This document shows positions 1-64,000 of a stretch of 64,000 bases of DNA, piece after piece. The notes under the pieces are model-generated. The model was not told the DNA's origin. It made no database searches and worked only from the letters and a program-made list of their open reading frames with translations. The number at the start of each line of letters is the position of its first letter. Positions within the stretch are counted from its first letter, which is position 1. The translations under genes were made by a program, and so were the position numbers. The DNA comes from a virus, in IMG/VR virus record IMGVR_UViG_3300046519_000190, positions 1-64,000 of that record, one strand, 5' to 3'.

Positions 1-56
1 AGGGCCACCAAAAGGCTGGCCCGCCCTGAATCCCTCCCAATGTGACTCCCAAGCTC

Positions 57-249
57 CCACGGGCCATCCCACGGCCCAAGGCACCCGGCGACCCCGCAGG
101 CAACCATAGGCGGCTCCATAGAGCCGTTTCTTTTTAAGCCCCGCGGTAGCGCTTTACCCATACCAAGGGCCGCCTGTCCATATATCGGCTCCTATAGGGA
201 ATTTTTGGGACGCCGCGGCTTACCTTGGCTGACTTTTCATTGACCGCGG
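57..249. repeat. cluster of CCNNGG hexamers (left copy)
   Basis: CCNNGG at 57, 69, 76, 141, 163, 213, 223, 244 in non-coding DNA. Confidence 0.6.
111..135 (+). terminator. Rho-independent terminator-like hairpin
   Basis: CGGCTC-cata-GAGCCG followed by TTTCTTTTT. Confidence 0.55.
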
Positions 250-292
250 CTCAGTTGGCTCTGAGAGAACCCGGTGATCCGGGTCTCATTGG

Positions 293-565
293 TCAAGCGA
301 CTGCTGCTAGAGCTTCGGCTTTCTCTTCTCTGGTGATCCAGATGTTCTTGTAATCGGTAGCATCGTACCGAGACATCACGTTTTTCTCGGTAAGACCCAT
401 AACAACGATTTCACCTTCTACCATTCGAGAAAGGTCTGCAAAACGTACTGTTACCCACTCACAGTCAAAATCAGGGTCTTTCTCTGGTTCACCCACTGTC
501 CAGGCTACGATAACTTGGCCTTCGGCTGTGTACTGACGCCCGGTGTTGAATTTGATGGCTTTCAT
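293..565 (-). CDS. hypothetical protein (90 aa)
   Basis: Start trimmed to MKAIKF, downstream of the promoter at 609-639. Confidence 0.8.
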   Translation of the reverse strand: MKAIKFNTGRQYTAEGQVIVAWTVGEPEKDPDFDCEWVTVRFADLSRMVEGEIVVMGLTEKNVMSRYDATDYKNIWITREEKAEALAAVA

Positions 566-608
566 GATGCTCTCTCGGTAGTGGACAGCTTGTGCTGTCT
601 CTAAGTGC

Positions 609-639
609 ATTCTACAAGCTCCTACAAGGCTCTTGGAGG
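609..639 (-). promoter_or_regulatory. CC-N8-CC-N13 promoter-like element
   Basis: -10 TAGAAT, exact spacing. Confidence 0.75.
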
Positions 640-721
640 CACGTTCTCTGAAAACCAGTATGTTGGGATGGGTAAGCCCCGTTTCTACTCTCCTAGAAGC
701 CGTGGGAGCCCTCTCATGCGT

Positions 722-778
722 GTGTGCCACGAAACCAAGGACCGTCATGTGTGCGTGTGCCTGAGTACCGTGGACCGT
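722..778. repeat. two tandem copies of GTGTGCC-N10-GGACCGT
   Basis: 722-745 and 755-778; third copy at 3269-3292. Confidence 0.7.
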
Positions 779-804
779 AACGTAGGTGAAGCCAGTTGCC
801 TGGC

Positions 805-1062
805 TTACATCTTGGCGCTCTTTGGTTGTGGTTTGCAGCCCACGATGTAGCTGGGATAACCCGGCATGTATGTGGTTGGATCGAAGTCTTTGCTGTTGAT
901 GAACTGGTCACACTCAGTCTTGCTGTTGGGACCACTCCAGCTTTCCACATACTGACTGGTGGGACAGTCACCAACATCATCGCTTTCCATATCTGTACCT
1001 GTGCAGCCTGCGATCAGCAGGTAGGTGATCTTCATGGCTGCTACGGTTGCTGACAGGCTCAT
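805..1062 (-). CDS. hypothetical Cys-containing protein, possibly exported
   Basis: ATGA-coupled to upstream gene; LIAGC lipobox-like segment. Confidence 0.65.
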   Translation of the reverse strand: MSLSATVAAMKITYLLIAGCTGTDMESDDVGDCPTSQYVESWSGPNSKTECDQFINSKDFDPTTYMPGYPSYIVGCKPQPKSAKM

Positions 1063-1388
1063 TGCATTTTCTCCCCGTTACGTTCGATCAATCCGGCACA
1101 GTCGATTTTCATCTGGAGCATGAGGTCTCCCATTGCGTCACTGAGACGGTGCTTAGGCCACACACCACACTCGGTTACGTAGAGAAGACTGGTTCTGATG
1201 TCTTTGCCAATGAACCAGACGTGGTACGAACCGTCATCGTTGCGCAGCAAGACACCGTAGTCACCCTCACAGCTTTTCAGCTCGAACATCTTCTGGTTCA
1301 TGAGCACATGCCCCAGGATTTCGTTGTAGGTGTCCTGGGAAAGCGGACGACCCTCCACTTGGGCGTATACCAGTTCAAGGTTGATCAT
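1059..1388 (-). CDS. hypothetical protein
   Basis: ORF directly downstream of promoter 1439-1469. Confidence 0.75.
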   Translation of the reverse strand: MINLELVYAQVEGRPLSQDTYNEILGHVLMNQKMFELKSCEGDYGVLLRNDDGSYHVWFIGKDIRTSLLYVTECGVWPKHRLSDAMGDLMLQMKIDCAGLIERNGEKMQ

Positions 1389-1438
1389 TGGTTCACTCTC
1401 GGTAACGTCGAGCGTCTGTGTGCGCTCGATCTGTTATC

Positions 1439-1469
1439 AGTGTAAACGCTTGCTTATGGGAGATGTAGG
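1439..1469 (-). promoter_or_regulatory. CC-N8-CC-N13 promoter-like element
   Basis: -10 TACACT, exact spacing; spacer contains GCAAGCGTTT. Confidence 0.75.
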
Positions 1470-1564
1470 TAAACGCTTGCAAGCCGCGGTATTCTATCTA
1501 GTAAACTCTTGGCAAGCGTTTACTAGACAGGTTTCCCAATATCTTATAAACGCTTGCTTATGGC

Positions 1565-1828
1565 TTACAGACCGTCGTAGTCGTAGAGGTCTGTTTCCGG
1601 CTTGTACTGTGGTCTGTACGTACCTTGCTCTACCTGTCTCAGATACTGCTCCCACTCTTCTTGCAGAAGGTGTGCAGGCTTCTTACGAGTCTCAAGCTGC
1701 TTGGCGAATACACGACGCTGGTGGTCTACAGGGGCTTTCGGTGCGTGTACTGGTATCTCATTCCCGTAGATCACAGTATGCCGGTGTGTCTGTGCCTCGA
1801 TGTGGGCTCTGAGTTCTTGCTTGTTCAT
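1565..1828 (-). CDS. hypothetical protein
   Basis: ATGA-coupled ORF. Confidence 0.75.
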   Translation of the reverse strand: MNKQELRAHIEAQTHRHTVIYGNEIPVHAPKAPVDHQRRVFAKQLETRKKPAHLLQEEWEQYLRQVEQGTYRPQYKPETDLYDYDGL

Positions 1829-2187
1829 ACGGTCTGTTCCGGGATGGTTGACAGAAACGTGATCAAGTCCTGGTCATGCAACTCGGTCATCAGCAAGCGT
1901 TTATGGATATTGTTGGTGAACCACAGCATGGCTTCACTCTTGTCTTCGAAGCACACGGCAGTCACCCAGTCTGCGGCATCAAGAGCTTCTTTGCTCTCTG
2001 TACCGTAATACTCTTCTACGGTGTGTACATCTACCACGTAGAGAGAGGTTGAATCAGGGTGGCCTTCAAGATACGAGCAGACACTCATGGTCATCATGTG
2101 ACCGTGTACGACTGTGACCACACCATCTTTCAAGCAGCCACATTCGTTTTTCAGGTACGAGCTTGTTTCCCAAGAGATGCGTTTCAT
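1825..2187 (-). CDS. hypothetical protein
   Basis: ATGA-coupled ORF. Confidence 0.75.
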   Translation of the reverse strand: MKRISWETSSYLKNECGCLKDGVVTVVHGHMMTMSVCSYLEGHPDSTSLYVVDVHTVEEYYGTESKEALDAADWVTAVCFEDKSEAMLWFTNNIHKRLLMTELHDQDLITFLSTIPEQTV

Positions 2188-2408
2188 TGGCCCATCTCCC
2201 CACAGCGCATGCTGAATTCGGTGTAGACAGCAGTCACACCGGCATACAGTGCGATGTTCCCAGCGGTGCGATACAGGTCTGTACCGAAGTGCTCAACAGC
2301 CCAGGTTACAAGCCTCTCTACCTGTGCAGGTGTAGCATCACTGCCCACACCTTCACACATGGCCTCGAAACGCTCGATGGTTTCGTCGACATCCAGTTCT
2401 CTCATCAT
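2184..2408 (-). CDS. hypothetical protein
   Basis: First ORF after promoter 2464-2494; purine-rich RBS. Confidence 0.75.
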   Translation of the reverse strand: MMRELDVDETIERFEAMCEGVGSDATPAQVERLVTWAVEHFGTDLYRTAGNIALYAGVTAVYTEFSMRCGEMGQ

Positions 2409-2463
2409 GGTGTTCCCCTTCTCTCGTATTCATGTGCCGAGCTTGCTTGCTCGATCTGTTATA

Positions 2464-2494
2464 AGCATAAACGCTTGCAAATGGCTCGTGGAGG
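2464..2494 (-). promoter_or_regulatory. CC-N8-CC-N13 promoter-like element
   Basis: -10 TATGCT, exact spacing; near-duplicate of the 1424-1453 region. Confidence 0.75.
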
Positions 2495-2558
2495 CACTTT
2501 ATGCTGCTTCTACCCCTTACAAATCCATTCATTTGAGTGGATTCCGGGAGTAGGGAAG

Positions 2559-2920
2559 CCGCGGCAGAGTGTTCCATGTGGAACATTCATGGCAATCCCA
2601 ACACCCCTAAAAGCCGCGGTACACCGTCTGTGCCTGTTGGCTTGCCAAGGCTACCCATACATTGGTGCGGTTTCCCATGGTTCATACCCTATGTGCAGGC
2701 GCGTCCTGTCCCTATATTGGCCGCCATAGGGAATTTCCGGGATGAACCACGGGAAGCCTTGGTTTGCCGCGGCTACAACATACCCCAAGAAATCCCTTGG
2801 CTCGGTGATAGGTGGTTCTCCCATAGAGAGGGAAGAGAAGGTATGCCACGGCTTGTAGGAGAGAAGAGTGACCGCGGCAAGGTGGTGGCCCTTGGGTTGG
2901 TTTACCGCGGCGTGCCTTGG
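2559..2920. repeat. cluster of CCNNGG hexamers (right copy)
   Basis: 13 copies: 2559, 2614, 2645, 2675, 2747, 2757, 2767, 2795, 2846, 2872, 2890, 2905, 2915. Confidence 0.65.
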
Positions 2921-2938
2921 ACCACCAGCTCGTTAACC

Positions 2939-2974
2939 AAAAAAAGACCTAGAGTTGGGGAGAACTCTAGGTCT
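2939..2974 (-). terminator. strong Rho-independent terminator
   Basis: 12-bp perfect stem AGACCTAGAGTT/AACTCTAGGTCT followed by a T-tract on the minus strand. Confidence 0.85.
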
Positions 2975-3041
2975 GAACACTCCTCAAGCGGAGTGACGAG
3001 AGGGACAGTATGTGCGCCCTGTCCAGGCTGAATGCTGTGCT

Positions 3042-3190
3042 GCTTCTGACGCTGTTCTAGTTCGTTCTGTGCGTCAGCACTACTGTGAAGCTGGTTCGTC
3101 GCTCTGTGAAGCTCTCAGAGCGCTTCCCGCTGCTGTCTTGCTTGTCTCTGCTACGTTGTTGCTGTGAGAGCGATTCTACAGAGAGAACGC
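3042..3190. repeat. diverged non-coding repeat, copy 1 (copy 2 at 6088-6213)
   Basis: 18-nt identity CTCTGTGAAGCTCTCAGA (3102-3119 = 6149-6166) with colinear flanking similarity. Confidence 0.65.
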
Positions 3191-3460
3191 TGGCTGTTCT
3201 TGTAGGTCTTCCGGGCTTGTTGAGGTTTCCTGAGCTTTCCGTTGACCTTGTACGTGCGTATGTCACCTGTGTGCCTGAATCTCAAGGACCGTCATCTGTA
3301 GGGATAGCCTGTGGTGTACGGGAGAGACGATGAGCCTATTACACACGACCACGTTATCCTGACACCTGGTTCTTACACATCTATGAGGTTAGGTCTCTAT
3401 GGCTACCTCTCTATGTACCTATGGTTCTCTGTGCCTGTGCTCTCCCTTGATCCCTTTCTT

Positions 3461-3628
3461 CTACCAGCTACCCCATTCCGGATTCTGTACCTGTTTCCGT
3501 TTGACCCTATGGTTTTCGAACAGGTGTCTGTGTTCTCTCCAGAATTTGATCCTTCTCAGCCACAGACCTGCTCTGTGCTCCAGCTTTTCGGCATTGGTTT
3601 GCTTTCTGTAGAAATAGGTCTTTCCCAT
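3461..3628 (-). CDS. 55-aa basic protein with C-terminal motif (..PEWGSW); not in ORF track
   Basis: Manual translation MGKTYFYRKQ...QNPEWGSW; ATG abuts the upstream stop. Confidence 0.75.
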   Translation of the reverse strand: MGKTYFYRKQTNAEKLEHRAGLWLRRIKFWREHRHLFENHRVKRKQVQNPEWGSW

Positions 3629-3892
3629 TTACCAGATTCCCCATTTTTCTAACCGGGCTCGTCTTGCCTCTATCTGTTCCTCAGAGATTTTTCTCAGGTA
3701 AGCAGTGATTCCGCCACCGTCTCTCTTTACCGCTTCTTCGAGGATTTCCTCAGACCACTCAAGATTCAGGTACTGGTATCTCCCTTTGATCCCTGCTCTG
3801 TGCATGAGCTGGTTTTCTTGGTGTCTTGTGTAGGCTGATTCCATGTACTCGATGATGTCGGGGATTTCTGTGAGATACGGTAGGTTGGTCAT
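3629..3892 (-). CDS. hypothetical protein with C-terminal motif (..KWGIW)
   Basis: ATGA-coupled ORF. Confidence 0.8.
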   Translation of the reverse strand: MTNLPYLTEIPDIIEYMESAYTRHQENQLMHRAGIKGRYQYLNLEWSEEILEEAVKRDGGGITAYLRKISEEQIEARRARLEKWGIW

Positions 3893-4110
3893 GAGAACTG
3901 ACCATAGGTTTGATTGCCGGTGCGTTCGAATTCACGGGACAGTCTGATCTTGGCGTACCTGGGAAGGTCGCTGTGCCTGATCCGCATTTCTTTCGTGAAG
4001 GCTTTCTGCTGCTTGTCGGTACGACACAGCTTGCACAGGTGATCGTGTGTGGATTTGATGCCTTTCCCACAGGAACATGGGAGTTTTCCGAGTTTGGTTG
4101 CTTTGCTCAT
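3889..4110 (-). CDS. small Cys-motif (CxC..CxxC) protein with C-terminal motif (..YGQFS)
   Basis: ATGA-coupled ORF; CSCG and CKLC. Confidence 0.8.
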   Translation of the reverse strand: MSKATKLGKLPCSCGKGIKSTHDHLCKLCRTDKQQKAFTKEMRIRHSDLPRYAKIRLSREFERTGNQTYGQFS

Positions 4111-4454
4111 GCGAACGTACCGTAATTCTGTGGTTTGGGGGTGGCTTTCTTTTCAGGCTTTGGATACCGGATTTTCTGCTGCTTGGCTTCTTCTCTCTTG
4201 AGCCAGTCTTCTTCTACGTGCATGGTTCGATCTGGAAACACAGCCTCTACGAAACCGGTGCTGTGAGGGTTGTTCTTGATGTGCTTGCGGTAGTGGGTCA
4301 GAGCTGTGCTTGGGAATACCGTTCTGGCAATGAACGTTGCTGGGCCACGACCGTCTTCGCTTGCACCGCCGTAGAGAAGGAACCAGGGTGCGTTTGTGAT
4401 TACCTCACGCTTGACGATGCGGTATTCAGTTTCTGTGGTGGTAATGGGCTTCAT
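4107..4454 (-). CDS. hypothetical protein with C-terminal motif (..PQNYGTFA)
   Basis: ORF in a coupled run. Confidence 0.8.
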   Translation of the reverse strand: MKPITTTETEYRIVKREVITNAPWFLLYGGASEDGRGPATFIARTVFPSTALTHYRKHIKNNPHSTGFVEAVFPDRTMHVEEDWLKREEAKQQKIRYPKPEKKATPKPQNYGTFA

Positions 4455-4562
4455 GCTATGGGCTCTCAGGAAGGTGTGCCTTGGGTGTCTATGTCAAAAC
4501 TCAAACCATCGGGCATCATGCAGAATGGTTTGAGTTTTTACACAGCGGTGCTGGTGCTGCTA

Positions 4563-4871
4563 TCAGTCCCTGAAATCGACAGGGATGAACTTGATCTTTT
4601 CATTGGCTTCTACCGCTACGATTGGGTCTTCCAGATAACCATGACCCTTCGCTTTCAGCTTGATGCTTTCAATGCTGTGGCAGCGAGCTTGGTCATGCCG
4701 GGTTTTGGTGTAAACAGGGTACTCTTTGCCTTGTGCGTAGATGGGTTGAAAACGATCGCCGACTACCAGATTCGAGAACGTCAGGATGGCACGGTTGGTT
4801 TGACCCAGCGGCAGGACGTTTGTGTTTACGGTAGTGACGCGAGCTACATTAGCCATGATTGTGAACCTCAC
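4563..4871 (-). CDS. hypothetical protein
   Basis: ORF downstream of promoter 4959-4990; start uncertain. Confidence 0.7.
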   Translation of the reverse strand: MRFTIMANVARVTTVNTNVLPLGQTNRAILTFSNLVVGDRFQPIYAQGKEYPVYTKTRHDQARCHSIESIKLKAKGHGYLEDPIVAVEANEKIKFIPVDFRD

Positions 4872-4958
4872 TTGAGTTTATGGACTGGGGTACATCTACT
4901 GCTCCCAATGGTCAAACGCTTTGCTTTTATGATCAATGCGTTCTGTTGATTTGATGTA

Positions 4959-4990
4959 AGTATGATCGAGAAAGTCCTGGATTACGCTGG
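4959..4990 (-). promoter_or_regulatory. CC-N8-CC-N14 promoter variant
   Basis: -10 CATACT. Confidence 0.6.
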
Positions 4991-5022
4991 CGTTCAAGAG
5001 GGCTTTCTCAAACGCCAGTGAC

Positions 5023-5547
5023 TTATGCGAAAGACCCGAATCCTCTGTCCTTGTACGCTTGCGGAATCTCGGCAGAAGGCTTGAACTGAGCGGTTTCGAT
5101 GGTGTAGTGATCGAGGGGATTGATGCTGCCCCTTGATACCCAGAAGTCCACGAAGTCGTTGAACAGCCTCCTCATATCGGGATACGTGTCGAACTGCTTT
5201 TCAACCATCCGGGTCGAGCCATATCCCGATGTGTGGACGTCGTACTCGATCAGTCTCCACCGATAGATTTCGTCCCGGTAATTCGGGTCGTAGATGCACT
5301 TCACCACACGATCTAGCTTGGGCAGATAGATGCTGGCCAGAGTCTTGGGTTCTGGTCGACCGTTTGGGTCGCCCTCAGCCATTGCACATGCTGGGAAGCC
5401 ATTCGCCTTGAACCTGATCGAAGGCAGCAAACGTGGGACATCCGGTCTGTCCAGGGTCTTCATGTGACCGTCTAAGTCCCAAGCCAAGTCCCAGCCGGCT
5501 TGCTTCATGAGAGCCTCGTCGAAACGAATGCGGTGCATCTGGCTCAT
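5023..5547 (-). CDS. hypothetical protein with C-terminal motif (..GFGSFA)
   Basis: ATGA-coupled; last gene of its unit. Confidence 0.8.
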   Translation of the reverse strand: MSQMHRIRFDEALMKQAGWDLAWDLDGHMKTLDRPDVPRLLPSIRFKANGFPACAMAEGDPNGRPEPKTLASIYLPKLDRVVKCIYDPNYRDEIYRWRLIEYDVHTSGYGSTRMVEKQFDTYPDMRRLFNDFVDFWVSRGSINPLDHYTIETAQFKPSAEIPQAYKDRGFGSFA

Positions 5548-5927
5548 TGCTTCTCAGCCTTCTTGAGACGCCGTACACCGATCCACATATCGCGACCCGT
5601 GAACGCTGTCTTGTATTCGAAACCACCTTCAAGCGCCGGGCCTTCTACCTTGTCGATGATCGTGGTTCGTTGCCAATAGGGTTGGCAATCAATCGATGGT
5701 GGAGTCTCGATCATCACAGGCTCACCGATCTGGAACTCAAGTGGTTTAGGTTCACTTGGGTCCAAAGCCAGGCGGCCGTGCAAGGTGGACTGAACTGCGA
5801 TGTTGGTCATCAAGTGCTCAGCCACCATCAGCAGGTCGATCTGGATATCGCTCAAGACTTGACCATCCAAACTGTGGGCGAGGCTGCTGATTGTGGCCAA
5901 AGCTTTGTCTTGATCCGGGTTACTCAT
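5544..5927 (-). CDS. hypothetical protein
   Basis: GAGGT RBS; downstream of promoter 6002-6032. Confidence 0.8.
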   Translation of the reverse strand: MSNPDQDKALATISSLAHSLDGQVLSDIQIDLLMVAEHLMTNIAVQSTLHGRLALDPSEPKPLEFQIGEPVMIETPPSIDCQPYWQRTTIIDKVEGPALEGGFEYKTAFTGRDMWIGVRRLKKAEKQ

Positions 5928-6001
5928 ACTGCTACCTCTCGTTAGGTCTTGTTGTGAAAAGCCGTTCCAACTCTTCCCTTATTAATACTTCAAGCTATCT
6001 A

Positions 6002-6032
6002 ATTATCTCTTGTTCTAAGAGGGAAGACTCGG
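6002..6032 (-). promoter_or_regulatory. CC-N8-CC-N13 promoter-like element
   Basis: -10 GATAAT, exact spacing. Confidence 0.6.
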
Positions 6033-6087
6033 CGCTCAACAAGGTAGTCAACCCGGATGCCTGCTTCGAAATGGGGAAGCTCTATAA

Positions 6088-6213
6088 GCTTCTGTGACGC
6101 TCTCGAATGTCTGAGCGCTACGCTGACTTATCGTGAGCTGGTTTTCGTCTCTGTGAAGCTCTCAGACGTCTTCCCGACGATCATTTTCTGTCTGTGAGCG
6201 ACTGCAAGAACGT
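6088..6213. repeat. diverged non-coding repeat, copy 2
   Basis: Colinear similarity to 3042-3190. Confidence 0.65.
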
Positions 6214-6363
6214 CTGAGCGGGTGCTGAACAACCGAGTAACATGCAAACACAGGTAAACGCTTGCTAGAGCCTTGTGCATGTTGGCTTTTGTCTCTCAAA
6301 AGGTTGCACATGGCTATGTTCAAAGTTCGGTTAAGTTCACAGTGCCAAGGCGTCATGTTCACA

Positions 6364-6395
6364 AAAGAAAAGCCTGCTTTTGGGAGCAGGCTTTC
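6364..6395 (-). terminator. Rho-independent terminator
   Basis: AAAGCCTGCT/AGCAGGCTTT stem, T-rich tail on the minus strand, just after ORF 6415. Confidence 0.75.
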
Positions 6396-6414
6396 TTGCA
6401 AGCGTTTGCTGTTA

Positions 6415-6612
6415 TTACTGGGTCACGTCTGCGACATTACCAAGCTGAGTTTGCCACTCAACCAAATCGACCCGGAAGCCGAATTCACGCCGGAAACGAG
6501 AGGTGATTTCGAGGATCACTTGCTCGACCTCTTTGTCAGCAGAAGAGCCGGGTTGCTTCTCGGTGCTGAACAAGAACTTGCCGTTTTTGGTGACGTAGAT
6601 GGCGTATTGCAT
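6415..6612 (-). CDS. hypothetical protein
   Basis: TAATG-coupled ORF. Confidence 0.75.
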   Translation of the reverse strand: MQYAIYVTKNGKFLFSTEKQPGSSADKEVEQVILEITSRFRREFGFRVDLVEWQTQLGNVADVTQ

Positions 6613-6842
6613 TACAAACCCCCAAAGTGATCGATAGCCTCGTCAACACACGGGCCTTGTAGACGGTGACGACCAACTTCTTTGTTGTCGAAAACGCAGA
6701 CCCACTCCCAGGTTGTGACGTCTTTGCTGTGGAGGTCCAACTTGTTGGGCAGCTTCTCGAAGGTGCAGCCAATCTCTTCGAGAGCCTTTTTGCGTGCGAA
6801 ACCGCTGATTGGCTTCGCAGTCACAGATTTTACAGCGGTCAT
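6612..6842 (-). CDS. hypothetical protein
   Basis: ATGA-coupled ORF. Confidence 0.75.
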   Translation of the reverse strand: MTAVKSVTAKPISGFARKKALEEIGCTFEKLPNKLDLHSKDVTTWEWVCVFDNKEVGRHRLQGPCVDEAIDHFGGL

Positions 6843-7111
6843 GCGTAAATGCCTCCGAACAGGTGAAACACAAGATTTTCGAGCATGAAAGTACCCAGAT
6901 GTGGCGCAGCAGCGACCGGGTGCTTGCTCATGTCGTGGCCAGTGCCAAATACACCGAAAGCTTGGTGACGCTCGGGCTGATCGGTGTCAACACGAACCCA
7001 CATTTGTGGCTGACCACGTTGAACATCGACATGAATGACTTTGGCGCCGGCGGGCAAGCGCACGGTGAAGTCTTCGGTCATCTGAACGGGGTATTTGAAA
7101 ATGGTGATCAT
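6839..7111 (-). CDS. conserved small phage protein
   Basis: IFKYP..LPAGAK..W..GTGH..VFHLF pattern recalled from a widespread phage hypothetical family. Confidence 0.75.
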   Translation of the reverse strand: MITIFKYPVQMTEDFTVRLPAGAKVIHVDVQRGQPQMWVRVDTDQPERHQAFGVFGTGHDMSKHPVAAAPHLGTFMLENLVFHLFGGIYA

Positions 7112-7260
7112 CGCGCTCTCCCCATTTGCTCGCTACCAACTTGAGCGAGCAAAGCGATAGCCTGGCTCAGTTTTTCGTTTCCAGGCTCAGCATGCTTGGT
7201 GCTGGTGCGAATCAGCGTGGCGAGCTGGATCAGCTTGTCGGCTTGTTGCGCGACGGTCAT
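7108..7260 (-). CDS. hypothetical protein
   Basis: Start trimmed to the ATGA overlap (MTVAQQ). Confidence 0.65.
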   Translation of the reverse strand: MTVAQQADKLIQLATLIRTSTKHAEPGNEKLSQAIALLAQVGSEQMGRAR

Positions 7261-7724
7261 GGCCATTTGAGAACAAACTCCGATTTCATAGCTAGAGCTG
7301 GGAAGAAGGCTTTGAGCAAGCGTTCTTCGATATGGTTGCGAATGAACATCGTGGCTTCGAGCAGCGAGTCGAACGACTCGGTGGTGACGAGGCATTCATC
7401 AGGGTCTTCGATGCTGCTGTTTTGCACGTATGCGGTGTAGAACTCTTGATTGATGGTGCTCTTGCCACCTACAGTCATGATGCACGCCGAGTTGTGAACG
7501 ATGCTGTACATGAGGCCGTCTGCCTCGAACTGGCTGATCATGCCTGGCGATTTGGCTTTCTGCTCTTCGTTGAAGCGCTCGTTTTCGAGCATGCGGGCAC
7601 CCATACTGCCGGGCTTGAACTGGCCAAGCTCAGGGTTTGCGGCAACTGCGGCCGCGATTAGGTTGTTACTTGCATCATGATTGCTGGGCATGGTGAATGC
7701 TCTCTCGTAAGTCGCAGCGTTCAT
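7257..7724 (-). CDS. hypothetical protein
   Basis: Downstream of promoter 7740-7770. Confidence 0.75.
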   Translation of the reverse strand: MNAATYERAFTMPSNHDASNNLIAAAVAANPELGQFKPGSMGARMLENERFNEEQKAKSPGMISQFEADGLMYSIVHNSACIMTVGGKSTINQEFYTAYVQNSSIEDPDECLVTTESFDSLLEATMFIRNHIEERLLKAFFPALAMKSEFVLKWP

Positions 7725-7739
7725 CGCTGCTGTACTTGC

Positions 7740-7770
7740 ATTTTACGAGAGAGCATCTGGGGAGTGTTGG
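7740..7770 (-). promoter_or_regulatory. CC-N8-CC-N13 promoter-like element
   Basis: -10 TAAAAT, exact spacing. Confidence 0.75.
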
Positions 7771-7782
7771 CGCTTGCAAGCG

Positions 7783-8187
7783 TTATTGCGATTCGCCGCG
7801 CAGCAGTTTGTCGAAGGCGCCAGTGCCCTTGAGCATGGCCAACTGCTCGGGAGTTGTGGAGTAGTCAGACTCTTCGATCATCTGGCTCATGATCTTGGCA
7901 AAGGTGAACAACATGAGCTGGGAGATAACCGGCACACCGAACATCGGCTCTTTCTTCAAGTGCTCACCGATGATCCGGGTCTGCTCGATGCCGATTTCGT
8001 GAATCTCTTTGCGAACGGCAGCAGCTTCGACGGTCGTCAGGTTCGTCAGAATCTTGGCCATCAAAGCGTTGGTGTGATTGCTGGCGATCACAGCTTGCTC
8101 GACAACTTGTTGCAGGCTTTCAAGCGTGGGGAAAGCTTGTCTGAAAATTGCCGGCACTTCGGTTACAACGTCGACTACCTTCTTCAT
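7783..8187 (-). CDS. hypothetical protein
   Basis: TGATG-coupled ORF. Confidence 0.75.
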   Translation of the reverse strand: MKKVVDVVTEVPAIFRQAFPTLESLQQVVEQAVIASNHTNALMAKILTNLTTVEAAAVRKEIHEIGIEQTRIIGEHLKKEPMFGVPVISQLMLFTFAKIMSQMIEESDYSTTPEQLAMLKGTGAFDKLLRGESQ

Positions 8188-8762
8188 CAGTGAAAAGTCC
8201 TCGTTACGGCGTGATCAGCGTTCATGCCAGGCACAGGAGGTTCACCCAGTACAGGCTGGCGGAAGTGAGCGGTGAAGCTGGCTTCCCAGGGGAACCGGCC
8301 GTTGCGGTCACAGAATACCCACTGAACGAAGCGAGGTATCTCGACGTTCTCGGGATGGCCGTGCATGTAGTAGTCGAAGGTCTGCCATGCAAGATCAGCA
8401 ACCTGTTCCGTATCCACCTCGATCACCTGCACCGGCAAATTGAAGTAGTCGCTGATGACCGACTGACCCGGCTGTTTCGTGCCAGCAAGCAGTTCAGCGT
8501 GGTACATATTGATGAAGTGCGCTGCCATCTTGTCGTTGATGCCGAACAAGATGACTTCGGGGAAGCCCAGGCTATGAAAGCCAACTGTGTGCACGAAGCT
8601 TGGCATTTCAAAGTCACCACCGATCGACACAATGGCGATACCTTTGTCGTTGATCAGCTCGATGAGGTGCTTGCGGCCCTCTGCCCATGCCTCTTCTTCC
8701 GACATGCCGGCAGCGATAGCGGCACAGTGGGCGCATTCGTGGTCGTGGTTATGATCGCTCAT
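8187..8762 (-). CDS. DUF4262-like protein
   Basis: F.HTVG...GFPEVILFGI ... Q.V..D.NGRFPWE ... QP.L motifs. Confidence 0.7.
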   Translation of the reverse strand: MSDHNHDHECAHCAAIAAGMSEEEAWAEGRKHLIELINDKGIAIVSIGGDFEMPSFVHTVGFHSLGFPEVILFGINDKMAAHFINMYHAELLAGTKQPGQSVISDYFNLPVQVIEVDTEQVADLAWQTFDYYMHGHPENVEIPRFVQWVFCDRNGRFPWEASFTAHFRQPVLGEPPVPGMNADHAVTRTFH

Positions 8763-8795
8763 GTGTACAACTCTCGTTTATGTTCGTGTGCAAGC

Positions 8796-8826
8796 ATTTT
8801 ATCGATATCAGAATGGCAGTGCGTGG
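8796..8826 (-). promoter_or_regulatory. CC-N8-CC-N13 promoter-like element
   Basis: -10 TAAAAT, exact spacing. Confidence 0.75.
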
Positions 8827-8861
8827 CTACCAGCATGGGTGCCAGTAGCACGCAGAGGCTG

Positions 8862-9224
8862 TCACTCGGCTTGCTTTTCTACAGGCTCAGCCTTGGTCTT
8901 GCCGGCTTTGAAGGTCATCTGCTCGCCGCGGTACGATGGCCAATTCAATTGGGATACTGACACCTCGTTGTTCACTTCCACGATCAACAGGCCGCGAGAA
9001 GAAAGACCGATGATAATGTCCAGCTCTTGGCCTTTCTCTACACCCAGGTAGATTGCCTGGCTCACAAGATTGCTGTTCTGGTACTCACGGGTTTGAAGCA
9101 GGACTTGGCCGTCTTTCAGCTCGATCTGGGCGACAAGCTGTTTGTTGGCAAGCAAGATGCGGCCGACGATAGCGTTGCTGGCCGCTTTGTAGGTGAACAT
9201 GACTGGTTCGAAGGTCTTGATCAT
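8862..9224 (-). CDS. hypothetical protein
   Basis: Start trimmed to MIKTF after a GAGGGA RBS. Confidence 0.7.
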   Translation of the reverse strand: MIKTFEPVMFTYKAASNAIVGRILLANKQLVAQIELKDGQVLLQTREYQNSNLVSQAIYLGVEKGQELDIIIGLSSRGLLIVEVNNEVSVSQLNWPSYRGEQMTFKAGKTKAEPVEKQAE

Positions 9225-9263
9225 GGTGAATCCCTCTTGTTTGTGAGGGTTCACCATATCAGA

Positions 9264-9638
9264 TCAGATGGGATCGTAGTCGATGACCAGATCAAAGAGT
9301 GGGATGTACTGCTCGGGGTTGTATGCACCCATGCGGCCCATGACCTGCATAAGCTGTGTGCGACGGCCGAGCTTCTCAAGTACAGCCAGACTGCCGGCAC
9401 ACTGTTGCTCTTTGCCAGAGGACTGGTACGTTTCTTCACCGTCATCAGTTTCGACCCACTCACCCGAGTGCGTTGTCTTGTGGCAAGCGAAGCTTGAAGA
9501 GCTGCCGTTGAGCAGGCTCTCGATGATCCCATCAACACGACCGGGTTGCAGCTCGATGGCTTTGGCCTGATCTTTCAAGAAGGGGCAGTTGGCACAAGGC
9601 TTCTTGAGTGCGTAAGGGTTAAATTTTGAGCTGCTCAC
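9264..9638 (-). CDS. Cys/His metal-binding protein (CxxCPF..F.CH..CAG; DUF6283-like)
   Basis: KPCANCPF, FACHKT, QCAG; GTG start inferred. Confidence 0.7.
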   Translation of the reverse strand: MSSSKFNPYALKKPCANCPFLKDQAKAIELQPGRVDGIIESLLNGSSSSFACHKTTHSGEWVETDDGEETYQSSGKEQQCAGSLAVLEKLGRRTQLMQVMGRMGAYNPEQYIPLFDLVIDYDPI

Positions 9639-9906
9639 CGACCCACTCTCCCGCAATTTGATCCCAGCAAGCGCCGGCCCACACATCGCGCTTGGCGCTA
9701 TCCTTCTGCATGATGATCAGAAAATAGCCAAGTCGCTCGTTGATGCAGAGAACTCGAACCTTGTCACCCTTCTTGAAGGTGTGATTGCCGGCCTTGAGAG
9801 AAGAGTTGGGGCGAATTATCAGGTGCTGGTCGTGAAATGTTCGGTACTTGACGAACATCTTCCCGTCTTGATCTTCTCGAACCATAACCTTGCGATCACT
9901 GCTCAT
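9619..9906 (-). CDS. hypothetical protein
   Basis: Overlapping ORF in operon. Confidence 0.7.
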   Translation of the reverse strand: MSSDRKVMVREDQDGKMFVKYRTFHDQHLIIRPNSSLKAGNHTFKKGDKVRVLCINERLGYFLIIMQKDSAKRDVWAGACWDQIAGEWVGEQLKI

Positions 9907-10279
9907 CGTCAGGCTTCCAGGTGATGTCGACCACGAAACGGCCAGCCCAGAACCCTGGGAAGTCTTCCATTTCTGGGATCAGGTTGACGCTCGGGTTGAA
10001 GTCGCTGTCCAGGCTCTCGCTGATGTCACGACTCATATCAACGATGCTCTCGCTGTCGTACTCGTTGCGCAGCAGGTTGATTTCGCCTTCTACTGGCACG
10101 ACCATTTCAAAGAAGCGGTCGTTGTTGTCTACCGGAGACTCACACTCGCTACCCACGAACAGGTATTGAAGCTTGCCAGTGTGGTCCTCATAGACCCGAA
10201 CCGGATCAAACGAGCCATCATCTGCGTCTTTAAGCCAGTAGTAACCCGGCTTCACATCTTTCAGTTCCACGCGCTTCAT
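9896..10279 (-). CDS. hypothetical protein
   Basis: ATGA-coupled; PGYYW motif also present in 28505-28699. Confidence 0.75.
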   Translation of the reverse strand: MKRVELKDVKPGYYWLKDADDGSFDPVRVYEDHTGKLQYLFVGSECESPVDNNDRFFEMVVPVEGEINLLRNEYDSESIVDMSRDISESLDSDFNPSVNLIPEMEDFPGFWAGRFVVDITWKPDDEQ

Positions 10280-10488
10280 TGTGCTGTGTACCCTTCTGGT
10301 CGTGGGATTTTCCAGAACACCTCAGTTGTGAGATTTTCGAGGTCGAAGTCCTGGGCAAGCCCGTTGCGGTAGTAGACAGTCGGGCATTTCTGATCAACCA
10401 GGATTACCTCTGCCGTCTTGTCCGTGTGTGAAACCATCAGATAGAACTGACCGGCTTCGAGTTGATCTTTGGTCAGCTCCTTGCTCAT
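10276..10488 (-). CDS. hypothetical protein
   Basis: ATGA-coupled ORF. Confidence 0.75.
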   Translation of the reverse strand: MSKELTKDQLEAGQFYLMVSHTDKTAEVILVDQKCPTVYYRNGLAQDFDLENLTTEVFWKIPRPEGYTAQ

Positions 10489-10922
10489 GCGAATGCACCA
10501 AAGTCTGCTGGCTTCGGACCCTCTGTCATCGATGGGACAGGTGGATCGTTGCGCATGGCCGTCGCTGCACCGAGTCTCCCACCATCTGGTAGGCTTATCT
10601 CAGCAACAACCGCTGTTGCGTTCTGGAGTGCTTCTGGCAGCTCGGTCATGTCCATTTCAATGGACACTGTGCCGTCCGGGTTTGTCGACTCAATCAGCGT
10701 GACAACGGCTTTAATAGTGTCGTGCTCAAACACCCGACTGACGTTGCCCTTTCTGCCGCTTTTGCTCTTACGCTTCCACAGCTTCTCGTCGACCACATCA
10801 CCCAGATCACCGCCGGTCGTGCTTTCGAACTCCCGTAGATCAGCGCTGCTCACGCCACCCAGCAGGTTGTCCATAAACTGGCAGATCAGCTCTTTGCAGT
10901 CTGCGGTATTCATATCGCTCAT
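10485..10922 (-). CDS. hypothetical protein with C-terminal motif (..PADFGAFA)
   Basis: ATGA-coupled ORF. Confidence 0.8.
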   Translation of the reverse strand: MSDMNTADCKELICQFMDNLLGGVSSADLREFESTTGGDLGDVVDEKLWKRKSKSGRKGNVSRVFEHDTIKAVVTLIESTNPDGTVSIEMDMTELPEALQNATAVVAEISLPDGGRLGAATAMRNDPPVPSMTEGPKPADFGAFA

Positions 10923-11314
10923 TCCCAGGCTCCGTATCCGTCTGGTTTGCTGGCGCGCTCGACTGCACGCGCTTCGTCGTCTCTATGTTGATAGTTTTCG
11001 CGAGGGTGTGCGTGGCGACCAGATGGCTTTATATGCCAGCCAACGTCTGTGATGTTGCCCTGGTAGAAGGTGACACACATAACCCCGCGTCGATGGAACG
11101 TCAGGTCAGTTCGGTCTTTCTGAATCTTGAAGCGCCTGGTGTTCTTGACTCTGACGAACCAGCGATTGAGATAGCCGGTGGCCGGGTTGTCAGTCGCCAC
11201 TTGGAGCCAATGCTCGTCGAGCGTGCCCCAGTCATCGTCGTTCGTGCAAAGGTGGTAGTAAGCCACGATTGCACGTTGCGCCTTAGCTATCAGCTTGCTG
11301 GCGAGAGTGGACAT
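10919..11314 (-). CDS. hypothetical protein with C-terminal motif (..PDGYGAWE)
   Basis: TAATG-coupled ORF. Confidence 0.8.
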   Translation of the reverse strand: MSTLASKLIAKAQRAIVAYYHLCTNDDDWGTLDEHWLQVATDNPATGYLNRWFVRVKNTRRFKIQKDRTDLTFHRRGVMCVTFYQGNITDVGWHIKPSGRHAHPRENYQHRDDEARAVERASKPDGYGAWE

Positions 11315-12762
11315 TACGACTGGCTCTCTCCGATAGCGCCCAGACGATTGGCATAATCCTCGACGGATTCGCCCTCTTCCATTTCGATGTCTTCCTCGTC
11401 TTCCTCGTCTCTGCCGATGCCTGGGTAAGACTCACTGCCTTCGAGTAGGTACACAATGCGAGCCTCGATCAGCTCACCAGCTTCGTTGCGACGTTCGACC
11501 AGCTTGTAGCCACCATCACCGTAGCCACTGCTGCTGACAGCACCCATACCCTGGACAACGCCCCAGCCCTCAGAGCCCAGGGTGTTCTCGCAACACGCTT
11601 CGTAGAACCGCTCATGCTCTGGCGTATCGCCCTTGTGTTCCTTCTGCGCTGCGACCAGCTCGAACGGTGCGAGGTCAAAGAACCCGGCTTGCCCGCTGTC
11701 CACGCCCACCTGGAAGTCGTCGTTGGGTACGAAGGAGAGTGGGTCGATCGGCTCATTCAGCACAGACTCATGCCGGATGTGCAGAAAGGCTACACGACCA
11801 GTCCAGTCATCAGGGTTGCCCCACATGCGGCCGAACTCACGCAGACCGTGACTGCGGTAGTAGCTCAGAAGCTTGTCCAGCTTTTCCTTATGTTCAGCCT
11901 TCTGGTCTTCAGGCAGCTCTTCCATGCTCTTTTCGAGCAAGGCGATGCGCTCGCGTTCTTGAGGCGCTTCAAGTTCGGCAATCTCTTTCTCGAACCGTTC
12001 TTTGGTGTAGCTCTCGACCGACTCACGATAGTGGCCGACATGCGCGAGCCAGCGACCGTTCAGCACGTTGTTGGTTGTGCCGGCACACCAGGTATCCATG
12101 CTGTAGCAAGGGTCAGTCACACGCAGCGCGCCGGACTTGACTTCGAAGCCTTGTGCTTTGGCCATCTTGATGCCTGGTTCTGGGAAGCGAATTGCTTTCA
12201 GGTCTTCGATGGTCACGCTATCGGCGTACTGAGCCCTTGCCCCTTCACCCCGATAGACCTTGTAGCCGAACTCGGTGAGGTCAGTCAGGTAGCGTTCGTG
12301 AATGCCGGCAGCACGGCGAGCGCGAGTCACACGGCCGTACAGGCGAATGTCCAGGTCTTGAGCCAGTTCGTCGATTGCTTCGTCGATTGCCTGTTCGGCC
12401 AGCTCACGAGTTGGGAAGCACTTGTGCTGAATTATCGGCTTCGCTTTGACCTGAATATCAGTCTGGTACTTCATGCTGCGCTGGTTAAAGGCTTCGAGGC
12501 TTTCACCTTCGACGCTCTTCGGCTTCTCCAGGATCGGATATGCGTGAGCGTAGGCGCTGTACGCCATCTTCAAGTGACCGTTGAGGCGGGTCTGAATCTC
12601 GAAGTTGCCGGCGACCAGCTCTTCGTCCCAGTCACGATCACCGATCCAGTTTTCGACGCAGACTTTGGCCTCTTCTTCGGTGGCGAAGTCAGCCTCATGA
12701 GTCAGCCGACCAACGTCGCTGCTGTAGAGGAACACGCGGTATTGCGTAGCTTGCAGGGTCAT
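11314..12762 (-). CDS. protein with C-terminal DUF4241-like domain
   Basis: VTDPCY, GVDSGQAGFFD and SSGYGDGGY motifs. Confidence 0.7.
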   Translation of the reverse strand: MTLQATQYRVFLYSSDVGRLTHEADFATEEEAKVCVENWIGDRDWDEELVAGNFEIQTRLNGHLKMAYSAYAHAYPILEKPKSVEGESLEAFNQRSMKYQTDIQVKAKPIIQHKCFPTRELAEQAIDEAIDELAQDLDIRLYGRVTRARRAAGIHERYLTDLTEFGYKVYRGEGARAQYADSVTIEDLKAIRFPEPGIKMAKAQGFEVKSGALRVTDPCYSMDTWCAGTTNNVLNGRWLAHVGHYRESVESYTKERFEKEIAELEAPQERERIALLEKSMEELPEDQKAEHKEKLDKLLSYYRSHGLREFGRMWGNPDDWTGRVAFLHIRHESVLNEPIDPLSFVPNDDFQVGVDSGQAGFFDLAPFELVAAQKEHKGDTPEHERFYEACCENTLGSEGWGVVQGMGAVSSSGYGDGGYKLVERRNEAGELIEARIVYLLEGSESYPGIGRDEEDEEDIEMEEGESVEDYANRLGAIGESQS

Positions 12763-12782
12763 GGTGAATCTCTCGATGGTAG

Positions 12783-13295
12783 TTATACGGCCGGGCTGGC
12801 TTTGTGAATCAGTTCCACTTCATCCAGGTAGTCGAGCCAGATACAGAAGTACCGGGCAAGCTGCTCGCTGCGAGGGTGTGTGGCTTTGTGATACAGGTTG
12901 AAATCTTTCTCATTCTGGAGCTTGTCTGCTGCCAGCATGTGAATGAGGTCTTGCGAGAGCCAGCCTACGTGTTCGTTCAGACTGTCTACCGTGTAGTGAT
13001 CGGTTTCAGGCCGGCACAGGTAGCTGTTTGCGTGCTTGGCATACATCATGGCCAACTGTGCCGTAGCACGTCTTATGCCCGGAGTCTTCCAAATCATTTC
13101 TTTGGCGACATCGCTGTCAGACTGAGCCAGCGGGTGCAGGCAGAATGCTTGGATTGCCCGCTCACTCGCACCCATTGCTACAAGCAGGTCGATACCCTCG
13201 TTGATGTGATTGATCAACGGCAGACCGCTACGCTTTGCACGCTGATCGCCGTACCAGCGCTTGATCAGGGCGTATTCAGCGGACGAGCGCTTCAT
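12783..13295 (-). CDS. HD-like protein resembling SpoT/Mesh1 hydrolase domains (HD replaced by HP)
   Basis: KRSGLPLINH..., CLHP, ADKLQN versus RKSGEPYxxH..., LLHD, ADKLHN. Confidence 0.55.
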   Translation of the reverse strand: MKRSSAEYALIKRWYGDQRAKRSGLPLINHINEGIDLLVAMGASERAIQAFCLHPLAQSDSDVAKEMIWKTPGIRRATAQLAMMYAKHANSYLCRPETDHYTVDSLNEHVGWLSQDLIHMLAADKLQNEKDFNLYHKATHPRSEQLARYFCIWLDYLDEVELIHKASPAV

Positions 13296-13477
13296 GCTAC
13301 TGCCGACTGCTTGATCAGGCTTTCACGGCCTGCGACGTAGCCCTGGGCGAAGGTGTTCAGATCAGCGTGGTTGTAGTAACGGCCGGTCTTGTTGAAGTTT
13401 TTGTAGCCCGCTTGAAGTGCAATGCGTTCGAACTGTTCAAGCTCGGCAGCAGTGCGGAAAAGCTCTTGTAAGCTCAT
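13292..13477 (-). CDS. hypothetical protein
   Basis: First ORF after promoter 13533-13565. Confidence 0.7.
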   Translation of the reverse strand: MSLQELFRTAAELEQFERIALQAGYKNFNKTGRYYNHADLNTFAQGYVAGRESLIKQSAVA

Positions 13478-13532
13478 ATGAGACGTTTCCCTGTAGTAGA
13501 CGCGCAGACATTGCGCTTCACTTTCAGCGTCG

Positions 13533-13565
13533 ATTATACGAGTTCAGAGAGTAGGTGAGACTGGG
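13533..13565 (-). promoter_or_regulatory. CC-N8-CC-N15 promoter variant
   Basis: -10 TATAAT. Confidence 0.6.
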
Positions 13566-13587
13566 CTTCGAGCGAAGCCCAGGACTT

Positions 13588-14025
13588 TCAGTTGGGAGAA
13601 CGGCGTGCTACCGCTTTGATGACAGCCTGGCAATACGAGATATCGAACCAGGATATGTGACAGCGCCATTTATCAAGGTCCAGTTCTTTTGCGAGCCAGG
13701 TGTAGGCTTCGACCCGGGCTTTGGACTTGTTGGGCTGGTTCTTCCAGATGGGATCGAACGCAGCGTGTGCAGCCTTGCGAGCGTTCTTTGTTGCGGTGTC
13801 TGCGAGCGTGCCGAGTGGGTATTCGGTTCCCTGATGCGTGCCGACAGAGGCTTTGCAAGCCTCATTCGTACATAGGTAGATGTACGGCCAGTCACTGAAC
13901 TCACGACCCCCATACAAAACAGCGTGACTGGTGTAAGTCACGCTGCTGTGGCAGTACGGGCAAGTTTGAGGCACCGGGAGAATCGAACGTGGGTCGATCT
14001 TGTGAGCCACAGATTTGACCATCAT
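13588..14025 (-). CDS. DUF3268-like zinc-finger protein
   Basis: CPYC..C..C.A.VGTH..PLGTLA..R..AH.AFDPIW..AY.WLA..CHI. Confidence 0.8.
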   Translation of the reverse strand: MMVKSVAHKIDPRSILPVPQTCPYCHSSVTYTSHAVLYGGREFSDWPYIYLCTNEACKASVGTHQGTEYPLGTLADTATKNARKAAHAAFDPIWKNQPNKSKARVEAYTWLAKELDLDKWRCHISWFDISYCQAVIKAVARRSPN

Positions 14026-14250
14026 TCAGTCATCCCACAGTGGTTTAGGTGGAAGCCAATCAAGCTGGCTCTTGTCGAAGGTTTCGAGGTCGACGATCTT
14101 GAACCGAGTCTCCCATTCATCTGGGTAGCACTGGTTCACGTATTTGGTGTAAGCCTCAATCGCACCGCCATTGTGGTTGGAGTAGTTGAAAAGAACCTCC
14201 CAGCCACTGACAGTGCGATTGAGCTTGACCATGAGAACCGGCGCGATCAT
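14026..14250 (-). CDS. hypothetical protein
   Basis: TAATG-coupled ORF. Confidence 0.7.
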   Translation of the reverse strand: MIAPVLMVKLNRTVSGWEVLFNYSNHNGGAIEAYTKYVNQCYPDEWETRFKIVDLETFDKSQLDWLPPKPLWDD

Positions 14251-14579
14251 TAGTTGATTTCGCCACGTTGAAGCAGAATTGCTTCGCCAACGATCACGTC
14301 ACTAAAGTCGATGCTGTTGTCCAGCTTCGCGATCTTGGTAGCGATGGCGTTGAAAGGCAGACCGCTCAGCTTGCCTTCTTCGTTGATGACCATGTGCAGG
14401 TAAGTGATGCCTTCGACGACGACAGGCTTGCGCAGATTCACGACCTGAATGTAGCCACCGACCAGCTTCTGCATGCCTTCGAGAGTCATGCCGATATCAC
14501 CGTCGTTGTGGAACAACTCCGGGTTGGTGTTGATGCTGACGATGGTGGTTTGCAGATTGACCTTTACGTGCAGTGCCAT
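14250..14579 (-). CDS. DUF3846-like protein
   Basis: L..MQKLVGGYI..NEEGKL.GLP.N.IAT..D.IVG. Confidence 0.8.
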   Translation of the reverse strand: MALHVKVNLQTTIVSINTNPELFHNDGDIGMTLEGMQKLVGGYIQVVNLRKPVVVEGITYLHMVINEEGKLSGLPFNAIATKIAKLDNSIDFSDVIVGEAILLQRGEIN

Positions 14580-14585
14580 GTTGTA

Positions 14586-14687
14586 TTACCCCAATGCGAC
14601 AATGATAAGACCGGTGACTATGAGCAGAATGCCTACAATGATCACCAGGTCCGGGTCTTCTTCGACGAAAGCCTTTATGCGGCCCAT
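14586..14687 (-). CDS. 33-aa single-TM peptide; not in ORF track
   Basis: Manual translation MGRIKAFVEEDPDLVIIVGILLIVTGLIIVALG; fills the gap between neighbours. Confidence 0.55.
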   Translation of the reverse strand: MGRIKAFVEEDPDLVIIVGILLIVTGLIIVALG

Positions 14688-14906
14688 TCAGTCACCGAAG
14701 TGTTCGTTGATGCAGTCACACTTGCCAATGCGCAGAGCTTCATCGACCTCTTTCAGCTTTGCACTGGCATCCAAACGGCTTTTTGCCTTGCCCAGATACT
14801 GCTCGACGAGGAACGAGATTGCTCCCAGCTCGTCGTCGAAGCCTTTCAAGTTCTTAACCAGATCCACCGGAACATCAGCGTTCGGGCACACAGCGATAGA
14901 AGGCAT
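14688..14906 (-). CDS. hypothetical protein
   Basis: AGGA RBS; after promoter 14933-14963. Confidence 0.7.
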   Translation of the reverse strand: MPSIAVCPNADVPVDLVKNLKGFDDELGAISFLVEQYLGKAKSRLDASAKLKEVDEALRIGKCDCINEHFGD

Positions 14907-14932
14907 AACAAAGCTTCCTGTTAGCAGTTGTG

Positions 14933-14963
14933 ATTATAAGCGTTCGAGATTGGCGCGTGGAGG
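14933..14963 (-). promoter_or_regulatory. CC-N8-CC-N13 promoter-like element
   Basis: -10 TATAAT, exact spacing; overlaps the 3' end of the upstream gene. Confidence 0.7.
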
Positions 14964-15686
14964 CTCAAGCTCTTCTTGCGCGTTCGACCGATCTTCAACA
15001 AAGGGTTCGACGTTGCGCTTGTACTGGTACTGCTGACCCTCGCTGAGCTTCCACTCAACCTCATGACCGCAGGCGCCATTGCTGCACAGCTTCTTGTCTT
15101 CGCTGTGCATGGGGATCATGTCGCAGCCGCACTTGATGCAGACCTTCGTACCACGATGCCGGAGCAGGAACTTCTCAGCCTCCTTCCATGCCTGGCCATC
15201 GTCCGCTTTGAGCATGTCTTCAAGGCGATCAAGTGCGTCTGTCAGATGCCCCATCGTCACGACATGGGCTTCGCTTGCACGGAACGAACGGTCGTTGGCT
15301 TGCTCAAGGTCTGCACGCAGAGCCATTTCACGGTCAACCGCGTCGTGGACATCTTTGACGGTCTGACAGAAGAGCGGGCTGTCTTTGCTGAGGCGCTGTT
15401 GCTCGGCCGAATACCGGGTGTTGCACATCGCAGCGACACCACAAGCAACCAAACGCTGGCGCTCGATTTCGAGTTCAGCAGCCAGCTTCTTCTCGTTGGC
15501 TTCTGCGGTTTCACACCAGGCCGCAATCGTGGTGACTTTCTTGGTCAGACGCTCGATTTCAGCGGTCTTCTGTTTGTTGGCCTGGTAGATACGATTGAAG
15601 TTCTCAATCGAGGTCTTGGTTGTTTCGTTGGCCATAGCCAACGTATCGCGGAGTTTCTGCATTTCTGTGAATGGCCAAATGTTCAT
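14934..15686 (-). CDS. coiled-coil protein with C-terminal zinc ribbon
   Basis: Heptad-rich N-terminus; CIKCG..CSNGAC. Confidence 0.75.
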   Translation of the reverse strand: MNIWPFTEMQKLRDTLAMANETTKTSIENFNRIYQANKQKTAEIERLTKKVTTIAAWCETAEANEKKLAAELEIERQRLVACGVAAMCNTRYSAEQQRLSKDSPLFCQTVKDVHDAVDREMALRADLEQANDRSFRASEAHVVTMGHLTDALDRLEDMLKADDGQAWKEAEKFLLRHRGTKVCIKCGCDMIPMHSEDKKLCSNGACGHEVEWKLSEGQQYQYKRNVEPFVEDRSNAQEELEPPRANLERL

Positions 15687-15877
15687 GCCCAACCTCCCAT
15701 AAATTTGCGGCTTTCAACTTGGAATTCCACCTGAATGGCTTCTTCCAGTTCCAATTCTTCTGCGATCCGGATTTCTTCGGCTCGCTCGATGTGATCTGCT
15801 CGGACTACCAACAACTGCATCAGTTCCGCAATGCAGATTTCCTTCATCCGGGTTTCGAACTTCAATGGCGCTGCCAT
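15683..15877 (-). CDS. small acidic helical protein with C-terminal motif (..FMGGWA)
   Basis: ORF in operon. Confidence 0.7.
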   Translation of the reverse strand: MAAPLKFETRMKEICIAELMQLLVVRADHIERAEEIRIAEELELEEAIQVEFQVESRKFMGGWA

Positions 15878-16104
15878 AGTTTGATCATCCGTTCGTCGAT
15901 GTCAGCCATCTTTTCCAGCTTTTCTTGAAGATCGTGGGTGAGATACTCAACCATGAAGCTCTTGTCGCTCTCACAGCCATCGAGAGCTTCGCAGGCTTTG
16001 TACAGTCTGCGCTGGGCATCACCCACACGCAGATACTGGGTGCTGTGTTGAAAATGCAGCACAACCAACATCGGCAGGTTGCGCAGTCGATACAGCCAAA
16101 TCAT
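15862..16104 (-). CDS. hypothetical protein
   Basis: Start trimmed to the ATGA overlap. Confidence 0.65.
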   Translation of the reverse strand: MIWLYRLRNLPMLVVLHFQHSTQYLRVGDAQRRLYKACEALDGCESDKSFMVEYLTHDLQEKLEKMADIDERMIKLWQRH

Positions 16105-16310
16105 GAACCAGCTCCTACTGCGACCGAGATATGAAAGGGGAAGGTGTACCAGCAGAGCCAGCAGAAGAATGCGGCAATCGCTGCGATGAAGTAGAACTCG
16201 CCCACCACCCGGCCAGCCCAACCCAGACCACCATACAGAGTAGCGGCTGCAACAACCACGCAGTACGCAGCAATCCCGAAGATAACGAACCAGCCAATGG
16301 CGATGAGCAT
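16101..16310 (-). CDS. small membrane protein (2 TM)
   Basis: Two hydrophobic segments; GGAGG RBS. Confidence 0.7.
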   Translation of the reverse strand: MLIAIGWFVIFGIAAYCVVVAAATLYGGLGWAGRVVGEFYFIAAIAAFFCWLCWYTFPFHISVAVGAGS

Positions 16311-16313
16311 TGC

Positions 16314-16985
16314 TTAACCCTCCAGCTCAGCGTAGGTATTCGCGCCTTTCTTCGCGAACTTGAAGCGAGCCAGGATACCCTTGCCGCGTGGCACTTCTTC
16401 CTGGTTCTCGTACTCTTGCTTCTCGGCGTTCCAGTCACCCTCAGACAGATAGGTGCCGGTCAGCGTGACGCTCGGGCAACGGCCGTCGATGATGCCCTGG
16501 ATCAGCCCGCTGATGCCACTTGGGCCGAATTCGATGATCTGGCCATTCTCAGCTTCGAACTGCATGGTCACAGAGCTGCGACCGCGTGTGTAGCCAATGA
16601 AGCGCAACCCGGATTCGAAGATAGGCGTGTGATCCAGAGCTTCGATCTGGCTAATCAACCTTTTCTTGAGCCACTGACTGTGGGCGTGCTTGCGCTTGTT
16701 CGAGGCTTCGTACTCGGCCCACTGGTCGATCTGTTCCTGAGTCAACTGCGGAATGTGAGAAGGGCGGCATGTTCCGTGAAAGCCGGGCCACGCTACGTCA
16801 ACACCAAGATCAGGCTCGTCGCCCAGAGTGTCGCGTGCTTCTTGAGCGGCCTTGTTCACAGCTTCGTGACCGCCGTTGATTGGCCACTCACCATCCCAGC
16901 CGACGTAGTAGTGACCAGTCACGGTGTCTTTCATCAAGCACCAGGCTTTTGGAGCTTTACCCTTTGCAGTCCCGACGATCTTCAT
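16314..16985 (-). CDS. hypothetical protein
   Basis: GAGG RBS; after promoter 17018-17048. Confidence 0.8.
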   Translation of the reverse strand: MKIVGTAKGKAPKAWCLMKDTVTGHYYVGWDGEWPINGGHEAVNKAAQEARDTLGDEPDLGVDVAWPGFHGTCRPSHIPQLTQEQIDQWAEYEASNKRKHAHSQWLKKRLISQIEALDHTPIFESGLRFIGYTRGRSSVTMQFEAENGQIIEFGPSGISGLIQGIIDGRCPSVTLTGTYLSEGDWNAEKQEYENQEEVPRGKGILARFKFAKKGANTYAELEG

Positions 16986-17017
16986 TGTTGCCTCTCGCTT
17001 TCGTTGTGAGTGCGCTC

Positions 17018-17048
17018 AGTCTATAGAGCGCACTGTGGGTTTGTGTGG
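17018..17048 (-). promoter_or_regulatory. CC-N8-CC-N13 promoter-like element with -10 in a palindrome loop
   Basis: -10 TAGACT; AGTGCGCTC/GAGCGCACT inverted repeat. Confidence 0.75.
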
Positions 17049-17057
17049 GCGCCAGTG

Positions 17058-17756
17058 TTACGCCATCTTCTCGCGCAGGCGAGTTGGCTGACCAACCGCT
17101 TGGGCGCATTCAACCGGGTGGTTCTCGCGTGCCCAAAGCATCATGGCGTAGTTGGCCACATCCACAGGGTCGAACCGCTTCTCGCCACGATGAGCCTGGG
17201 ATTGCAGTTCGCGCTTGAGCTGCTCGACCGTCACTTTTTGCTCGTCGTACCAACCGGCGCAGCCCTTGATCAGCTTGCGCCCCATCTTCTCGCGCATACG
17301 GTTGACGAAACGCTGGCCGGCCCAATCGTCGAAGTGTTCCTCTACCATATTCGGCTTGGCCTTCGGTTGATTGAGGTTGATCATGTGGGCAAGTTGCTGG
17401 TTCACCAACTTCAAGGCGTTGGTGAGCCGTATATTTTCTTCGGTCAGATCGACGATTCGGCCTTCCACTTCTTTTCGTTGAGCCAATAGCTTCTCTTCTC
17501 CCTTCTTGAAGGCTGCATCGACGTGCTTGGTGCCGAGAACTTTGGCAGCGTGGTCAACGAGCCAACTGAAGGTCTTGAGCGTCAGCATGCCCAGAGCAAC
17601 CTGAATGACTGACAGGATCAGCGCGGACTTCAACGCCAACTCACCGCTGTACCACTCGACCCAACTGTTGAACAGAACGCCGGCGCTGGTGTTGAACGTA
17701 ATGAGTGCCGCTGCGAAGACCATCAGATACCACATTTCTTTTGCAAACGCTTTCAT
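17058..17756 (-). CDS. membrane-anchored protein with coiled coil and DPVDVANYAMM domain
   Basis: Two N-terminal TM segments; C-terminal motif seen in MazG-like phage proteins. Confidence 0.7.
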   Translation of the reverse strand: MKAFAKEMWYLMVFAAALITFNTSAGVLFNSWVEWYSGELALKSALILSVIQVALGMLTLKTFSWLVDHAAKVLGTKHVDAAFKKGEEKLLAQRKEVEGRIVDLTEENIRLTNALKLVNQQLAHMINLNQPKAKPNMVEEHFDDWAGQRFVNRMREKMGRKLIKGCAGWYDEQKVTVEQLKRELQSQAHRGEKRFDPVDVANYAMMLWARENHPVECAQAVGQPTRLREKMA

Positions 17757-17772
17757 CGGTACTGCCTCTTGG

Positions 17773-18171
17773 TTATGCCCAGGTGCCGTATGCTTCTGGG
17801 CGATTTGGTTCTTTCTTGAGTGGTGAAGGCATGAGCCGATCACCATTTCTCAACGCTGTCTGTATGGCCGCAAGGATCGTATCCGGTCCCCATTTGGTAT
17901 CCTGGAACGCCCTGATTCTGTCCGTGATCGTTATTGGGTCGTAGCCCTGCTCATGAAGCAGGTCGAAGATTTTCATCCACTTGACGGCTTCTTTTTCAGC
18001 CTCTTCTGCTTCACCTTCTTCGCGAGCCTTTCTGTCGGCCATTTGAGCCTCCCAGGCTGCGATCTTTGCAGCTTGGGCTTCCTCAGAAGCCTTCATCTGC
18101 TTTTCGCGTTCGGCTACAAGCCTGGCCAACTGCTCTTCAAGCTCTTCGGGGTCTGTGCTGGTGGCTTTCAT
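17773..18171 (-). CDS. charged helical protein with C-terminal motif (..PEAYGTWA)
   Basis: ATGA-coupled ORF. Confidence 0.8.
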   Translation of the reverse strand: MKATSTDPEELEEQLARLVAEREKQMKASEEAQAAKIAAWEAQMADRKAREEGEAEEAEKEAVKWMKIFDLLHEQGYDPITITDRIRAFQDTKWGPDTILAAIQTALRNGDRLMPSPLKKEPNRPEAYGTWA

Positions 18172-18422
18172 GCCCAGTTCCCCATGCCCATCGATTCGAG
18201 CCGCTCCTGGCGCTCTTCCTCTTCGAACTGCTTGGCGATCGCATCCAGTTCAGCCTGCTCGATTCGGCGGCGAACGACTTTGATCTGGTCAGCCTCATCT
18301 TTCACAGCCATCTGAATATGCAGGTTGATCCGGCGCTGCATGTCAGCCTTCTGAGCCTGAATCTCATCCAGCTCTTCGTCTGTCAGGTCGACTGACAGAC
18401 GACGGTAGTTAGCATTGGTCAT
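18168..18422 (-). CDS. charged helical protein with C-terminal motif (..GMGNWA)
   Basis: Start trimmed to the ATGA overlap. Confidence 0.8.
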   Translation of the reverse strand: MTNANYRRLSVDLTDEELDEIQAQKADMQRRINLHIQMAVKDEADQIKVVRRRIEQAELDAIAKQFEEEERQERLESMGMGNWA

Positions 18423-18700
18423 GCCCAACCCCCAAAGTCTTCTGGACGCACCGGGTTGTCGCGCTGCTCTTGGAGTCGAACGCGGTTGTCTTCGTGAATA
18501 TTCAGAGCCTCAAACCCTGTCATCCCTTCTGGGAGACATTTCAAGCAGAGTCGACCTTCATCCAGATCGAACAGCTTGGCTTTGCTGCTGAGCACACCAC
18601 ACTTGACGCAAGCAGTGGTGAACTGGCTCATGACGCTTGCAGCTTTCGCCTTCTGTTCCTGAATCTTCTTCTGGAAGTTGATATCGCGGTTCTTCCTCAT
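18419..18700 (-). CDS. zinc-finger protein (CxxC..CxxC) with C-terminal motif (..PEDFGGWA)
   Basis: AGGAG RBS; CVKC and CLKC. Confidence 0.8.
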   Translation of the reverse strand: MRKNRDINFQKKIQEQKAKAASVMSQFTTACVKCGVLSSKAKLFDLDEGRLCLKCLPEGMTGFEALNIHEDNRVRLQEQRDNPVRPEDFGGWA

Positions 18701-18724
18701 AAACTTCTCCTTTCACAGACTGCA

Positions 18725-18755
18725 ATTTTACAGACTGATGATTGGCATCGTGTGG
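18725..18755 (-). promoter_or_regulatory. CC-N8-CC-N13 promoter-like element
   Basis: -10 TAAAAT, exact spacing. Confidence 0.75.
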
Positions 18756-18794
18756 CGTTCGAAGCTCTATAACGCGCTGTGAGCTTCGATCTTT

Positions 18795-19349
18795 TCAAGC
18801 GTCATGCTTGCGCGTCATGCTCGCAATCGTCGCTTGTGCGCGCTCTGAGCGCTGCTGCCTGACAATTCCCGCAGTCTCTTTGATGTACTGCTCAGCGCCC
18901 TTCAACCAGTCCAAGTTAATGGTCCATCCGAAGGAGCTTCTGATGCCGTATATCTCGAACTGCCGCATCACGTACTCTTCGGCCAAGTCCTCTGGCCACT
19001 CGTTCACCTGCATCAGATGTAGGAGCGCTCTTGCGAGGTTCCCAGTTGCAGCCGCACGACCCATATGCTTGACCTGGTGACAGGCCGGGCACAGGGAAAC
19101 CAGCCCTACCAGCGTCTGCACCCGGGCGCTGTCGTTGTAGTCCCAGATTTCGTGACACTCGACAGGGTGTTTCTTGCCAACATCACCGCAGACTTCACAC
19201 CGATGATTCGCCCTGGTGTAGCAGGCGTTGCGGAGATAGTCCCATTGCGACGGTTTCAGGTGGCTTCTGAGGTTGTCACCCCATTGAGCGGCCGGCACCA
19301 GTTCGATGGTCAGCTTCGGAGGGTTGTATGGATGAAAGGGATTGTTCAT
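18795..19349 (-). CDS. HNH endonuclease-like protein
   Basis: CEVCG..ECHE.W...SLCPACHQVKH. Confidence 0.75.
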   Translation of the reverse strand: MNNPFHPYNPPKLTIELVPAAQWGDNLRSHLKPSQWDYLRNACYTRANHRCEVCGDVGKKHPVECHEIWDYNDSARVQTLVGLVSLCPACHQVKHMGRAAATGNLARALLHLMQVNEWPEDLAEEYVMRQFEIYGIRSSFGWTINLDWLKGAEQYIKETAGIVRQQRSERAQATIASMTRKHDA

Positions 19350-19525
19350 TTGAGCCTCCGCATCAGATCGATGGTGCCAGCCTCACGTTTAGCCACAGCG
19401 CAAGCGCTGTGTTCCGTAAACAAACTGGTGTAGTAGGCCGCAGTCTTGCCGGTCACATCATTTCTGGCACGCTCAGCGGCGCTGGGTACGAGAATAATCG
19501 GCTTGTTGCAGATGGTGCAGTTCAT
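19346..19525 (-). CDS. 59-aa Cys-motif protein; not in ORF track
   Basis: Manual translation MNCTICNKPIILVPSAAERA...; ATGA-coupled on both sides. Confidence 0.65.
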   Translation of the reverse strand: MNCTICNKPIILVPSAAERARNDVTGKTAAYYTSLFTEHSACAVAKREAGTIDLMRRLK

Positions 19526-19686
19526 ACAGACTCAACCCATTTGGTGAGCTGCACATCCAGACCTGCCAGGTCGACGAATTCATCCGGGTCGGCATCTTCA
19601 ACCATTTCGCTGACGCCATCCTGAAAGCCCATCATGTAGGCTGTCTTCAACATTTCTGCCAGTTTGGCTTCGGTTAGCTGTTTCAT
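19522..19686 (-). CDS. 54-aa hypothetical protein; not in ORF track
   Basis: Manual translation MKQLTEAKLAECLK...; ATGA-coupled. Confidence 0.65.
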   Translation of the reverse strand: MKQLTEAKLAEMLKTAYMMGFQDGVSEMVEDADPDEFVDLAGLDVQLTKWVESV

Positions 19687-19895
19687 GCCCAGGGACTCTC
19701 TTGAAGTTTTGGTTCCGGGTTGTATAGGGCTTTGACGTGAACACGACCGCCGATGTAGTGCCAGTCATGCAGAAAGCCAGTTTCTTGGGTCAGACGGATG
19801 CACATCGCTTCCGCTTCTGCTTTTGGCATGTCGAACAGACCAACACTCTCGCCGTTCTTGTACACCTCGTCGTTGCAGCTTTCAGTGTTTGCCAT
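19683..19895 (-). CDS. hypothetical protein
   Basis: GGAG RBS. Confidence 0.75.
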   Translation of the reverse strand: MANTESCNDEVYKNGESVGLFDMPKAEAEAMCIRLTQETGFLHDWHYIGGRVHVKALYNPEPKLQESPWA

Positions 19896-19909
19896 AAAAA
19901 CGTCTCCAC

Positions 19910-19932
19910 AAAAAAGCCCGCCGAAGCGGGCT
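19910..19932 (-). terminator. Rho-independent terminator
   Basis: AGCCCGC-ttcg-GCGGGCT plus T-tract. Confidence 0.85.
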
Positions 19933-19949
19933 GAGGTTAGGGATTTGGA

Positions 19950-20783
19950 TTACTCGGCGTCGTCTTCCGCTACGCCACCAGCTTCTGCGGACTTGATGCT
20001 GGTCAGCAGGGGGAACAGGGTGGAAGTCGGGTTGACGACCAACTTGCCGGCTTCTTTCTTGGCAATGCCCAGGGTAGGAAGCAGGTTCATGAGCTGGGTG
20101 GTCTGGCTCGACGAAGTACCCTCGCTGTACGGCCGGCTGAGGTACGTGTCTTTGAGCTGCTTGCTGGTCATTTCGCCGTTGGTCAGCAGAAAGTTGATGG
20201 CGATCCGGGTGTAGTTCGACAGCGCAGCGCCTTTGCTGACGTGTGCGAACAGATTGATAGCCTTCTCACCGATCTTCTTCGGCATCTTGGTGTCGATCAG
20301 CTCCAGCAGGGCCAGACGCTTGTCGAACCGCTCTTCGTCAGACAGAGCCAGGTCAGTGGTGTCGAGGGTCAGCAAGTCGTCGAGCTTGTCACCCAGCGAC
20401 ACTGCGAGGGCTTCGCTCTTGGCCATGCCAGCGGTGCTGATGCGCTTGGTTTGTGGCGCTGCACGTTTCTTGGTCTGAGCTTCCGGCATCTTCGCGTCTT
20501 CTGGGTGATGCTCGGATGTCGCGTTGATTTCTTCGAGAGCCATTTTGCGCAGCTCGTCGTTGGTTACAGCCTTGCCGGCTTCGATCATGTGATCTTCGCT
20601 CGGGACTTCTGCAACGCCAGTTTGCATGCCTTCGATGACAAGGGTTTCACCCAGGCCAGCTTCGAGGTCATCGAACATCGCGTCCAGGTCAGATACGCTC
20701 TGACCTACTGCACCTACCACAATTTCATCCACACCAGATTCTTGTTCTGGAGCTTCTTGTTCGATACGTTGAAGTTTGGCCAT
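19950..20783 (-). CDS. hypothetical protein with acidic N-terminus and possible winged-helix C-terminus
   Basis: Has its own promoter and terminator; strongly biased codons. Confidence 0.8.
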   Translation of the reverse strand: MAKLQRIEQEAPEQESGVDEIVVGAVGQSVSDLDAMFDDLEAGLGETLVIEGMQTGVAEVPSEDHMIEAGKAVTNDELRKMALEEINATSEHHPEDAKMPEAQTKKRAAPQTKRISTAGMAKSEALAVSLGDKLDDLLTLDTTDLALSDEERFDKRLALLELIDTKMPKKIGEKAINLFAHVSKGAALSNYTRIAINFLLTNGEMTSKQLKDTYLSRPYSEGTSSSQTTQLMNLLPTLGIAKKEAGKLVVNPTSTLFPLLTSIKSAEAGGVAEDDAE

Positions 20784-20839
20784 CTGAGTGTTACCCCTGT
20801 TTGATTAAGTTGCGTTTGAATGACGCTTGAGAGACTGCG

Positions 20840-20870
20840 ATATTACAGAGCAAATCCAGGCAGCATCTGG
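20840..20870 (-). promoter_or_regulatory. CC-N8-CC-N13 promoter-like element
   Basis: -10 TAATAT, exact spacing. Confidence 0.75.
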
Positions 20871-20887
20871 CGAAGTCCTGGGTTCCT

Positions 20888-21487
20888 TCAATCAGCCGGA
20901 ACAGTAACCAAAGGATCGGTGATGATCAGACGACGGCCATCGGTCATGTAGTTGGCTGGGTTGCAGAGGTCATGCAGAAGGTCCAGTTGGCTCGTCTTCA
21001 TGAAGTCCGCGATCCACGTTAAAGCTTTGGAGATTGACTGGCTGAACAGGTTCGACAGAGCCAGCTCTTGAATAGCTCCAGCGTATCGTTCCTGTGCAGG
21101 GATGATCCCCTCGAAACGGTCACTCTCCAGCATACGATGCCGGATTGTCGCAATGATCGAATCGCGCTCGTAATAGAGTGGACGATGATCACACGGGTGA
21201 ATCTCTTGCAGGCGTTTCAGCTCGATCAGGTGAACCCCATCCGGGTGTTCAGACGACTTCATTTGTCCGTGATACTCGACAAACTCCACGATCCCATCAC
21301 AGCCTTTTACCCGACCACCGAGAAGCCAGGTTACAGTGGTCGTATCAACGGTCAGCTTGAGCACGGTATTCGGACAGCAGCCTTCGAACACAACGGAAAA
21401 TTCACCACGCCCCAGCTCTTTCTTGCCTTTTAAAACGGGGAACTGCGCCAGATAATCTGGCGCGTCCTCTAATTCGAAGTGACTCAA
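20888..21487 (-). CDS. Ser/Thr protein kinase-like protein (T7 gp0.7 type)
   Basis: LGRGEFSVVF glycine loop, VLKL lysine, HDLCNPANYM catalytic loop, IITDP. Confidence 0.65.
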   Translation of the reverse strand: MSHFELEDAPDYLAQFPVLKGKKELGRGEFSVVFEGCCPNTVLKLTVDTTTVTWLLGGRVKGCDGIVEFVEYHGQMKSSEHPDGVHLIELKRLQEIHPCDHRPLYYERDSIIATIRHRMLESDRFEGIIPAQERYAGAIQELALSNLFSQSISKALTWIADFMKTSQLDLLHDLCNPANYMTDGRRLIITDPLVTVPAD

Positions 21488-21993
21488 GACCAGCCCCCAA
21501 CAGCTACACCCTTTTCGGCTGCGGCTGCGATCTGCTCTTCGTCCATGATGATTGAACTGCCTTTGACGACAGGTGCCAACTCGTTGTCGGCTTCGATGAA
21601 GGTTGTCTCGCCGTCTTCGTCGATGTCCATAGTGCTGTTGGTGTAGCGCAGCAGCATGTCCTCATACGCAGACTCGGCCGCAGACTTCGTGCGGAAGGTT
21701 TCGGTTGCAGCCGGGTCGAGCACCCAACCTTTGTCTTCCATCTTCTCCTCGTCCCACTCGGACGATTTGACGATGACGCGGTTGTACACCTGGATGCCGT
21801 GACTATGACGGTACTCAGCAGGCAAGCTCTTGTTGTAGCGGCCGATCCAGTGCAAGCGAACCCACAACTTGCCGTTGCGGTACTCTTTCAGCGTGAACGC
21901 CGGCGTGTCTTTCTTTTCAGCCCAGGCTTTGGAGGTCAAGCCGGAACCATCGATGTCCTGATACAGATCGGCCATGTCAGTTGCTCTTATCAC
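21484..21993 (-). CDS. hypothetical protein with C-terminal motif (..AVGGWS)
   Basis: ORF in operon; start may be the Met at 21975. Confidence 0.75.
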   Translation of the reverse strand: MIRATDMADLYQDIDGSGLTSKAWAEKKDTPAFTLKEYRNGKLWVRLHWIGRYNKSLPAEYRHSHGIQVYNRVIVKSSEWDEEKMEDKGWVLDPAATETFRTKSAAESAYEDMLLRYTNSTMDIDEDGETTFIEADNELAPVVKGSSIIMDEEQIAAAAEKGVAVGGWS

Positions 21994-22309
21994 AGATTGC
22001 GGGGGTGCCCACCAGCTCAGTCGAAAAGCGGTTGCTTTTGCGATAGATGTAGGTCTTTTCGGTAACGTCCCAGAGACTGCCGATCTTGACGTTCTGGGCT
22101 TTGGTCTTGCTGCAACTCAGACGGTTGTTCTCGTAGAGCTGGCCAGTCTTGATGTCACGCAGGTTGACCTTGCTGTTGGTCTTGCTCGTCAGATAGACGC
22201 TCTCGACCTTCACAGTGATCCGGCGCTGATCGAAGTCCTCGCGACTCTCACAGCCTGCAAGCATTACTGCCGCTGCGAGTGTCATTGTGCCTAACAGTCT
22301 TGCTTTCAT
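21977..22309 (-). CDS. putative lipoprotein
   Basis: Signal peptide MKARLLGTMTLAAAVMLAG-C. Confidence 0.75.
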   Translation of the reverse strand: MKARLLGTMTLAAAVMLAGCESREDFDQRRITVKVESVYLTSKTNSKVNLRDIKTGQLYENNRLSCSKTKAQNVKIGSLWDVTEKTYIYRKSNRFSTELVGTPAICDKSN

Positions 22310-22346
22310 GATTGCTCCTGATGTTGCGCTGTTTCTTGTGAAGCAC

Positions 22347-22377
22347 ACTATGCTCTGATTTCGCAGGCATAGTGTGG
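22347..22377 (-). promoter_or_regulatory. CC-N8-CC-N13 promoter-like element within an inverted repeat
   Basis: -10 CATAGT; CACACTATGC/GCATAGTGTG. Confidence 0.7.
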
Positions 22378-22380
22378 CGT

Positions 22381-22947
22381 TTAGATGTCAGCCGGGCTCT
22401 TGAACAGGCCACGTTCCACGCCGACCCAGTAGCAGTTCTCCAGCAACTCGGTGTCGTACAAAGCGCTGTGCGCTGAATCGGTGTCGTATTCGAACCCACA
22501 AGCGTATGCAAGCTCACCCAGATTCGGAACCTTGCCCATCGCTGTAGCCTTGCGGCCGTTCTCCATCGTGCAATACACGTCGAAGGTGGGCATGGGCAGA
22601 CCTACACGAACCAGCTCCAGTGCAACGAACGGGGCATCGAATGCTGCGTTGTGCGCAATGAAGATGTCGGCTTTGCTCAGGAGCTTGCTGACGATCGGGG
22701 CCACTTCCTTCCACTTCGGCTTACCACGCAGATCAGACAGGCTGATCTTGTGGACAGCTTCTGCACCCGGATCAATTGGTCGTTCCGGGTTGATGCGCTG
22801 AATGTACGGCTTGCCGAGCTTGCGCTTGTCACCCGTCACTGTGTTGAACGCCCACATAGACAGAGCCACTTCGATGATGCGATGCCCATCTTCAACTTTG
22901 AGGCCAGTGGTCTCGATGTCACCAACTGCCAATACTTTCCATGCCAT
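22381..22947 (-). CDS. dnaQ: DEDDh 3'-5' exonuclease (DNA Pol III epsilon-like)
   Basis: DIETTG, AHNAAFD and HSALYD motifs. Confidence 0.9.
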   Translation of the reverse strand: MAWKVLAVGDIETTGLKVEDGHRIIEVALSMWAFNTVTGDKRKLGKPYIQRINPERPIDPGAEAVHKISLSDLRGKPKWKEVAPIVSKLLSKADIFIAHNAAFDAPFVALELVRVGLPMPTFDVYCTMENGRKATAMGKVPNLGELAYACGFEYDTDSAHSALYDTELLENCYWVGVERGLFKSPADI

Positions 22948-23388
22948 TTAAGCCACCACCACACAGCCCTTGCTCTTGAGCCTCTCGATGATGTCGAGAT
23001 ACCCCTGGCAAGCGGCGCTTACGGGATCGGTTTCATCTTCGAAGGTATGAACCTTCGCTGTGAACTCCGGGTTTCGTGTGACTTGGGTGACTATCACCTT
23101 GCCTCTCACACGGTCGAGGTTTACCGCGATCACAGTTTCTTTGCCGGCGCCGTATGCGTGCATGACAACCTTGTCCGGGTAGCGTGCGCGTACCAGGTCA
23201 CGGCTGTCACGGGACCAGTCATTGAACTTGGGGTCGATGAGTCCCAAAGTGATCATGTCGAAAACGACAAGAGCAGTGAAGGCTTGTGGGCCTGTCACTG
23301 CTCCGCGTCGTACTTCGTTGTCCAACCACAAAGCAGCTTCACCTGCTTTGCGGGTCAGTTCATCGTCGAGGGAATATTCGTCGCTCAC
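22948..23388 (-). CDS. hypothetical protein
   Basis: GAGGT RBS, GTG start. Confidence 0.75.
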   Translation of the reverse strand: MSDEYSLDDELTRKAGEAALWLDNEVRRGAVTGPQAFTALVVFDMITLGLIDPKFNDWSRDSRDLVRARYPDKVVMHAYGAGKETVIAVNLDRVRGKVIVTQVTRNPEFTAKVHTFEDETDPVSAACQGYLDIIERLKSKGCVVVA

Positions 23389-23416
23389 TTGCCACCTCGC
23401 TGTTGAATGAACTGCG

Positions 23417-23449
23417 ATTATCGCAGCTATTCTTTGTGGATGATCTGGG
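23417..23449 (-). promoter_or_regulatory. CC-N8-CC-N15 promoter variant
   Basis: -10 GATAAT inside a CTGCGA/TCGCAG palindrome. Confidence 0.45.
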
Positions 23450-23876
23450 GCTCAGCAGGTGTTTCCGCTTTCTCCTCAACGACCAGCTTGCCATCTTTCT
23501 TGACGATCTGCGGACGAGCCTTGATCAGCTCAAGCTGTTCGTTCATCGTCGGGGTTGGCTGATCTTTGATGCCGCACAGGGCCATCGTCAGATTCGGATG
23601 ATCTGTCATTGGCGTGCGAACTTGGAGCAGGAAGTCGAACCCTTGTGCCTGGCAGATCAAGGTTACTTCCTTGAGAAGCGGCTCGATCAGCTCGTTGTAT
23701 ACCGGATGACTGTCGGTGTACACGCGACCGCCCTGGTCATGAACATCACAGCCTGCTTGCAGAGCATCGAGACGGAACTTCGCAGCTTGCTTGGCCAGCT
23801 TTGCAGCCTGACGTCGAGCGAGGGTACGTTTCGCCTTCGATTCGTGACGGCGGACGTTTTTCTCAAGTGTTTTCAT
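23427..23876 (-). CDS. hypothetical protein
   Basis: ORF in operon. Confidence 0.75.
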   Translation of the reverse strand: MKTLEKNVRRHESKAKRTLARRQAAKLAKQAAKFRLDALQAGCDVHDQGGRVYTDSHPVYNELIEPLLKEVTLICQAQGFDFLLQVRTPMTDHPNLTMALCGIKDQPTPTMNEQLELIKARPQIVKKDGKLVVEEKAETPAEPQIIHKE

Positions 23877-23973
23877 TGGACGTTCCAGATAAAGGGTTTG
23901 CGAAGGTGATGTGGCATTGGCCAGCGAGCTGGTTGATATGCCACTGCGATTGCGTATGCGAGGGCGTTCATTC

Positions 23974-24222
23974 TCACTTTGAAATCTCCGGTGTGATCAA
24001 AGGCCACCAGCCAACGACATCGCCTTTGCCGTTGGTGAATGTGTCGTAGGTCCAGTTCCAACCAGCGAAGAACCATTCGTCTTCGCCGTTGTTGTCGAAG
24101 TTGTTGAACCCCATAGTCACGCAGAGGCCGTTGCCGTCTTCAATGCCGTGTTCCTCGAAGCGCACCAAAAGCAGGACCATAGTCGAGTCTTTGGGTGCGC
24201 TCAGAGTAGACAGCCACTTCAC
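23974..24222 (-). CDS. DUF551-like small phage protein
   Basis: W...SAPKD.T.VLL ... VVGWWPL. Confidence 0.65.
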   Translation of the reverse strand: MKWLSTLSAPKDSTMVLLLVRFEEHGIEDGNGLCVTMGFNNFDNNGEDEWFFAGWNWTYDTFTNGKGDVVGWWPLITPEISK

Positions 24223-24635
24223 GCGAATGCTCCCGCACCACGCAGTTCCATTTCAGCCATGCGCTCTTCTGCTTCCAGCGCAAGCTTGCTCTTCACACTG
24301 TCGACCACTTGCTCAAGCGTCTTTGGATCGAGCGCCATGCGCTTACCAGCGGCTCTCAGAGAGGCATCGAACGACCCGGATAGCTTGTCTGCGCCTTTCA
24401 GAATTGAAACGCGGATCAAGTCGTCGAGGAACGCCGGGTTGCTGGTGACGTTGCGAATCGAGGTAGAGATTGCATCCTCGATCTGCTTGGTGTCGATCTT
24501 GACCGACGCTACAGCCTTGTCGATCGCAGCCTTGATTGACGGCGAGTTCTGCACGGTGTCTTTGACGGCACGCTGAACGGCATCATCAGCCAGCTTCTGG
24601 ATCACCGTGTCTTCGATTTTGATTTCAATTGCCAT
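24219..24635 (-). CDS. helical protein with C-terminal motif (..GAGAFA)
   Basis: ORF in operon. Confidence 0.75.
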   Translation of the reverse strand: MAIEIKIEDTVIQKLADDAVQRAVKDTVQNSPSIKAAIDKAVASVKIDTKQIEDAISTSIRNVTSNPAFLDDLIRVSILKGADKLSGSFDASLRAAGKRMALDPKTLEQVVDSVKSKLALEAEERMAEMELRGAGAFA

Positions 24636-24825
24636 AGGTGCGCTCTTCCTTTTCTTTCTCAGGCTCCGGGTGCGCCCACTCCACTTTCGTGCAGTGGTAG
24701 ACGTCCTTCTTGACGAAGAACTTGCCCAGGCGCTGGCACTCTGTCGCTACCATCGAGTGAGCGCGAGCCCACCCGACAGTGTGACCGATCATGAAGGCAA
24801 CGATTGCTGTGAGGAAGGTGATCAT
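24625..24825 (-). CDS. small membrane-anchored protein
   Basis: N-terminal TM; ECQRLG.F. Confidence 0.7.
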   Translation of the reverse strand: MITFLTAIVAFMIGHTVGWARAHSMVATECQRLGKFFVKKDVYHCTKVEWAHPEPEKEKEERTYGN

Positions 24826-25007
24826 TTATCAGCCTTCCAGCAAGACAGAGCGGCGCCGTCAGCAGTCGAAGCCAGAGCGCATTCAACGCCAGGCTTTGGA
24901 TAGACCATATCAACACGGGTGGTCACGCTGCTGAACAGCCGGATGCCTGATGTCACCAGCAATGCGACCAGGAGAATACCCAGAGCTGCTGCGAGGAATA
25001 CTTTCAT
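24822..25007 (-). CDS. small membrane or exported protein
   Basis: Start trimmed to MKVFLAA (ATGA overlap); PGVEC..LSC. Confidence 0.7.
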   Translation of the reverse strand: MKVFLAAALGILLVALLVTSGIRLFSSVTTRVDMVYPKPGVECALASTADGAALSCWKADK

Positions 25008-25210
25008 TGAGTCACCTTCTTCTGCCATGCTGCTGCGTTCCAAATACGCCACGCAGCCTTCGCTTCTTTTGGACTGCGTGTCACCTGGATACCTACGTTG
25101 CCGTAGACAACCCAGAAGTGACGCTTAGTGCCGACGTACATGCTCTCGCCCAGGTGAGCCACCGGGCCGATCTTCTTTTTCAGAATGCGGACGTCTTTCT
25201 TCTTTTTCAT
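25004..25210 (-). CDS. small basic protein
   Basis: ORF in operon. Confidence 0.65.
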   Translation of the reverse strand: MKKKKDVRILKKKIGPVAHLGESMYVGTKRHFWVVYGNVGIQVTRSPKEAKAAWRIWNAAAWQKKVTQ

Positions 25211-25212
25211 GA

Positions 25213-25698
25213 TCAGTCAACCAGCAGGCCGGTGTTGGACACGCGCTTGTGCAGGGCTTCAACCACTTCCAGGCTGACGCTGTTCGATTGCAGCAGGAGT
25301 TGGTCGAACTCGCGATCATCGTGGAAGTCACGATCCTTGCGACCACGCAGCATGCCCAGCGCCAGAGCGATCACCGATACTTCTGCGCTGGTGAACTTCT
25401 CCAGAGTAGTGCGGAGAGAGCGCTCAACCGACTCGACGTTCAGTTCGAGGATGTCGGCAATTTCCTGATGGGCCAGGCCGGCTGCAACCAGGCGTTCGAT
25501 GCGAGCTTTGGTTTCAGGGCTGACGGTGCGACCGCGTGGAGCTTCGGTTTTGGTAGCTGTGGTCATGGTCTTCTTCTCGTTTGATTGGTTGATTTGATCT
25601 GCTTCACGGGTCTTGCGGACCCATACTTCGTAGCTGGCCAGGACTGCACCGCTTTTAACGGCTTCAATCCAGGCTTCGCGGCTGTACTTGTCTTTCAC
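25213..25698 (-). CDS. HTH-containing protein
   Basis: GLAHQEIADILELNVESVERSL resembles a sigma-4/LuxR-type HTH; GTG start inferred. Confidence 0.65.
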   Translation of the reverse strand: MKDKYSREAWIEAVKSGAVLASYEVWVRKTREADQINQSNEKKTMTTATKTEAPRGRTVSPETKARIERLVAAGLAHQEIADILELNVESVERSLRTTLEKFTSAEVSVIALALGMLRGRKDRDFHDDREFDQLLLQSNSVSLEVVEALHKRVSNTGLLVD

Positions 25699-25928
25699 TT
25701 CGATTCCTCGAAACATTCGATGGCGTCTTTGAGCCACTTGCGCAGACCCTGAGCACCGTCTTTGTTGATGGCCGTCATCTGCACCCGACCTCCAACGTCG
25801 ACTTTGATCCACATAACCTCACCTTCAACGAGAAACTGGACGTTATCGTAGGTGCTTGAACCTTCATCGACGTTGAAGAGGTGAAGACTGTCTTTACCGC
25901 CATTGACAGCCTCCTGCTTGCGGCTCAT
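25695..25928 (-). CDS. hypothetical protein
   Basis: ATGA-coupled ORF. Confidence 0.7.
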   Translation of the reverse strand: MSRKQEAVNGGKDSLHLFNVDEGSSTYDNVQFLVEGEVMWIKVDVGGRVQMTAINKDGAQGLRKWLKDAIECFEESK

Positions 25929-26281
25929 TGCGTAGCCTTTGACTTCGCTTCGAAGCTGTCCGGGTTCGCAACTTGGAACTTCTGCTTTTCAGGCTTAGCT
26001 TGAGGTTTCGGGTCACGGTCCTCGAAGTAGGCTTTCAACGAAACCACCGGCTTGCAGACGACGTAGTATTCGTCACTCCAGAATGGAGCAAGTCGGTACT
26101 GAACGTTTGCACCCAGACCGGCAGCTTCACAGCGCTTGGTGTCTGCAATGATGCGGTCGTTCATCGTTGGGTTTTCTTTAGGCTTCTGGATCACGCTTGC
26201 GATCTGATCACCCACTACCATGAGCATCATGCCCGCAACGAAAGCCCCGAGTACCGTCTTGTTGGTTCTGAACATTCCCAC
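25925..26281 (-). CDS. membrane-anchored protein
   Basis: N-terminal TM segment. Confidence 0.7.
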   Translation of the reverse strand: MGMFRTNKTVLGAFVAGMMLMVVGDQIASVIQKPKENPTMNDRIIADTKRCEAAGLGANVQYRLAPFWSDEYYVVCKPVVSLKAYFEDRDPKPQAKPEKQKFQVANPDSFEAKSKATQ

Positions 26282-26323
26282 TTTCCTCTCGACAATAAAA
26301 AACAGACTGCTCTTATAAGAGAC

Positions 26324-26354
26324 AGTCTGTCAGATTTACACAGGGCTTAGATGG
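26324..26354 (-). promoter_or_regulatory. CC-N8-CC-N13 promoter-like element overlapping a terminator-like hairpin
   Basis: -10 CAGACT; hairpin 26302-26330 with T-tract. Confidence 0.6.
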
Positions 26355-26955
26355 GGTACGTGCGAACGTGCTCTAAAGCCCGCTCAACCGCTTTGACGCG
26401 CTCGATCATGTCAATCCCATGCAGACGATGCGGGGTAACGCCCACGTCGCTCATAGCCTTTGTCATGAGCATGTCGAGGTGCACGCGATAAATAAGGCTG
26501 CTTGCAGCACGGACTTTGCCAGTCGGATCAGCAACCATCGGTAGAGCGATTGGAACATGGACGATTGCATCGAAAGCCTGTGCTGCGAGGTTGCACTGGA
26601 GAATGTAGCCGGTGATACGAGTGCTCAGCTCGTCGCTGATTTCGTCGTAGCCACTGACTTCTGCCAGGGTGTAGGCAATCAGGTCGAAGGGAGTGCGATC
26701 GGTGATGATAGTAGCGCTCGGGCCGGCTTTCAGAAGACCCTCTTCCCACTGATCACACAGAACCTCCAGGACTTTCTCCTGAATCTCCATGCGCTGCTCC
26801 AGCGACATGCGTACCTTCGGGTCCAGTTTGAAGCTCTTGTAAACGTCGCTGACGGACGTTTTCACGAAATGAGCACGGTTATGCTCATTCACGAAAGCCT
26901 CGCACAGAGAGGTTTTGCCGCTGCCGTGAGTACCTGCTAAGCCCAGGAAGACCAT
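26347..26955 (-). CDS. P-loop nucleotide kinase/NTPase (AAA_28-like)
   Basis: GTHGSGKT Walker A; ITDRTPFD. Confidence 0.8.
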   Translation of the reverse strand: MVFLGLAGTHGSGKTSLCEAFVNEHNRAHFVKTSVSDVYKSFKLDPKVRMSLEQRMEIQEKVLEVLCDQWEEGLLKAGPSATIITDRTPFDLIAYTLAEVSGYDEISDELSTRITGYILQCNLAAQAFDAIVHVPIALPMVADPTGKVRAASSLIYRVHLDMLMTKAMSDVGVTPHRLHGIDMIERVKAVERALEHVRTYPI

Positions 26956-27611
26956 TACGCTTCCTCCGCTTCGACTGCCGATTCAAGCAGAGTGCGAGTC
27001 CAGTTTTCGAGAGGCAGGCCGGAGTTCAGCAGTTCGGTCGCAGTGAAGAAGCCCAGGGTTTCCAGCTCTTCTTCTGCGCACTGCATTTGAGCGCCTTCTG
27101 GGAGCAATGCACGCAGCACCAGACCCATGTGAACCTTGCCAACTTCGTCGGTGTTGTCGAGCAGAACGCCCACGCTACCGATCGCCACTTCATAGTCGGC
27201 ATCGTTGAACAGGATTTCTTCCTTGATTTCGCGGGCGGCTGCATGCAGAACCGTGTTCAGCACATCCATGACGCCGCTTTCGCTGTAAACCACGTCCGGG
27301 CCATCGACATGACCACCAACACCGACGCTGACGTTGCCAGCAAGACGGCTTTCACCAACCCCCTTTCCGCGACGATACGCAAAGAATTTGGCGCCTTCCG
27401 CGGTCATCTGTTGAAACAGAAGGTACAGGATGAGCTGACGCTTGCTCTCGTCTTTTTCGAGGCCCGCACGTTGTTCAACCACGACATCTGCCAGCAGCTC
27501 CGGCATCAGTTGACCGATATCGAGCTGGTACAGTTGCTGATCGTCGCCAGTCAGGCCGTGTTTGACCAGAGCGCTGTTGTTGACGGCTACGATGTGTTCT
27601 TGATGCTTCAT
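26955..27611 (-). CDS. NUDIX hydrolase (COG4112-like)
   Basis: RQLILY..Y.R...ESRL...SVGVGGHV..AAAREIKEE..VGKVH.G. Confidence 0.85.
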   Translation of the reverse strand: MKHQEHIVAVNNSALVKHGLTGDDQQLYQLDIGQLMPELLADVVVEQRAGLEKDESKRQLILYLLFQQMTAEGAKFFAYRRGKGVGESRLAGNVSVGVGGHVDGPDVVYSESGVMDVLNTVLHAAAREIKEEILFNDADYEVAIGSVGVLLDNTDEVGKVHMGLVLRALLPEGAQMQCAEEELETLGFFTATELLNSGLPLENWTRTLLESAVEAEEA

Positions 27612-27659
27612 GGTTTCTTCTCTCAGGTTGAAGCCCGGCTGTTACACCGGGCTGTTTGA

Positions 27660-28508
27660 TCAGTTGAACGCTGTCATGTTGAGCGCGAAAAGCAGGGAGT
27701 TCAACGCGGCTTTACTACGTGGACGCACGGTAATCGTCTCGCTCACCGTCAGACGAATGTCGACCGAGTTGATGTCGGGGCGACGACTCCAGCCAACGAT
27801 GGAGTAAACGCTGATGCAGACCTCACCGCCGTCAGTATCGATCCGCAGTTGGGTGCCGACCCGCTTGACCGCATCCGGGTCGATGACGCTCTTGTCGCAG
27901 AGGAAGCCAAATCGACCGTTTTCTGCACGCACCAGAGCGCCGGCGTGGTCTTTACCCAGAACGTCTGCCTCGTGCCACACATACGACGGGTTGAGCATGC
28001 GCTGTTCCATCAGCTTCTTCACCATTGCGAAGTCGCGTTTCAGCTTCACCCCGCCAGAAGCTGGCTCAGAGTCGTGGGAGAAGATGTAGGCGCTGTTGGG
28101 ACGAACCTTGCCACCCGAGTCGACCATATCCAGGTACTCGTCATACACCTGCTTGCCGCCCGCGATGGTGTAGCCGTTCAGACCCAGCTCGATTGCCAGG
28201 GTTTCTGCGAGTTGCAGCGCAGATTCCAGGCTCTTGGTGTAGTAGATCCACTTATCGTCTTCACCGTTCGTCCCGTTGAGACGCTGATGGTCGCTGATGA
28301 CGATAAGTGGGCGACGTGGTGCGACACGGGCACCGAATTCGACCATCTGTTGACCGGTATTGCGACCGACGATGACAGCCGTGCCGTCGGTGTACTTGGC
28401 GAAGCGATGCAAGTCTGCCGTCGAAGAGAACAGCAGCTTGTCACCAACACCGATCACACCGGTGTGGCTCATGGAAATTGCGATCTGACGCAAGCGAAGT
28501 GGGGTCAC
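27660..28508 (-). CDS. folA: dihydrofolate reductase with C-terminal extension
   Basis: VIG.GDKL..DLHRF..T.G.AVIVGR.T and IAGG.QVY; adjacent to thyA. Confidence 0.75.
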   Translation of the reverse strand: MTPLRLRQIAISMSHTGVIGVGDKLLFSSTADLHRFAKYTDGTAVIVGRNTGQQMVEFGARVAPRRPLIVISDHQRLNGTNGEDDKWIYYTKSLESALQLAETLAIELGLNGYTIAGGKQVYDEYLDMVDSGGKVRPNSAYIFSHDSEPASGGVKLKRDFAMVKKLMEQRMLNPSYVWHEADVLGKDHAGALVRAENGRFGFLCDKSVIDPDAVKRVGTQLRIDTDGGEVCISVYSIVGWSRRPDINSVDIRLTVSETITVRPRSKAALNSLLFALNMTAFN

Positions 28509-28699
28509 GATGAAATCACCTTGTAAGTTGGGGCCGGGATTGGCCCATGAAATACGCCACAGCGTTCAATTCGATCGTCAGCGGGGTGCCAACTGACGAT
28601 GGTCCAGTTTTTAGGATCTTCTGGCTGATCTTCCAGATACTCCGGTAACCACCAATAGTAGCCTGGTTCTGTCAGCTCAACGCGCCGCAGATACTTCAT
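28505..28699 (-). CDS. hypothetical protein
   Basis: Start trimmed to the ATGA overlap (MKYLRR). Confidence 0.65.
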   Translation of the reverse strand: MKYLRRVELTEPGYYWWLPEYLEDQPEDPKNWTIVSWHPADDRIERCGVFHGPIPAPTYKVISS

Positions 28700-29673
28700 A
28701 CAGCTACCGCGCCAGCGATCTTGCCCATGTGCTCGTAGCCAACGATTTCGAAGTCGTCGATGGTGTAGTCTTCGAGGTCTTTTGGCGCGCATTTGAACTT
28801 GATCGTCGGAGAAGGTGGTGCATCCTTCTCACGGTCGAATTGCAGGTTCATCTGGTCCTGGTGGTTGTTGTAGATGTGGCAGTCGCCACCGCTCCAGATG
28901 AATTCGCCGGGCACCATGTTCAGGCTGTGAGCGATATAGTGCAGCAGCAGGCTGTACGAAGCGATGTTGAACGGCACGCCCAGGAACATATCGGCCGAAC
29001 GCTGGAACAACTGCAAGCTGACGCCATAGCGTGGAATCTTGTGCGCGTCGTAGATCAGATGCCACTGAGCATCGGTCCTGTGGTTTGCGGTCAGAAACAG
29101 GTCTTTCGGCAGACGCTCATGCCGTTCGCTCACGGTCAGCTCATGACAGTGGACTTGCCACATGGTATGGCACGGTGGAAGCGCTTGAAGGCCGGCGTTG
29201 ACGTTGAAAGCGTGGCTCTTGCCCTCGATAGGCAGAAGAGCCGGGTTCCAGCCAGTGACGATGTGACGACGGCTCATTGGCTTCTCGCGCAGACCCTTCA
29301 TCAAGTCGGCAATCTGGTCGACTTCGTAGCTTTCACCGTTCTGACACATGACAGGCCAGTTACGCCACATTGCGCCGTAGATTGGACCCAGATCACCCTT
29401 CTCGTTCGCGAAAGCGTTCCAGATGTTTACGCCCTGGTCTTTCAGGAAGTTGTTGTCGGTGATGCCGTTCAGGAACATGCGCAGTTCCAGTTCGACTGCT
29501 TTCATTGGCACGAACTTACTGGTCAGCAAGGGGAAACCGTCACGCATGTCGAAACGCATGTTCAGACCAGCAGCTTTGGTCGTACCTGTTCCGGTGCGAT
29601 CACTGCTTGCACGACCGAAATCATGCAGCAATGCGGAACAGGTTTGCAGGTAGAGGCTGTCGTGTTCGTTCAT
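28696..29673 (-). CDS. thyA: thymidylate synthase
   Basis: DRTGTGT, LGPIYG, ALPPCH, QRSADMFLGVPFNIASY, DCHIY.NH. Confidence 0.97.
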   Translation of the reverse strand: MNEHDSLYLQTCSALLHDFGRASSDRTGTGTTKAAGLNMRFDMRDGFPLLTSKFVPMKAVELELRMFLNGITDNNFLKDQGVNIWNAFANEKGDLGPIYGAMWRNWPVMCQNGESYEVDQIADLMKGLREKPMSRRHIVTGWNPALLPIEGKSHAFNVNAGLQALPPCHTMWQVHCHELTVSERHERLPKDLFLTANHRTDAQWHLIYDAHKIPRYGVSLQLFQRSADMFLGVPFNIASYSLLLHYIAHSLNMVPGEFIWSGGDCHIYNNHQDQMNLQFDREKDAPPSPTIKFKCAPKDLEDYTIDDFEIVGYEHMGKIAGAVAV

Positions 29674-29676
29674 TGG

Positions 29677-29985
29677 TCACTCGTTTTCGTATGGTTCATC
29701 GGATAGTTCACGCAGGCGCTGACGCTCAAGGTAATCGTCAGGGTCTTCGTATTGGGATGGGCGTTCTTCATCGGCCCGTGTGCCTTCGCTGTGCAAAGGA
29801 GGGTGTTCGTATTTTTCACGGGCAGCGTGATGATGCGGATATTCATAGCTAACGCTGTCGTGTCTGTGCTCGCGTTCATCGCTGTGACGCTCTGATGCGA
29901 ACGCTGACGCTGTTAGCGCTGCACTTGCTGCGATGATCAGCACGACGATAGAAACAGTCTGCATCGCTCTTATATGCGCTCTCAT
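29677..29985 (-). CDS. exported His/acidic-rich protein
   Basis: Signal peptide ending ASAFA; low-complexity mature part; start trimmed to follow the promoter. Confidence 0.6.
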   Translation of the reverse strand: MRAHIRAMQTVSIVVLIIAASAALTASAFASERHSDEREHRHDSVSYEYPHHHAAREKYEHPPLHSEGTRADEERPSQYEDPDDYLERQRLRELSDEPYENE

Positions 29986-30022
29986 GAAAAATCCCTCGCT
30001 CATGCGTTTAATAGTCTTGATC

Positions 30023-30053
30023 ACTATGTCACGCAGAACGAGGGATTGTGTGG
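30023..30053 (-). promoter_or_regulatory. CC-N8-CC-N13 promoter-like element
   Basis: -10 CATAGT, exact spacing. Confidence 0.7.
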
Positions 30054-30242
30054 GCTTGTGTAAGGGCAGCTTTGGAGCCGCTAAATTTTCGGCGGCGGGA
30101 TTACGAACTGTGAGCCATTCGACCAACTCCAACTCCAGTCTGAAATACCCGGCGATGAGCACGTCGAGTCAGAAGCCGGACATCCTTCACAATCAAGGCT
30201 GCAACCACGAAGGTCAGAGCCAGGTTCAGCATGGTAAGCGTT

Positions 30243-30854
30243 TCATTTTCCCAGTTGAACATTTTCCACCTCGATAGGTTTCAATTTCAGAATAATGGCC
30301 TCAAGAGCGGCGATGACTCGCTGATCCGGGCTTGACTCTTTGCGGTAACGATCGACGGCTTTCTCGATCATCTCCGCACGTTTTCTCAACCACGCCGCAC
30401 GCGCTTCTTCGGCCGTGTCGTAAGAGCCTATCCACAGACTGCGCCCATCCTCTGTCACTCCAGCCTCGTACTGTTTTGACCTCTTGTTGGCTCTGAATAC
30501 ATAGCCATCAGAATTCAAGCCGACTACAGTGAGGTTGATGTACTGAGGAACAAAACAGCAGGCGTCTGGGCCATAGACTCTGTTACCGGGAACAAGCAGG
30601 TCTTTGTCGAGTTGCTTGCCTACCCAATCTTGCTTTTCAGCCCACGCTTTGAAAGCGGTGAAGCTGTACCACACCGGGTCTACTTCGCAGCCGATGTAGC
30701 ATTTGTTGCCTGAGTTCCGAGCGCCATAACACCGACTAAAGAGTCGGTGCCATAGCTTGTAAATTGGGTCGCTCTGACAGTTGGTTGGAGCGTCATAGAC
30801 GCCCCTCCCTTGCACCAGGCGGCGACTCGTATGAGTTTGACCGGCTAGAGACAT
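30243..30854 (-). CDS. free-standing HNH-type homing endonuclease with AP2-like C-terminus
   Basis: W..L..RCY..Y.GC.V...W.SF..F..W..LDKDLL..GN.VY.P..C.FVP..IN; GSYDTAEEA. Confidence 0.8.
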   Translation of the reverse strand: MSLAGQTHTSRRLVQGRGVYDAPTNCQSDPIYKLWHRLFSRCYGARNSGNKCYIGCEVDPVWYSFTAFKAWAEKQDWVGKQLDKDLLVPGNRVYGPDACCFVPQYINLTVVGLNSDGYVFRANKRSKQYEAGVTEDGRSLWIGSYDTAEEARAAWLRKRAEMIEKAVDRYRKESSPDQRVIAALEAIILKLKPIEVENVQLGK

Positions 30855-30860
30855 TTCAGA

Positions 30861-31883
30861 TCAATCCCACTCAAGACCGCGATCTTCGTACTCGACAACT
30901 CTATCCTCGAAAAAATTAGTCTCAATCCCGTGCTCATTAAGGTAAGCATCGGTCCACGCCAGTGGATCTTTCGTTACTTGCGGGAATGGAGCTTCGATGC
31001 CCACAGCACGGGCTACGCCGTTGGTGCCGAACATGATGCTGCCGTCGCTGATTTCATCCGTGACGCCCAATTGACCGCCCTGATTCACATGGCGGTTCCA
31101 GGTCATTTCCATTTCAGCGGCAAGGCGGAGAATCTCACCGCAGTCCTTGAGCACCTCTACCGTGAACAGCTCAGGGTTTTCTTTGCGAATCTCGCGGAAC
31201 ATGCTGTTGAAGATTCGCAGGTGACTGGCTTCGTCACGCTGGATGTAGCGGATGTTCTTCGCGCAGCCGGGCATCTTGCCGCTTTTGTGCAGGATGTAGA
31301 ACCGCTTGAAGCCCATCTGGAAGTAGACGCCTTCGAGTGCTTGGTTCGCAACGATGGCACGGACGAAGTTCTCGCCGGTGAAGTCGTCGCCCAGCAGGTT
31401 GGCCATCTTGATGATGTGCTGGTTCTTGGCCGCGAGGATTTCGTCGGTCATGAACAGGTTGTAGGTTTCGATCGGGTCCATGTCCAGACTGGTGATCATT
31501 CGATCATAGGTCAGAACGTGAACCAGCTCTTCGTAGGCTTGACGAGTCAGAGCCATGCGATATTCCGGCGCTGTGACGTGCGCTTGGATGTTGTTCGCCA
31601 GGGTGCTGAGCTGAATGCCATCGAGGTTCGAGAGGAAGCCCAGGTTCATCTGGACAGAGCGACAGGCTTTCGGGTTGAGGGTGCGGAAGTCTGCGAGGTC
31701 ATCGACCAGGTTTACGTGCCAGTGCTTCCAGTCGTCACGAAGAGCCTTGTCCATAATGGCGATGGGCTCTGCGTATTTCTTAGGGGACGGAGCCATCAGC
31801 TCGTCGTCTTCGCCAAAGATCACGCGACGGTTGTTGATGATTTTCAATGCCCGCTCTTGCGGGGTGAGGATGATGCTCGACAT
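30861..31883 (-). CDS. nrdB: ribonucleotide reductase class Ia beta subunit
   Basis: Di-iron ligands D, EELVH, LEG, RDEASH; radical Tyr; C-terminal FFE..V.EY. Confidence 0.93.
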   Translation of the reverse strand: MSSIILTPQERALKIINNRRVIFGEDDELMAPSPKKYAEPIAIMDKALRDDWKHWHVNLVDDLADFRTLNPKACRSVQMNLGFLSNLDGIQLSTLANNIQAHVTAPEYRMALTRQAYEELVHVLTYDRMITSLDMDPIETYNLFMTDEILAAKNQHIIKMANLLGDDFTGENFVRAIVANQALEGVYFQMGFKRFYILHKSGKMPGCAKNIRYIQRDEASHLRIFNSMFREIRKENPELFTVEVLKDCGEILRLAAEMEMTWNRHVNQGGQLGVTDEISDGSIMFGTNGVARAVGIEAPFPQVTKDPLAWTDAYLNEHGIETNFFEDRVVEYEDRGLEWD

Positions 31884-31903
31884 CGATTCTACCTTCGAAG
31901 TTG

Positions 31904-32290
31904 TTACCATTGTGGTGATAGTTGTTCACGCTTGGCACGGATGAATTTCGCGATCGCAGCCGGGTCTTCTTCGACCTCAAGCAGCACAAGAATCTCTTCG
32001 ATCACCTGGAGAGGGTCTTGGTTCGCGATTTGAAGGAGCGCTGCGGCTCTCTCGTTGTTGTGCTTCTCGTTTGCGTTCCTGACGGCCGCTGTTTTCAGCT
32101 CCATCTGGTTCATTTCGTATTTCTTGGTCTCTTCTTCCAAGCTCTTCTGCCAGTGGTTCAGACTGGCTTCGCGCTCTTCGACTTGCTCGACCAGATACTT
32201 GGCCTTCTGAGAGACAACGTGGTTTTCATACATCATTTTTTCGAGGTAGTTTTTCGCTGCCTCGTAATCTTCAACGGTTTTGAATTCCAT
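31904..32290 (-). CDS. coiled-coil protein (paralog of 32292-32678)
   Basis: Shared C-terminal LLE..EDPA.IA..IR.K....P.W. Confidence 0.8.
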   Translation of the reverse strand: MEFKTVEDYEAAKNYLEKMMYENHVVSQKAKYLVEQVEEREASLNHWQKSLEEETKKYEMNQMELKTAAVRNANEKHNNERAAALLQIANQDPLQVIEEILVLLEVEEDPAAIAKFIRAKREQLSPQW

Positions 32291-32291
32291 G

Positions 32292-32678
32292 TTACCACTC
32301 CGGGATCAGCAGACCGAATTTCTCACGAATCCGCAGTGCGATGGTAGCTGGATCTTCATCCAGCTCCAATAGCAGAAGTGTTTCACGAACGATGTTGGCC
32401 TCTTTCAGCAGGTCCAGCTTGGTGAGCTGGATTGACCGATCGTTCGCCAGATTTACACGGTGAGCCTCTTCACGCTTACTGAATTGAACCTCCAAACCCT
32501 GGTAATGGGCTTCAAGGGTTTTCAGCTCAGCCATACGCTCTTCGACGCGGATCTTTTCGATTTCACGCTCGGCTGCGAACAGCCGGCGTGCTTCTTCCAG
32601 TTCGCGAACCTTCGAGTCAGCGTCAAGTGAGGCCCGCTGACGCATCTTTTCGGCGGTCTTGCGCTGCTTGGCGTTCAT
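32292..32678 (-). CDS. coiled-coil protein (paralog of 31904-32290)
   Basis: Shared C-terminal motif with 31904-32290. Confidence 0.8.
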   Translation of the reverse strand: MNAKQRKTAEKMRQRASLDADSKVRELEEARRLFAAEREIEKIRVEERMAELKTLEAHYQGLEVQFSKREEAHRVNLANDRSIQLTKLDLLKEANIVRETLLLLELDEDPATIALRIREKFGLLIPEW

Positions 32679-33619
32679 CAGTTGATAGTCCGGTTGCCGT
32701 CGAAGCGGAACGAATCAGGCTTGGCAGCAGCGATGTGGGTCGCTTCTGCTTGCACCTGGGTCTTCGGAGCCGCTGTCGCAGGCTTTGCAGTCTCATCGCG
32801 AAGTTTCATGCTGGTCGCTACAGCGCGCTTGGTGTGCTCGCCTACGGTGTAGGTCATCGTATCGACCAGATCAGCCGCGCTCATGGAGTAGACAGCGACG
32901 TTGGCAATGCTCAGAGCTTGCTTGGCACCAATGACACTCTCGATGGTGGCACGGGCTTGTGTCACGACCATTTCAGGGCTTGCGGAACGAGCGGTGATTG
33001 CGTGCATGACCGCACCGATCATCTGCCCGGTGAACAACACAGATGGATCGTTCATCTCCGTAATCTCTTTCGGCATGCCGGCAACGATATCGCGCTGAAT
33101 CTCCGCGAACTGCATGTGGCCGCCGGCCGCTGCAATGCCCGCTGACATGATTGCCATCACACGCGGATCGAGCTTGGCGAAACCAGTTTGACGCTGTTCG
33201 GTGTTGAAGCTTTCCAGCCTTTCGATTTGCTCCTGAGTCAAGCCTTCCATTGCCGTAGGGGCTTCGATGCTTTCAATCAGCTTGGTGATCGGCAGTTGCT
33301 GCATCGCCACGCTGACGTCGGTCAGAATCTTGATCAGGTAGGTGGACTGGATTTGTTGGTTGATCCCAAACAGATTGCTGACCTTGTTCGAGATTTCTTC
33401 ACTCTCTGGGCCAGTGCCGGAGTCGTAGTGCTCGACCAGCATAGCCATCAGCTCAGTGTAGTTTGCCTTGAACAACGGGCCAATCACCGGGTCGTCTTTC
33501 ATTTCGACCTGCATGGCGCCTGGCTGAGTCAACAACGCTGCCGCTCGCTCGATCACTTCCCAGCACTGCTCTTCGGACATCGCGTCCATTTCAACGGTTT
33601 TTGCCTTCAATTCGATCAT
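32678..33619 (-). CDS. hypothetical helical protein
   Basis: First ORF after promoter 33658-33688. Confidence 0.8.
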   Translation of the reverse strand: MIELKAKTVEMDAMSEEQCWEVIERAAALLTQPGAMQVEMKDDPVIGPLFKANYTELMAMLVEHYDSGTGPESEEISNKVSNLFGINQQIQSTYLIKILTDVSVAMQQLPITKLIESIEAPTAMEGLTQEQIERLESFNTEQRQTGFAKLDPRVMAIMSAGIAAAGGHMQFAEIQRDIVAGMPKEITEMNDPSVLFTGQMIGAVMHAITARSASPEMVVTQARATIESVIGAKQALSIANVAVYSMSAADLVDTMTYTVGEHTKRAVATSMKLRDETAKPATAAPKTQVQAEATHIAAAKPDSFRFDGNRTIN

Positions 33620-33657
33620 TGCTAGAGTCTCGCGCTGTTTAAAGAATTAGAGCGCTA

Positions 33658-33688
33658 ATAGTAGCGCTCTAAAGTAGGGGTTAGATGG
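33658..33688 (-). promoter_or_regulatory. CC-N8-CC-N13 promoter-like element with -10 at a palindrome centre
   Basis: -10 TACTAT; TTAGAGCGCTA/TAGCGCTCTAA. Confidence 0.75.
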
Positions 33689-33719
33689 GAGTCAGCTCTT
33701 CCCTGAGCTGCTACCTATG

Positions 33720-36053
33720 TCACTGACAGGCTTCGCATTCGAAGTAGGTTGCTGGGCCGGTCGCTGAAATCAGATCGAGGTTCGATTCGAAACCAGCTTC
33801 CGGCATGTTCGCTGCAACGATCGATCCTGCTGGGAACTTTTCTGCGATCTTCTCCAGCTCAGTCTTCTCAGCCTTGTCTTCGATACGACCGGCGCCGTCT
33901 TGCTCACCCTGGTTGCGGAGGTAGTAGGTCGTCTTCACGTCCAGTTCCCATGCAGTGGTGTACCAGAGGTCAAGAGTACGGCCCTTGATGTTCTTGGTAC
34001 GGTACAGATTCAGCGACTGCGACTGGTCGATCCACTTCTGACGCTTCGCAGCGGCACGGATGGACCACAGTTGATCAACTTCCCAGACGGTCTTCACCAG
34101 CTCCGGCTTGTTGTACTTGTGAAGAGAGCTGATCTGCAAGAAGCGACCGGACAGGTTCTCTTTGGTGATGGCCAGCTCGTTCGGCAACTGAATGCACTCG
34201 GTCGTGCCAACGATGTTGGCGATCGTTGCAGTCGGGGCCAGTGCGGTGATGTTGCTGTTGCGGATACCGTACTTGACGACATCTTCACGCAGCAATTGCC
34301 ATTCCATCGGCGAGAAGAAGTTGACCTTCTGATCTTTGGCCGTGTCGATGGTCAGCTTACCCTGGCTCCAAGTGGAACCTGGGAACGTTTCGTAAGCACC
34401 GCGTTCTTTGGCCAGCTCCATCGAAGCCTTGATCGAGTAGAAGTTGATCTGCTCGAAGGTTTCGTCAGCCCATTGCAGGTGATCATGCGACTCCCAGTCG
34501 ATGTCGCATTGCAGCATGGCTTCTGCGTAGCCCATGACGCCCAGGCCGATTGGACGGTGACGCATGTTGCTGCGCTTGGTTTCCGGCGTTGGGTAGTAGT
34601 TCAGGTCGATCACGTTGTCCAGCATACGCACAGCGGTGTTGACAGTGCGTTGCAGCTTGTCGCTGTCGATCTGACCGTTGCGAACATGGTTGCCCAGAAC
34701 GATAGAGCCCAGGTTGCAGACTGCGGTCTCTTCCTTGCTGTTGATCAGGGTGATTTCAGTGCAGAGGTTGCTATTGTGAACCACACCGACGTGAGCTTGC
34801 GGGTTGCGACGGTTGCAGGCGTCTTTGAACGTTACCCAGGGGTAGCCGGTACGAACGAGCTTGTCCAGATGGTTCTTCCAGACATCCATTGCCGGCAGTT
34901 GACGACGAGCCAAGCCTGCTGCTTCTGCTGCCTCGTAGGCTTTCTTGAAGTCGTCGCCGTACAGATCGTGCAGACCCGGTACGTCGCTTGGGCAGAAGAA
35001 CGACCACATGCCGCCGGCGTTCTTGCGTTCCATGAACAGGTCAGGCACCCATGCGGCCGGGTGAATGTCGTGAGTTCGCAGGTTGTCATCACCGGTCTGC
35101 AAGCGCAGGTCACAGTAGTCCATGAAATCGTCGTGCCAGTTTTCGAGGTACGGACTGAACGCACCCTTACGCTTGCCGCCCTGGTTCACTGCGACTGCGG
35201 TCTGGTTGTAGATTTTCAGGAACGGAATGATGCCGTTCGATTTTCCGTTGGTCGACTTGATCACGGACTTGTTCGCACGGACTTCGGTCCAGTCGGTGCC
35301 CACACCGCCTGCGAACTTGCTCAGCAAGGCAGACTGAGTGATACCCAGGTCGAAGATCAGTTCCAGGTCGTCTGGTACGTAGGACAGGTAGCAGCTCGAC
35401 ATCTGGCTGTGACGAGTGCCGGAGTTGAACAGCGTTGGGGTCGACGGAACGTAGTCCATCTGGCTCATGACGTTGTAGAACTCGATGGCGCGTTCAGTTG
35501 GGTTCTGCTCAGTCAGAGCCAGGCCCATTGCGACACGCATCCAGAAGTGTTGCGGCATTTCGTAGATCGCTTTGCCGCTGTTGTGTGCCAGTGGGCGGGT
35601 CAGCAGATAGCGGTCAGCGATGGTCTGAATGCCCAGATAGGCGAACAGATCGTCACGCTCTGGGTTGATAGCGGCATCGATTGCTTCGAGGTCGAACCGG
35701 CCATCCATCAGACGGCTGTCGAGCTGTTGGTACAGAATGCCCTGGCTGAGCATTGCGCGGATCGAAGGGTACTTGATGTCGCCGCCGGTGACTTGCTTGT
35801 AGATCGACTGGAGGATGAAGCGCGCCGTTACCTTGTCGAAGTCCGGCTGTGCGAGGCTGATCAGAGAGCTTGCGGTTTGAATTTGAGCCTGAGCGATTTC
35901 TTTGGTCGGCATGCCATCGTAGAACTGAATCTGGAGAGAGGCATCAAGCTCGCTCTGGCAGACGTTCAAATCTCGGCATGCCCACTTGCTGTGAGCCATG
36001 ATCTTGGTGATATCCAAATCTTGCAACGAGCCATTGGATTTAGTGACCTGCAT
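33720..36053 (-). CDS. nrdA: ribonucleotide reductase class Ia alpha subunit with ATP cone
   Basis: VTKSNG ATP cone, PTLFNSG, SSCY, SNLCTEI, CNLGS, APTAT, KTTYY, C-terminal CEAC. Confidence 0.97.
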   Translation of the reverse strand: MQVTKSNGSLQDLDITKIMAHSKWACRDLNVCQSELDASLQIQFYDGMPTKEIAQAQIQTASSLISLAQPDFDKVTARFILQSIYKQVTGGDIKYPSIRAMLSQGILYQQLDSRLMDGRFDLEAIDAAINPERDDLFAYLGIQTIADRYLLTRPLAHNSGKAIYEMPQHFWMRVAMGLALTEQNPTERAIEFYNVMSQMDYVPSTPTLFNSGTRHSQMSSCYLSYVPDDLELIFDLGITQSALLSKFAGGVGTDWTEVRANKSVIKSTNGKSNGIIPFLKIYNQTAVAVNQGGKRKGAFSPYLENWHDDFMDYCDLRLQTGDDNLRTHDIHPAAWVPDLFMERKNAGGMWSFFCPSDVPGLHDLYGDDFKKAYEAAEAAGLARRQLPAMDVWKNHLDKLVRTGYPWVTFKDACNRRNPQAHVGVVHNSNLCTEITLINSKEETAVCNLGSIVLGNHVRNGQIDSDKLQRTVNTAVRMLDNVIDLNYYPTPETKRSNMRHRPIGLGVMGYAEAMLQCDIDWESHDHLQWADETFEQINFYSIKASMELAKERGAYETFPGSTWSQGKLTIDTAKDQKVNFFSPMEWQLLREDVVKYGIRNSNITALAPTATIANIVGTTECIQLPNELAITKENLSGRFLQISSLHKYNKPELVKTVWEVDQLWSIRAAAKRQKWIDQSQSLNLYRTKNIKGRTLDLWYTTAWELDVKTTYYLRNQGEQDGAGRIEDKAEKTELEKIAEKFPAGSIVAANMPEAGFESNLDLISATGPATYFECEACQ

Positions 36054-36141
36054 GTTTGAGTCCTTACACATGATGTTGTGGGTAAATGGGCTGTCTTACA
36101 CAGCCCATTGTATATCGAGGGGGAGAAAGTGTACCCGGCAG

Positions 36142-36708
36142 CTACTTGGTAAAGCTAGCTGTCATCTTGCGGAGCATGGTGATGAGGGCTTTGAAATCAT
36201 CCTCTGCCATGCCCGCATTGATAGCCGCTACGGCGTCTGCAAGGTGTTCGTTGTTGAGGGTCAGCTTGCCACCGCGCTGTAACCAATTGATATCTGGGAA
36301 CTTGGCGTGTGCCCAGGCGATCATTTCTTCTTTGGTCGCATTGCGATCGCCGGTCGAGTGAACCTTAACCTGGTTCGGGCTGACCTGAATCACCGGGATG
36401 TCCAGCGATGCGATCAGAGCGATGCAAGCCCCGTAGGACTTCATGGCGTCAGCAGACTGACTACCGATCGGCATTTCAACGAATGCGATTTCGGCACCAG
36501 CCTCGGCTGCTTTGATGGCTTCGTAGAGAATCCGGGTGCGGTCGTAGTCGTCGCTGCTCTTGCGAACAGTCTTGGACTTGCCCTTCTCGGTCTTGACCAG
36601 CTCGACCTCTTCCACTTCCCACTCAAGGGTTTTCAAGTCGAGCCAGCCCTTTGCGATGCCGGTGTTCCGAAGACTTGGGTCGATGCCGATGATTTTGATC
36701 TTGCTCAT
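36142..36708 (-). CDS. ruvC: RuvC-like Holliday junction resolvase
   Basis: IIGIDPSL..TG, VEMP, ATKEEM, HLADAVA. Confidence 0.85.
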   Translation of the reverse strand: MSKIKIIGIDPSLRNTGIAKGWLDLKTLEWEVEEVELVKTEKGKSKTVRKSSDDYDRTRILYEAIKAAEAGAEIAFVEMPIGSQSADAMKSYGACIALIASLDIPVIQVSPNQVKVHSTGDRNATKEEMIAWAHAKFPDINWLQRGGKLTLNNEHLADAVAAINAGMAEDDFKALITMLRKMTASFTK

Positions 36709-37229
36709 TTCAGCCAGCTCCAGGTTCTACCGCTTAGAACGTCGTTGATTGTGCGGTGAGAGACGCCAAGGTCTCTTGCCATTTTGAGTTTCAAACTGGA
36801 GCTCCACTTCTTCACTCTGCGAATTCGACGCACTGCTGCCGGGTTCAGCTTCGCACCCGTCACGTCAGAACCCCAGAGTTTGGTTCCGTGAAGCTCCTTG
36901 TCATTCTCGTTCTCTTCCTGAGTCGCCCACTTGAGGTTTGCGAGCCAGTTGTTGCGAGAATTGCCATCGATATGCGCTGCCTGATGCTTCTCAGAGGGCG
37001 CACAGCCCACGAACGCTTCCAAGACGAGCCGATGTACTCGTTTGTTCTTTTCGACGCCCATATCGTCTCTGATGCGCACCCGAAGGTACTCGGTCTTCGA
37101 GTCTTTGGTCTTCTTGTGAACGCTCTGCTTGAGGAACAGTGGGTTCAGACCCTTAAACGACCGTACCCGGCCCAGGCTTGACACCTGATAGTCCGGGAAG
37201 CCGTCGATGTTGCGCCAATCTTCTCTCAT
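36705..37229 (-). CDS. NUMOD4-HNH homing endonuclease
   Basis: W..I.GF..YQVSSLGRVRS; VHRLV..AF..HIDGN..NN...NL.W. Confidence 0.9.
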   Translation of the reverse strand: MREDWRNIDGFPDYQVSSLGRVRSFKGLNPLFLKQSVHKKTKDSKTEYLRVRIRDDMGVEKNKRVHRLVLEAFVGCAPSEKHQAAHIDGNSRNNWLANLKWATQEENENDKELHGTKLWGSDVTGAKLNPAAVRRIRRVKKWSSSLKLKMARDLGVSHRTINDVLSGRTWSWLK

Positions 37230-38080
37230 TATGCCCAACCTCCAATCTCGTATTTTGCGTTTGGATTATTCTCGGCTTTGAACTCAGCCTTAACGATCAC
37301 TTCCGGCTTCTTGAACAGGAAGCGCTTGTCGTTCAGCACGCCCTGGCGCTCAAGTGGTTCAGCCAGATCGAGGATCGCATCGAACACCGCCATCGATTCG
37401 TTGACCATTTCACTGAACAGAGCGATGCCTGTGTCACGCGAACAGCCTCTGTGACGACCAGCCATTCGAACCTTCGAACCGTGCTCGTACATTTCCGGCA
37501 GATCGATCAGGAAGTCTTCACGAAGCGGGCCTTCTGGGTCACCACCATCACGATAGGTGCCGGTGCTGACCGATATCATGAACTTCTTGTTTGTGCCGTC
37601 ATCGTTCTCGGCCGCTACCAGACTCGACAGACGATTGGGTACTTGATCGATCGGCAGATTTCTTTCTTCGGGGGATCCAACAATGACGTCAGCTTTCGTT
37701 CTCCACACACGGGTGACTTTCATCGGCCCGTTGTAGATTGGTCCCCAATGCCGAGCATTCGCAATCCATCTGGTGAACTCGTCGAGTCGAGCTCCAACTC
37801 GCCTGACCCCGTTGATAGCAGCCAGACGATCTTCGTTGGTCTCTTCCGAGAGAAGGGTGCCTTCGATCCTGGTCAGCCAGCCGTTGACCTTTCTGACCAG
37901 CTCATTGGGCGTCTTGATGATGAAGCCAAGAATCTCTTCTGCTGTCACCTTCGGTTCATCGATGAACCGCCCAAGTGGCGTCGGTATGCCACCGTAATTG
38001 GCAAGAACGTCATAGTTCAGCATTGCTTCGCGGAACTCATTGACGGTCTTGTAGCCGGCTGTCTTGAGGAAGTATTGCAT
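37229..38080 (-). CDS. hypothetical protein with C-terminal motif (..EIGGWA)
   Basis: TAATG-coupled ORF. Confidence 0.8.
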   Translation of the reverse strand: MQYFLKTAGYKTVNEFREAMLNYDVLANYGGIPTPLGRFIDEPKVTAEEILGFIIKTPNELVRKVNGWLTRIEGTLLSEETNEDRLAAINGVRRVGARLDEFTRWIANARHWGPIYNGPMKVTRVWRTKADVIVGSPEERNLPIDQVPNRLSSLVAAENDDGTNKKFMISVSTGTYRDGGDPEGPLREDFLIDLPEMYEHGSKVRMAGRHRGCSRDTGIALFSEMVNESMAVFDAILDLAEPLERQGVLNDKRFLFKKPEVIVKAEFKAENNPNAKYEIGGWA

Positions 38081-38775
38081 TATGCCCACCCACCAAAGTC
38101 TGTCTGCCCGTATTGCTTCGCTCGCTCAGCCATCATTTCGTCTTTGTAGGCTTGCGGTCGCAGAATAGAGCCAAGTCTTGTGAATGCAGCCCGGACATCA
38201 GCGTCGTCCATCGCCTTGCTCTCAAGCTTGGTGATGTACGCTGCGATTTCAGGGCTTACAGTGTTCAGGTACTCACGGGTGTAGCCGATCGTACCGGTAT
38301 TCATGCTGTGTAGCTTGGTTGAGCCCAGCGCTGCGACTCTGAACAGGTACACACGCTCATCGCCAACAACGTGGGCACACATCGGCACCCAGACCAGCTC
38401 ACAGCCTTTCCCGATGATCGGAGCGTTGGTGTTTGGACCGCCACCCTCGTACATCGCCGCGATCTGCTGTTTCATCTGCACCGGGTTCATACCCAGGTGA
38501 CGCACAGTCTGGAACAGGCTGTTCATCTTCCGGCACAGCCAGTCTTCTGCATCTGCATAGACTTGGAGAACGTCGTCGTTGATGACCACATTGTCTTCGC
38601 TGACTTCACGCAGGGCTTTGATGATCGCCGCCCCTTTGATAGTCACCGCGCGAATGGACACCTCTTTACCAAGCTCCATTCTGCGGATGTAGTCTTTAGA
38701 GAGTGCCCACTCTCTGCGGCGAAAAGTCTCGCCGCAAAGATCGGGATCAGTCTCTAATCCTTTGATTAGAGGCAT
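38080..38775 (-). CDS. hypothetical protein with C-terminal motif (..TDFGGWA)
   Basis: Start trimmed to MPLIKG after a GAGGA RBS. Confidence 0.8.
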   Translation of the reverse strand: MPLIKGLETDPDLCGETFRRREWALSKDYIRRMELGKEVSIRAVTIKGAAIIKALREVSEDNVVINDDVLQVYADAEDWLCRKMNSLFQTVRHLGMNPVQMKQQIAAMYEGGGPNTNAPIIGKGCELVWVPMCAHVVGDERVYLFRVAALGSTKLHSMNTGTIGYTREYLNTVSPEIAAYITKLESKAMDDADVRAAFTRLGSILRPQAYKDEMMAERAKQYGQTDFGGWA

Positions 38776-38782
38776 CTTTTCC

Positions 38783-40735
38783 TCACAGTACAGTGTTAGG
38801 TTCGATGGTAGATTTACCACCCTTCTTCGTGACGGTCACGCTGTTGCGGATACTATCACGAAGATCACTATGGCTAATTACCAGCACAGTACCCTTGTCG
38901 CGAGACTTGGCATCGAGGATTGCCATCAGACGCTCAAGACCGGCTGCATCGAGGGCCGTATCGATTTCGTCCGCGATGAAGAGCTTGATCGGCTTGTTGG
39001 CTCGACTTGCAACCAGGTCTTGCAGGGCCATTGCACACGCCAGACGGACCTTACGCTTCTCACCACCGGACAGGTCTTTGAAGCTCTCGCCACCAGTCTT
39101 GGACTGGACGTCGATCACGAACTTCTCGCGCAGCTCACCTTTGGCGGTCTTGCTGACGGTCGACCAGATCGCTGCGACGTTGCCGTCAGTCAGCGTGGAC
39201 AGGTAGTGCGACGTGCGGGCGTTCAGATGCGGCGTGACTGTATCCAGGATGTGAGCACGAACGCCGGCCGGGTTGTACACGCGAAGGGCTTCTTCGGCTA
39301 CGAACAGGTCTTTGGCTGCGTCGACGCGCTTCTCTTCCACTTCCTCGATCTTGGCATTGATCGTGTCGATCTGGTCACGGGCATCGTCGATCTGTTGGGT
39401 GTACGGGTCTTTCTTGTCTTTCTCAGCCTGCACGGCCGATTTGGCTGCTTCGAGCCCGGTCTTCTGACGATTCCAGGCTGTCAGAGCCGCGTCCAGCTTC
39501 GCGACGTTCTCTCCAATCGTCGTCAGCTCTGCTGTGAGCGCTGAAACGTCTGTCATGCTCGCACGATACGCACTGAGCGCGCTTTGCGCTGCTGCTTTCG
39601 CTGTAGACGCTTTGTCGTGCGTGTCTGTTGCTGCTTTCACTTTCGCTGCTGCTGCGTCACGCACGTTCGTGGCACGATCAAGGCTGGCCTTGAGGTCGAC
39701 TTCTTCTGAACCCAGAACGTGGCCGCAGGTCTTGCACGGTTGACCGACGTCTTCACCGACGTGCTCAAGGTTGTGCTGAGCCTCATCCAGACGCTGCTGG
39801 AACGACTTCACTTGCATACCGGCATGAGCATCAGCCATACCAGCATCGCCTGCTACGTCAGCCAGACGACGCTCTTCCACACGCTCTGCATCCGACCCGG
39901 CGATCTTGTCGCGGGTGTCAGACAGTTGCTTGGTCAGTTGGGCCTTCTTCTTGACGATCCGGTCGCCCAGAGCATCGTCGAAAGAGGCTTCGAGTGTGAC
40001 CACGTTCGCTTCTGCGTCTGCGATATGGACAAGCTTGCTCGCTTCCCAGTCGGTCGAACGCACACCCAGCGATGCGATGTTGCTGTTCAGCAATTCGATG
40101 TTGGACTGGAGCTTGTCGATCTTGGCCTGATGGTCTTGAACGATCAGCTTGCGGTCTTTGACATGACGGTTCGCGATGTCTGCGGCCGCTTGAAGTTGTG
40201 CAATGCCGGCGCTCTCTTCGATCAGCACCTTCAATTGCTTGTCAGTCATGCCTGGCAGATCGGGCATCGCTTCTTGCCCGGCGTAGATCGCGCTGGAGAA
40301 GACTTCGAGGTTGCAACCAATCACCTTCTCGACCAGCGCTTGGGTGATCTTGTCGGTGCCACCAGTCAGGTCTTTCCAACCCGACGTACCGACTTGCAGC
40401 TCCAGGCGCAGCATGTTCTTGAAGGTCTTGTGCTTGCGGTAGCGGGCGATGCGGTACACGTCATCAGTGTCTTCGTCGACCACAGTCACTTCGACAGCGG
40501 TATCTTTCTTCGCTGTGCGGTTGACGATCTTGTCACCAGACTGACCTTTCGCAGTCTCGCCGTAGAACGCCCAGCACAGGGCATCCGGGATGGTCGACTT
40601 GCCAGACCCGTTCGAGTCTTGCGAGGTGTCATCCTTGTTGTCGCCTTGCACCAGAACCAAACCCTTGTCATCAAGGGCAACTTGTACTTCACCGATCGCG
40701 GCGAAGTTTTGAATTGTCAGGCCAAGAATCTTCAT
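38783..40735 (-). CDS. sbcC: SbcC/Rad50-like ATPase
   Basis: NGSGKS Walker A, coiled coil, CKTC hook, LSGGE signature, IADE. Confidence 0.93.
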   Translation of the reverse strand: MKILGLTIQNFAAIGEVQVALDDKGLVLVQGDNKDDTSQDSNGSGKSTIPDALCWAFYGETAKGQSGDKIVNRTAKKDTAVEVTVVDEDTDDVYRIARYRKHKTFKNMLRLELQVGTSGWKDLTGGTDKITQALVEKVIGCNLEVFSSAIYAGQEAMPDLPGMTDKQLKVLIEESAGIAQLQAAADIANRHVKDRKLIVQDHQAKIDKLQSNIELLNSNIASLGVRSTDWEASKLVHIADAEANVVTLEASFDDALGDRIVKKKAQLTKQLSDTRDKIAGSDAERVEERRLADVAGDAGMADAHAGMQVKSFQQRLDEAQHNLEHVGEDVGQPCKTCGHVLGSEEVDLKASLDRATNVRDAAAAKVKAATDTHDKASTAKAAAQSALSAYRASMTDVSALTAELTTIGENVAKLDAALTAWNRQKTGLEAAKSAVQAEKDKKDPYTQQIDDARDQIDTINAKIEEVEEKRVDAAKDLFVAEEALRVYNPAGVRAHILDTVTPHLNARTSHYLSTLTDGNVAAIWSTVSKTAKGELREKFVIDVQSKTGGESFKDLSGGEKRKVRLACAMALQDLVASRANKPIKLFIADEIDTALDAAGLERLMAILDAKSRDKGTVLVISHSDLRDSIRNSVTVTKKGGKSTIEPNTVL

Positions 40736-41820
40736 ACGGTAATGCTCTCGACTTCGGTGAGGATGTCCATGCACAGCTTCTCTACTTCTGGCTGTGTACT
40801 GGTCGCGGAGTTCGCACGAATCCAATCAGTCACAGACTGACGGACAGTTGGTGCGGTTGGAGCTGGAGTACCCGGCGCTGGACGCGCTGTCGCAGTACCC
40901 TTTGGAACCGGGATTGCATCGACGTTGCAACCGAGCGCGCCCAGACCAACGATGTGGTCACGGATCATGTCGATTTCGTCGTTGTCAGCTTCACCCAGGC
41001 GAACACGAATGAACGAGCCTTTGCACTGCTCGGCCGCTTCGTCATCGTCCCAGGACAGGTCGAAGTCTTTGAACTGCGGGCTGTTGTTCTTGAAGTGATT
41101 CACGCCAGTGTCATCGACGATGATGTGGCCGGCCAGAGTCTTCACGTCGCTCCAGGTTTGATGCGTCAGAGCACCCACGCTGTAGACTTCGCCTTCGAAC
41201 GCTTTGTGATTGTGGTAGTGACCGGAGAACACACGCTTGAAGCCCAGACGCTCCAGCTCTTTGGCGTAGAAGCCGTGATCAGGGATACCGAACAACACGC
41301 CGTTCACGGGCGCATGCAGCATGAGAGTGTAGCTGGAAGCGTCGTCGCCCAGGTCTTGAATCTCTGCAACCGCGTCGATGATGTGCTTGCGGACGTCATC
41401 GAGACTGTCATACCAGGGGATCATGACCACGCAGTCATCGTGGAAGGTCTTCGGACGGCTGACGATAGTCACGCCTTCGATTGGGCTCAGAGCTTCACAG
41501 GCGTTGCTCAGCGCTTCACTGTCACGGCTTTCGAGGTCGTGGTTGCCGGTCAGCACACGAATCTTCAAGCCTTTGATGGCGAGCTTGATGAACAGGTCTT
41601 TGACAGGGTTCAGAACCTTCGGGCTGACAGAGCCACGAACATGAAACAGGTCGCCGGTGATGTACAGGGTGTCACCACCGCTGCTCAGAACTTGATCGCC
41701 GGCAAGCTCAGTGGCATTGAGAATGTCTTGCAGTCGGCTGTTCACGCCGCTCGGGAGAATTCGTGAAAACTGGGACCATCCGTGCATGTGTACATCGGAG
41801 ATTACGCCATAAGGTTTCAT
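40732..41820 (-). CDS. sbcD: SbcD/Mre11-like nuclease
   Basis: SDVH, GDLFH, GNHD, GHYH motifs. Confidence 0.93.
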   Translation of the reverse strand: MKPYGVISDVHMHGWSQFSRILPSGVNSRLQDILNATELAGDQVLSSGGDTLYITGDLFHVRGSVSPKVLNPVKDLFIKLAIKGLKIRVLTGNHDLESRDSEALSNACEALSPIEGVTIVSRPKTFHDDCVVMIPWYDSLDDVRKHIIDAVAEIQDLGDDASSYTLMLHAPVNGVLFGIPDHGFYAKELERLGFKRVFSGHYHNHKAFEGEVYSVGALTHQTWSDVKTLAGHIIVDDTGVNHFKNNSPQFKDFDLSWDDDEAAEQCKGSFIRVRLGEADNDEIDMIRDHIVGLGALGCNVDAIPVPKGTATARPAPGTPAPTAPTVRQSVTDWIRANSATSTQPEVEKLCMDILTEVESITV

Positions 41821-41854
41821 TGGTTGAGCGTCTCGCTGTTTGATTTGAGTTGCT

Positions 41855-41885
41855 ATTCTGCGCGATTGCGCATGGGCTTGCGTGG
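41855..41885 (-). promoter_or_regulatory. CC-N8-CC-N13 promoter-like element
   Basis: -10 CAGAAT, exact spacing. Confidence 0.7.
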
Positions 41886-41913
41886 GGTCTGCTAGCTACC
41901 CGAAGGTAGAATA

Positions 41914-41943
41914 GAAAAAGGACGGTTTCCCGTCCTTTTCTTT
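41914..41943. terminator. bidirectional Rho-independent terminator
   Basis: AAAAGGACGG-tttc-CCGTCCTTTT. Confidence 0.8.
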
Positions 41944-41956
41944 GTCGCTCTGGAGC

Positions 41957-42376
41957 TTATGACCGACTGTTATTGATGGTCACGTTCTTGCTTTCTGCCG
42001 CTCGACGCTGAGCTGGCGACTTGCGCACGATCTTCCAGAGCAGGATCAAAGCTGCGAAACCCCAAGCGAAGTGCCAGTATGGAATCGTCTGATACACCGG
42101 CGGCAGCGATGGGAAGTACGTCAGACCCAACTGCATGTAGGTCCATGCGAACCACACGAAGAAGCCGACGACCATACCCGGCAGAAGGACCATCACGAAG
42201 ACGACCGCTGCGATTGCAGCCAGAAACAGCGCGACACCGACGATCACGACACCGGCCAGAATCAGGAACGATACGACCGGGCCGGAAGCTTTGATCTTCG
42301 CATCGATCTTCGGCTTGATGGTGCTTGCGTACAGGTTCTTCAAGGCTTCGAACTTGCGTTTCAGGTACTCTTTCAT
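41957..42376 (-). CDS. membrane protein (about 3 TM)
   Basis: Long hydrophobic stretches; ATGA-coupled to recA. Confidence 0.75.
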   Translation of the reverse strand: MKEYLKRKFEALKNLYASTIKPKIDAKIKASGPVVSFLILAGVVIVGVALFLAAIAAVVFVMVLLPGMVVGFFVWFAWTYMQLGLTYFPSLPPVYQTIPYWHFAWGFAALILLWKIVRKSPAQRRAAESKNVTINNSRS

Positions 42377-43494
42377 TCTGCTTCTCCAACTTCTGTTTCG
42401 CCGCCTTCGGTCGGCAGGGTTTCGGACTCAGCGTCCGCTGTAGCCAGGTCTTCCACCTTCTCAGGAAGGAATGCCCGGAGTTTCTTCATCGCATCAGGGT
42501 CAGCCTGGAGCTTGGTTTCAACCTGGCTCTGATACAGCTTCTTGCCTTCCCAGATGATGTACTTGCCATCACGCGGCAGCAGGTCTTTGCGGACCAGGAA
42601 GTCGAGTGTAGACCCAACAACGTCAACTGTCGCACCAAAGCCGGTCATGTTGTACATCACACGCCACTTCGCACGCTGGAACGGACGAGTCACTTTGTTC
42701 TTGACCACGTTCGCGGTGATTTCCTGACCCAGCGTCTGCTTCTTGTCAGCGTCCTTCTCACCGTTGGTGATCATCTTGCGACCCAGGCTGATACGGATCG
42801 AAGCGTAGTATTCGGCAGCGTTACCACCTGGGGTAGTGGTTGGGTCGCCGTACATCACACCCGGCTTCATACGAATCTGGTTCAGCAAGATCACGGTCAT
42901 GTTGTAATCTTCCGCGAACTGAGCCAACTGAGGGTAGTTCTGACTGGTCGCAGTAGCGAGAGCCAGCTTGTCCTTCATGTTGATCCGGTCAGTGCGACGC
43001 TTGCCTTTGTCGTCGTACAGCTTGTCGTAAGGCACCATCGACGCAACCGAGTCGAACACCCAAACCAGGGGAGCTTCGTCCGGGATGAGCTTGTTCTTGC
43101 GAACGCCTTCGCAGAATGCCATTGCAGTCTGGATCGACTCTTCGAACGTCTCTGGGCGCTTGTAGACGAAGTTACCTTCATCTTCACCCACATTCATGCC
43201 CAACGACGCAGCGAGCAGTGGTTCGAAGCTACGTTCGTGGTCAGAGAAGCCGGCGATACCACCAGCGTCTTGCGCGGCCTTCATGATCATTGTGGCCAAG
43301 AAGGTCTTACCCGACGACGCTGGACCGAAAATCTCGATCATGCGGCCGCCTGGTACACCACCATCGTCGAAGCGACCGGAGAGTGCAGCGTCCAGCTCAG
43401 GGATGCCAGTAGACATCCAGTTTTTGATACCGACACGCTTAGCGTTACCGCCAATGATGCCTTCGAGTGCCAATGCGAGTTTAGACTTTGCCAT
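42373..43494 (-). CDS. recA: RecA/UvsX recombinase
   Basis: STG...LD.AL, GPASSGKT, DSVA, NQIR.K.GVMYG.P.TTPGG, KNKV. Confidence 0.95.
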   Translation of the reverse strand: MAKSKLALALEGIIGGNAKRVGIKNWMSTGIPELDAALSGRFDDGGVPGGRMIEIFGPASSGKTFLATMIMKAAQDAGGIAGFSDHERSFEPLLAASLGMNVGEDEGNFVYKRPETFEESIQTAMAFCEGVRKNKLIPDEAPLVWVFDSVASMVPYDKLYDDKGKRRTDRINMKDKLALATATSQNYPQLAQFAEDYNMTVILLNQIRMKPGVMYGDPTTTPGGNAAEYYASIRISLGRKMITNGEKDADKKQTLGQEITANVVKNKVTRPFQRAKWRVMYNMTGFGATVDVVGSTLDFLVRKDLLPRDGKYIIWEGKKLYQSQVETKLQADPDAMKKLRAFLPEKVEDLATADAESETLPTEGGETEVGEAE

Positions 43495-43505
43495 CTGTTT
43501 GATCC

Positions 43506-44462
43506 TTATGCGAAGGTTTTGCGCCAGTTCTTCATGTCGGTGATGATCGTCATGAAGGCGTACTCGTGGCACAAATCAATGAAACCACTCTCGTTGAATG
43601 CCGACTTGAGAATGATCTGGTTGTTGATGATTTCGTTGCTGCGATGGCGCTTGCTGAGCAGGCTCATCAGTTGCATGTTCCGCTTGAACACTTCCCGGCC
43701 ATCACCGAAGACGAAGTTCTCGATCTTCTTGCGCCAGAACGACAGCTCTGGTGGCAGGTCAGACTTGCTGACTTCTTTCACAGGCAGACTGTCTGCCCAA
43801 GCGAACAGCTTGGCTACGCTGCCCCACTGCTTGAAGATCAGCGGTACTGCTTTGTCACCAATGCCTTCGACGCCTTTGATGTTGTCGCTGCCGTCGCCGA
43901 TCATTGCTTTCGACTGAGCGAACTCGACCACGTTCTTGCAGCCGGTCACTTCCTCGAAGTTGTTCACGTCGACAAACAGACCCTCAGTGCGAGGATCGAA
44001 CCAGTCAACGTCATCACAGACCATTTGAAGCCAGTCGTGATCACCGGATACCAACAGAATCTTCTGGTTCGGTGTGCGGTTGTGGACGATTGCTGATGCG
44101 AGGTCGTCTGCTTCATCGCCCTTTGCGAAGCGTTGCTCCAGACCCGCCAGCGACAGCGCTTGGCGAAGAATCGGAACCTGGCGCTTGTACTCACGGCGAG
44201 AGACTGCTTTCTCGGGAGTGTTGTCGCGCTTGCCTTTGTACTCAGGGTGAATCGCGTAACGCCATTTTGCTCTGTCATCCCACAAGCAGGCTGACTGAGT
44301 GCGCCCGGGTGTACCGAACTGCTCGATTGCCTTCTTCATCATTTTCAGACCGAAGAAGACAGCTTGAATTTCGCCGGTGCGGTGTTTCAGCACGCGAGCA
44401 TTGTGAGCGGCATACCCAATAGAGTTGCCGTCGATCAGGATCAGATCGTATTGCTTGGTCAT
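43506..44462 (-). CDS. 5'-3' exonuclease / flap endonuclease (T5 D15 / RNase H-like)
   Basis: LIDGNS, R..I.P.YK..R, EADD, SGD.D..Q, GD.SDNI.GV.GIG.K. Confidence 0.92.
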   Translation of the reverse strand: MTKQYDLILIDGNSIGYAAHNARVLKHRTGEIQAVFFGLKMMKKAIEQFGTPGRTQSACLWDDRAKWRYAIHPEYKGKRDNTPEKAVSRREYKRQVPILRQALSLAGLEQRFAKGDEADDLASAIVHNRTPNQKILLVSGDHDWLQMVCDDVDWFDPRTEGLFVDVNNFEEVTGCKNVVEFAQSKAMIGDGSDNIKGVEGIGDKAVPLIFKQWGSVAKLFAWADSLPVKEVSKSDLPPELSFWRKKIENFVFGDGREVFKRNMQLMSLLSKRHRSNEIINNQIILKSAFNESGFIDLCHEYAFMTIITDMKNWRKTFA

Positions 44463-44484
44463 GATTTGCGCCTCGAAAGAGAAG

Positions 44485-44506
44485 AAAAGGGGCTTTGCAG
44501 CCCCTT
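44485..44506 (-). terminator. Rho-independent terminator
   Basis: AAGGGGCT/AGCCCCTT stem plus T-tract after the SSB gene. Confidence 0.75.
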
Positions 44507-44526
44507 CACTTGATCCGCTTGGGTGA

Positions 44527-45369
44527 TTAACCCAGCAGCTCGTCCAGCTCGTCGAGGTCCGACAGATCGTCGGCAGCGGTGCTGCCACCTACAGAGCCTT
44601 TCGCAGTCGGACTGACCGTTTCGAACTCTGCATCATCGGCATCCGCGGACAGATCCGCCAATGCAGGATGGCTACCACGTTTTGCAGGGGAACCCGAGTT
44701 GCTCGGCAGGATGCCCACGATTGCGCCGACAGAGGTCAGAGCTTTCGTTTCACCAGCCGGGTTCTCTTGAGCTACGAACTCGTCGAGGTTCGGGAGGTTG
44801 GTCAGGAACTTCGCAGGAACTGGTTTCGACTTCGCAGCCGGCATGACAGTGTACTTGGTGTCCAGACCGGAGCCGGTACGGGTGATCTTGAGGTCTGTAC
44901 CTTCGTTGAGGTCGGTGATATCACCGTACTCGCCGATGAGGCCGCAGATTGCTTCGAACACGCCCTGGCCGACTTCCATGATCTGCACTTTTTCTGGCTC
45001 TGGGCCGGTCAGGTGCAGAACGTTCAGCAGGTAGCGCTGAGCGGACAATGCTTCTTTCAGCATCTTGGTCTGATCGTCCGAAGTCGATACAGCCATCAGC
45101 TTTTTGGCTGCTTCGCAGACTTCGCAAGGCTTGCCGAAAGTCTTGTCGCTGCATACGTACACCGCAGCAGGCTTACCAGCGCTTTCAGGGGTCTTGATGA
45201 AGTGCATGGCAAAGTCATGCCAGAATTGCTTCTCGTCACCACCACGCCAGCTTGGCAGCACGCGGTAGGTGTGAGTACCAGGTTGCGGCTTGAGAGTGTT
45301 CTGGCGCGATTTCTTCGCGGCCATGTCTTTCTGTTTGCCAGCAATCAGGTCTTGAATCGAAGTGCCCAT
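44527..45369 (-). CDS. gp32-like single-stranded DNA-binding protein
   Basis: R.LP..., H..., C...CEVC zinc site, DITD..EG.D..ITR.G.GL.T.Y, acidic tail DLDELDELLG. Confidence 0.75.
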   Translation of the reverse strand: MGTSIQDLIAGKQKDMAAKKSRQNTLKPQPGTHTYRVLPSWRGGDEKQFWHDFAMHFIKTPESAGKPAAVYVCSDKTFGKPCEVCEAAKKLMAVSTSDDQTKMLKEALSAQRYLLNVLHLTGPEPEKVQIMEVGQGVFEAICGLIGEYGDITDLNEGTDLKITRTGSGLDTKYTVMPAAKSKPVPAKFLTNLPNLDEFVAQENPAGETKALTSVGAIVGILPSNSGSPAKRGSHPALADLSADADDAEFETVSPTAKGSVGGSTAADDLSDLDELDELLG

Positions 45370-45553
45370 TTTGTATCTCCGCTTATATGTCGATCATGTC
45401 GATTAGGTTTGTATTGCGAGGTGTCGAACTGTCGAAATTTTCATCAGAAGGGATTATGCACCTGGGCTACTAACCTGGGCTTTAGCGCCCTTCTGATGTT
45501 GTCATTCTACTGCGTTGTTTCTTGCTGTGCTACAGGCAGATCAGAGGCAGAAA

Positions 45554-46183
45554 TCAGTCGCTCGAAGAGCTGCACGAACCGGAGTCGGAGCTGCTCGAAG
45601 AGGACGAAGAGCTGCACGACGAAGAGCCGCTGCTATCACCCCAAGAGCCGCTTGCACCACCGCCACCGAAGCTACCACCGCCACCGTGATGCGACGAATT
45701 GTGGCTAGAGCTACGAACAGGCTCATCGTCTGCGCTGCTGTTGAAGGCATACAGATCACGCTGCCGGCGTTGCTCTTCCTGGGTGTCATTGTCACGACGG
45801 CGTGCATCATCCGCTTCACGACGCTGGCGATCGTAGTAGGCATCGTCGCGCTCACGCTTGGTCTTGTCCTGACGATCATTGACCCGGGTTGGGCGAGGGT
45901 CGATTTTCGGGATAGGGTAGTTGGACTGCCCTTCCCGAGTAGAGCCCATGCGAACTACGCCAATTGGCTTGCGTGCGATGTCTTGCGGGCCTGCATCGAG
46001 TCGTGATTCGCGTATCGCCTTGTACAGATCACCACCTGGACGAAGACGGTCGGCTTCACGACGCTCATTTGCGCGGCGTTCTTGTGCTGCGATTTGACGA
46101 CGGCGCTTACGGTTCAAATAAACCGTGACGCCGGCTGCAACTACGAGGGAGGTCGTAGCGCAGCCTGCAATCAGTAAATCCAT
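45554..46183 (-). CDS. membrane-anchored protein with Gly/Ser-rich tail
   Basis: N-terminal TM; GGGGSFGGGGASGSW plus Ser-rich C-terminus. Confidence 0.75.
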   Translation of the reverse strand: MDLLIAGCATTSLVVAAGVTVYLNRKRRRQIAAQERRANERREADRLRPGGDLYKAIRESRLDAGPQDIARKPIGVVRMGSTREGQSNYPIPKIDPRPTRVNDRQDKTKRERDDAYYDRQRREADDARRRDNDTQEEQRRQRDLYAFNSSADDEPVRSSSHNSSHHGGGGSFGGGGASGSWGDSSGSSSCSSSSSSSSSDSGSCSSSSD

Positions 46184-46198
46184 TCTTCACACTCCTGG

Positions 46199-46279
46199 TT
46201 AGAAATCGCCGTAGCCTGTACCTGGACCATCATCGCCAGGCTTTGGGGCATCTTCATTATCGGGTTCGTCTTGGATCAT
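46199..46279 (-). CDS. 26-aa acidic peptide ending ..TGYGDF; not in ORF track
   Basis: Manual translation MIQDEPDNEDAPKPGDDGPGTGYGDF; fills the intergenic gap; GGAG upstream. Confidence 0.5.
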   Translation of the reverse strand: MIQDEPDNEDAPKPGDDGPGTGYGDF

Positions 46280-47584
46280 TTACATATTCTCCACAGCACG
46301 TTGACCCGGGTGTTCCTTCATACGAAGTTCACCCTGCTTTTCCAGTCGCAGGTCTGCACCCACTTGGATCAGCATGTCTTTACGATGACGGAAGCTGTCC
46401 GCCGCAGATGAAACCATCGATGCGATCGCTCGTGCCTCGTGAGCGCGTTCCTGAGCAGCTTGATAACCGCTGTCCTGGATGACCATCGCGTCGATGGATT
46501 TTTCGGTGAACTTCGTGCCGGCCATGACCATCGAATCGCGGAACTTCTGGTTCAGTTGCGCTTCCAGGAGTTCGACTTGCTGCTTCGCACGGTCAGACTG
46601 ATACGTAGCGTCTGCCGACAGTCGTGCGTAGTGGGCAAACAGCGCCGCTTGGCGAGTCATGCCGTCGTTGATGGTGGCTTCGGTGAAGTGCAGGTCTTTT
46701 TGAAGCTGGTCAGCGTCGATGAACGTGTTCAAGCCACCAACTTTCTTGGTCGGGGTCACAGACACCGGCTTCGATGGCGAGCTGACTGCCGCTTTCGGGG
46801 CAGGTGCTGCCGATGGTACTGACGCGAGCAATGCGTCCAGCTCGTCTTCGGTCGGTTCATCGCTGCCGCTCGCTTCTGCGTCTGCGAAAGCCTTTTCGAC
46901 TTTCTGGTTGCGCTCAGAAGCTTTAGCCGTCAGATCATCAACGACATAAGTGCCGTCAGCCTGCATGCCTGGTTTCAGCCTGGTTTCAGCCTCTACCGTG
47001 ATCGTCTCTTCGGCTTTAGGCTCGGTGAGTGCTTTCGCTTTCTTGAACGCCGCGCGCAGGTCTTTCTCGATCTGACCGATTTCGGAGTTCGCGTCAATCT
47101 TGGCGAGAACAGGCTCGGTGATTGCAGAGTGATCGGCATCAGGGTCCAGGCCAAATTCACCCGGCAGGCTCACCAACAGATCGATCACTTGCTCGGCCAG
47201 AGCAAGCTCTTTAGCCTGAGTGGCGTCTGGCGTTCCAACCATACCCAGCATCTTGGCTTGCTCAACGTCACCGCCGGCTGCTTCAAGCAATGCTGCGTCC
47301 AGTTGCTCCTGGGTGATTTCGGTTTCGAGGTCAGCAAGTGACGCCAGGTCATCGTCTTCGGCCGAAGGGGCGGGTTCAGCAGGCTTCGCAGCTACTGCTC
47401 TTGGACGAGTCTTGCGAGGTGGTTTCGGCAGCTCTTCAACGATTTCAGCATCGGTCACGTCGCTGTCGGTAACTGGATGCTTAGCCGTTGGGGCGTCAAG
47501 CTCGTCCAGTTGGCTGAGTTCGTCATCGTCAAGACCTGCAAGCAATGCTTCCAGTTCGTCGATGTCGTTCACTTCTTTGGTCAT
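46280..47584 (-). CDS. long acidic disordered protein with C-terminal UvsY-like domain
   Basis: C-terminal helical DL..., KFTEKSID..., Y..A, F..R..ML pattern; lies between SSB/recA and dnaE. Confidence 0.6.
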   Translation of the reverse strand: MTKEVNDIDELEALLAGLDDDELSQLDELDAPTAKHPVTDSDVTDAEIVEELPKPPRKTRPRAVAAKPAEPAPSAEDDDLASLADLETEITQEQLDAALLEAAGGDVEQAKMLGMVGTPDATQAKELALAEQVIDLLVSLPGEFGLDPDADHSAITEPVLAKIDANSEIGQIEKDLRAAFKKAKALTEPKAEETITVEAETRLKPGMQADGTYVVDDLTAKASERNQKVEKAFADAEASGSDEPTEDELDALLASVPSAAPAPKAAVSSPSKPVSVTPTKKVGGLNTFIDADQLQKDLHFTEATINDGMTRQAALFAHYARLSADATYQSDRAKQQVELLEAQLNQKFRDSMVMAGTKFTEKSIDAMVIQDSGYQAAQERAHEARAIASMVSSAADSFRHRKDMLIQVGADLRLEKQGELRMKEHPGQRAVENM

Positions 47585-47623
47585 TGGGTGAGTCTCGCTG
47601 TTTGTGTGAGTGCGTCAGACGCT

Positions 47624-47655
47624 ATTAAAGCGTACTGACGCTGGGGCTTCTATGG
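47624..47655 (-). promoter_or_regulatory. CC-phased promoter-like element with -10 in a palindrome loop
   Basis: -10 TTTAAT; GCGTCAG.ACGCT/AGCGT.CTGACGC. Confidence 0.65.
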
Positions 47656-47656
47656 G

Positions 47657-50600
47657 TTACAAGTCGAAGATGTCAGCTACCTGCTGGAACACCTGGTCGA
47701 GTAAGGCTTGTTTGCTGGCGTCGAAACAGATCATCGCCGGGTTGAATCCGCTGACCACAGTACAGTCGGTCTTTGGATCGAAGAAAGACTTGCCGCAGTT
47801 GTCTTCCCAGCCACCCTTGATATCCGCAACAAGCTGTCGAACCGCTTTGCTGCCGAGTGCGACGATCACCGGAGGCTTCAAGAGGGCGATTTCTCGATCC
47901 AGGAAGCGGGCACATCCGTTTGCGGTCGTGTTCTCAATCTCCTCTTCCTTGAGCTTGCGAGCCTTGATGAAGCTGGTGACGTACACATCGGACATCTTCA
48001 AGCCGGCTTTCGTCATCGCCGCTTTGATGAATGCTCCAGTATCACCCACCATCATCTGACCCTTCTCTTCCTCTTTGTACGATGGGCCGTCCAGAACGAT
48101 CATGACCTTCGGCTTCTTGCCCAGGACAGGTTGAGGGTGTCTGCGCCCAATAAAGGGACAGCCGTCACAACCTTTGTTCGTTTGGAAGTCGTCGACAATC
48201 TGGATCAGTTCAGCGCTGACGTCGCCAGTGATTTCGATCACGCGCTCTGCCTTGACGTTGCTAACCACGATCCCAGGGAGAAGCTCCTTCTGGTCACGCA
48301 GACGATCCGGGTGTCGGCTGTCCAGTTGACCTGGCTCGATCTTCGCGAACGCACCGATCTTATCCAGAACCTCCTGGTGACGCTTGTTGCATGCGCGCCG
48401 GTCAACTTCGAGGATCAACTCCGCTTTGTTCTTGAACCCGCGACCCAGCTTCTTACGAGCTTCCACGATTGCGTTGGCAGACTTGTCGCTCATGCCCTTG
48501 ATCGATTGGAACGGTGCATACAGGATCTTCTGCCCTCTCGCTGCGTCAAAGCCGACCTCGTAGCGGTTCGAGCTGTGGTTGATGTCAGGGGGTACGATGT
48601 AGATATCGTTCGCCTGAGCATCTTTGGCGAGCCCTGAGAGCTTCTGTTCATCCAGAATCGACAGACAGGCTGCATAGAACGCTTCGGGGTAGTAGACCTT
48701 CACCCACATGGTCATGTAGGAAATGAGGGTGTACGCAACTGAGTGGGATTTGTTGAAGCCATAGCCAGCGAACTTCTCGATCTGCTCGAAGATGAAGGTC
48801 GCGGTTGCGTGATCCAGGCCCGACGTTGCAATACAGCCGTCTACGAACTTGTCGCGCTGTTCGGCCATCTTCACCGGGTCTTTCTTACCCATGATCTTCC
48901 GGAGTCCGTCAGCCTCTGGGAACGTGTAGCCCGCGAGGTCTCGGGAAATCTGCATAACCTGCTCCTGGTACACCATCACAGACATCGTGGGTTCCAGTGC
49001 CGCTTTCATGTTCGGGTGAAGGTACTCAGGCTCGGTGAATTCCTTCTTGATGGACACATACATATCCATCAGACCTGCTTTGATAGGGCCTGGTCGGAAC
49101 AGAGCTGTTGCGGCAACACAGTCGTCGAAGGTCAGATTGCCCCCGCTACCGAGTTCCTTGAGCAGCTTGCGCATACCCCCAGACTCAAACTGGAACACCC
49201 CGTAGGTCTTGCCCTCTGCGAACGACTGGAGAACTTTCGGATCGTCGAGTGGAAGGGTGGTGAAGTCCACATCGATGCCGGCGCTCTCACGAATGTAATC
49301 CCGTGCGAGTCGAAGGATGTCCAAGTTGGACAGACCCAGCACGTCGAGCTTGATCAAGCCGAAGTCTTCGACGACCCGCTTGTCCCAGTTCACGATGCCC
49401 ACGCCCTGGCGAGTGTTGACTACGCCACGTTCAACGATGTCTGTTCCTGCTACAACCACACCCGCTGCGTGCTTGGCGAAGTTCTTGAACGTGCCCTGCA
49501 AACCTACAGATGCCGCCCAAACTTCCGGGTGGTTCAGTGCGAGCTTCTCCAACTCGGGTACGAACGCAACCGCTTTCTCAAGTGGGATTGGTACGCCCGA
49601 CTCTTTCGGCACCAGCTTCGAGCAGTCGTACTGGTTCTCATGCAGACCATGAGCCTTGCCCACCGCTTGAATAGCGCCAGCACCCGCGATGGTGTTGTAG
49701 TTCGCGATCTGGACGACACGATTGCTGCCGAACTTGCCCACCAGATGATCAACGATGTCCTGACGGCGACTGGACATGAAGTCGAGGTCGATGTCGGGCA
49801 AGTCGATACGTTCCGGGTTGATGAATCGCTCGAAAATCAGGTTGAAACGGATTGGGTCCACGTCAGTGATGCCCATCAGATATGCAACCAGGCTACCACC
49901 TACCGAACCCCGACCCGGGCCTACCATGATGTCGTCGTTCTTCGACCAATTGACGATGTAGTGAACCAACTGGAAGTAGGGCTCGAACTCCATCTTCTGG
50001 AGAATGCTCAGCTCGTACTTCAACCGCTCCTGATACTTGGGCAGCAGACTTGCGTCGGGCTTGTAGCCGAACACTTCTTTACCCAGACGCTCTTTCCAAC
50101 CCTGCTTGCAGATGGCCACGATGTCAGCCATTGGACTCGACGACATGACGGGCAGACTTGGGGTCATCTTCGACCACTTGTAAGGGTGGTCTTTGAAGTA
50201 GGCTTGAGTTTTGCACCAGGCTTGGTTGAAAAGATCGGTCGCTGCATCGTCGTCGAAACCCATAGCCACTACACGATCGATCGCCAACCCCATGTGTGTG
50301 ACAACCTCAGTTGCCTCGATCACATGAAGGTCTTCGGGCGGCTCACGGCGAAACATCCCATCAACTTTGTCATGCGACAAGATGGAGTTCATCGTGTTGC
50401 GGAACTTCGCCTCGTCTTTCTGATTGAGCGTGGGCCGGGTCATGATCCCTTCAATGCCCCGTTCCTGCATGAGTTTCAGCGTGTTGAAGTTGTGCGCGTT
50501 GTAGTACGCACTATCAACTGGGATCAGCTCGCACAGTAGCTGTGAGACGTCGAGCGCATAGCAGAGTGAATCTAGTACGCTCTCACGATGTTTGTGCTGT

Positions 50601-51049
50601 AGCACGCTATAAGCGCTGCCCAGGGTCATCGTTAGGTTGCCCCGAGTCATGAACCAGATCAACTCGTCCAAGCTGATCTGCATACGAGCAGGCTTGGTGC
50701 AGTAGTGGTCTTCACGCTGCGCGAGGGTCAACAACTCGCACAAGTCTTTGAAGCCCTCCTCGTTCCTCACATACAGAGAGGGTACGAAGAAAGGATTGGG
50801 CGCTTTCTTTGGCTCGCCCCGCTTCGCTGCTACCCAGTCCAAGTCATGGACGACCGCAATCTGCACGCCCAGTCCTACTTTCAGGCCCTTTGCTTTGCCT
50901 GCGATGATCGGCATCGAGTCGATTGACTCCACGTCCGTCACCACGATGCCATCATACCCGGCAAGCTCCGCTTTCTTTGCGAGGGCTTCCGGGTCGTAGA
51001 TGGACTCTCCAAGTGAAAAATGGGTCTTGGCCCCCAACAGGTTATTCAT
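47657..51049 (-). CDS. dnaE: DNA polymerase III alpha subunit with C-terminal UDG-like domain
   Basis: GPGRGSVGGSLVAY, FERFINPER..LPDIDLDF, HAAGVV, LIKLDVLGL, YGFNKSH; last ~170 aa resemble family-4 UDG. Confidence 0.95.
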   Translation of the reverse strand: MNNLLGAKTHFSLGESIYDPEALAKKAELAGYDGIVVTDVESIDSMPIIAGKAKGLKVGLGVQIAVVHDLDWVAAKRGEPKKAPNPFFVPSLYVRNEEGFKDLCELLTLAQREDHYCTKPARMQISLDELIWFMTRGNLTMTLGSAYSVLQHKHRESVLDSLCYALDVSQLLCELIPVDSAYYNAHNFNTLKLMQERGIEGIMTRPTLNQKDEAKFRNTMNSILSHDKVDGMFRREPPEDLHVIEATEVVTHMGLAIDRVVAMGFDDDAATDLFNQAWCKTQAYFKDHPYKWSKMTPSLPVMSSSPMADIVAICKQGWKERLGKEVFGYKPDASLLPKYQERLKYELSILQKMEFEPYFQLVHYIVNWSKNDDIMVGPGRGSVGGSLVAYLMGITDVDPIRFNLIFERFINPERIDLPDIDLDFMSSRRQDIVDHLVGKFGSNRVVQIANYNTIAGAGAIQAVGKAHGLHENQYDCSKLVPKESGVPIPLEKAVAFVPELEKLALNHPEVWAASVGLQGTFKNFAKHAAGVVVAGTDIVERGVVNTRQGVGIVNWDKRVVEDFGLIKLDVLGLSNLDILRLARDYIRESAGIDVDFTTLPLDDPKVLQSFAEGKTYGVFQFESGGMRKLLKELGSGGNLTFDDCVAATALFRPGPIKAGLMDMYVSIKKEFTEPEYLHPNMKAALEPTMSVMVYQEQVMQISRDLAGYTFPEADGLRKIMGKKDPVKMAEQRDKFVDGCIATSGLDHATATFIFEQIEKFAGYGFNKSHSVAYTLISYMTMWVKVYYPEAFYAACLSILDEQKLSGLAKDAQANDIYIVPPDINHSSNRYEVGFDAARGQKILYAPFQSIKGMSDKSANAIVEARKKLGRGFKNKAELILEVDRRACNKRHQEVLDKIGAFAKIEPGQLDSRHPDRLRDQKELLPGIVVSNVKAERVIEITGDVSAELIQIVDDFQTNKGCDGCPFIGRRHPQPVLGKKPKVMIVLDGPSYKEEEKGQMMVGDTGAFIKAAMTKAGLKMSDVYVTSFIKARKLKEEEIENTTANGCARFLDREIALLKPPVIVALGSKAVRQLVADIKGGWEDNCGKSFFDPKTDCTVVSGFNPAMICFDASKQALLDQVFQQVADIFDL

Positions 51050-51051
51050 GG

Positions 51052-51594
51052 TCAACTCCTGATGATCAATTTCTCATCGGCGATCCTGGCAATACCAAGA
51101 CCTGTCACGACCGACACCCCAATACTTGCCTGCGATGCTGCTACAGACGGGCTGTGCCCTAGTTTGTCTTTCAGTTCCAGCATGTAGGTGTAGCGATCAA
51201 CTGGCCCTTTCAAGAGCAGGTCGAACAAAACAGAAACGGCGAGAGGCTTCTGATCCCGGATTGGGTTCACACCCTCGATCAACATCTTGCGAAAGTTGAC
51301 CTTCGTCCTGAGTAGGGAAGCTGCTACGCGCTGCGCGTTCTCAGGAATCATACTGATTAGTTTCTGGGCAGTCTCAGGCAAGTCAGCGTCGAATCTGGGT
51401 TGCTCTGCGAGCTTCTCAGAGCCTTTGTGAGACATCTTGAGGATTGCATCTACGCTGATGAGGGGTCGAAGCTCCTCGATGCGCTGGCGAGCTGCTGTGC
51501 GGCACTCTGACGAGTATTCGCATGCCTGGCATACGATGGACTTGACGCTGTAGGTAATGGCGTTGCCAAAGCACCCGGGTTTGTCGAATTGCAT
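51052..51594 (-). CDS. Cys-motif protein (PGCFG..CxxC..C)
   Basis: AGGAG RBS; start trimmed to MQFDK. Confidence 0.75.
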   Translation of the reverse strand: MQFDKPGCFGNAITYSVKSIVCQACEYSSECRTAARQRIEELRPLISVDAILKMSHKGSEKLAEQPRFDADLPETAQKLISMIPENAQRVAASLLRTKVNFRKMLIEGVNPIRDQKPLAVSVLFDLLLKGPVDRYTYMLELKDKLGHSPSVAASQASIGVSVVTGLGIARIADEKLIIRS

Positions 51595-51618
51595 CCACCG
51601 AACTCCTACGTTGAAGAC

Positions 51619-51646
51619 AAAAAAGCAGGTCACGAAGACCTGCTTT
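51619..51646 (-). terminator. Rho-independent terminator
   Basis: AAAGCAGGTC/GACCTGCTTT stem plus T-tract. Confidence 0.8.
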
Positions 51647-51663
51647 CTCAATTGCTGCCGATG

Positions 51664-52893
51664 TTACGCGAGGATACGTTTCGCGACACCCAGCGCAGCT
51701 TCTTTTTCTGCTTCTGGCAGACGGTTGCAGTAGGCATACATCGCGCCTTCTACGAAGTCCGCTTTCATCATGCCGATGCGAGCGATGTTGATGGCAACGC
51801 GAGGCCCGATGGTCAGCGAAACGATGTTCGGGAACGACTTGTGACGGATTTCGTCAGCGAACTGGCGAATACGTTTGGCGTCAGCTTCTGACAGGCCAGT
51901 CGCAGCGGCGATCATCGCGATTTCTTGCTTCTCTGGTGGGTAGTCCACCATCGCTACAACACCGAAACGCTCGATGGTCGCGGCGTCTTGGGTGATGGTT
52001 GCTTGGTACAGGCCGGATTGGTCGCCAGTACCGTTCGTGTTGCCCGTTGCTGCGAATGCGAACAGAGGGTGAGGCTTGATCACACGCAGATGTGGCGGGG
52101 CGTTTTTGATGATCAGCGGCTCGCCTTCGAGGATCGCTTGGTACGCAGACAGAACGGTTGGGCTTGAACGGTCGATTTCGTCAGCCAGGTAGGTCCAGCC
52201 GTTCTGCATGGCAGTAGGCAGTGGACCCAGCTCGAACTCAGTGACCGATACAGCAGAGCCATCCGGGTTGATGTGAGGCTTGACGACCCACTGGCCGACG
52301 ATGTGCGACTCTTCGGTGTCGACAGTGTGCTGGAAGCGGAACAGACGACGATTCAAACCGGCGCACATTTGCTTGAAGATCGAGGACTTACCAACGCCAG
52401 AGTGGCCGTACAGGAAGATCGGGGTACGCAGTTCGAGCGCCATCATCACGGTCTTGGTCAGATCGGGGTTCAGGATGTAGTTGTCGTTCCAGGCTGGGAC
52501 CATGTGCTCGTCAGTACCGCCGCGACGGGCGTCAGCAGTGCAAGGGATGCCGGTGCCAGCTTTGGTGTACGCAGACTTGGTGCTCTTCGGGAAGCGGAAG
52601 ACTTCGTGGAAGAAGACCTTCTCGACATCAGGATCGGCCGATGCAGCGGGTTTCGCGCCAGCACCAGGGTTGGCGGCGGCAACTTTAGCCTCTTCGGCTT
52701 CGCGCTTCGCTTTCATTTCGGCCATTTTCAGCTTGGCCGTTTCAGACAGCAGCTCTGCGTCTGGGAATTTGGCACGATAAGTTTCGAGGTCCATCGAAAC
52801 GGCCGAGTCCTCGCTGTGCGCAGTCTTGAGGTGGTTTGCAATGCTGTGTACTTCTTCGCCGCATACTTCGCACTTGATTTTATCGTTGCTCAC
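51664..52893 (-). CDS. CobS/MoxR-like AAA+ ATPase with N-terminal C2H2 zinc finger
   Basis: CEVC..HLKTAH; GHSGVGKS, LADEIDR, ATGNT.G.GD, D.A..ERF. Confidence 0.88.
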   Translation of the reverse strand: MSNDKIKCEVCGEEVHSIANHLKTAHSEDSAVSMDLETYRAKFPDAELLSETAKLKMAEMKAKREAEEAKVAAANPGAGAKPAASADPDVEKVFFHEVFRFPKSTKSAYTKAGTGIPCTADARRGGTDEHMVPAWNDNYILNPDLTKTVMMALELRTPIFLYGHSGVGKSSIFKQMCAGLNRRLFRFQHTVDTEESHIVGQWVVKPHINPDGSAVSVTEFELGPLPTAMQNGWTYLADEIDRSSPTVLSAYQAILEGEPLIIKNAPPHLRVIKPHPLFAFAATGNTNGTGDQSGLYQATITQDAATIERFGVVAMVDYPPEKQEIAMIAAATGLSEADAKRIRQFADEIRHKSFPNIVSLTIGPRVAINIARIGMMKADFVEGAMYAYCNRLPEAEKEAALGVAKRILA

Positions 52894-52948
52894 TGGTGAA
52901 TCCTCTCTTCGTTTAAGTTTAAGTTGTCGCGTTTGATTCAGTGAGCGC

Positions 52949-52980
52949 ATTTTGTACGCTCACTGACGGGCGTTCAATGG
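52949..52980 (-). promoter_or_regulatory. CC-phased promoter-like element with -10 in a palindrome loop
   Basis: -10 CAAAAT; TCAGTGAGCG/CGCTCACTGA. Confidence 0.7.
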
Positions 52981-52983
52981 GGT

Positions 52984-55068
52984 TTAGCTGGCAAGCAGCG
53001 CGTCCCGGAGTTGCTTGAGGACGATGCCTGGCAGCTCTTCGACGTTATCCAGCTTGACGTTCTTGCGGTAGAAGTTCTGCACGGCGTTGGACATGATGCC
53101 GACACCGACGATGTTCGTACCGTCTTTCTCGATGCGCTTGACCACTGCTTTCAAGTGGGCGTTCAGCTTGGCACCAGGCACACCACCAGCAGGTTGACCA
53201 TCGCTGAACACGATCATCATCTTGCCTTTCTTCTTGCCCCGATTGGCATGTCGGCACAGGGACTCGTAGGCATACTGCACAGACTCGCCGTCGATGTTCG
53301 AAGCCATCGATGACTGGACGTGAGCGTAGCTCGCCATGCGCTTCTTGACTTCGATGGAGAACTTCTCTTTGAAGGTCTTGAACATCGGCAGTCGAAGTGG
53401 CTCACAGCGATCCCAGGACCGGCCGCTGTTGTGCTCTTCGCACATTTCTTTGTACAGGTCTTTCGACCGCTGAGCGTACAAGTCGCCAGTCGTGAAGCCC
53501 ATGATTTCGCAATCGACACCCAGACGACCCAGGACGTCTGCAAGCACCCACGCAGAACACATGGCTGTATGAATCTTGGCACCGCCCATCGAACCAGAGC
53601 AGTCGATCACCAGCGACACGGCTACTTCCCGGGTCTTGTGCTCGATCTTGTTCTTGTAGATGTGGTCGTCGCCGGCAGTCAGACGATACAGGTTGTTCGA
53701 CGACAGCTTGCCTTTACGCAGACCCTGTTGAGTCAGCGACTTGTTCCGGGCTGCGAACGCTCGTTCGAGGTTGCGAGACACTGGGCCGACCATGCCCATG
53801 ATGGCTTTTTCCATGTCTTCGAGCCATTTCGGGCTGTAAGATGATGGCACTTTGGGCGCTTCGAGCTGATCCCATTCGCGAGTGAAGACGGTGTAGTCTT
53901 CCTCTTCCATTTCTGTCGAACACAGATCGGTGACGTACTGGCCAAACTCAGTGCCGATATCCTGGGTTTTGTTCCAGTCGAAGTCCTTGAGGTAGTTGGC
54001 GCCACCGTATTCAGCTTGTGCGGACTCGGTGTCTTCTTGAGGGCCTTTGTTCTCTTGCTGGCTGCTGATGCCGTCACCGCCGTCGCTAGCTTCTTCCTCA
54101 CGACGCTCACCATCATTGCTGCCTTCGCCCTCATCTTCCTCGTCGGCATCGTCTTCGCCGTCTTCCTCTTCGCCGGCCCCATCTTCGGCTTCTTCATCTT
54201 CGGGAAGTTCTTCTTTGTCGCCTTTGCCGCCAGAACCTCCTTCTTCCTCTTCACCCTCTTCGTCGAGGGCACCGCCACCAGCGCCTTTGTTACCCTTCGG
54301 TGGCTTGCTGCCCTTTTTGCCACCACCTTTACCGCCCATGCCGCCCGCACCACTGCCACCACCCTTGCCCGATTTGCTCGGGTCTTCATCACCGAATGGG
54401 TTGTTGCCGTCGCCTTCTGGGGGTTCACCCATGACCACGTTGCGAATCTGCTTCGCCATGTCGTAGCAGTCAGACGCTTTGGTCATCGTCTTCATCTTGG
54501 AAGCGATTGGGTCAAGCTGCTTCTGAATGCCGGCGATCAGGGACCACTTGTCGCTCATGTAGTCCTGGAAGAACTTCTGACCACCCCAAGCACGCAATGC
54601 GGGGATCGCGAGGACTTGGAACAGCTCTTGCTCTTCGGCGCCGTTTGCGAGGGCTTCTTTCAGCTTCGGCGTGATGAACTTGTCCACGAACGTTTGGTGC
54701 ATGTTCGCGAGGTTGTGGCGAGAACCCTGGAAGTTCTTGACCATTTCCTTCTCGCAGAAGAAGGATTCGAGCGGGTTATACAGACCGCTCATATTCTCGT
54801 GAGTCGCACGCAGGTTCGATTTGCCGTCTGCGTACAGGACTTTGGAGATTTCGCTGTCGAGGAAGCCTTGAATCGCGTCGATCAGCTCTTCGCTGGCGTC
54901 GTCCGGGATCATCGGCAAGTTGACGCGCGTTGCCTTCATGGTACGTTCGTCATACTTCACGAACGCCTTTACACCCGATTGGGTGACGAGAACTTTGCCG
55001 TCAGAGAGGATTTGCGCAATCTTGGTGATTGCTTCCCTCATGATAACGACGCGTTGAGTGCGATCCAT
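52984..55068 (-). CDS. CobT-like vWA-domain protein
   Basis: MIDAS DCSGSM, NIDGES, VFSDGQP; acidic linker; adjacent to the CobS-like ATPase. Confidence 0.88.
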   Translation of the reverse strand: MDRTQRVVIMREAITKIAQILSDGKVLVTQSGVKAFVKYDERTMKATRVNLPMIPDDASEELIDAIQGFLDSEISKVLYADGKSNLRATHENMSGLYNPLESFFCEKEMVKNFQGSRHNLANMHQTFVDKFITPKLKEALANGAEEQELFQVLAIPALRAWGGQKFFQDYMSDKWSLIAGIQKQLDPIASKMKTMTKASDCYDMAKQIRNVVMGEPPEGDGNNPFGDEDPSKSGKGGGSGAGGMGGKGGGKKGSKPPKGNKGAGGGALDEEGEEEEGGSGGKGDKEELPEDEEAEDGAGEEEDGEDDADEEDEGEGSNDGERREEEASDGGDGISSQQENKGPQEDTESAQAEYGGANYLKDFDWNKTQDIGTEFGQYVTDLCSTEMEEEDYTVFTREWDQLEAPKVPSSYSPKWLEDMEKAIMGMVGPVSRNLERAFAARNKSLTQQGLRKGKLSSNNLYRLTAGDDHIYKNKIEHKTREVAVSLVIDCSGSMGGAKIHTAMCSAWVLADVLGRLGVDCEIMGFTTGDLYAQRSKDLYKEMCEEHNSGRSWDRCEPLRLPMFKTFKEKFSIEVKKRMASYAHVQSSMASNIDGESVQYAYESLCRHANRGKKKGKMMIVFSDGQPAGGVPGAKLNAHLKAVVKRIEKDGTNIVGVGIMSNAVQNFYRKNVKLDNVEELPGIVLKQLRDALLAS

Positions 55069-55104
55069 AGTTTCAACCTGTTTGAGTGTTTGTTTACAGA
55101 ACAG

Positions 55105-55135
55105 AGTATGCGCGAAAGAAACTGGGGACACGCGG
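55105..55135 (-). promoter_or_regulatory. CC-N8-CC-N13 promoter-like element
   Basis: -10 CATACT, exact spacing. Confidence 0.7.
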
Positions 55136-55149
55136 TCCCCAGCAGGTAG

Positions 55150-55338
55150 TTATTCGAGAGGTATCACCTGCTCGACGTAGAAGGCTCGACCATTGTGAAA
55201 GTCCTCATCCATTGCATTGGCTGCAACGTGACCCATTTCGCGAGCGGCGTCTTCGTCATCGGCATAGACGCTGATGTGGCGAGTCTCTGGCGACCCTGAA
55301 CATTCGCGGATCACGATCAAGAAGTTGGTTCGGCTCAT
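55150..55338 (-). CDS. hypothetical protein
   Basis: ATGA-coupled to the ligase gene. Confidence 0.65.
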   Translation of the reverse strand: MSRTNFLIVIRECSGSPETRHISVYADDEDAAREMGHVAANAMDEDFHNGRAFYVEQVIPLE

Positions 55339-56735
55339 GCTGGTTCCACCGCGTTGTCGAACTGTTCCACAACCTGGGCGTAAGTGTCAGCCACAGACTT
55401 GTCCAGGCGACGATCGACATAGACTGGCAGAAACAGGCTGTGCTTCTTCTTGCCGTCTTTGCTGACCATGATTTCGTTGGACTTAACGGTGATGATGGCC
55501 CCGATCCACTCTTCGCGAGCCTCGTTGATTTCACGGCGCAGTTCATCGCTGAACCCGGTGCCCACGTTGACTTCGAGCAGGCTATCAGAAGTCCGGCACA
55601 TCAGTGATCCGAAAGTCAGTTCGGTCTTGGCGCCCTCTTTGCCCTCTTCGAAGTCGAATACTTCCAGCTCGACAGGCACTTCCTGCTTGAGCTTGACCTG
55701 ATCTTTGGAAGTACCGTCCTTCCAGATCATCGTCGGCTTCTTGACGATCGTGCCTTCTTGCTTGCGACGGCGAGCAGCCATGTAGTGGTCCATCGCTTCC
55801 TGATAGCTGCGAACCACTTTCGTTTCGATGATAGCGATCAGACTATCTTCCCGCTTCGCTCTGAGCATGCCCACAGCGCTGTTGAGCATGCGCAGACGAT
55901 TCAGATAGGGGACGTTGTAGCTTCCCTTCTTCACAGCGCTGGTCAGCGGGATAACATCCCACAGAACCGCTGTCAGCGTGTAGCCGGGTTGCAGCTCGGT
56001 GCCCTGGATCAGCTTGTTGATCATGCCGTTGCCGACTTCGCGAGCCAGGATATTGCCGGCCGAGTCTTCGACAAGAAGCTCACCGTGAGTCTGTGCGCCT
56101 GCTTCGAAGTCTTCGGTCAGCAGACCTCCAAACGCGATGCGGAATTGCTCAGCCAAACGGTCGAAGCTTGGGCTGCTTGGGAACGGTTGACCCTGACGGC
56201 TGGTGAAGTTGACGAAGGTCTTGTCGATGTTGCCATCAAAGAACATGCCGTCAGCTTTGATCTGGCTGATGACACCGGTGTTGAACGGCCATTCATCCAG
56301 CTTCGAGTCTTTCGGCAGCGAGCAGCGCATGTACGGGAAACAAGGGATGAAGTCTTTCTTCACCTTGTTCACGCTGTTCTCACCGAAGCCTGCTTTCAGG
56401 TCTTTGTTCATCACGCGCCACAACAGCTCGGCCGACTTCTCGTCGAGGCGTTTGTACTCAGTTTCGATGGCTGCTTTCGCTGCATCACCGGTCAGCGTGC
56501 GATCTTGCAAGTCTTTAAGCAGAATGAACGTCGATTCGCCCCACACGAAGTTGCCAGCGAAGCCGGTGTAACGAGCGGGACGAACCCCGAACGTGACGAA
56601 AGGGTTCAGAGCCAGGCTGAGGATGGACAGAAAGTCAGCCTCAGCCATGTAGCGTGTGAGCAAAGCCTGCTTGTCGTTCTTGCCGCTGACGAAGGCGATT
56701 TCTTCGATCGCCTTCATGACGTTTCTGGAGTTCAT
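55335..56735 (-). CDS. ATP-dependent DNA ligase
   Basis: KADG motif I, GEL, WDVI, EG.IVK, KLK, C-terminal OB fold with LFLP....R.DK. Confidence 0.92.
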   Translation of the reverse strand: MNSRNVMKAIEEIAFVSGKNDKQALLTRYMAEADFLSILSLALNPFVTFGVRPARYTGFAGNFVWGESTFILLKDLQDRTLTGDAAKAAIETEYKRLDEKSAELLWRVMNKDLKAGFGENSVNKVKKDFIPCFPYMRCSLPKDSKLDEWPFNTGVISQIKADGMFFDGNIDKTFVNFTSRQGQPFPSSPSFDRLAEQFRIAFGGLLTEDFEAGAQTHGELLVEDSAGNILAREVGNGMINKLIQGTELQPGYTLTAVLWDVIPLTSAVKKGSYNVPYLNRLRMLNSAVGMLRAKREDSLIAIIETKVVRSYQEAMDHYMAARRRKQEGTIVKKPTMIWKDGTSKDQVKLKQEVPVELEVFDFEEGKEGAKTELTFGSLMCRTSDSLLEVNVGTGFSDELRREINEAREEWIGAIITVKSNEIMVSKDGKKKHSLFLPVYVDRRLDKSVADTYAQVVEQFDNAVEPA

Positions 56736-57412
56736 TGCTTAGCCTTCTCTGCTGCCCGGCGCTTGATGAAGTCCGCAGTGGACTCACCTGGCAATGGGCG
56801 AAGTGGATTGATGGTTGGGACAGGTGCTTCTGGTTCTTTCCAGGTGGGCGGCGGTGCAGCTTTCTTCACTGCCGGGACACTTTTCTCCGCGCTCTCTTTC
56901 ATGAGGACGTTGACGACATCGGCCATGCCCGCTTCGACAAAGCCTGATTTCGGTTTGGGCGCTGGACGAGGTGCAGGTGGAATACGCTTCTTGGTTTCAC
57001 GCACTTCACCTGGTCCACCACCGATCGCCCAACCGCGTGCATAGCTTGGGTTGGTCATATCGTACTTGCCGCTGCTGACTGCGCCGGCCGACTTGTTGTC
57101 TTTCTCGACAGCGACCGGGTCGGTGATGTGACGTGGGCGAGGCTTGAAGTACAGCGCGTGACCTGCTGCAACCTCTTGTGCTTTGTGCTTCTTCGCAATG
57201 CAGTTGTTATGGCAGTAGGCTCGCTGGCACTCGACTGCGATACCAGACGGCAGATCGTTGTTCTCGATGCGGCGGATGGTGTGCAGGCAGACGGCATAGC
57301 TCGCATGCTGCCCACGCTCTTCACAGAAGTTATAAACCGAATTGCGGCCGGACATGCTCGCTTCGACCGGAAGTAGAACTGCTAACTCCGGGTCTTCTTT
57401 TACTTCGGACAT
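56732..57412 (-). CDS. hypothetical Cys-containing protein with Pro-rich C-terminus
   Basis: Start trimmed to MSEVK after promoter 57444-57474. Confidence 0.75.
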   Translation of the reverse strand: MSEVKEDPELAVLLPVEASMSGRNSVYNFCEERGQHASYAVCLHTIRRIENNDLPSGIAVECQRAYCHNNCIAKKHKAQEVAAGHALYFKPRPRHITDPVAVEKDNKSAGAVSSGKYDMTNPSYARGWAIGGGPGEVRETKKRIPPAPRPAPKPKSGFVEAGMADVVNVLMKESAEKSVPAVKKAAPPPTWKEPEAPVPTINPLRPLPGESTADFIKRRAAEKAKQ

Positions 57413-57443
57413 GGGAATGCTCTCGTTTGATTTGCACGCTTGC

Positions 57444-57474
57444 AGTGTACAAGCGCGCTTTAGGGGATGTGCGG
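57444..57474 (-). promoter_or_regulatory. CC-N8-CC-N13 promoter-like element
   Basis: -10 TACACT flanked by CGCTTG/CAAGCG. Confidence 0.75.
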
Positions 57475-57482
57475 GCTTGCTG

Positions 57483-58262
57483 TCAGCCGAAAGCGCCCCA
57501 GCCGCTGCCGTAGACCTCTTCACGGTCGATCTTCGGTTCTGGTTCGCGAACACCATGCGGGACACTTGCAACGTCTATAAACGTGCCGTCAACCGAGTGC
57601 ATAATGCCTTCGACCACATCGGCGGTTTGCGGACTCGCGGTTTCACTGCGAGCTTGAGCGAGCAAGGCGCCTACACTGTGACCCTTGCCGTTGATGTTGC
57701 TCAAGAAGTTGCTTGTCGGCAGAAGGTTAGCAAGAGCTTTGCCCATGATGCGGCCGATCTTGTCATGACCACCCTCAACTCCATATGTCCCGGCCTGTAT
57801 GTCTGTCATAGCAAGAATGGGCAGAGCTGCGTTTTTCGTACCTTTTGAAAGTTCGACAACGAACTCATGACCAACTTGGAGAGGCACTTCACGGCCAATG
57901 TAGTTCTCAACCGTGTAGCCTTTCGAGACTGCTTTGGACTTGACAACCGAGTACCACTCTCTTTCGCTGACGCGCTTGCATTGCGCCTGGCCTTTTACCT
58001 GATCATCTTTGCCCCACCAGGTAAGGGAGAAGCCGTCAACACCAGTAGGCGTTGTCGCGATGAACATCGATCGCCACAGCTTTCCTTCCGGGTGGCGGCA
58101 CTCGATCATCGAAGCTGGGTAGGCTGAGCTTGAGCAATCGATCAGAGAGTGGACGGTTGGGTATTCATCTGGGCCGGTGTGATGTCCAGAAAGTTGCCAT
58201 CTGACTGTCTCTGAAATCAGCTTGATTCCACAATCTGCTGGGCTGTAAGGGGTGATAAGCAT
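57483..58262 (-). CDS. protein with WGR-like segment and C-terminal motif (..GWGAFG)
   Basis: WWGK..GQ..K..SK...KGY resembles a WGR domain; start uncertain. Confidence 0.7.
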   Translation of the reverse strand: MLITPYSPADCGIKLISETVRWQLSGHHTGPDEYPTVHSLIDCSSSAYPASMIECRHPEGKLWRSMFIATTPTGVDGFSLTWWGKDDQVKGQAQCKRVSEREWYSVVKSKAVSKGYTVENYIGREVPLQVGHEFVVELSKGTKNAALPILAMTDIQAGTYGVEGGHDKIGRIMGKALANLLPTSNFLSNINGKGHSVGALLAQARSETASPQTADVVEGIMHSVDGTFIDVASVPHGVREPEPKIDREEVYGSGWGAFG

Positions 58263-58287
58263 GTCGAGCGATCCTGTTTATTTCTTG

Positions 58288-59394
58288 CTATAGACTGAAT
58301 TTTGACATGATCGATACGGCATAGAGCGGGGTTAACTCTTTTGCCTGTACGAACGCCTGGCGAACGACTTCGGTATCTACTTCGTTCGGGTCTTTGTCGT
58401 TCGGGAGAATGGCCAGCTTGACCTTGAACCCATATGTGCGCAGCTTCACACCCGTCTTGACAGCGTTGAGGATTGCGCTGGGTGATCCGTCCCACATCAT
58501 GGTGATTTCTTGCAGGCCGGCTGCTTTCATCCGTTTCAGATCGGAGAGCTGGTCGTTTTCTGCGCCGGATTCAGCCATCGACAGGTGCATACCGAATGTT
58601 CCGCAGATACCCACATCCCTGAACGTGATGTCTTCGTCGAAAGCCTTCTTGATTGCAGCCACGTCGAACGCGCCCTCGCCCAGTACGACCTCTTTCAAGC
58701 CCAGTGCGTTGTGTGCGTTGTAGATGAACCGCCCTGCACCCGCGAGTCCTGGTGGGAACAGGTACTTCTGGAAAGAATTAGGCTCAGTGCTTCGACCCTG
58801 GAACGTTACAAGCTTCCCGTCGATGCCATATACAGGAATGATGACTCGGTTTTCCCAGTTCTGGGTCTTCTCTTCACCACCGAGAGTGTAAGAGTAGACC
58901 CCGTGCTTGCTGTATCGCCACCCGAAATACTCGGCAAGCTCAATACCAAATCCACGAGCCGACAGGTACTTGAGAGTCTTTCCGTTAATGGGCAGGGCGT
59001 AGCTGTCCGGGATGTTGATTTCATCGGGGTTCTCGTCTGCTGGGCGTGGAGCGCGTTTGCGGGTAGAAGACCAGCCCAGGGTCTTTGCGTAGCGCTTGAG
59101 GGCGTTGATCGTCTCACGGTGAGATTTGTCGTTGAGGTGATGGATGAAGCTGTACTTGTTGAAGCCGGGTTCGCCTGAGCATGACCCATGAAAGCAGCTA
59201 CCCAAGCCTGTATCAGCGTTCAGGTAGACCTTCCAGTCGCGACCCCCACAGCGAGGGCACTCCTTTAGGTTGAGCTGAGTACCGGATCGCCCGCGAGTGA
59301 CCCGGTAGTCGATGCTCTCCACGCTCAGGAAATCCTCCATGTCGACCATATCAATCAGGTCTTGAATCTCGGAGTCATCCTTCGCAGTGGCCAT
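58288..59394 (-). CDS. DNA primase (zinc finger plus TOPRIM)
   Basis: CPRC..C...C zinc domain; RVIIP, FQGR, KY, EG.FD, WDG, DPN. Confidence 0.88.
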   Translation of the reverse strand: MATAKDDSEIQDLIDMVDMEDFLSVESIDYRVTRGRSGTQLNLKECPRCGGRDWKVYLNADTGLGSCFHGSCSGEPGFNKYSFIHHLNDKSHRETINALKRYAKTLGWSSTRKRAPRPADENPDEINIPDSYALPINGKTLKYLSARGFGIELAEYFGWRYSKHGVYSYTLGGEEKTQNWENRVIIPVYGIDGKLVTFQGRSTEPNSFQKYLFPPGLAGAGRFIYNAHNALGLKEVVLGEGAFDVAAIKKAFDEDITFRDVGICGTFGMHLSMAESGAENDQLSDLKRMKAAGLQEITMMWDGSPSAILNAVKTGVKLRTYGFKVKLAILPNDKDPNEVDTEVVRQAFVQAKELTPLYAVSIMSKFSL

Positions 59395-59395
59395 T

Positions 59396-59605
59396 TTACT
59401 TGCTCAGCATTTCAGGGTGGTCGTGAAGAGTCGCCAGCATCAGGTTCATCTGGCTCATGTCCGCGATGACTTCTTCGTTCGGACCCTGCTCGGCGATCTT
59501 CTCGTCGAGGTACTTCACTGCGGCCGATTCTTCACCGAAAGCCAGACGAGCGATTTCGCGCCAGTTGCCCAAAGTCGAATCATCACCACTCCACAATTTC
59601 TTCAT
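59396..59605 (-). CDS. hypothetical protein
   Basis: GAGGT RBS. Confidence 0.75.
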   Translation of the reverse strand: MKKLWSGDDSTLGNWREIARLAFGEESAAVKYLDEKIAEQGPNEEVIADMSQMNLMLATLHDHPEMLSK

Positions 59606-59633
59606 GTTGCACCTCTAAGTTATTGAAGTTGAA

Positions 59634-59664
59634 AGCATAACAGCCCGAAAGCGGGCTGTTATGG
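59634..59664 (-). promoter_or_regulatory. CC-N8-CC-N13 promoter-like element coincident with a hairpin
   Basis: -10 TATGCT; CATAACAGCCCG/CGGGCTGTTATG inverted repeat. Confidence 0.65.
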
Positions 59665-59680
59665 GTGTCGCAAAGGTAGA

Positions 59681-59890
59681 TCAGTCTTCGTCGGCTTCGT
59701 AGAAGTCGAAGCCTACAGCGTTCAGATCCAGGTCGTCAGGAAACTCGAGGGTGCGGCTATAGCCCTCATTCATGCCGAAACTGTCGTCCTCTTCGCACAG
59801 CTTGTCCAGAAGATCGGGGTCGCGGGTGAAACGAACGGCGCTGCTGCCGTCGCCCAAGTCTTGGGTGAACAGATAAACTTTCTGGGTCAC
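59681..59890 (-). CDS. hypothetical protein
   Basis: GTGA-coupled ORF. Confidence 0.7.
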   Translation of the reverse strand: MTQKVYLFTQDLGDGSSAVRFTRDPDLLDKLCEEDDSFGMNEGYSRTLEFPDDLDLNAVGFDFYEADED

Positions 59891-60228
59891 AGGATTTTTC
59901 CTTTCAGGGATTTCACATGAGTTTTGAGGTCATCGAGCTTGTCGAGGTCAATCTCGATCAGCACGGTGGTTGTGGTCAGTGACTTGCGCCACTTGCGAAA
60001 CACGGTCTGCAAGTCACGCCCATCGTCAGTGCTAGTGGCATCGCAGATGCAGCCAGCAATGATGGTGATTTGATCGGTGTCAGCGCAGGAACCGGGTTCG
60101 AAACTGTCATCCGTTTGAGCGCCGTTGACAGTGTAGGAGTCACCTTCTACAAAGCCGTCTTTTGGCCACCAGGGTTCGCCCAGCTCCCAGAACTCTTTCA
60201 GCTCTTTGCCGTTTGTCTTAGTTGCCAT
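59887..60228 (-). CDS. hypothetical protein
   Basis: TAATG-coupled; AAGGAG RBS. Confidence 0.75.
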   Translation of the reverse strand: MATKTNGKELKEFWELGEPWWPKDGFVEGDSYTVNGAQTDDSFEPGSCADTDQITIIAGCICDATSTDDGRDLQTVFRKWRKSLTTTTVLIEIDLDKLDDLKTHVKSLKGKIL

Positions 60229-60644
60229 TACAGCTCCTTCCTTCGCACGTCGGCTTTCTGCATTTCGATCTGGGTCCAGGTATCTGGAGTGATCGCGTTG
60301 AGACGGTACTCAGCCTCTTCCAAGCTGATCTGTCTGTGATGCGCCACGAACTCTGCCTGAGAGCTGAACACGGACTCATGATCCGCTTCCAGGCCGAGCA
60401 GTGTCGGGTGGTTCTGGTTCTCGATGTTCGCACGGAAGATTCGACTACCGGCACACTGAGGTGCTTGCAGCGCTTTCTCCTTCCAGTCGGGCGTTTCACT
60501 GGTGTAGTGACAGTGGCACGGGATGTAGAAAGGCCCGTTGGTCTGTCCCACGTACACCTCTGGAGCAGACCCTCCCAAAGCCCCTGGGGCGATATCGCGA
60601 CGGAACGCACACTCACGGCATGCTTTCTTCGGATCGCGGCTCAT
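60228..60644 (-). CDS. Cys/His metal-binding protein (relative of 9264-9638)
   Basis: KACRECAF..PG..F..PCH..QCAGS. Confidence 0.7.
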   Translation of the reverse strand: MSRDPKKACRECAFRRDIAPGALGGSAPEVYVGQTNGPFYIPCHCHYTSETPDWKEKALQAPQCAGSRIFRANIENQNHPTLLGLEADHESVFSSQAEFVAHHRQISLEEAEYRLNAITPDTWTQIEMQKADVRRKEL

Positions 60645-60982
60645 ACAGCGAACCAGGGCTTTTTGTGCCCAATCTTGCCAGTACCCCTGTTCGGGTTTGG
60701 ATCAGTGGGTTTGAACCAGCCCACGTAGGTGATGCTCTGAACTTCCATCGAGCCGTTTGTACGATACTGTTTGGGCAAATCAATGACGAAACGAGGCAGA
60801 AGCTCCTTCTTCAAGAGGCGATGATTGCCCAGCACGTTGCGGTCTTTGACGCTAAAGGTCATCGACTTCGTTGCGCTACCGCCGTTCGGCTGACCCGGGT
60901 TCATGTGGTAGACGAACGTGATGAAGTAGTTCCAGTTGCGGCCGGTCAGCTTGGTGATCAGACGATCCATTGAGAATCTCAT
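60641..60982 (-). CDS. hypothetical protein
   Basis: ATGA-coupled ORF. Confidence 0.7.
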   Translation of the reverse strand: MRFSMDRLITKLTGRNWNYFITFVYHMNPGQPNGGSATKSMTFSVKDRNVLGNHRLLKKELLPRFVIDLPKQYRTNGSMEVQSITYVGWFKPTDPNPNRGTGKIGHKKPWFAV

Positions 60983-61281
60983 TCGTCGTCTCCATCATCA
61001 GGTTTGGTTGCGAACATCGAGTTGTATTCGTCGATCACCTTCTTGGCGGTCTTGTATGCGAAGGCTTCGTCCATCGCGACAAAGCTGTCTTCGCCCTTTA
61101 CCCAGGCTTCGTCTTCGTCCTTGCCGAAGTTGGACAGCTTGACTGCACAGACGCCCAAGTTTTTAGGCTTGAAGGTGATCTTGATTTCAGGGCCGTAGGT
61201 GTTCGGCTCTTCCGAAGCATCGATGGTTAGAAGCACCTGGCCGATGTCTTCGAACTGGAACAGTTTGGCGAACTGTTTCAT
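60979..61281 (-). CDS. hypothetical protein
   Basis: ATGA-coupled; FAKLF..EDIGQVL. Confidence 0.75.
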   Translation of the reverse strand: MKQFAKLFQFEDIGQVLLTIDASEEPNTYGPEIKITFKPKNLGVCAVKLSNFGKDEDEAWVKGEDSFVAMDEAFAYKTAKKVIDEYNSMFATKPDDGDDE

Positions 61282-61511
61282 TTGGCTTTATCCCCGCTCA
61301 TTGCCGCACGAATGGCACATGCAGCGGTGTCACCCTGGCTAGAGTAAGCACATTTGGCGTCGATAGGGTTTGCACCAGCCTGAATCGCCTGAGCGATCTT
61401 TGCATTGCCATCCATTGAGCAGCTAACCGGTGCCCATGCGATGAACACTGCGGCTAGCGCAACGACGATCCAAGCTACGATGTTGCGAAGTTCTTCCCAG
61501 TCCATATTCAT
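61278..61511 (-). CDS. small membrane-anchored protein
   Basis: TM segment; G.NPI.A.CA. Confidence 0.7.
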   Translation of the reverse strand: MNMDWEELRNIVAWIVVALAAVFIAWAPVSCSMDGNAKIAQAIQAGANPIDAKCAYSSQGDTAACAIRAAMSGDKAK

Positions 61512-61529
61512 TCTCGTTTGATGTGTAAA

Positions 61530-61578
61530 GAAAAAGACTCAGACGCGAGTATGCACGTCTGAGTCTGGTGTGTTGCGG
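61530..61578 (-). promoter_or_regulatory. terminator hairpin with the -10 of a CC-N8-CC-N13 promoter in its loop
   Basis: AGACTCAGACG/CGTCTGAGTCT stem plus T-tract; -10 CATACT at 61548-61553. Confidence 0.7.
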
Positions 61579-61585
61579 GCTACGA

Positions 61586-63058
61586 TCAGGTGATTTCGAG
61601 AATCCCTGTCATGAAGCGCATCTTGCTGAGCTCCTGCGTAATTTTCAGGGTGAACTCGCCGGCCTGGTTACGAGAGGCTGCAAAGTAGATTCGGGCTTCG
61701 CCTTTGGTCTTCTCTTCGTCCGTGCGGTTGATGGTCAACACCAAGTCAGCGATACGGATTTTGTTGAAGTCTTCTGCGGCGTGTTCTGCTTTGGCCACGT
61801 CTGCTGTGAAGCCAGCTCGGTTGGTCTGTGTCGCTGTCAGAACTGCGGCGTTCTCTTCGTGTGCGATTGCCCGCAGACCCAGCCAAACCTGCTTCGACTC
61901 GTTGATGTCGTTACCGGATTTGATTTCAGCGGCCATGATGTCGGCGTAGTCGACCACGATCATGTCGAAGATGATGCCTTCGGCACGGTAGAATTCAATC
62001 ACCTTGCGCAGATCAGCGCAGGTCATTTGACCCGACGGATACTCGACGACCTTGAGGTGGCCAGGCTTGCGAAGGCCAGCACGGTCTTTAACGCCCTTCT
62101 CGACGTCATTGCCCCGTGAACTGAGGTCGCTCATGTCGATGCCCGCCACGTTGGCGTCCATACGTTCCATGATGATCTTGGCGGCTACTTCGAGGGTCAC
62201 GTACAGAACGTTGAAGCCTTTCTGAGAGCCCGCGAGAGCCCAGTGAAGCAGACCCGTTGACTTACCCTTCTTGGCACCACCCATGACGACGGACAGTTCT
62301 TTACGGCCCCATCCGTGGTGGTACAACATCTTGTCGAGTTTCGGTAGACCCGAGGTGATACCGTCCTTCGTGATCAGGCCGGCTTCAACATCACGACGAT
62401 ACTGTGTCCGGGTTTCGATGTCGTTCCAGTAGTCGTTGTCTTCGACCACAGCCTGCGCGCCCGTTGCGAACGCCTTCTGCATGATCTTCTGAGCCTTCTC
62501 ATGCTCGCCTTTCTCGACGAGTGGAATGGTCATCATGTATGCGGCTGTGATTGCTTGCTTCTTGGCGAACTCTGCGACCTTATCTACAGCGTAGTCACGG
62601 GCCGGGAGAGCTCCAGTCAGGATTTTCTTGAGCGCTGTGACCATATCCGGGACGTCATCGTCACGAATCGCCTTCTCAGCTTTCGCATCCTTGATCAGTT
62701 CAGCCCATTCACTGCGCTCGGGCAGACGACGGTACTTCTCATGATAGGTCGTTGTGATGTGAACCAGCGCCGACAGTGAGCGCTCTTCGAAGTATTCAGG
62801 TCGTACCAGGCCGTCTACGCGACGATAGAAAGCTTCGTCACGGCAGATCAGCGCCGCGATCTTCTGCTGAAACTCACCTTCGAACTGAAAGGCTTCTGAG
62901 CCTTCTGGGAGAGTAGGGAGCGGGGTGATGCGCTTTGCTGCCTGCATCACGGTTTCGAGTTCGTCATCCAGGTCGAGGTCTTCTTCCGGTGCGACGATAC
63001 CCATCTGTCTGGCCATCTGCTCCGCCAGACTATCCTTGATTTCGGATTCGTCAGACAT
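61586..63058 (-). CDS. dnaB: replicative DNA helicase (DnaB / T4 gp41-like)
   Basis: GI.SG...LD, G.AKKGKS, VTLE, VVDYAD, TATQTNR, D....I.R. Confidence 0.9.
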   Translation of the reverse strand: MSDESEIKDSLAEQMARQMGIVAPEEDLDLDDELETVMQAAKRITPLPTLPEGSEAFQFEGEFQQKIAALICRDEAFYRRVDGLVRPEYFEERSLSALVHITTTYHEKYRRLPERSEWAELIKDAKAEKAIRDDDVPDMVTALKKILTGALPARDYAVDKVAEFAKKQAITAAYMMTIPLVEKGEHEKAQKIMQKAFATGAQAVVEDNDYWNDIETRTQYRRDVEAGLITKDGITSGLPKLDKMLYHHGWGRKELSVVMGGAKKGKSTGLLHWALAGSQKGFNVLYVTLEVAAKIIMERMDANVAGIDMSDLSSRGNDVEKGVKDRAGLRKPGHLKVVEYPSGQMTCADLRKVIEFYRAEGIIFDMIVVDYADIMAAEIKSGNDINESKQVWLGLRAIAHEENAAVLTATQTNRAGFTADVAKAEHAAEDFNKIRIADLVLTINRTDEEKTKGEARIYFAASRNQAGEFTLKITQELSKMRFMTGILEIT

Positions 63059-63296
63059 TGCAGGCTCCAAAGCACTTGATGGCCGACTTGAAGATTGTGC
63101 GGTACTGACCATCGCTGTGACGGGTGATGGTGATGGTGTAGTTGTCGAACTGCGTTACCTGACCGCGTAGCTGCGTGCCGTCGAGCATGTCGAATACAGC
63201 CAAGCTGTTCTCACGAATCAAGGTCTTGAGGATCGTCTGATGCCCGTTCTTGAAATCCTGGGGCTTCTTGTTGGAGTGGGTGTTCGGAGAGTTCAT
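63051..63296 (-). CDS. hfq: Hfq-like Sm-fold RNA-binding protein
   Basis: HQTILKTL..., DG.QLRGQV.QFD.YTI (Sm1) and IFKSAI (Sm2, compare VYKHAI); AGGA RBS. Confidence 0.8.
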   Translation of the reverse strand: MNSPNTHSNKKPQDFKNGHQTILKTLIRENSLAVFDMLDGTQLRGQVTQFDNYTITITRHSDGQYRTIFKSAIKCFGACNV

Positions 63297-63339
63297 GGTT
63301 GATCCTGCTAAGGGTGAGTGTTTGAGTGTTGCGATTGCG

Positions 63340-63361
63340 AGTATACGCGCAGCGAGAGCGG
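63340..63361 (-). promoter_or_regulatory. partial CC-N14 promoter upstream of the hfq-like gene
   Basis: -10 TATACT; only the proximal CC is in phase. Confidence 0.5.
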
Positions 63362-63367
63362 CAAAAA

Positions 63368-64000
63368 CTATTGGGAGAGAACTGCCGCACGGCGAAGCAG
63401 ATCATTGCCGGTCTTGGGGAATGCGAACATGACCTGATCGCGGGTGATTTGGTTCTTGTCCATGATCGTGGAGAGCACACCTTCCGGCATGTTCGAACGC
63501 TTGATCTTGGTGAACAGGAAATTCAGGTAGTCGATCTGCTCCGGGCCTTCCTGAAAGTTGTCGGTGTTGAATGCTTCGTGGGCTGCGTAAAACGTGCTGT
63601 GAGACGTGCGGGCTACCCAACGCTCAACAACGTACTCGACCAGTGACGGAAGCCCTTGTAGGTGCTCTGGGACCGTTCTGGTGTACATCTGCGAGCTGCT
63701 GGGCAAGAAGTGCATGCGGGCTTTGTCGGCAAACAGCATTGCGTGCTCGCAATAGAAGTCATACGGACACCCAATGCGGTCTGCCATCTGACGACCCTTC
63801 CAAAAACCAGTGATCGAGCGAGCGTCCAGTTCGAAGATGCAAGCCTTCTTCAAGCCTTTCATGTTCAAACCCATCCACAGGTCTGTACGCCGGCTGACAG
63901 CACGCTTGAGAGCCGCAGCATAGTGCTGAGCGTAGAGCTGGGTTGCTTGGGTGGGGTGCAGGAACCGGTAGTCCCAGAACTTGGTCTTATTGAGCTCCGC
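63368..64000 (-). CDS. hypothetical protein, 5' end outside the window
   Basis: Frame appears to stay open to the window edge. Confidence 0.7.
   Translation of the reverse strand, partial: AELNKTKFWDYRFLHPTQATQLYAQHYAAALKRAVSRRTDLWMGLNMKGLKKACIFELDARSITGFWKGRQMADRIGCPYDFYCEHAMLFADKARMHFLPSSSQMYTRTVPEHLQGLPSLVEYVVERWVARTSHSTFYAAHEAFNTDNFQEGPEQIDYLNFLFTKIKRSNMPEGVLSTIMDKNQITRDQVMFAFPKTGNDLLRRAAVLSQ

Follow-up and report, generated by a model that had tools for sequence, protein, structure and literature searches.

Two phased CC boxes upstream of a sigma-70-like -10 suggest a phage promoter class read by host RNA polymerase with an adaptor

Our analysis suggests that most early and replication genes in a group of Pseudomonas syringae phages start from approximately 25-30 promoters in which two CC boxes precede a -10-like hexamer. 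The window we analyzed is a stretch of 64,000 nucleotides, comprising bases 1-64000 of a 110.8-kb Nickievirus-like phage genome. These CC-box elements are very probably promoters, given their strand, their intergenic position, the 26-62 nt that separate the hexamer from a start codon at most sites, and their conservation amid drifting spacers. Our preferred reading, to which as a whole we give a probability of roughly 55%, is that this promoter class is the main one serving the non-structural genes (replication genes, nucleotide-metabolism genes and many small genes), and that host sigma-70 polymerase reads the -10 while a phage DNA-binding adaptor reads a direct repeat, SCCW-N6-SCCW, spanning -38 to -25.

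The first-pass annotation had listed 19 minus-strand sites with the exact arrangement CC-N8-CC-N13-hexamer, naming each by the 3' base of its hexamer (609, for example, denotes hexamer 614..609), and the arrangement is present at all 19. The sites described there as 1-2 nt off also deviate as described, with spacings of N8/N14 at 4959, N8/N15 at 13533 and 23417, and N9/N13 at 47624 and 52949. At the two sites called partial, 3007 and 63340, the hexamer is present and the CC pair is not. Beyond this list we found two exact sites, with hexamers at 58304-58299 and 10990-10985, both of which lie within the 3'-terminal part of the preceding gene and are kept in relatives. The sites include two sub-classes, labeled CCC and GCC, and are given below together with one gene whose product is a candidate reader of the boxes.

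61548-61579, minus: CC-box promoter, CCC class, CATACT, before 61278-61511 and the downstream operon; -10 in the loop of an 11-bp hairpin, then a T-run
59634-59665, minus: CC-box promoter, TATGCT, before 59396-59605 and the primase gene
58299-58330, minus: CC-box promoter, CAAAAT, overlapping the 3'-terminal part of the primase gene and preceding 57483-58262; kept in five relatives
57444-57475, minus: CC-box promoter, TACACT; -10 in the loop of a 6-8-bp hairpin
55105-55136, minus: CC-box promoter, CATACT, before a cobT-like gene
52949-52981, minus: CC-box promoter, N9/N13, CAAAAT, before a cobS-like gene; -10 in a 10-bp hairpin loop, stem sequence varying among phages
51052-51594, minus: gene for a candidate reader, with a zinc ribbon (four invariant Cys) and a C-terminal winged helix
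47624-47656, minus: CC-box promoter, N9/N13, TTTAAT, before 46280-47584
41855-41887, minus: CC-box promoter, CAGAAT, before phosphoesterase and SMC-like genes
33658-33689, minus: CC-box promoter, TACTAT, before 32678-33619; -10 in a 9-bp hairpin loop, compensatory change in relatives
30023-30054, minus: CC-box promoter, CATAGT
26324-26356, minus: CC-box element, CAGACT, the hexamer being the 5' arm of a hairpin that resembles a terminator and has a T-run; less certain as a promoter
23417-23450, minus: variant site, N8/N15, GATAAT, before 22948-23388
22347-22378, minus: CC-box promoter, GCC class, CATAGT, before 21977-22285
20840-20871, minus: CC-box promoter, TAATAT, before 19950-20783
18725-18756, minus: CC-box promoter, TAAAAT, before 18419-18700
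17018-17049, minus: CC-box promoter, TAGACT, before 16314-16985; -10 in the loop of a 9-bp hairpin
14933-14964, minus: CC-box promoter, TATAAT, before 14688-14906
13533-13566, minus: variant site, N8/N15, TATAAT, before 13292-13477
10985-11016, minus: exact site, CAACAT, within gene 10919-11314, 62 nt ahead of a start at 10922; kept in Nican01, nickie, hairong and G001
8796-8827, minus: CC-box promoter, TAAAAT, before 8187-8762
7740-7771, minus: CC-box promoter, TAAAAT, before 7257-7724; CGCTTGCAAGCG palindrome directly upstream
6002-6033, minus: CC-box promoter, GATAAT, overlapping one arm of a CTTCCCT...AGGGAAG inverted repeat
4959-4991, minus: variant site, N8/N14, CATACT
2464-2495, minus: CC-box promoter, TATGCT; spacer is a TTGCAAGCGTT operator half-site
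1439-1470, minus: CC-box promoter, TACACT; spacer is a AAGCAAGCGTT operator half-site
609-640, minus: CC-box promoter, TAGAAT, before 293-565

The two comparisons proposed with the original observation, minus versus plus strand and intergenic versus coding DNA, both favor a genuine signal. The window holds 27 minus-strand matches versus 2 on the plus strand, and 200 dinucleotide-preserving shuffles give an expectation of 4.36 +/- 2.10 (maximum 12) for the former. By our own crude codon-usage gene calls, 18 of the 27 lie in the non-coding 11.6% of bases, a rate 15 times as high (binomial p = 2e-11). Across a grid of spacings the count peaks sharply at (8,13), with adjacent cells accounted for by CCC runs, and CC is the sole enriched dinucleotide of the 16 tested. 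The same arrangement emerges without any regular expression: when all 59 non-coding sense-strand TANNNT hexamers serve as the anchor, CC peaks appear at gaps 13-15 and 23-24, and YANNNT lies exactly 12 nt past SCC-N7-SCCW in 13 of 22 non-coding repeats versus 2 of 17 coding ones. Across the whole genome, 29 of 30 matches fall between 0.6 and 72 kb and one at 108.4 kb, and the 64-98 kb structural block holds no non-coding match.

The upstream part of the element had been described as two phased CC steps. The CC pairs, at about -37/-36 and -27/-26, share one face of the helix, but the element is more than this. Columns that were not selected for are biased, with S ahead of each CC, A/C-rich sequence past the first CC and W past the second, so that the whole is the direct repeat SCCW-N6-SCCW with its two sub-classes. 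The hexamers are TATAAT-like, with the A2 and T6 characteristic of sigma-70 -10 elements, and these two positions also emerge when the CC repeat alone is the anchor. Their consensus is (T/C)AnA(A/C)T, with A at position 4 in 16 of 20 sites and T (13/20) or C (6/20) at position 1; site 6002 (GATAAT) departs from the YANNNT form described earlier. The reported lack of TTGACA is borne out, as positions -35 to -30 read ACAC-like. No extended -10 TG is seen in the aligned sites, and TTGACA-N16-18-TATAAT with at most 2 mismatches occurs nowhere in the 110.8-kb genome. The sole -35-containing promoter we found, TTGCAC-N16-TAATAT, lies ahead of the first early gene (genome 109557-110111).

Comparison with related phages agrees with the claim that the spacers are not conserved: in hairong, nickie and Nican01 the CC pairs and hexamer are kept while the spacers change. 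Sense matches exceed antisense ones in our genome (30/4), in the complete genome G001 (30/9), and in nickie (29/10), Nican01 (24/10), hairong (34/9) and G005 (23/4), which are the six double-box genomes that lack a phage sigma gene. The double-box pattern is not enriched in the uncultured phages G002 (13/15) and G003 (14/8) or in Rhizobium phage B1VFA (11/6). These three have homologous genomes with the same gene order and carry the same proximal SCC box 13 (sometimes 14) bp ahead of a -10-like hexamer, but they lack the distal CC box and encode, beside dnaE, a phage sigma factor (30 bits against Pfam Sigma70_r2 for that of B1VFA), whose gene lies between cobS and a zinc-ribbon gene and is missing from the Nickievirus genomes. 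The proximal box is common to Nickievirus and its more distant, sigma-encoding relatives. Enrichment of the distal box is limited to the six genomes without a phage sigma, which points to a phage-side adaptation. In the Pseudomonas phages the -10 resembles TAnAAT, and in B1VFA it is (G)CTATAAg with the CC-N13 spacing kept, a difference that fits the host sigma as its reader.

The first-pass annotation had also stated that no sigma factor or RNA polymerase gene lies in the window. For sigma this extends to the entire genome, in which a six-frame search at E <= 10 yields no sigma region 2 match; for T7-type RNA polymerase the lack of a match in the whole genome is a weak negative, as the search controls gave no match either. 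The sigma factor of the relatives has no homologue in our genome by tblastn, profile search or hmmsearch --max, nor in nickie, Nican01, hairong, G001 or G005, and the positive controls G002, G003 and B1VFA were detected. Because a sigma-70-like -10 occurs without a -35 and without a detected phage sigma or polymerase, the most economical mechanism is that a trans-acting factor reads the two boxes, which are spaced one helical turn apart. We infer that the host housekeeping polymerase would recognize the hexamer and that a phage-encoded adaptor or activator would stand in for the -35 contact, perhaps binding SCCW-N6-SCCW as a pair of protomers, arranged in tandem or next to each other, and contacting the polymerase at sigma region 4 or elsewhere. 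If so, a phage protein steers the host RNA polymerase.

Two other readings keep the elements as promoters, and we regard both as unlikely. The hexamer and CC boxes could be recognized by a highly diverged phage sigma-like or polymerase-specificity subunit that escapes recognition, making this a phage-sigma promoter class. The outgroups G002, G003 and B1VFA do encode a real sigma, and SCC-N13-hexamer persists in their promoters, which have no clear -35, so a sigma could read the proximal box; Nickievirus might have swapped this sigma for a non-orthologous factor. It also counts for this reading that no family is detectable for many of the small Nickievirus proteins. Against this stand the negative sigma searches and the shift of the hexamer with the host. 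It is likewise improbable that host polymerase acts alone or with a host factor, with the phased boxes working through DNA shape, bending or an alternative upstream contact. Early-looking small genes at 0.6-23 kb have near-consensus -10 elements (TATAAT, TAAAAT, TAGAAT), and there is almost no other promoter type in the genome, so something must fire before phage proteins exist. Yet the factor could come from the one complete early unit whose promoter does contain a -35, no extended -10 TG offsets the missing -35, and the distal box is confined, as an enriched element, to genomes without a phage sigma. We also know of no host sigma with CC-box specificity, which we count against this explanation. 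A point against the adaptor itself is that the GCC-class promoters have a near-consensus -10 and might fire without any factor.

We consider it less probable still that the unit is not primarily a promoter, being instead an RNA or DNA structural signal (a terminator, processing site or 3' stabilizer) with the hexamer as its loop, or the binding array of a non-transcriptional protein. What speaks for a structural signal is that a perfect stem of at least 5 bp encloses the hexamer at 6 of 27 sites versus 3% of control hexamers (p = 2e-4), four of these stems being 9-11 bp, that the stems vary among phages in a compensatory manner, and that a T-run follows the hairpin at two sites (61548 and 26324). 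Against it, such a hairpin is missing from three quarters of the sites, the stems do not include the CC boxes, even hexamers in loops retain A2 and T6, the sigma-70 invariants, and the distances to start codons fit 5' UTRs. Approximately a quarter of the promoters lie within a conserved hairpin with the -10 as its loop; most simply, this hairpin ends the upstream transcript, as a terminator or 3'-end structure, and is stacked on the next promoter.

An analogy to T4 middle promoters had been drawn, and it applies to the retention of the -10 and replacement of the -35 but not to the boxes. T4 appropriates sigma by means of AsiA and MotA. This lytic phage re-aims host sigma-70 polymerase to many promoters in which the -10 is intact and a phage box near -30 takes the place of the -35 (PMC8635444). 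That box, (a/t)(a/t)(a/t)TGCTT(t/c)A, is a single 9-bp element unrelated in sequence to the two phased boxes, and no such consensus is found at -30 in our aligned sites. Searches for MotA and AsiA (PF09114, PF09010) gave no match, although the controls lack both families and a fold-level relative could escape. The lambda CII promoters (PRE, PI and PaQ) are the closer geometric match. CII is a phage activator that works with host sigma-70 polymerase. In its promoters a 4-bp box occurs twice in direct orientation, with a 10-bp period, on either side of an unusable -35, and the proximal box ends exactly 13 bp ahead of the -10, as it does at 19-21 of our sites. Lambda PRE reads TTGC-N6-TTGC-N13-AAGTAT (-10 numbering from PMC2613000; arrangement verified in lambdoid records) versus (S)CC(W)-N6-(S)CC(W)-N12-hexamer here. 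The differences are the box itself (TTGC versus SCCW), the lack of a TGn extended -10 in CC-box promoters, the absence of a Phage_CII homologue (no PF05269 match in six frames at E <= 10), and usage, with three lysogeny promoters in lambda versus approximately 25-30 here, from which the bulk of the lytic genes would be expressed.

The promoter geometry also resembles cellular systems that combine a canonical -10 and no -35 with an activator element between -19 and -40, the activator box itself being placed at -23 to -40. Mycobacterial PafBC uses such a hybrid promoter with a -26 element (PMC8635444), and Streptomyces SARP/AfsR proteins bind the two direct repeats of the afs box side by side, with sigma region 4 seated on the activator (PMC10936776). 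The SARP repeats differ in having an 11-bp period and ending 8 bp from the -10, and both systems are actinobacterial regulators, of the WYL and OmpR-BTA families. We found no WYL or SARP (OmpR-type plus BTA) domain among the approximately 43 of approximately 150 phage proteins scanned with Pfam, 10 of which were also searched against PHROGs.

The helix-turn-helix protein at 25213-25698 on the minus strand, put forward earlier as the reader, has only sub-threshold sigma-r4/GerE-like matches, and its gene itself lies behind a CC promoter. It is absent from the motif-bearing G001 and G005, and we rejected it as the general reader; in hairong, which also bears the motif, the match is limited to 32 N-terminal residues. 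Two conserved winged-helix proteins are better candidates, their tie to the boxes being one of co-occurrence alone. The zinc-ribbon protein at 51052-51594 (predicted model pLDDT 91.3, C-terminal winged helix Z about 8) is conserved in every relative with the proximal CC box, and its homologue adjoins the phage sigma gene in the sigma-bearing relatives. Its model has a weak Foldseek match to the MotA N-terminal domain (E 0.26), which is not among the best 50 VIA-align matches. This gene lies behind a CC promoter, which creates a bootstrapping problem for its product as reader. The other candidate, 184 aa long and encoded outside the window by the first early gene, is predicted to form a helical hairpin plus winged helix (pLDDT 95.8) and is present in all Nickievirus genomes tested. 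B1VFA, which has the proximal box, lacks a homologue of this protein, whose target might instead be the AAACGCTTGCAAGCGTTT palindrome, an abundant sequence that overlaps the promoter of its gene.

The minus strand of the window carries a recurrent element in which two CC pairs precede a -10-like hexamer (mostly YANNNT) in the arrangement CC-N8-CC-N13-hexamer. All 19 exactly spaced sites reported by the first-pass annotation are present, as are five sites with shifted spacing, whereas two further sites that it had called partial lack the CC pairs. A regular-expression scan for CC-N8-CC-N13-YANNNT yields 27 matches on the minus strand and two on the plus strand of the window, and the 27 compare with 4.4 +/- 2.1 in dinucleotide-preserving shuffles. 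The expected preference for intergenic DNA is also borne out, since 18 of the 27 fall within the 11.6% of bases called non-coding (p = 2e-11).

Several observations define the element further. The spacing grid has its maximum at (8,13), and CC is the only dinucleotide enriched. When every non-coding TANNNT serves as the anchor, CC peaks at gaps of 13-15 nt (the proximal CC) and 23-24 nt (the distal CC); when the CC repeat alone is the anchor, hexamer positions A2, A4 and T6 re-emerge. Columns that played no part in the selection are biased as well, with S preceding each CC, an A/C-rich run behind the first CC and W behind the second, and thus we describe the element as a direct repeat, SCCW-N6-SCCW. 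Sites of the form GCC...GCC(W) have near-consensus hexamers (TAAAAT, TATAAT, TAGAAT) and lie mostly at 0.6-23 kb, and CCC...CCC sites have weaker hexamers (CATACT, CAGACT, TACACT) and lie mostly at 26-62 kb. Two extra exact sites, with hexamers at 58304 and 10990, each lie inside the 3' end of a gene, and relatives retain them.

The complete virus record, whose bases 1-64000 form the window, is 110,851 bp long and carries short terminal repeats. At the DNA level it shares about 84% identity with ZY21, phiK7B1, Nican01 and nickie and 76% with hairong; all five are Pseudomonas syringae phages of genus Nickievirus. By our own gene calls, nearly all genes are on the minus strand. Those in the window serve replication and nucleotide metabolism (helicase, primase, ligase, cobT/cobS-like, dnaE, recA, ribonucleotide reductase and thymidylate synthase) or are among many small genes, and the structural genes occupy 64-98 kb, beyond the window.

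Judged by position and conservation, the CC-box elements behave as promoters. The hexamer ends 26-62 nt upstream of a start codon at most sites. Beyond the window the genome has a single non-coding match, at 108.4 kb, and no such match lies in the structural block. When orthologous intergenic regions of hairong, nickie and Nican01 are aligned, the CC pairs and the hexamer are kept while the spacers drift, in agreement with the earlier statement that the spacers are not conserved, and runs of C allow a flexibility of +/-1 in spacing. Sense matches exceed antisense matches in every Nickievirus genome examined (Nican01, 24/10; hairong, 34/9; nickie, 29/10; and the uncultured genomes G001, 30/9, and G005, 23/4), and reversed-pattern controls give 3-8 matches. 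Our literature search found no paper on promoters of this genus; a start-site study of Pseudomonas phages covers phages other than Nickievirus (PMC10914365).

Conventional explanations for these promoters were weighed against the content of the whole genome. Canonical sigma-70 promoters can be set aside: no TTGACA-N16-18-TATAAT occurs anywhere at two or fewer mismatches. A recognisable phage sigma factor as the reader is likewise rejected, because neither Sigma70_r2 (PF04542, six frames) nor a profile built from the sigma factors of relatives matches the genome, and PF08281 gives only a sub-threshold helix-turn-helix (HTH) match; this agrees with the first statement that the window has no sigma gene. 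The accompanying claim that it has no RNA polymerase gene agrees with the lack of a T7-type polymerase match in the genome. The Phage CII family is also unmatched, as are the MotA and AsiA families, although the negatives for MotA, AsiA and T7-type polymerase are weak because the search controls were silent too. Pfam searches of about 43 of some 150 proteins, with PHROGs applied to 10 of those, returned one gp32-like single-stranded-DNA-binding protein and no regulator; matches to HNH and NUDIX were weak and below threshold. The ORF at 44527-45369, termed hypothetical in relatives, matches the T4 gp32-like family (PF08804, E = 3e-26).

The one promoter found to contain a -35, TTGCAC-N16-TAATAT near 110.2 kb, heads a stretch of 1,072 nt (genome 109136-110208) without CC or GG on either strand, and the next-longest such stretch is 158 nt. 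Nican01 has the same promoter and a matching CC/GG-free stretch of 1,083 nt. The stretch in our phage contains the gene of one of three proteins that merit comparison as readers of the boxes:

Genome 109557-110111: first early gene, 184-aa winged-helix protein
Window 51052-51594: zinc-ribbon/winged-helix protein
Window 25213-25698: HTH protein named by the first-pass annotation

The HTH protein fares poorly in this role. It yields only sub-threshold sigma-r4/GerE-like matches, including the PF08281 match, and it is discounted as a general factor because it is missing from the motif-bearing genomes G001 and G005 and is represented in hairong by a 32-residue N-terminal match only. Stronger candidates are the two winged-helix proteins, which are conserved and whose only link to the boxes is co-occurrence. 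The model of the 184-aa protein (pLDDT 95.8) combines a long helical hairpin with a winged helix. Foldseek matches it to MarR-like proteins with a probability of up to 0.99 but at E > 0.1, and TubR also matches (Z 7.6); the putative recognition helix of the protein hardly varies among 26 family members. In the 51052-51594 protein, four cysteines are invariant and the C-terminal part models as a winged helix (Z about 8). A MotA-like fold for its model is not favoured, as the Foldseek match is weak (E 0.26) and is absent from the best 50 rows re-scored by VIA-align.

Comparison with relatives that possess a sigma factor is informative. Rhizobium phage B1VFA, which has its replication module in common with our phage, uses promoters resembling tTGaCGc-n-TCCC-N13/14-(G)CTATAAg, wherein the CC-to-hexamer spacing is the same, the -35 and -10 are host-like, and the distal CC is absent. 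Its sigma is genuine (Pfam Sigma70_r2, 30 bits), and the gene lies between the cobS-like and zinc-ribbon genes. Two uncultured genomes nearer to Nickievirus (dnaE 61-64% identical) carry the same sigma gene, of the sigma-70 family, in the same place (G002:106795-107421 and G003:87977-88603), and the equivalent junction in the window (51595-51663) is a 69-nt gap with only a terminator-like hairpin. In G002 and G003, CC frequency has a maximum at gap 13 (0.12 and 0.15, versus about 0.04) and none at gap 23, and the double-box pattern shows no enrichment (13/15 and 14/8). B1VFA and more distant genomes with a member of the 184-aa family (G006-G010) likewise show none. The proximal CC box looks ancestral, because it is common to the sigma-bearing relatives and Nickievirus. 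The distal CC box is enriched only where a phage sigma is absent, and all six double-box genomes lack one; this pattern is a correlation rather than proof, because sigma absence and the distal box probably represent a single evolutionary event.

Numbering the hexamer -12 to -7 puts the CC pairs at -37/-36 and -27/-26. The MotA/AsiA system of T4 places an activator box between -19 and -40, upstream of a canonical -10 and without a -35. The lambda PRE promoter, TTGC-N6-TTGC-N13-AAGTAT, has its repeats in the same register as the CC boxes; lambdoid records confirm this sequence and label it a promoter within cII, and its hexamer is numbered -12 to -7 (PMC2613000). 'Sigma adaptation' by PafBC has an activator box between -19 and -40, a canonical -10 and no -35 (PMC8635444), and SARP/AfsR activators share this layout, binding next to each other on two direct repeats (PMC10936776). 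By analogy, we file the CC-box promoters as a class that would work like these systems and belong to none of them, since our phage has no detected CII, MotA or AsiA homologue.

We assign a probability of only about 0.15 to the full scenario that would unite these observations. An ancestral phage sigma would have been lost in Nickievirus, and the whole early and middle programme would have been rewired onto host sigma-70 by addition of a second CC box at each promoter, with a tandem-binding winged-helix adaptor standing in for the -35 contact. The product of the first-expressed gene, within the unit free of CC and GG, would be the leading candidate for this adaptor. In that case 'CC' would be a regulatory word that this lineage manages deliberately, perhaps connected to the predicted DNA-modification module adjoining the terminase. 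If confirmed, the CC-box class would be a new example of a lytic phage redirecting host RNA polymerase without its own polymerase or sigma, and it would stand alongside T4 MotA/AsiA, lambda CII, PafBC and SARP. Its recognition code, two CC steps one helical turn apart, would be unusually minimal, and genomes that retain a phage sigma and only one box offer a natural comparison. The promoter model can also be used to annotate and engineer Nickievirus phages, a group under study as biocontrol agents against the diseases that Pseudomonas syringae causes in kiwifruit, cherry and apricot.

Some CC-box hexamers coincide with hairpins. At 6 of the 27 sites the hexamer resides in the loop of a perfect stem of at least 5 bp, compared to 3% of control hexamers, and four of these stems are 9-11 bp. 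Hairpins present at only about a quarter of sites are not a universal part of the motif. Conserved examples (6-11 bp, -10 in the loop) in the window are as follows:

17018-17049: hairpin
33658-33689: hairpin
52949-52981: hairpin
57444-57475: hairpin
61548-61579: hairpin

The stems vary between phages with complementarity kept by compensatory change, as in GACG/CGTC, AGCA/TGCT and AGCG/CGCT upstream of the helicase operon and GTGAGCG or GTGCGCTC upstream of cobS; the arms GTGCGCTC and GAGCGCAC are reused at three orthologous sites. A run of T follows two of the hairpins. Most simply, they would be terminators or 3' stem-loops that belong to the upstream transcript and are packed over the promoter that follows; DNA hairpin extrusion might conceivably play a part in opening the -10.

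A palindrome, AAACGCTTGCAAGCGTTT, with its half-sites, accounts for about 18 copies that are nearly all intergenic and clustered near both genome ends:

Window 1471-1481, 2469-2479, 6397-6407, 7772-7781: palindrome
Window 1448-1552: half-sites
Genome 91811-91821, 101103, 105218-105228, 108435-108445, 110218-110445: further copies

Early TTGCAC promoters have it across their -35, and in three CC-box promoters (1439, 2464 and 108435) it occupies the spacer; it resembles the operator of a dimeric regulator. The 184-aa protein could bind this palindrome instead of the CC boxes. At comparable positions, G002 and G003 have another palindrome, TAACTAAGCGCTTAGTTA.

Two other repeats were observed. Just past the window end, at 64178-64240, is a large inverted repeat, CCAACTCTTCCCT ... 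AGGGAAGAGTTGG, whose AT-rich centre of about 36 nt contains TATAAATA. A half copy is located at 5967-5978 in the window, a similar arrangement exists near genome 93.98-94.03 kb, and hairong and G001 have similar sequences; the repeat may serve as an origin, as a bidirectional control region or as a late promoter. Finally, CGAGA(G), often within (C)AAACAGCGAGA, lies 8-25 nt 5' of 14 called start codons, versus about 3.3 expected, and may represent an atypical ribosome-binding site or leader motif of the genes that begin operons:

Window 577, 1401, 2426, 5941, 8776, 12775, 16997, 26291, 33632, 37250, 40750, 47597: CGAGA(G)
Genome 108380, 110126: CGAGA(G)

Follow-up and report, generated by a model that had tools for sequence, protein, structure and literature searches.

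A short aromatic C-terminal tail on unrelated proteins of a Nickievirus-like Pseudomonas phage, a probable docking peptide

The stretch of DNA analyzed here (the window) covers the first 64 kb of the genome (110,851 bp) of a Nickievirus-like Pseudomonas phage. Sixteen ORFs of the window and one gene at genome positions 105303 to 105620 end in hydrophobic-G-x-[F/W]-(A/S)-stop, so that the proteins with this tail, hereafter called carriers, represent about one-tenth of the phage proteins. The 16 window ORFs are all on the minus strand, with the endings and the stop-side coordinates given by an earlier sequence-only reading. The leftmost is 3461..3628 (55 aa, PEWGSW, without the extra last residue), whose orthologs in the phages nickie and hairong keep the tail at 33 to 40% identity. 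It is followed by 3629..3892 (87 aa, EKWGIW), whose hairong ortholog keeps the tail and whose nickie ortholog is gp027, by 3889..4110 (73 aa, QTYGQFS, weak coding score), and by 4107..4454 (115 aa), which has no ortholog in nickie or hairong and whose tail reads PQNYGTFA. The carrier at 10485..10922 (145 aa, PADFGAFA) has a hairong ortholog that keeps the tail at ∼26% overall identity. The tails were read together with their codons for 5023..5547 (174 aa, RGFGSFA, no overlapping downstream start), 10919..11314 (131 aa, PDGYGAWE), 15683..15877 (64 aa, KFMGGWA), 17773..18171 (132 aa, PEAYGTWA, no overlapping downstream start), 18168..18422 (84 aa, MGMGNWA), 18419..18700 (93 aa, PEDFGGWA, with the canonical [KR]-P-x-x-aromatic-G-x-W-A), 21484..21975 (163 aa, VAVGGWS, matching phrog_5241, of unknown function), and 24219..24635 (138 aa, RGAGAFA). 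Farther along, 37229..38080 (283 aa, YEIGGWA) is located between the genes for an SbcC-like ATPase and HNH/RuvC proteins, and two carriers that we call core carriers, 38080..38775 (231 aa, TDFGGWA) and 57483..58262 (259 aa, SGWGAFG), are located directly downstream of SbcCD-like genes and between the primase and ligase genes, respectively. The carriers are spread over 55 kb without clustering around cobS/cobT, every one of them lies in the non-structural part of the genome, and the majority are tiny ORFans that lie away from the replication module. No enzyme recognized by Pfam has the tail, which agrees with the earlier remark that no recognizable enzyme carries it.

The consensus of the tail is [K/R]-P-x-x-aromatic-G-x-[W/F]-(A/S)-COOH, and in the two conserved carriers of the replication module it extends upstream to (D/E)-R-x3-Y. 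Position statistics from 57 anchored tails showed an invariant Gly at position 0, K or R at position -5 in 25/57, Pro at -4 in 18/57, and W or F at +2 in 57/57, the last by construction of the search pattern. We found that 17 of the 177 called proteins match G.[FW].?$, against 1.4 expected from the internal frequency of the motif in proteins (Poisson P = 3e-13), and that the strict form [FYWMLIV]G.[FW].?$ is observed 15 times, against 0.45 expected. The excess of such C-termini, which had been estimated from typical residue frequencies, is thus borne out, and it recurs in nickie (15/167), hairong (16/174), and the Rhizobium phage B1VFA (9/161, P = 1e-5). SSU5 showed no enrichment (2/132), and inspection by eye revealed no match to the tail motif in Vibrio phage ICP2 and 2 matches among 62 proteins, corresponding to half of the genome, in Gordonia phage Kvothe.

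We analyzed the carrier proteins upstream of their tails. The bodies are unrelated, an all-against-all BLASTP of the carriers with the tails removed giving a best E value of 0.029. The tail stands at the free C-terminus, and the linker preceding it is indeed charged and Pro rich, with E, P, R, Q, and K enriched 1.3- to 2.4-fold. Pfam assigned no family to any carrier, and Pfam and PHROGs together gave no family of known function. In the AlphaFold2 models of both core carriers, a folded domain is followed by a stretch of low confidence and, at the end, by the tail, and Foldseek retrieved nothing at an E value of ≤0.001 with either model. The last helix of 38080..38775 (mean pLDDT of 84.9; no Foldseek match in the PDB) stops at residue 223, and pLDDT values drop to 45 to 58 over the last ∼10 residues. 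The secondary structure of 57483..58262 extends to residue 226, residues 228 to 237 are below a pLDDT of 50, and the tail is at 60 to 70. A WGR-like domain had been noted among the carrier bodies; its assignment to this second protein is plausible but short of proof, as VIA-align matched 2ra8_A with a Z score of 7.2 (62 residues, 1.8 Å) and the PARP1 WGR domain 2cr9 with a Z score of 5.6, both below the trust level of 8, and Pfam gave no hit. W83, G84, and K85 are invariant in a 22-sequence alignment of the family.

Conservation is concentrated in the tail. Orthologs in nickie and hairong share 71% identity in the tail, versus 50% in the body and 48% in the linker. All database homologs of the two core carriers, which belong to unrelated families, retain the tail: 63/63 homologs and cluster representatives of 57483..58262 end in W-G-x-F-[GAC], with 4 of the 9 invariant columns of the family falling in the tail, and 50/50 homologs of 38080..38775 end in F-G-x-W-[AST], down to 44% identity. 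The one possible case of tail loss concerns 3889..4110, whose sole candidate ortholog, a doubtful hairong protein with 23% identity, lacks it. In IMG/VR, a search with the closer carrier-family alignment retrieved only four near relatives, and three distant members of the family, searched singly, gave no matches. We also compared the tails between lineages, in counts that include orthologs from three close genomes and are therefore not independent. Nickievirus tails have W in 30/48 and the extra last residue in 44/48, whereas B1VFA tails have W in 0/8 and the extra residue in 0/8, their form being an exact [F/Y]-G-x-F end. In SSU5, both syntenic carriers end in W-A-T-W, including the one encoded in the same position as 38080..38775. 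The tail has been kept across deep divergence, in several phage genera, and each lineage has its own form of it.

We considered whether the tail could be a by-product of nucleotide constraints, imposed by the Shine-Dalgarno sequence or ATGA overlap of the next gene or inherited with a copied DNA cassette. In 11 of the 17 carriers, the gene shares 4 or 1 nt with the next start, and the A of that ATG is often contributed by the final Ala or Ser codon. However, 6/17 carriers have no overlapping downstream start, 44 non-carrier genes show the identical -4/-1 overlap without the tail, the Gly, aromatic, and -1 codons vary freely, and B1VFA retains the motif without the last residue. Conserved tails also accumulate synonymous changes, since the last five codons of aligned ortholog pairs showed 30 synonymous and 30 non-synonymous changes, with 60 codons unchanged. 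A Shine-Dalgarno or start-overlap origin was rejected, being contradicted by the codon variation and the overlap counts, and we regard a nucleotide by-product of any kind as extremely improbable. The carriers use every one of the four Gly codons, Trp as well as Phe, and each of the three stop codons, and this codon diversity, the overlap-free carriers, and the conservation between orthologs support the earlier proposal that selection acts on the peptide rather than on the DNA. We conclude that the motif is genuine and under selection at the protein level.

The number of motifs, their conservation at the protein level, the lineage-specific forms, and the anatomy of the carriers together indicate that the tail behaves as a portable docking peptide with one co-evolving receptor. 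Most likely, it is an address label read by one partner. We propose, with a probability of about 0.6, that the tail, which follows unrelated small domains and a flexible linker rich in charged residues and Pro, would tether the carriers to one common receptor, which would have co-evolved with the tails in the group of DnaE-encoding siphophages formed by Nickievirus, B1VFA, and SSU5. The adaptor logic put forward in the sequence-only reading, i.e., a constant tail grafted on unrelated bodies, is thus partly supported. A literature search found no published description of this motif, consistent with the statement in that reading that none was known.

Comparable arrangements exist in other systems. 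Ku-binding and XLF-like motifs are terminal and combine a conserved Trp or Phe with a basic patch and, in many cases, a Pro, on unrelated repair proteins; a vWA domain accommodates the APLF-type motif in a hydrophobic pocket, and the XLF-like ones are found at C-termini (PMC4831024). In this system, as in our proposal for the phage, short terminal peptides tether unrelated proteins to one hub, and the phage tail has the same succession of a basic patch and a terminal aromatic, a resemblance of pattern only. The two motifs are not homologous, an invariant Gly and two aromatics characterize the phage motif, and the Ku-like protein is the hub in the Ku system, whereas in the phage the Ku-like (Gam-like) protein is a carrier. 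The hde operon of IncC and SXT/R391 elements (vcrx089, vcrx090, ssb, bet, and exo) combines, like the phage, a CobS-like and a vWA protein with a shared aromatic tail. In IncC, the CobS-like ATPase and the vWA protein bracket four unrelated proteins, and we found that all four end in an acidic, double-aromatic tail. The CobS-like ATPase vcrx089 and the first of the tail-bearing proteins jointly counteract type I restriction, in a study that does not mention the tails (PMC7498323). The tail extension of IncC Bet is lacking in a lambda-type Bet taken from a phage that shows no motor of this kind in its Red region. The phage has the same organization (unrelated proteins, one aromatic tail, and a CobS-like plus a vWA protein) by analogy, as the motifs differ: acidic residues followed by two adjacent aromatics in IncC, aromatic-G-x-aromatic in the phage, with four carriers in one operon versus ∼17 across the genome.

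In T7, an aromatic-tipped flexible tail present on different proteins docks on one partner. The tails concerned, those of gp2.5 and gp4, are acidic and end in Phe (PMC10359462, PMC12339929). These are two proteins with strongly acidic tails, whereas the ∼17 phage tails have a K/R-Pro pair and an invariant Gly before the aromatic tip. The C-terminal tip of SSB, D-D-D-I-P-F, is another hub code of DNA metabolism in which an aromatic stands next to the free carboxylate. Its topology is the reverse, one tail for many receptors, and the phage tail lacks the acidic run and the Pro-Phe end, positions -5/-4 being mostly K/R and Pro. HbYX/GQYL tails of proteasome activators have a penultimate Tyr and address a 20S-type ring, whereas the penultimate residue of the phage tail is W or F, and the aromatic is sometimes last.

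As for the receptor, we tentatively and weakly favor the orphan CobS/CobT-like MoxR AAA+/vWA motor of the phage. It is encoded on the minus strand by 51664..52893 (CobS-like MoxR AAA+ ATPase, Pfam AAA_5), the candidate motor partner, and 52984..55068 (CobT-like vWA protein, Pfam CobT_C/VWA at residues 471 to 689), the candidate receptor. D489, S491, and D623 of the MIDAS site are invariant, and S493 and T526 are nearly so (at least 90%), in 65 homologs of the CobT-like protein. CobS/CobT, with the MIDAS site intact, are present in each of the three lineages that use tails, and CobS-like homologs are found in SSU5, B1VFA, and IncC plasmids. In the Ku system, vWA pockets bind short terminal motifs (PMC4831024); similarly, the free aromatic C-terminus may dock on the vWA (MIDAS) domain of CobT, in which case the carriers would be clients or adaptors of the motor. 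The IncC hde operon and the Bet comparison described above also speak for the motor, although the IncC tail motif differs. Possibly, though we consider it doubtful, the system is phage wide, with about one-tenth of the proteome (early ORFans and repair accessory proteins) wired to this motor. The motor by itself does not imply a tail system, since ICP2 and Kvothe are CobT-bearing phages without a shared tail. No HExxH protease motif was seen by eye in the CobT-like translation. Prediction of a complex between full-length CobT (65-row alignment), Mg, and a C-terminal segment of 60 residues from the WGR-like carrier (22-row alignment) gave a score of 0.00 on two occasions, which speaks neither for nor against binding. 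The scatter of the carriers over 55 kb is an observation against CobS/CobT, as is the location of the two most conserved ones in the repair and replication modules, where a replisome or repair hub fits equally well. For the Hfq-like ring, earlier listed among the candidate partners, BLAST detected no counterpart in B1VFA or SSU5, two phages that use such tails as well, and the same holds for the HslV-like protein by BLASTP; both are thus poor candidates and were rejected as the shared receptor.

A replication or repair hub, reached by the same docking logic, is about equally likely as CobS/CobT. The receptor would be the DnaE-UDG polymerase, the gp32-type SSB, DnaB, RecA, or the host beta clamp, and the tail would serve to bring accessory factors to phage DNA that is broken or being replicated, in the manner of the T7 and T4 tails. 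This fits with the deeply conserved carriers located between primase and ligase and directly after SbcCD, with the WGR-like, DNA-break-sensor-like fold of one of them, with the Gam-like label of another carrier in GenBank records of relatives, with the translational coupling of two B1VFA carriers to dnaE, and with the presence of DnaE without an annotated clamp in the phage. The clamp-binding motif of bacteria, with the consensus QL(S/D)LF, and the gp45-binding tails of T4 are background to this proposal (PMC9690074). Like the phage tail, the clamp motif is a short hydrophobic peptide, often C-terminal, by which many unrelated DNA-metabolism proteins reach one hub, but its Gln and Leu are missing from the phage tail: at the two candidate positions in the 57 tails, Gln is unlisted at one and occurs twice at the other, and the residue before the terminal Phe, Leu or Met in the clamp motif, is A, G, S, T, K, H, or R. 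Moreover, where E. coli has its clamp motif, the phage DnaE itself has a Q-x-E-L-L that looks canonical, the phage SSB has a different, acidic-helical tail, and the tiny ORFans that make up most of the carriers are encoded away from the replication module.

Two further roles appear less probable than docking on CobS/CobT or on a replication hub. The tail would be unlikely to act as a C-terminal degron giving early proteins a short programmed half-life through host Lon, ClpXP/ClpAP, HslUV, or FtsH or through a phage HslV-like protease, even though its aromatic C-terminus is free and exposed at the end of a disordered linker, small ORFans of a type that phages switch off later are numerous among the carriers, and GenBank labels a nickie protein as HslV family. 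An ssrA-type end is L-A-A, which the tail does not resemble. The HslV-like ORF has no Pfam hit in this genome and no counterpart in B1VFA/SSU5, replication and repair proteins kept across genera also bear the tail, and the lineage-specific forms point to a co-evolving phage receptor rather than to a conserved host protease. Encapsulin cargo peptides and the T4 capsid targeting sequence are analogues for a signal that would load the carriers into the capsid, to be injected into the next host. We consider such a role very improbable here; it is supported by this analogy only and by the usefulness that a Gam-like end protector would have if co-injected, whereas no carrier lies in the structural part of the genome, the carriers include replication-module proteins of 231 to 283 aa, and no relation to a structural protein or scaffold was seen.

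If one receptor reads the tail, ∼17 proteins of unknown function per genome would form a single network, a role could be assigned to many ORFans, and there may be a reason why such elements bear CobS/CobT-like motors. The network would span Pseudomonas, Rhizobium, and enterobacterial phages and phage-plasmids, and wiring by short linear motifs in the eukaryotic style could extend to a tenth of a phage proteome. Should the receptor be CobS/CobT, there would be a client set and a recognition code for the "cobalt chelatase" genes that have long lacked an explanation in phages, phage-plasmids, and IncC/SXT elements. The motif also provides a simple sequence marker for additional members.

Two other minus-strand ORFs resemble the carriers. 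The weak 17th case of the sequence-only reading, the 26-codon ORF 46199..46279, does end in Y-G-D-F, but its status as a carrier is unconfirmed, and nickie and hairong showed no equivalent ORF with the motif at its end; a single stop codon separates it from 45554..46183, which is in the same frame. The other, 19683..19895 (70 aa), which was left out of the statistics, is a possible degenerate carrier that ends in x-x-W-A without the Gly, and its W-A is also present in the nickie and hairong orthologs.

The window makes up bases 1-64000 of a single contig of 110,851 bp, whose DNA is ~84% identical to that of the Pseudomonas syringae phages nickie, ZY21, phiK7B1, and Nican01 and 76% identical to that of hairong, all five relatives belonging to the genus Nickievirus. 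The minus strand holds nearly all genes. Pfam and the relatives' GenBank records place in this region genes for a DnaE-type polymerase with a fused UDG-superfamily domain, a DnaQ-like exonuclease, DnaB, DnaG, an ATP-dependent ligase, a gp32-type SSB, RecA, SbcCD-like proteins, RuvC, ribonucleotide reductase, and thymidylate enzymes, together with an AAA+/vWA pair resembling CobS/CobT and a protein resembling Hfq. The UDG-superfamily domain (PF03167, residues 978 to 1111 of the polymerase, window 47657-51049) stands where the usual C-terminal domains would be, and the gene for the Hfq-like protein (63051-63296; PF17209, E = 1.9e-9) is directly downstream of the DnaB gene.

A sequence-only reading had proposed that 16 ORFs of the window, and more weakly one other, end in the same short tail, a hydrophobic or aromatic residue followed by G-x-[F/W] and a small residue. 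Using the calls of a custom codon-usage gene caller, we found all 16 strong endings as described (16/16) and a seventeenth carrier outside the window, at genome positions 105303 to 105620. The pattern G.[FW].?$, suggested as a check, matched 17 of 177 proteins, versus 1.4 expected from its internal frequency, and a stricter pattern, in which the Gly must follow a hydrophobic or aromatic residue, matched 15, versus 0.45 expected. The weak case (46199-46279) does exist as a 26-codon ORF ending in Y-G-D-F, but neither nickie nor hairong has a matching ORF with such an end, and it stays an unconfirmed carrier. A single stop codon divides it from the following in-frame ORF (45554-46183), whose 209-aa product has a hydrophobic helix near its N terminus and, toward its C terminus, a Gly/Ser-rich stretch of low complexity that includes F and W. 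A near miss, left out of the counts, is a DUF7352 protein (6839-7111; E = 4e-23) ending in F-G-G-I-Y-A, with identical last residues in hairong.

The tail is genuine, far from random, and conserved at the protein level. Among reciprocal-best orthologs from nickie and hairong, it was kept even at 26 to 40% protein identity. In the comparison proposed as a check, it proved better conserved than the linker: over 26 ortholog pairs, identity reached 71% in the last five residues versus 50% in the body and 48% in the linker, and the codons of these five residues showed 30 synonymous changes, 30 nonsynonymous changes, and 60 unchanged codons. For the WGR-like carrier 57483-58262, 22 close homologs and 41 cluster representatives with <50% mutual identity were compared, and every one ends in W-G-x-F-[GAC] after a conserved (D)-R-x3-Y; an alignment of 38 sequences of this family has only nine invariant columns, four of which fall within the tail. 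All 50 homologs of the unrelated carrier 38080-38775, down to 44% identity, end in F-G-x-W-[AST], here too with a preceding E-R-x3-Y. A single possible loss turned up, in a protein of 23% identity whose orthology to 3889-4110 is doubtful.

The bodies of the carriers are unrelated, as claimed (best E value of 0.029 in an all-against-all BLASTP of carriers stripped of their tails), and E, P, R, Q, and K are enriched in the 20 residues preceding the tail, in agreement with the charged or Pro-rich linker reported for them. When 57 tails drawn from four genomes are lined up on their Gly (position 0), the consensus shows K/R at -5 and Pro at -4, with an aromatic residue or Met at -1; position +1 is small or polar, +2 is W or F, and the protein then stops or adds Ala or Ser. 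That such a pattern is a nucleotide-level artefact is improbable. Eleven carriers do share 4 or 1 nt with the start of the following gene, and these overlaps (GCATGA, TCATGA) account in part for why Ala or Ser is the favored last residue. Against this, the motif is absent from 44 other genes with the same start overlap, and the sequence-only reading was right that several carriers (six by our count) have no overlapping downstream start and that codon usage is diverse: Gly is encoded by GGT, GGA, GGG, and GGC, all three stop codons occur, and the aromatic residue before the Gly is encoded by TGG, TAT, TAC, TTC, or TTT. The tail is a protein-level signal.

AlphaFold2 models place the tail beyond the main fold. 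For 57483-58262 (mean pLDDT of 89.9), secondary structure extends through residue 226, and pLDDT is <50 for residues 228 to 237 and 60 to 70 for the tail, part of which forms a short helix. Residues 45 to 145 gave weak WGR matches (2ra8_A, Z = 7.2; PARP1 WGR, Z = 5.6), both too low to be trusted alone, and Foldseek returned no significant match for the model. For 38080-38775 (mean pLDDT of 84.9), the C-terminal helix stops at residue 223, and pLDDT drops to 45 to 58 over the ~10 residues at the very end; a fold search gave no match.

We then looked at more distant phages. Rhizobium phage B1VFA, which has the replication module in common with this phage, contains 8 or 9 proteins ending exactly in [F/Y]-G-x-F, often preceded by N-P; among their genes are two coupled to dnaE and those occupying the two equivalent module positions. 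In Salmonella phage SSU5, the two syntenic carriers end in W-A-T-W. Of 48 Nickievirus tails, 30 have Trp and 44 end in an extra residue (counts that include orthologs and are not independent), versus 0/8 for both in B1VFA. Such uniformity within a genome, combined with differences between lineages, is what a common, co-evolving receptor predicts.

The best-supported reading, with a probability of about 0.6, is that the tail is a portable C-terminal docking motif that would dock each carrier onto one common receptor; the receptor is left open, with CobS/CobT preferred. Tails reading onto a hub are of a general kind already known from the SSB, clamp, T7, and Ku systems; new relative to these is a single motif on ~10% of a phage proteome and across genera, and no published description of it was found in the literature searched. 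That the tail acts instead as a degron, or as a signal for loading into the virion, seems unlikely in either case. A replication/repair hub as receptor, with the same docking logic, is a rival about as tentative as CobS/CobT: one of the two deeply conserved carrier genes adjoins the ligase and primase genes and the other SbcCD, yet neither the Gln nor the Leu that defines the clamp motif is present in the tail, and DnaE has its own Q-x-E-L-L at the site of the E. coli internal clamp-binding motif.

Within the single-receptor docking model, CobS/CobT is a tentative candidate. By BLASTP, some 55 proteins of the phage have a counterpart in SSU5 or B1VFA, and those matched in both include DnaE, DnaQ-like, SSB, RecA, SbcCD, a 5'-3' exonuclease, RuvC, ligase, DnaG, DnaB, CobS, CobT, ParB-like proteins, and a DEAD-type helicase. 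The search gave no counterpart of the Hfq-like and HslV-like proteins in either phage, and the latter has no Pfam support in this genome. The vWA domain of CobT spans residues 471 to 689, where 65 homologs keep D489, S491, and D623 without exception and S493 and T526 with few exceptions; no HExxH motif was seen on reading through the translation. Since Pfam and the relatives' GenBank records annotate no CobN-like client in the phage, the CobS/CobT motor is an orphan. However, Vibrio phage ICP2 and Gordonia phage Kvothe have CobT-like genes without a shared tail (protein ends compared by eye, for Kvothe over half of the genome), which argues against a strict link between CobT and the tail. CobT itself (52984-55068) has at residues 222 to 227, where its acidic/Gly-rich linker starts, an N-P-[F/Y]-G-D motif that resembles the first half of the tail; CobT proteins of the Nickievirus-like group conserve this motif, and more distant homologs lack it.

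In an unrelated element, the hde operon of IncC plasmids, a CobS-like ATPase and a vWA protein flank four unrelated proteins, all of which end in an acidic, double-aromatic tail. The ATPase and the first tail-bearing protein jointly counter type I restriction (PMC7498323), a report in which the tails go unmentioned. The lambda-type Bet of phage PA28 is devoid of the C-terminal extension and tail of IncC Bet, and no CobS/CobT-like motor was seen in the PA28 Red region. The IncC ATPase (L016:6899-7867, on the IncC sequence) ends in V-F-G-D-Q-W-R and the PA28 lambda-type exonuclease (L023:3265-3945, on the PA28 sequence) in the near-identical V-F-G-E-Q-W-R, a likeness that may reflect chance or a shared Bet-binding end.

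Other short segments recur in this genome. Three neighboring proteins outside the window (genome 106808-108369; L015:6808-8369) share an N-terminal tag, [D/E]-I-W-G-A-[S/T]-[D/E], followed by a linker. Two genes of nickie and three of hairong keep this tag, and B1VFA and SSU5 lack it; it may be related to the C-terminal tail, as an N-terminal form, or reflect simple paralogy. The gp32-type SSB (44527-45369) has an acidic amphipathic end of the D-E-L-D-E-L-L type, as do the SSBs of SSU5 and B1VFA, and the 434-aa phrog_1069 protein (46280-47584) carries similar E-L-D-E-L repeats at its N terminus. Judged from their sequences, these acidic segments suggest that the phage has another tail code, distinct from the aromatic one.
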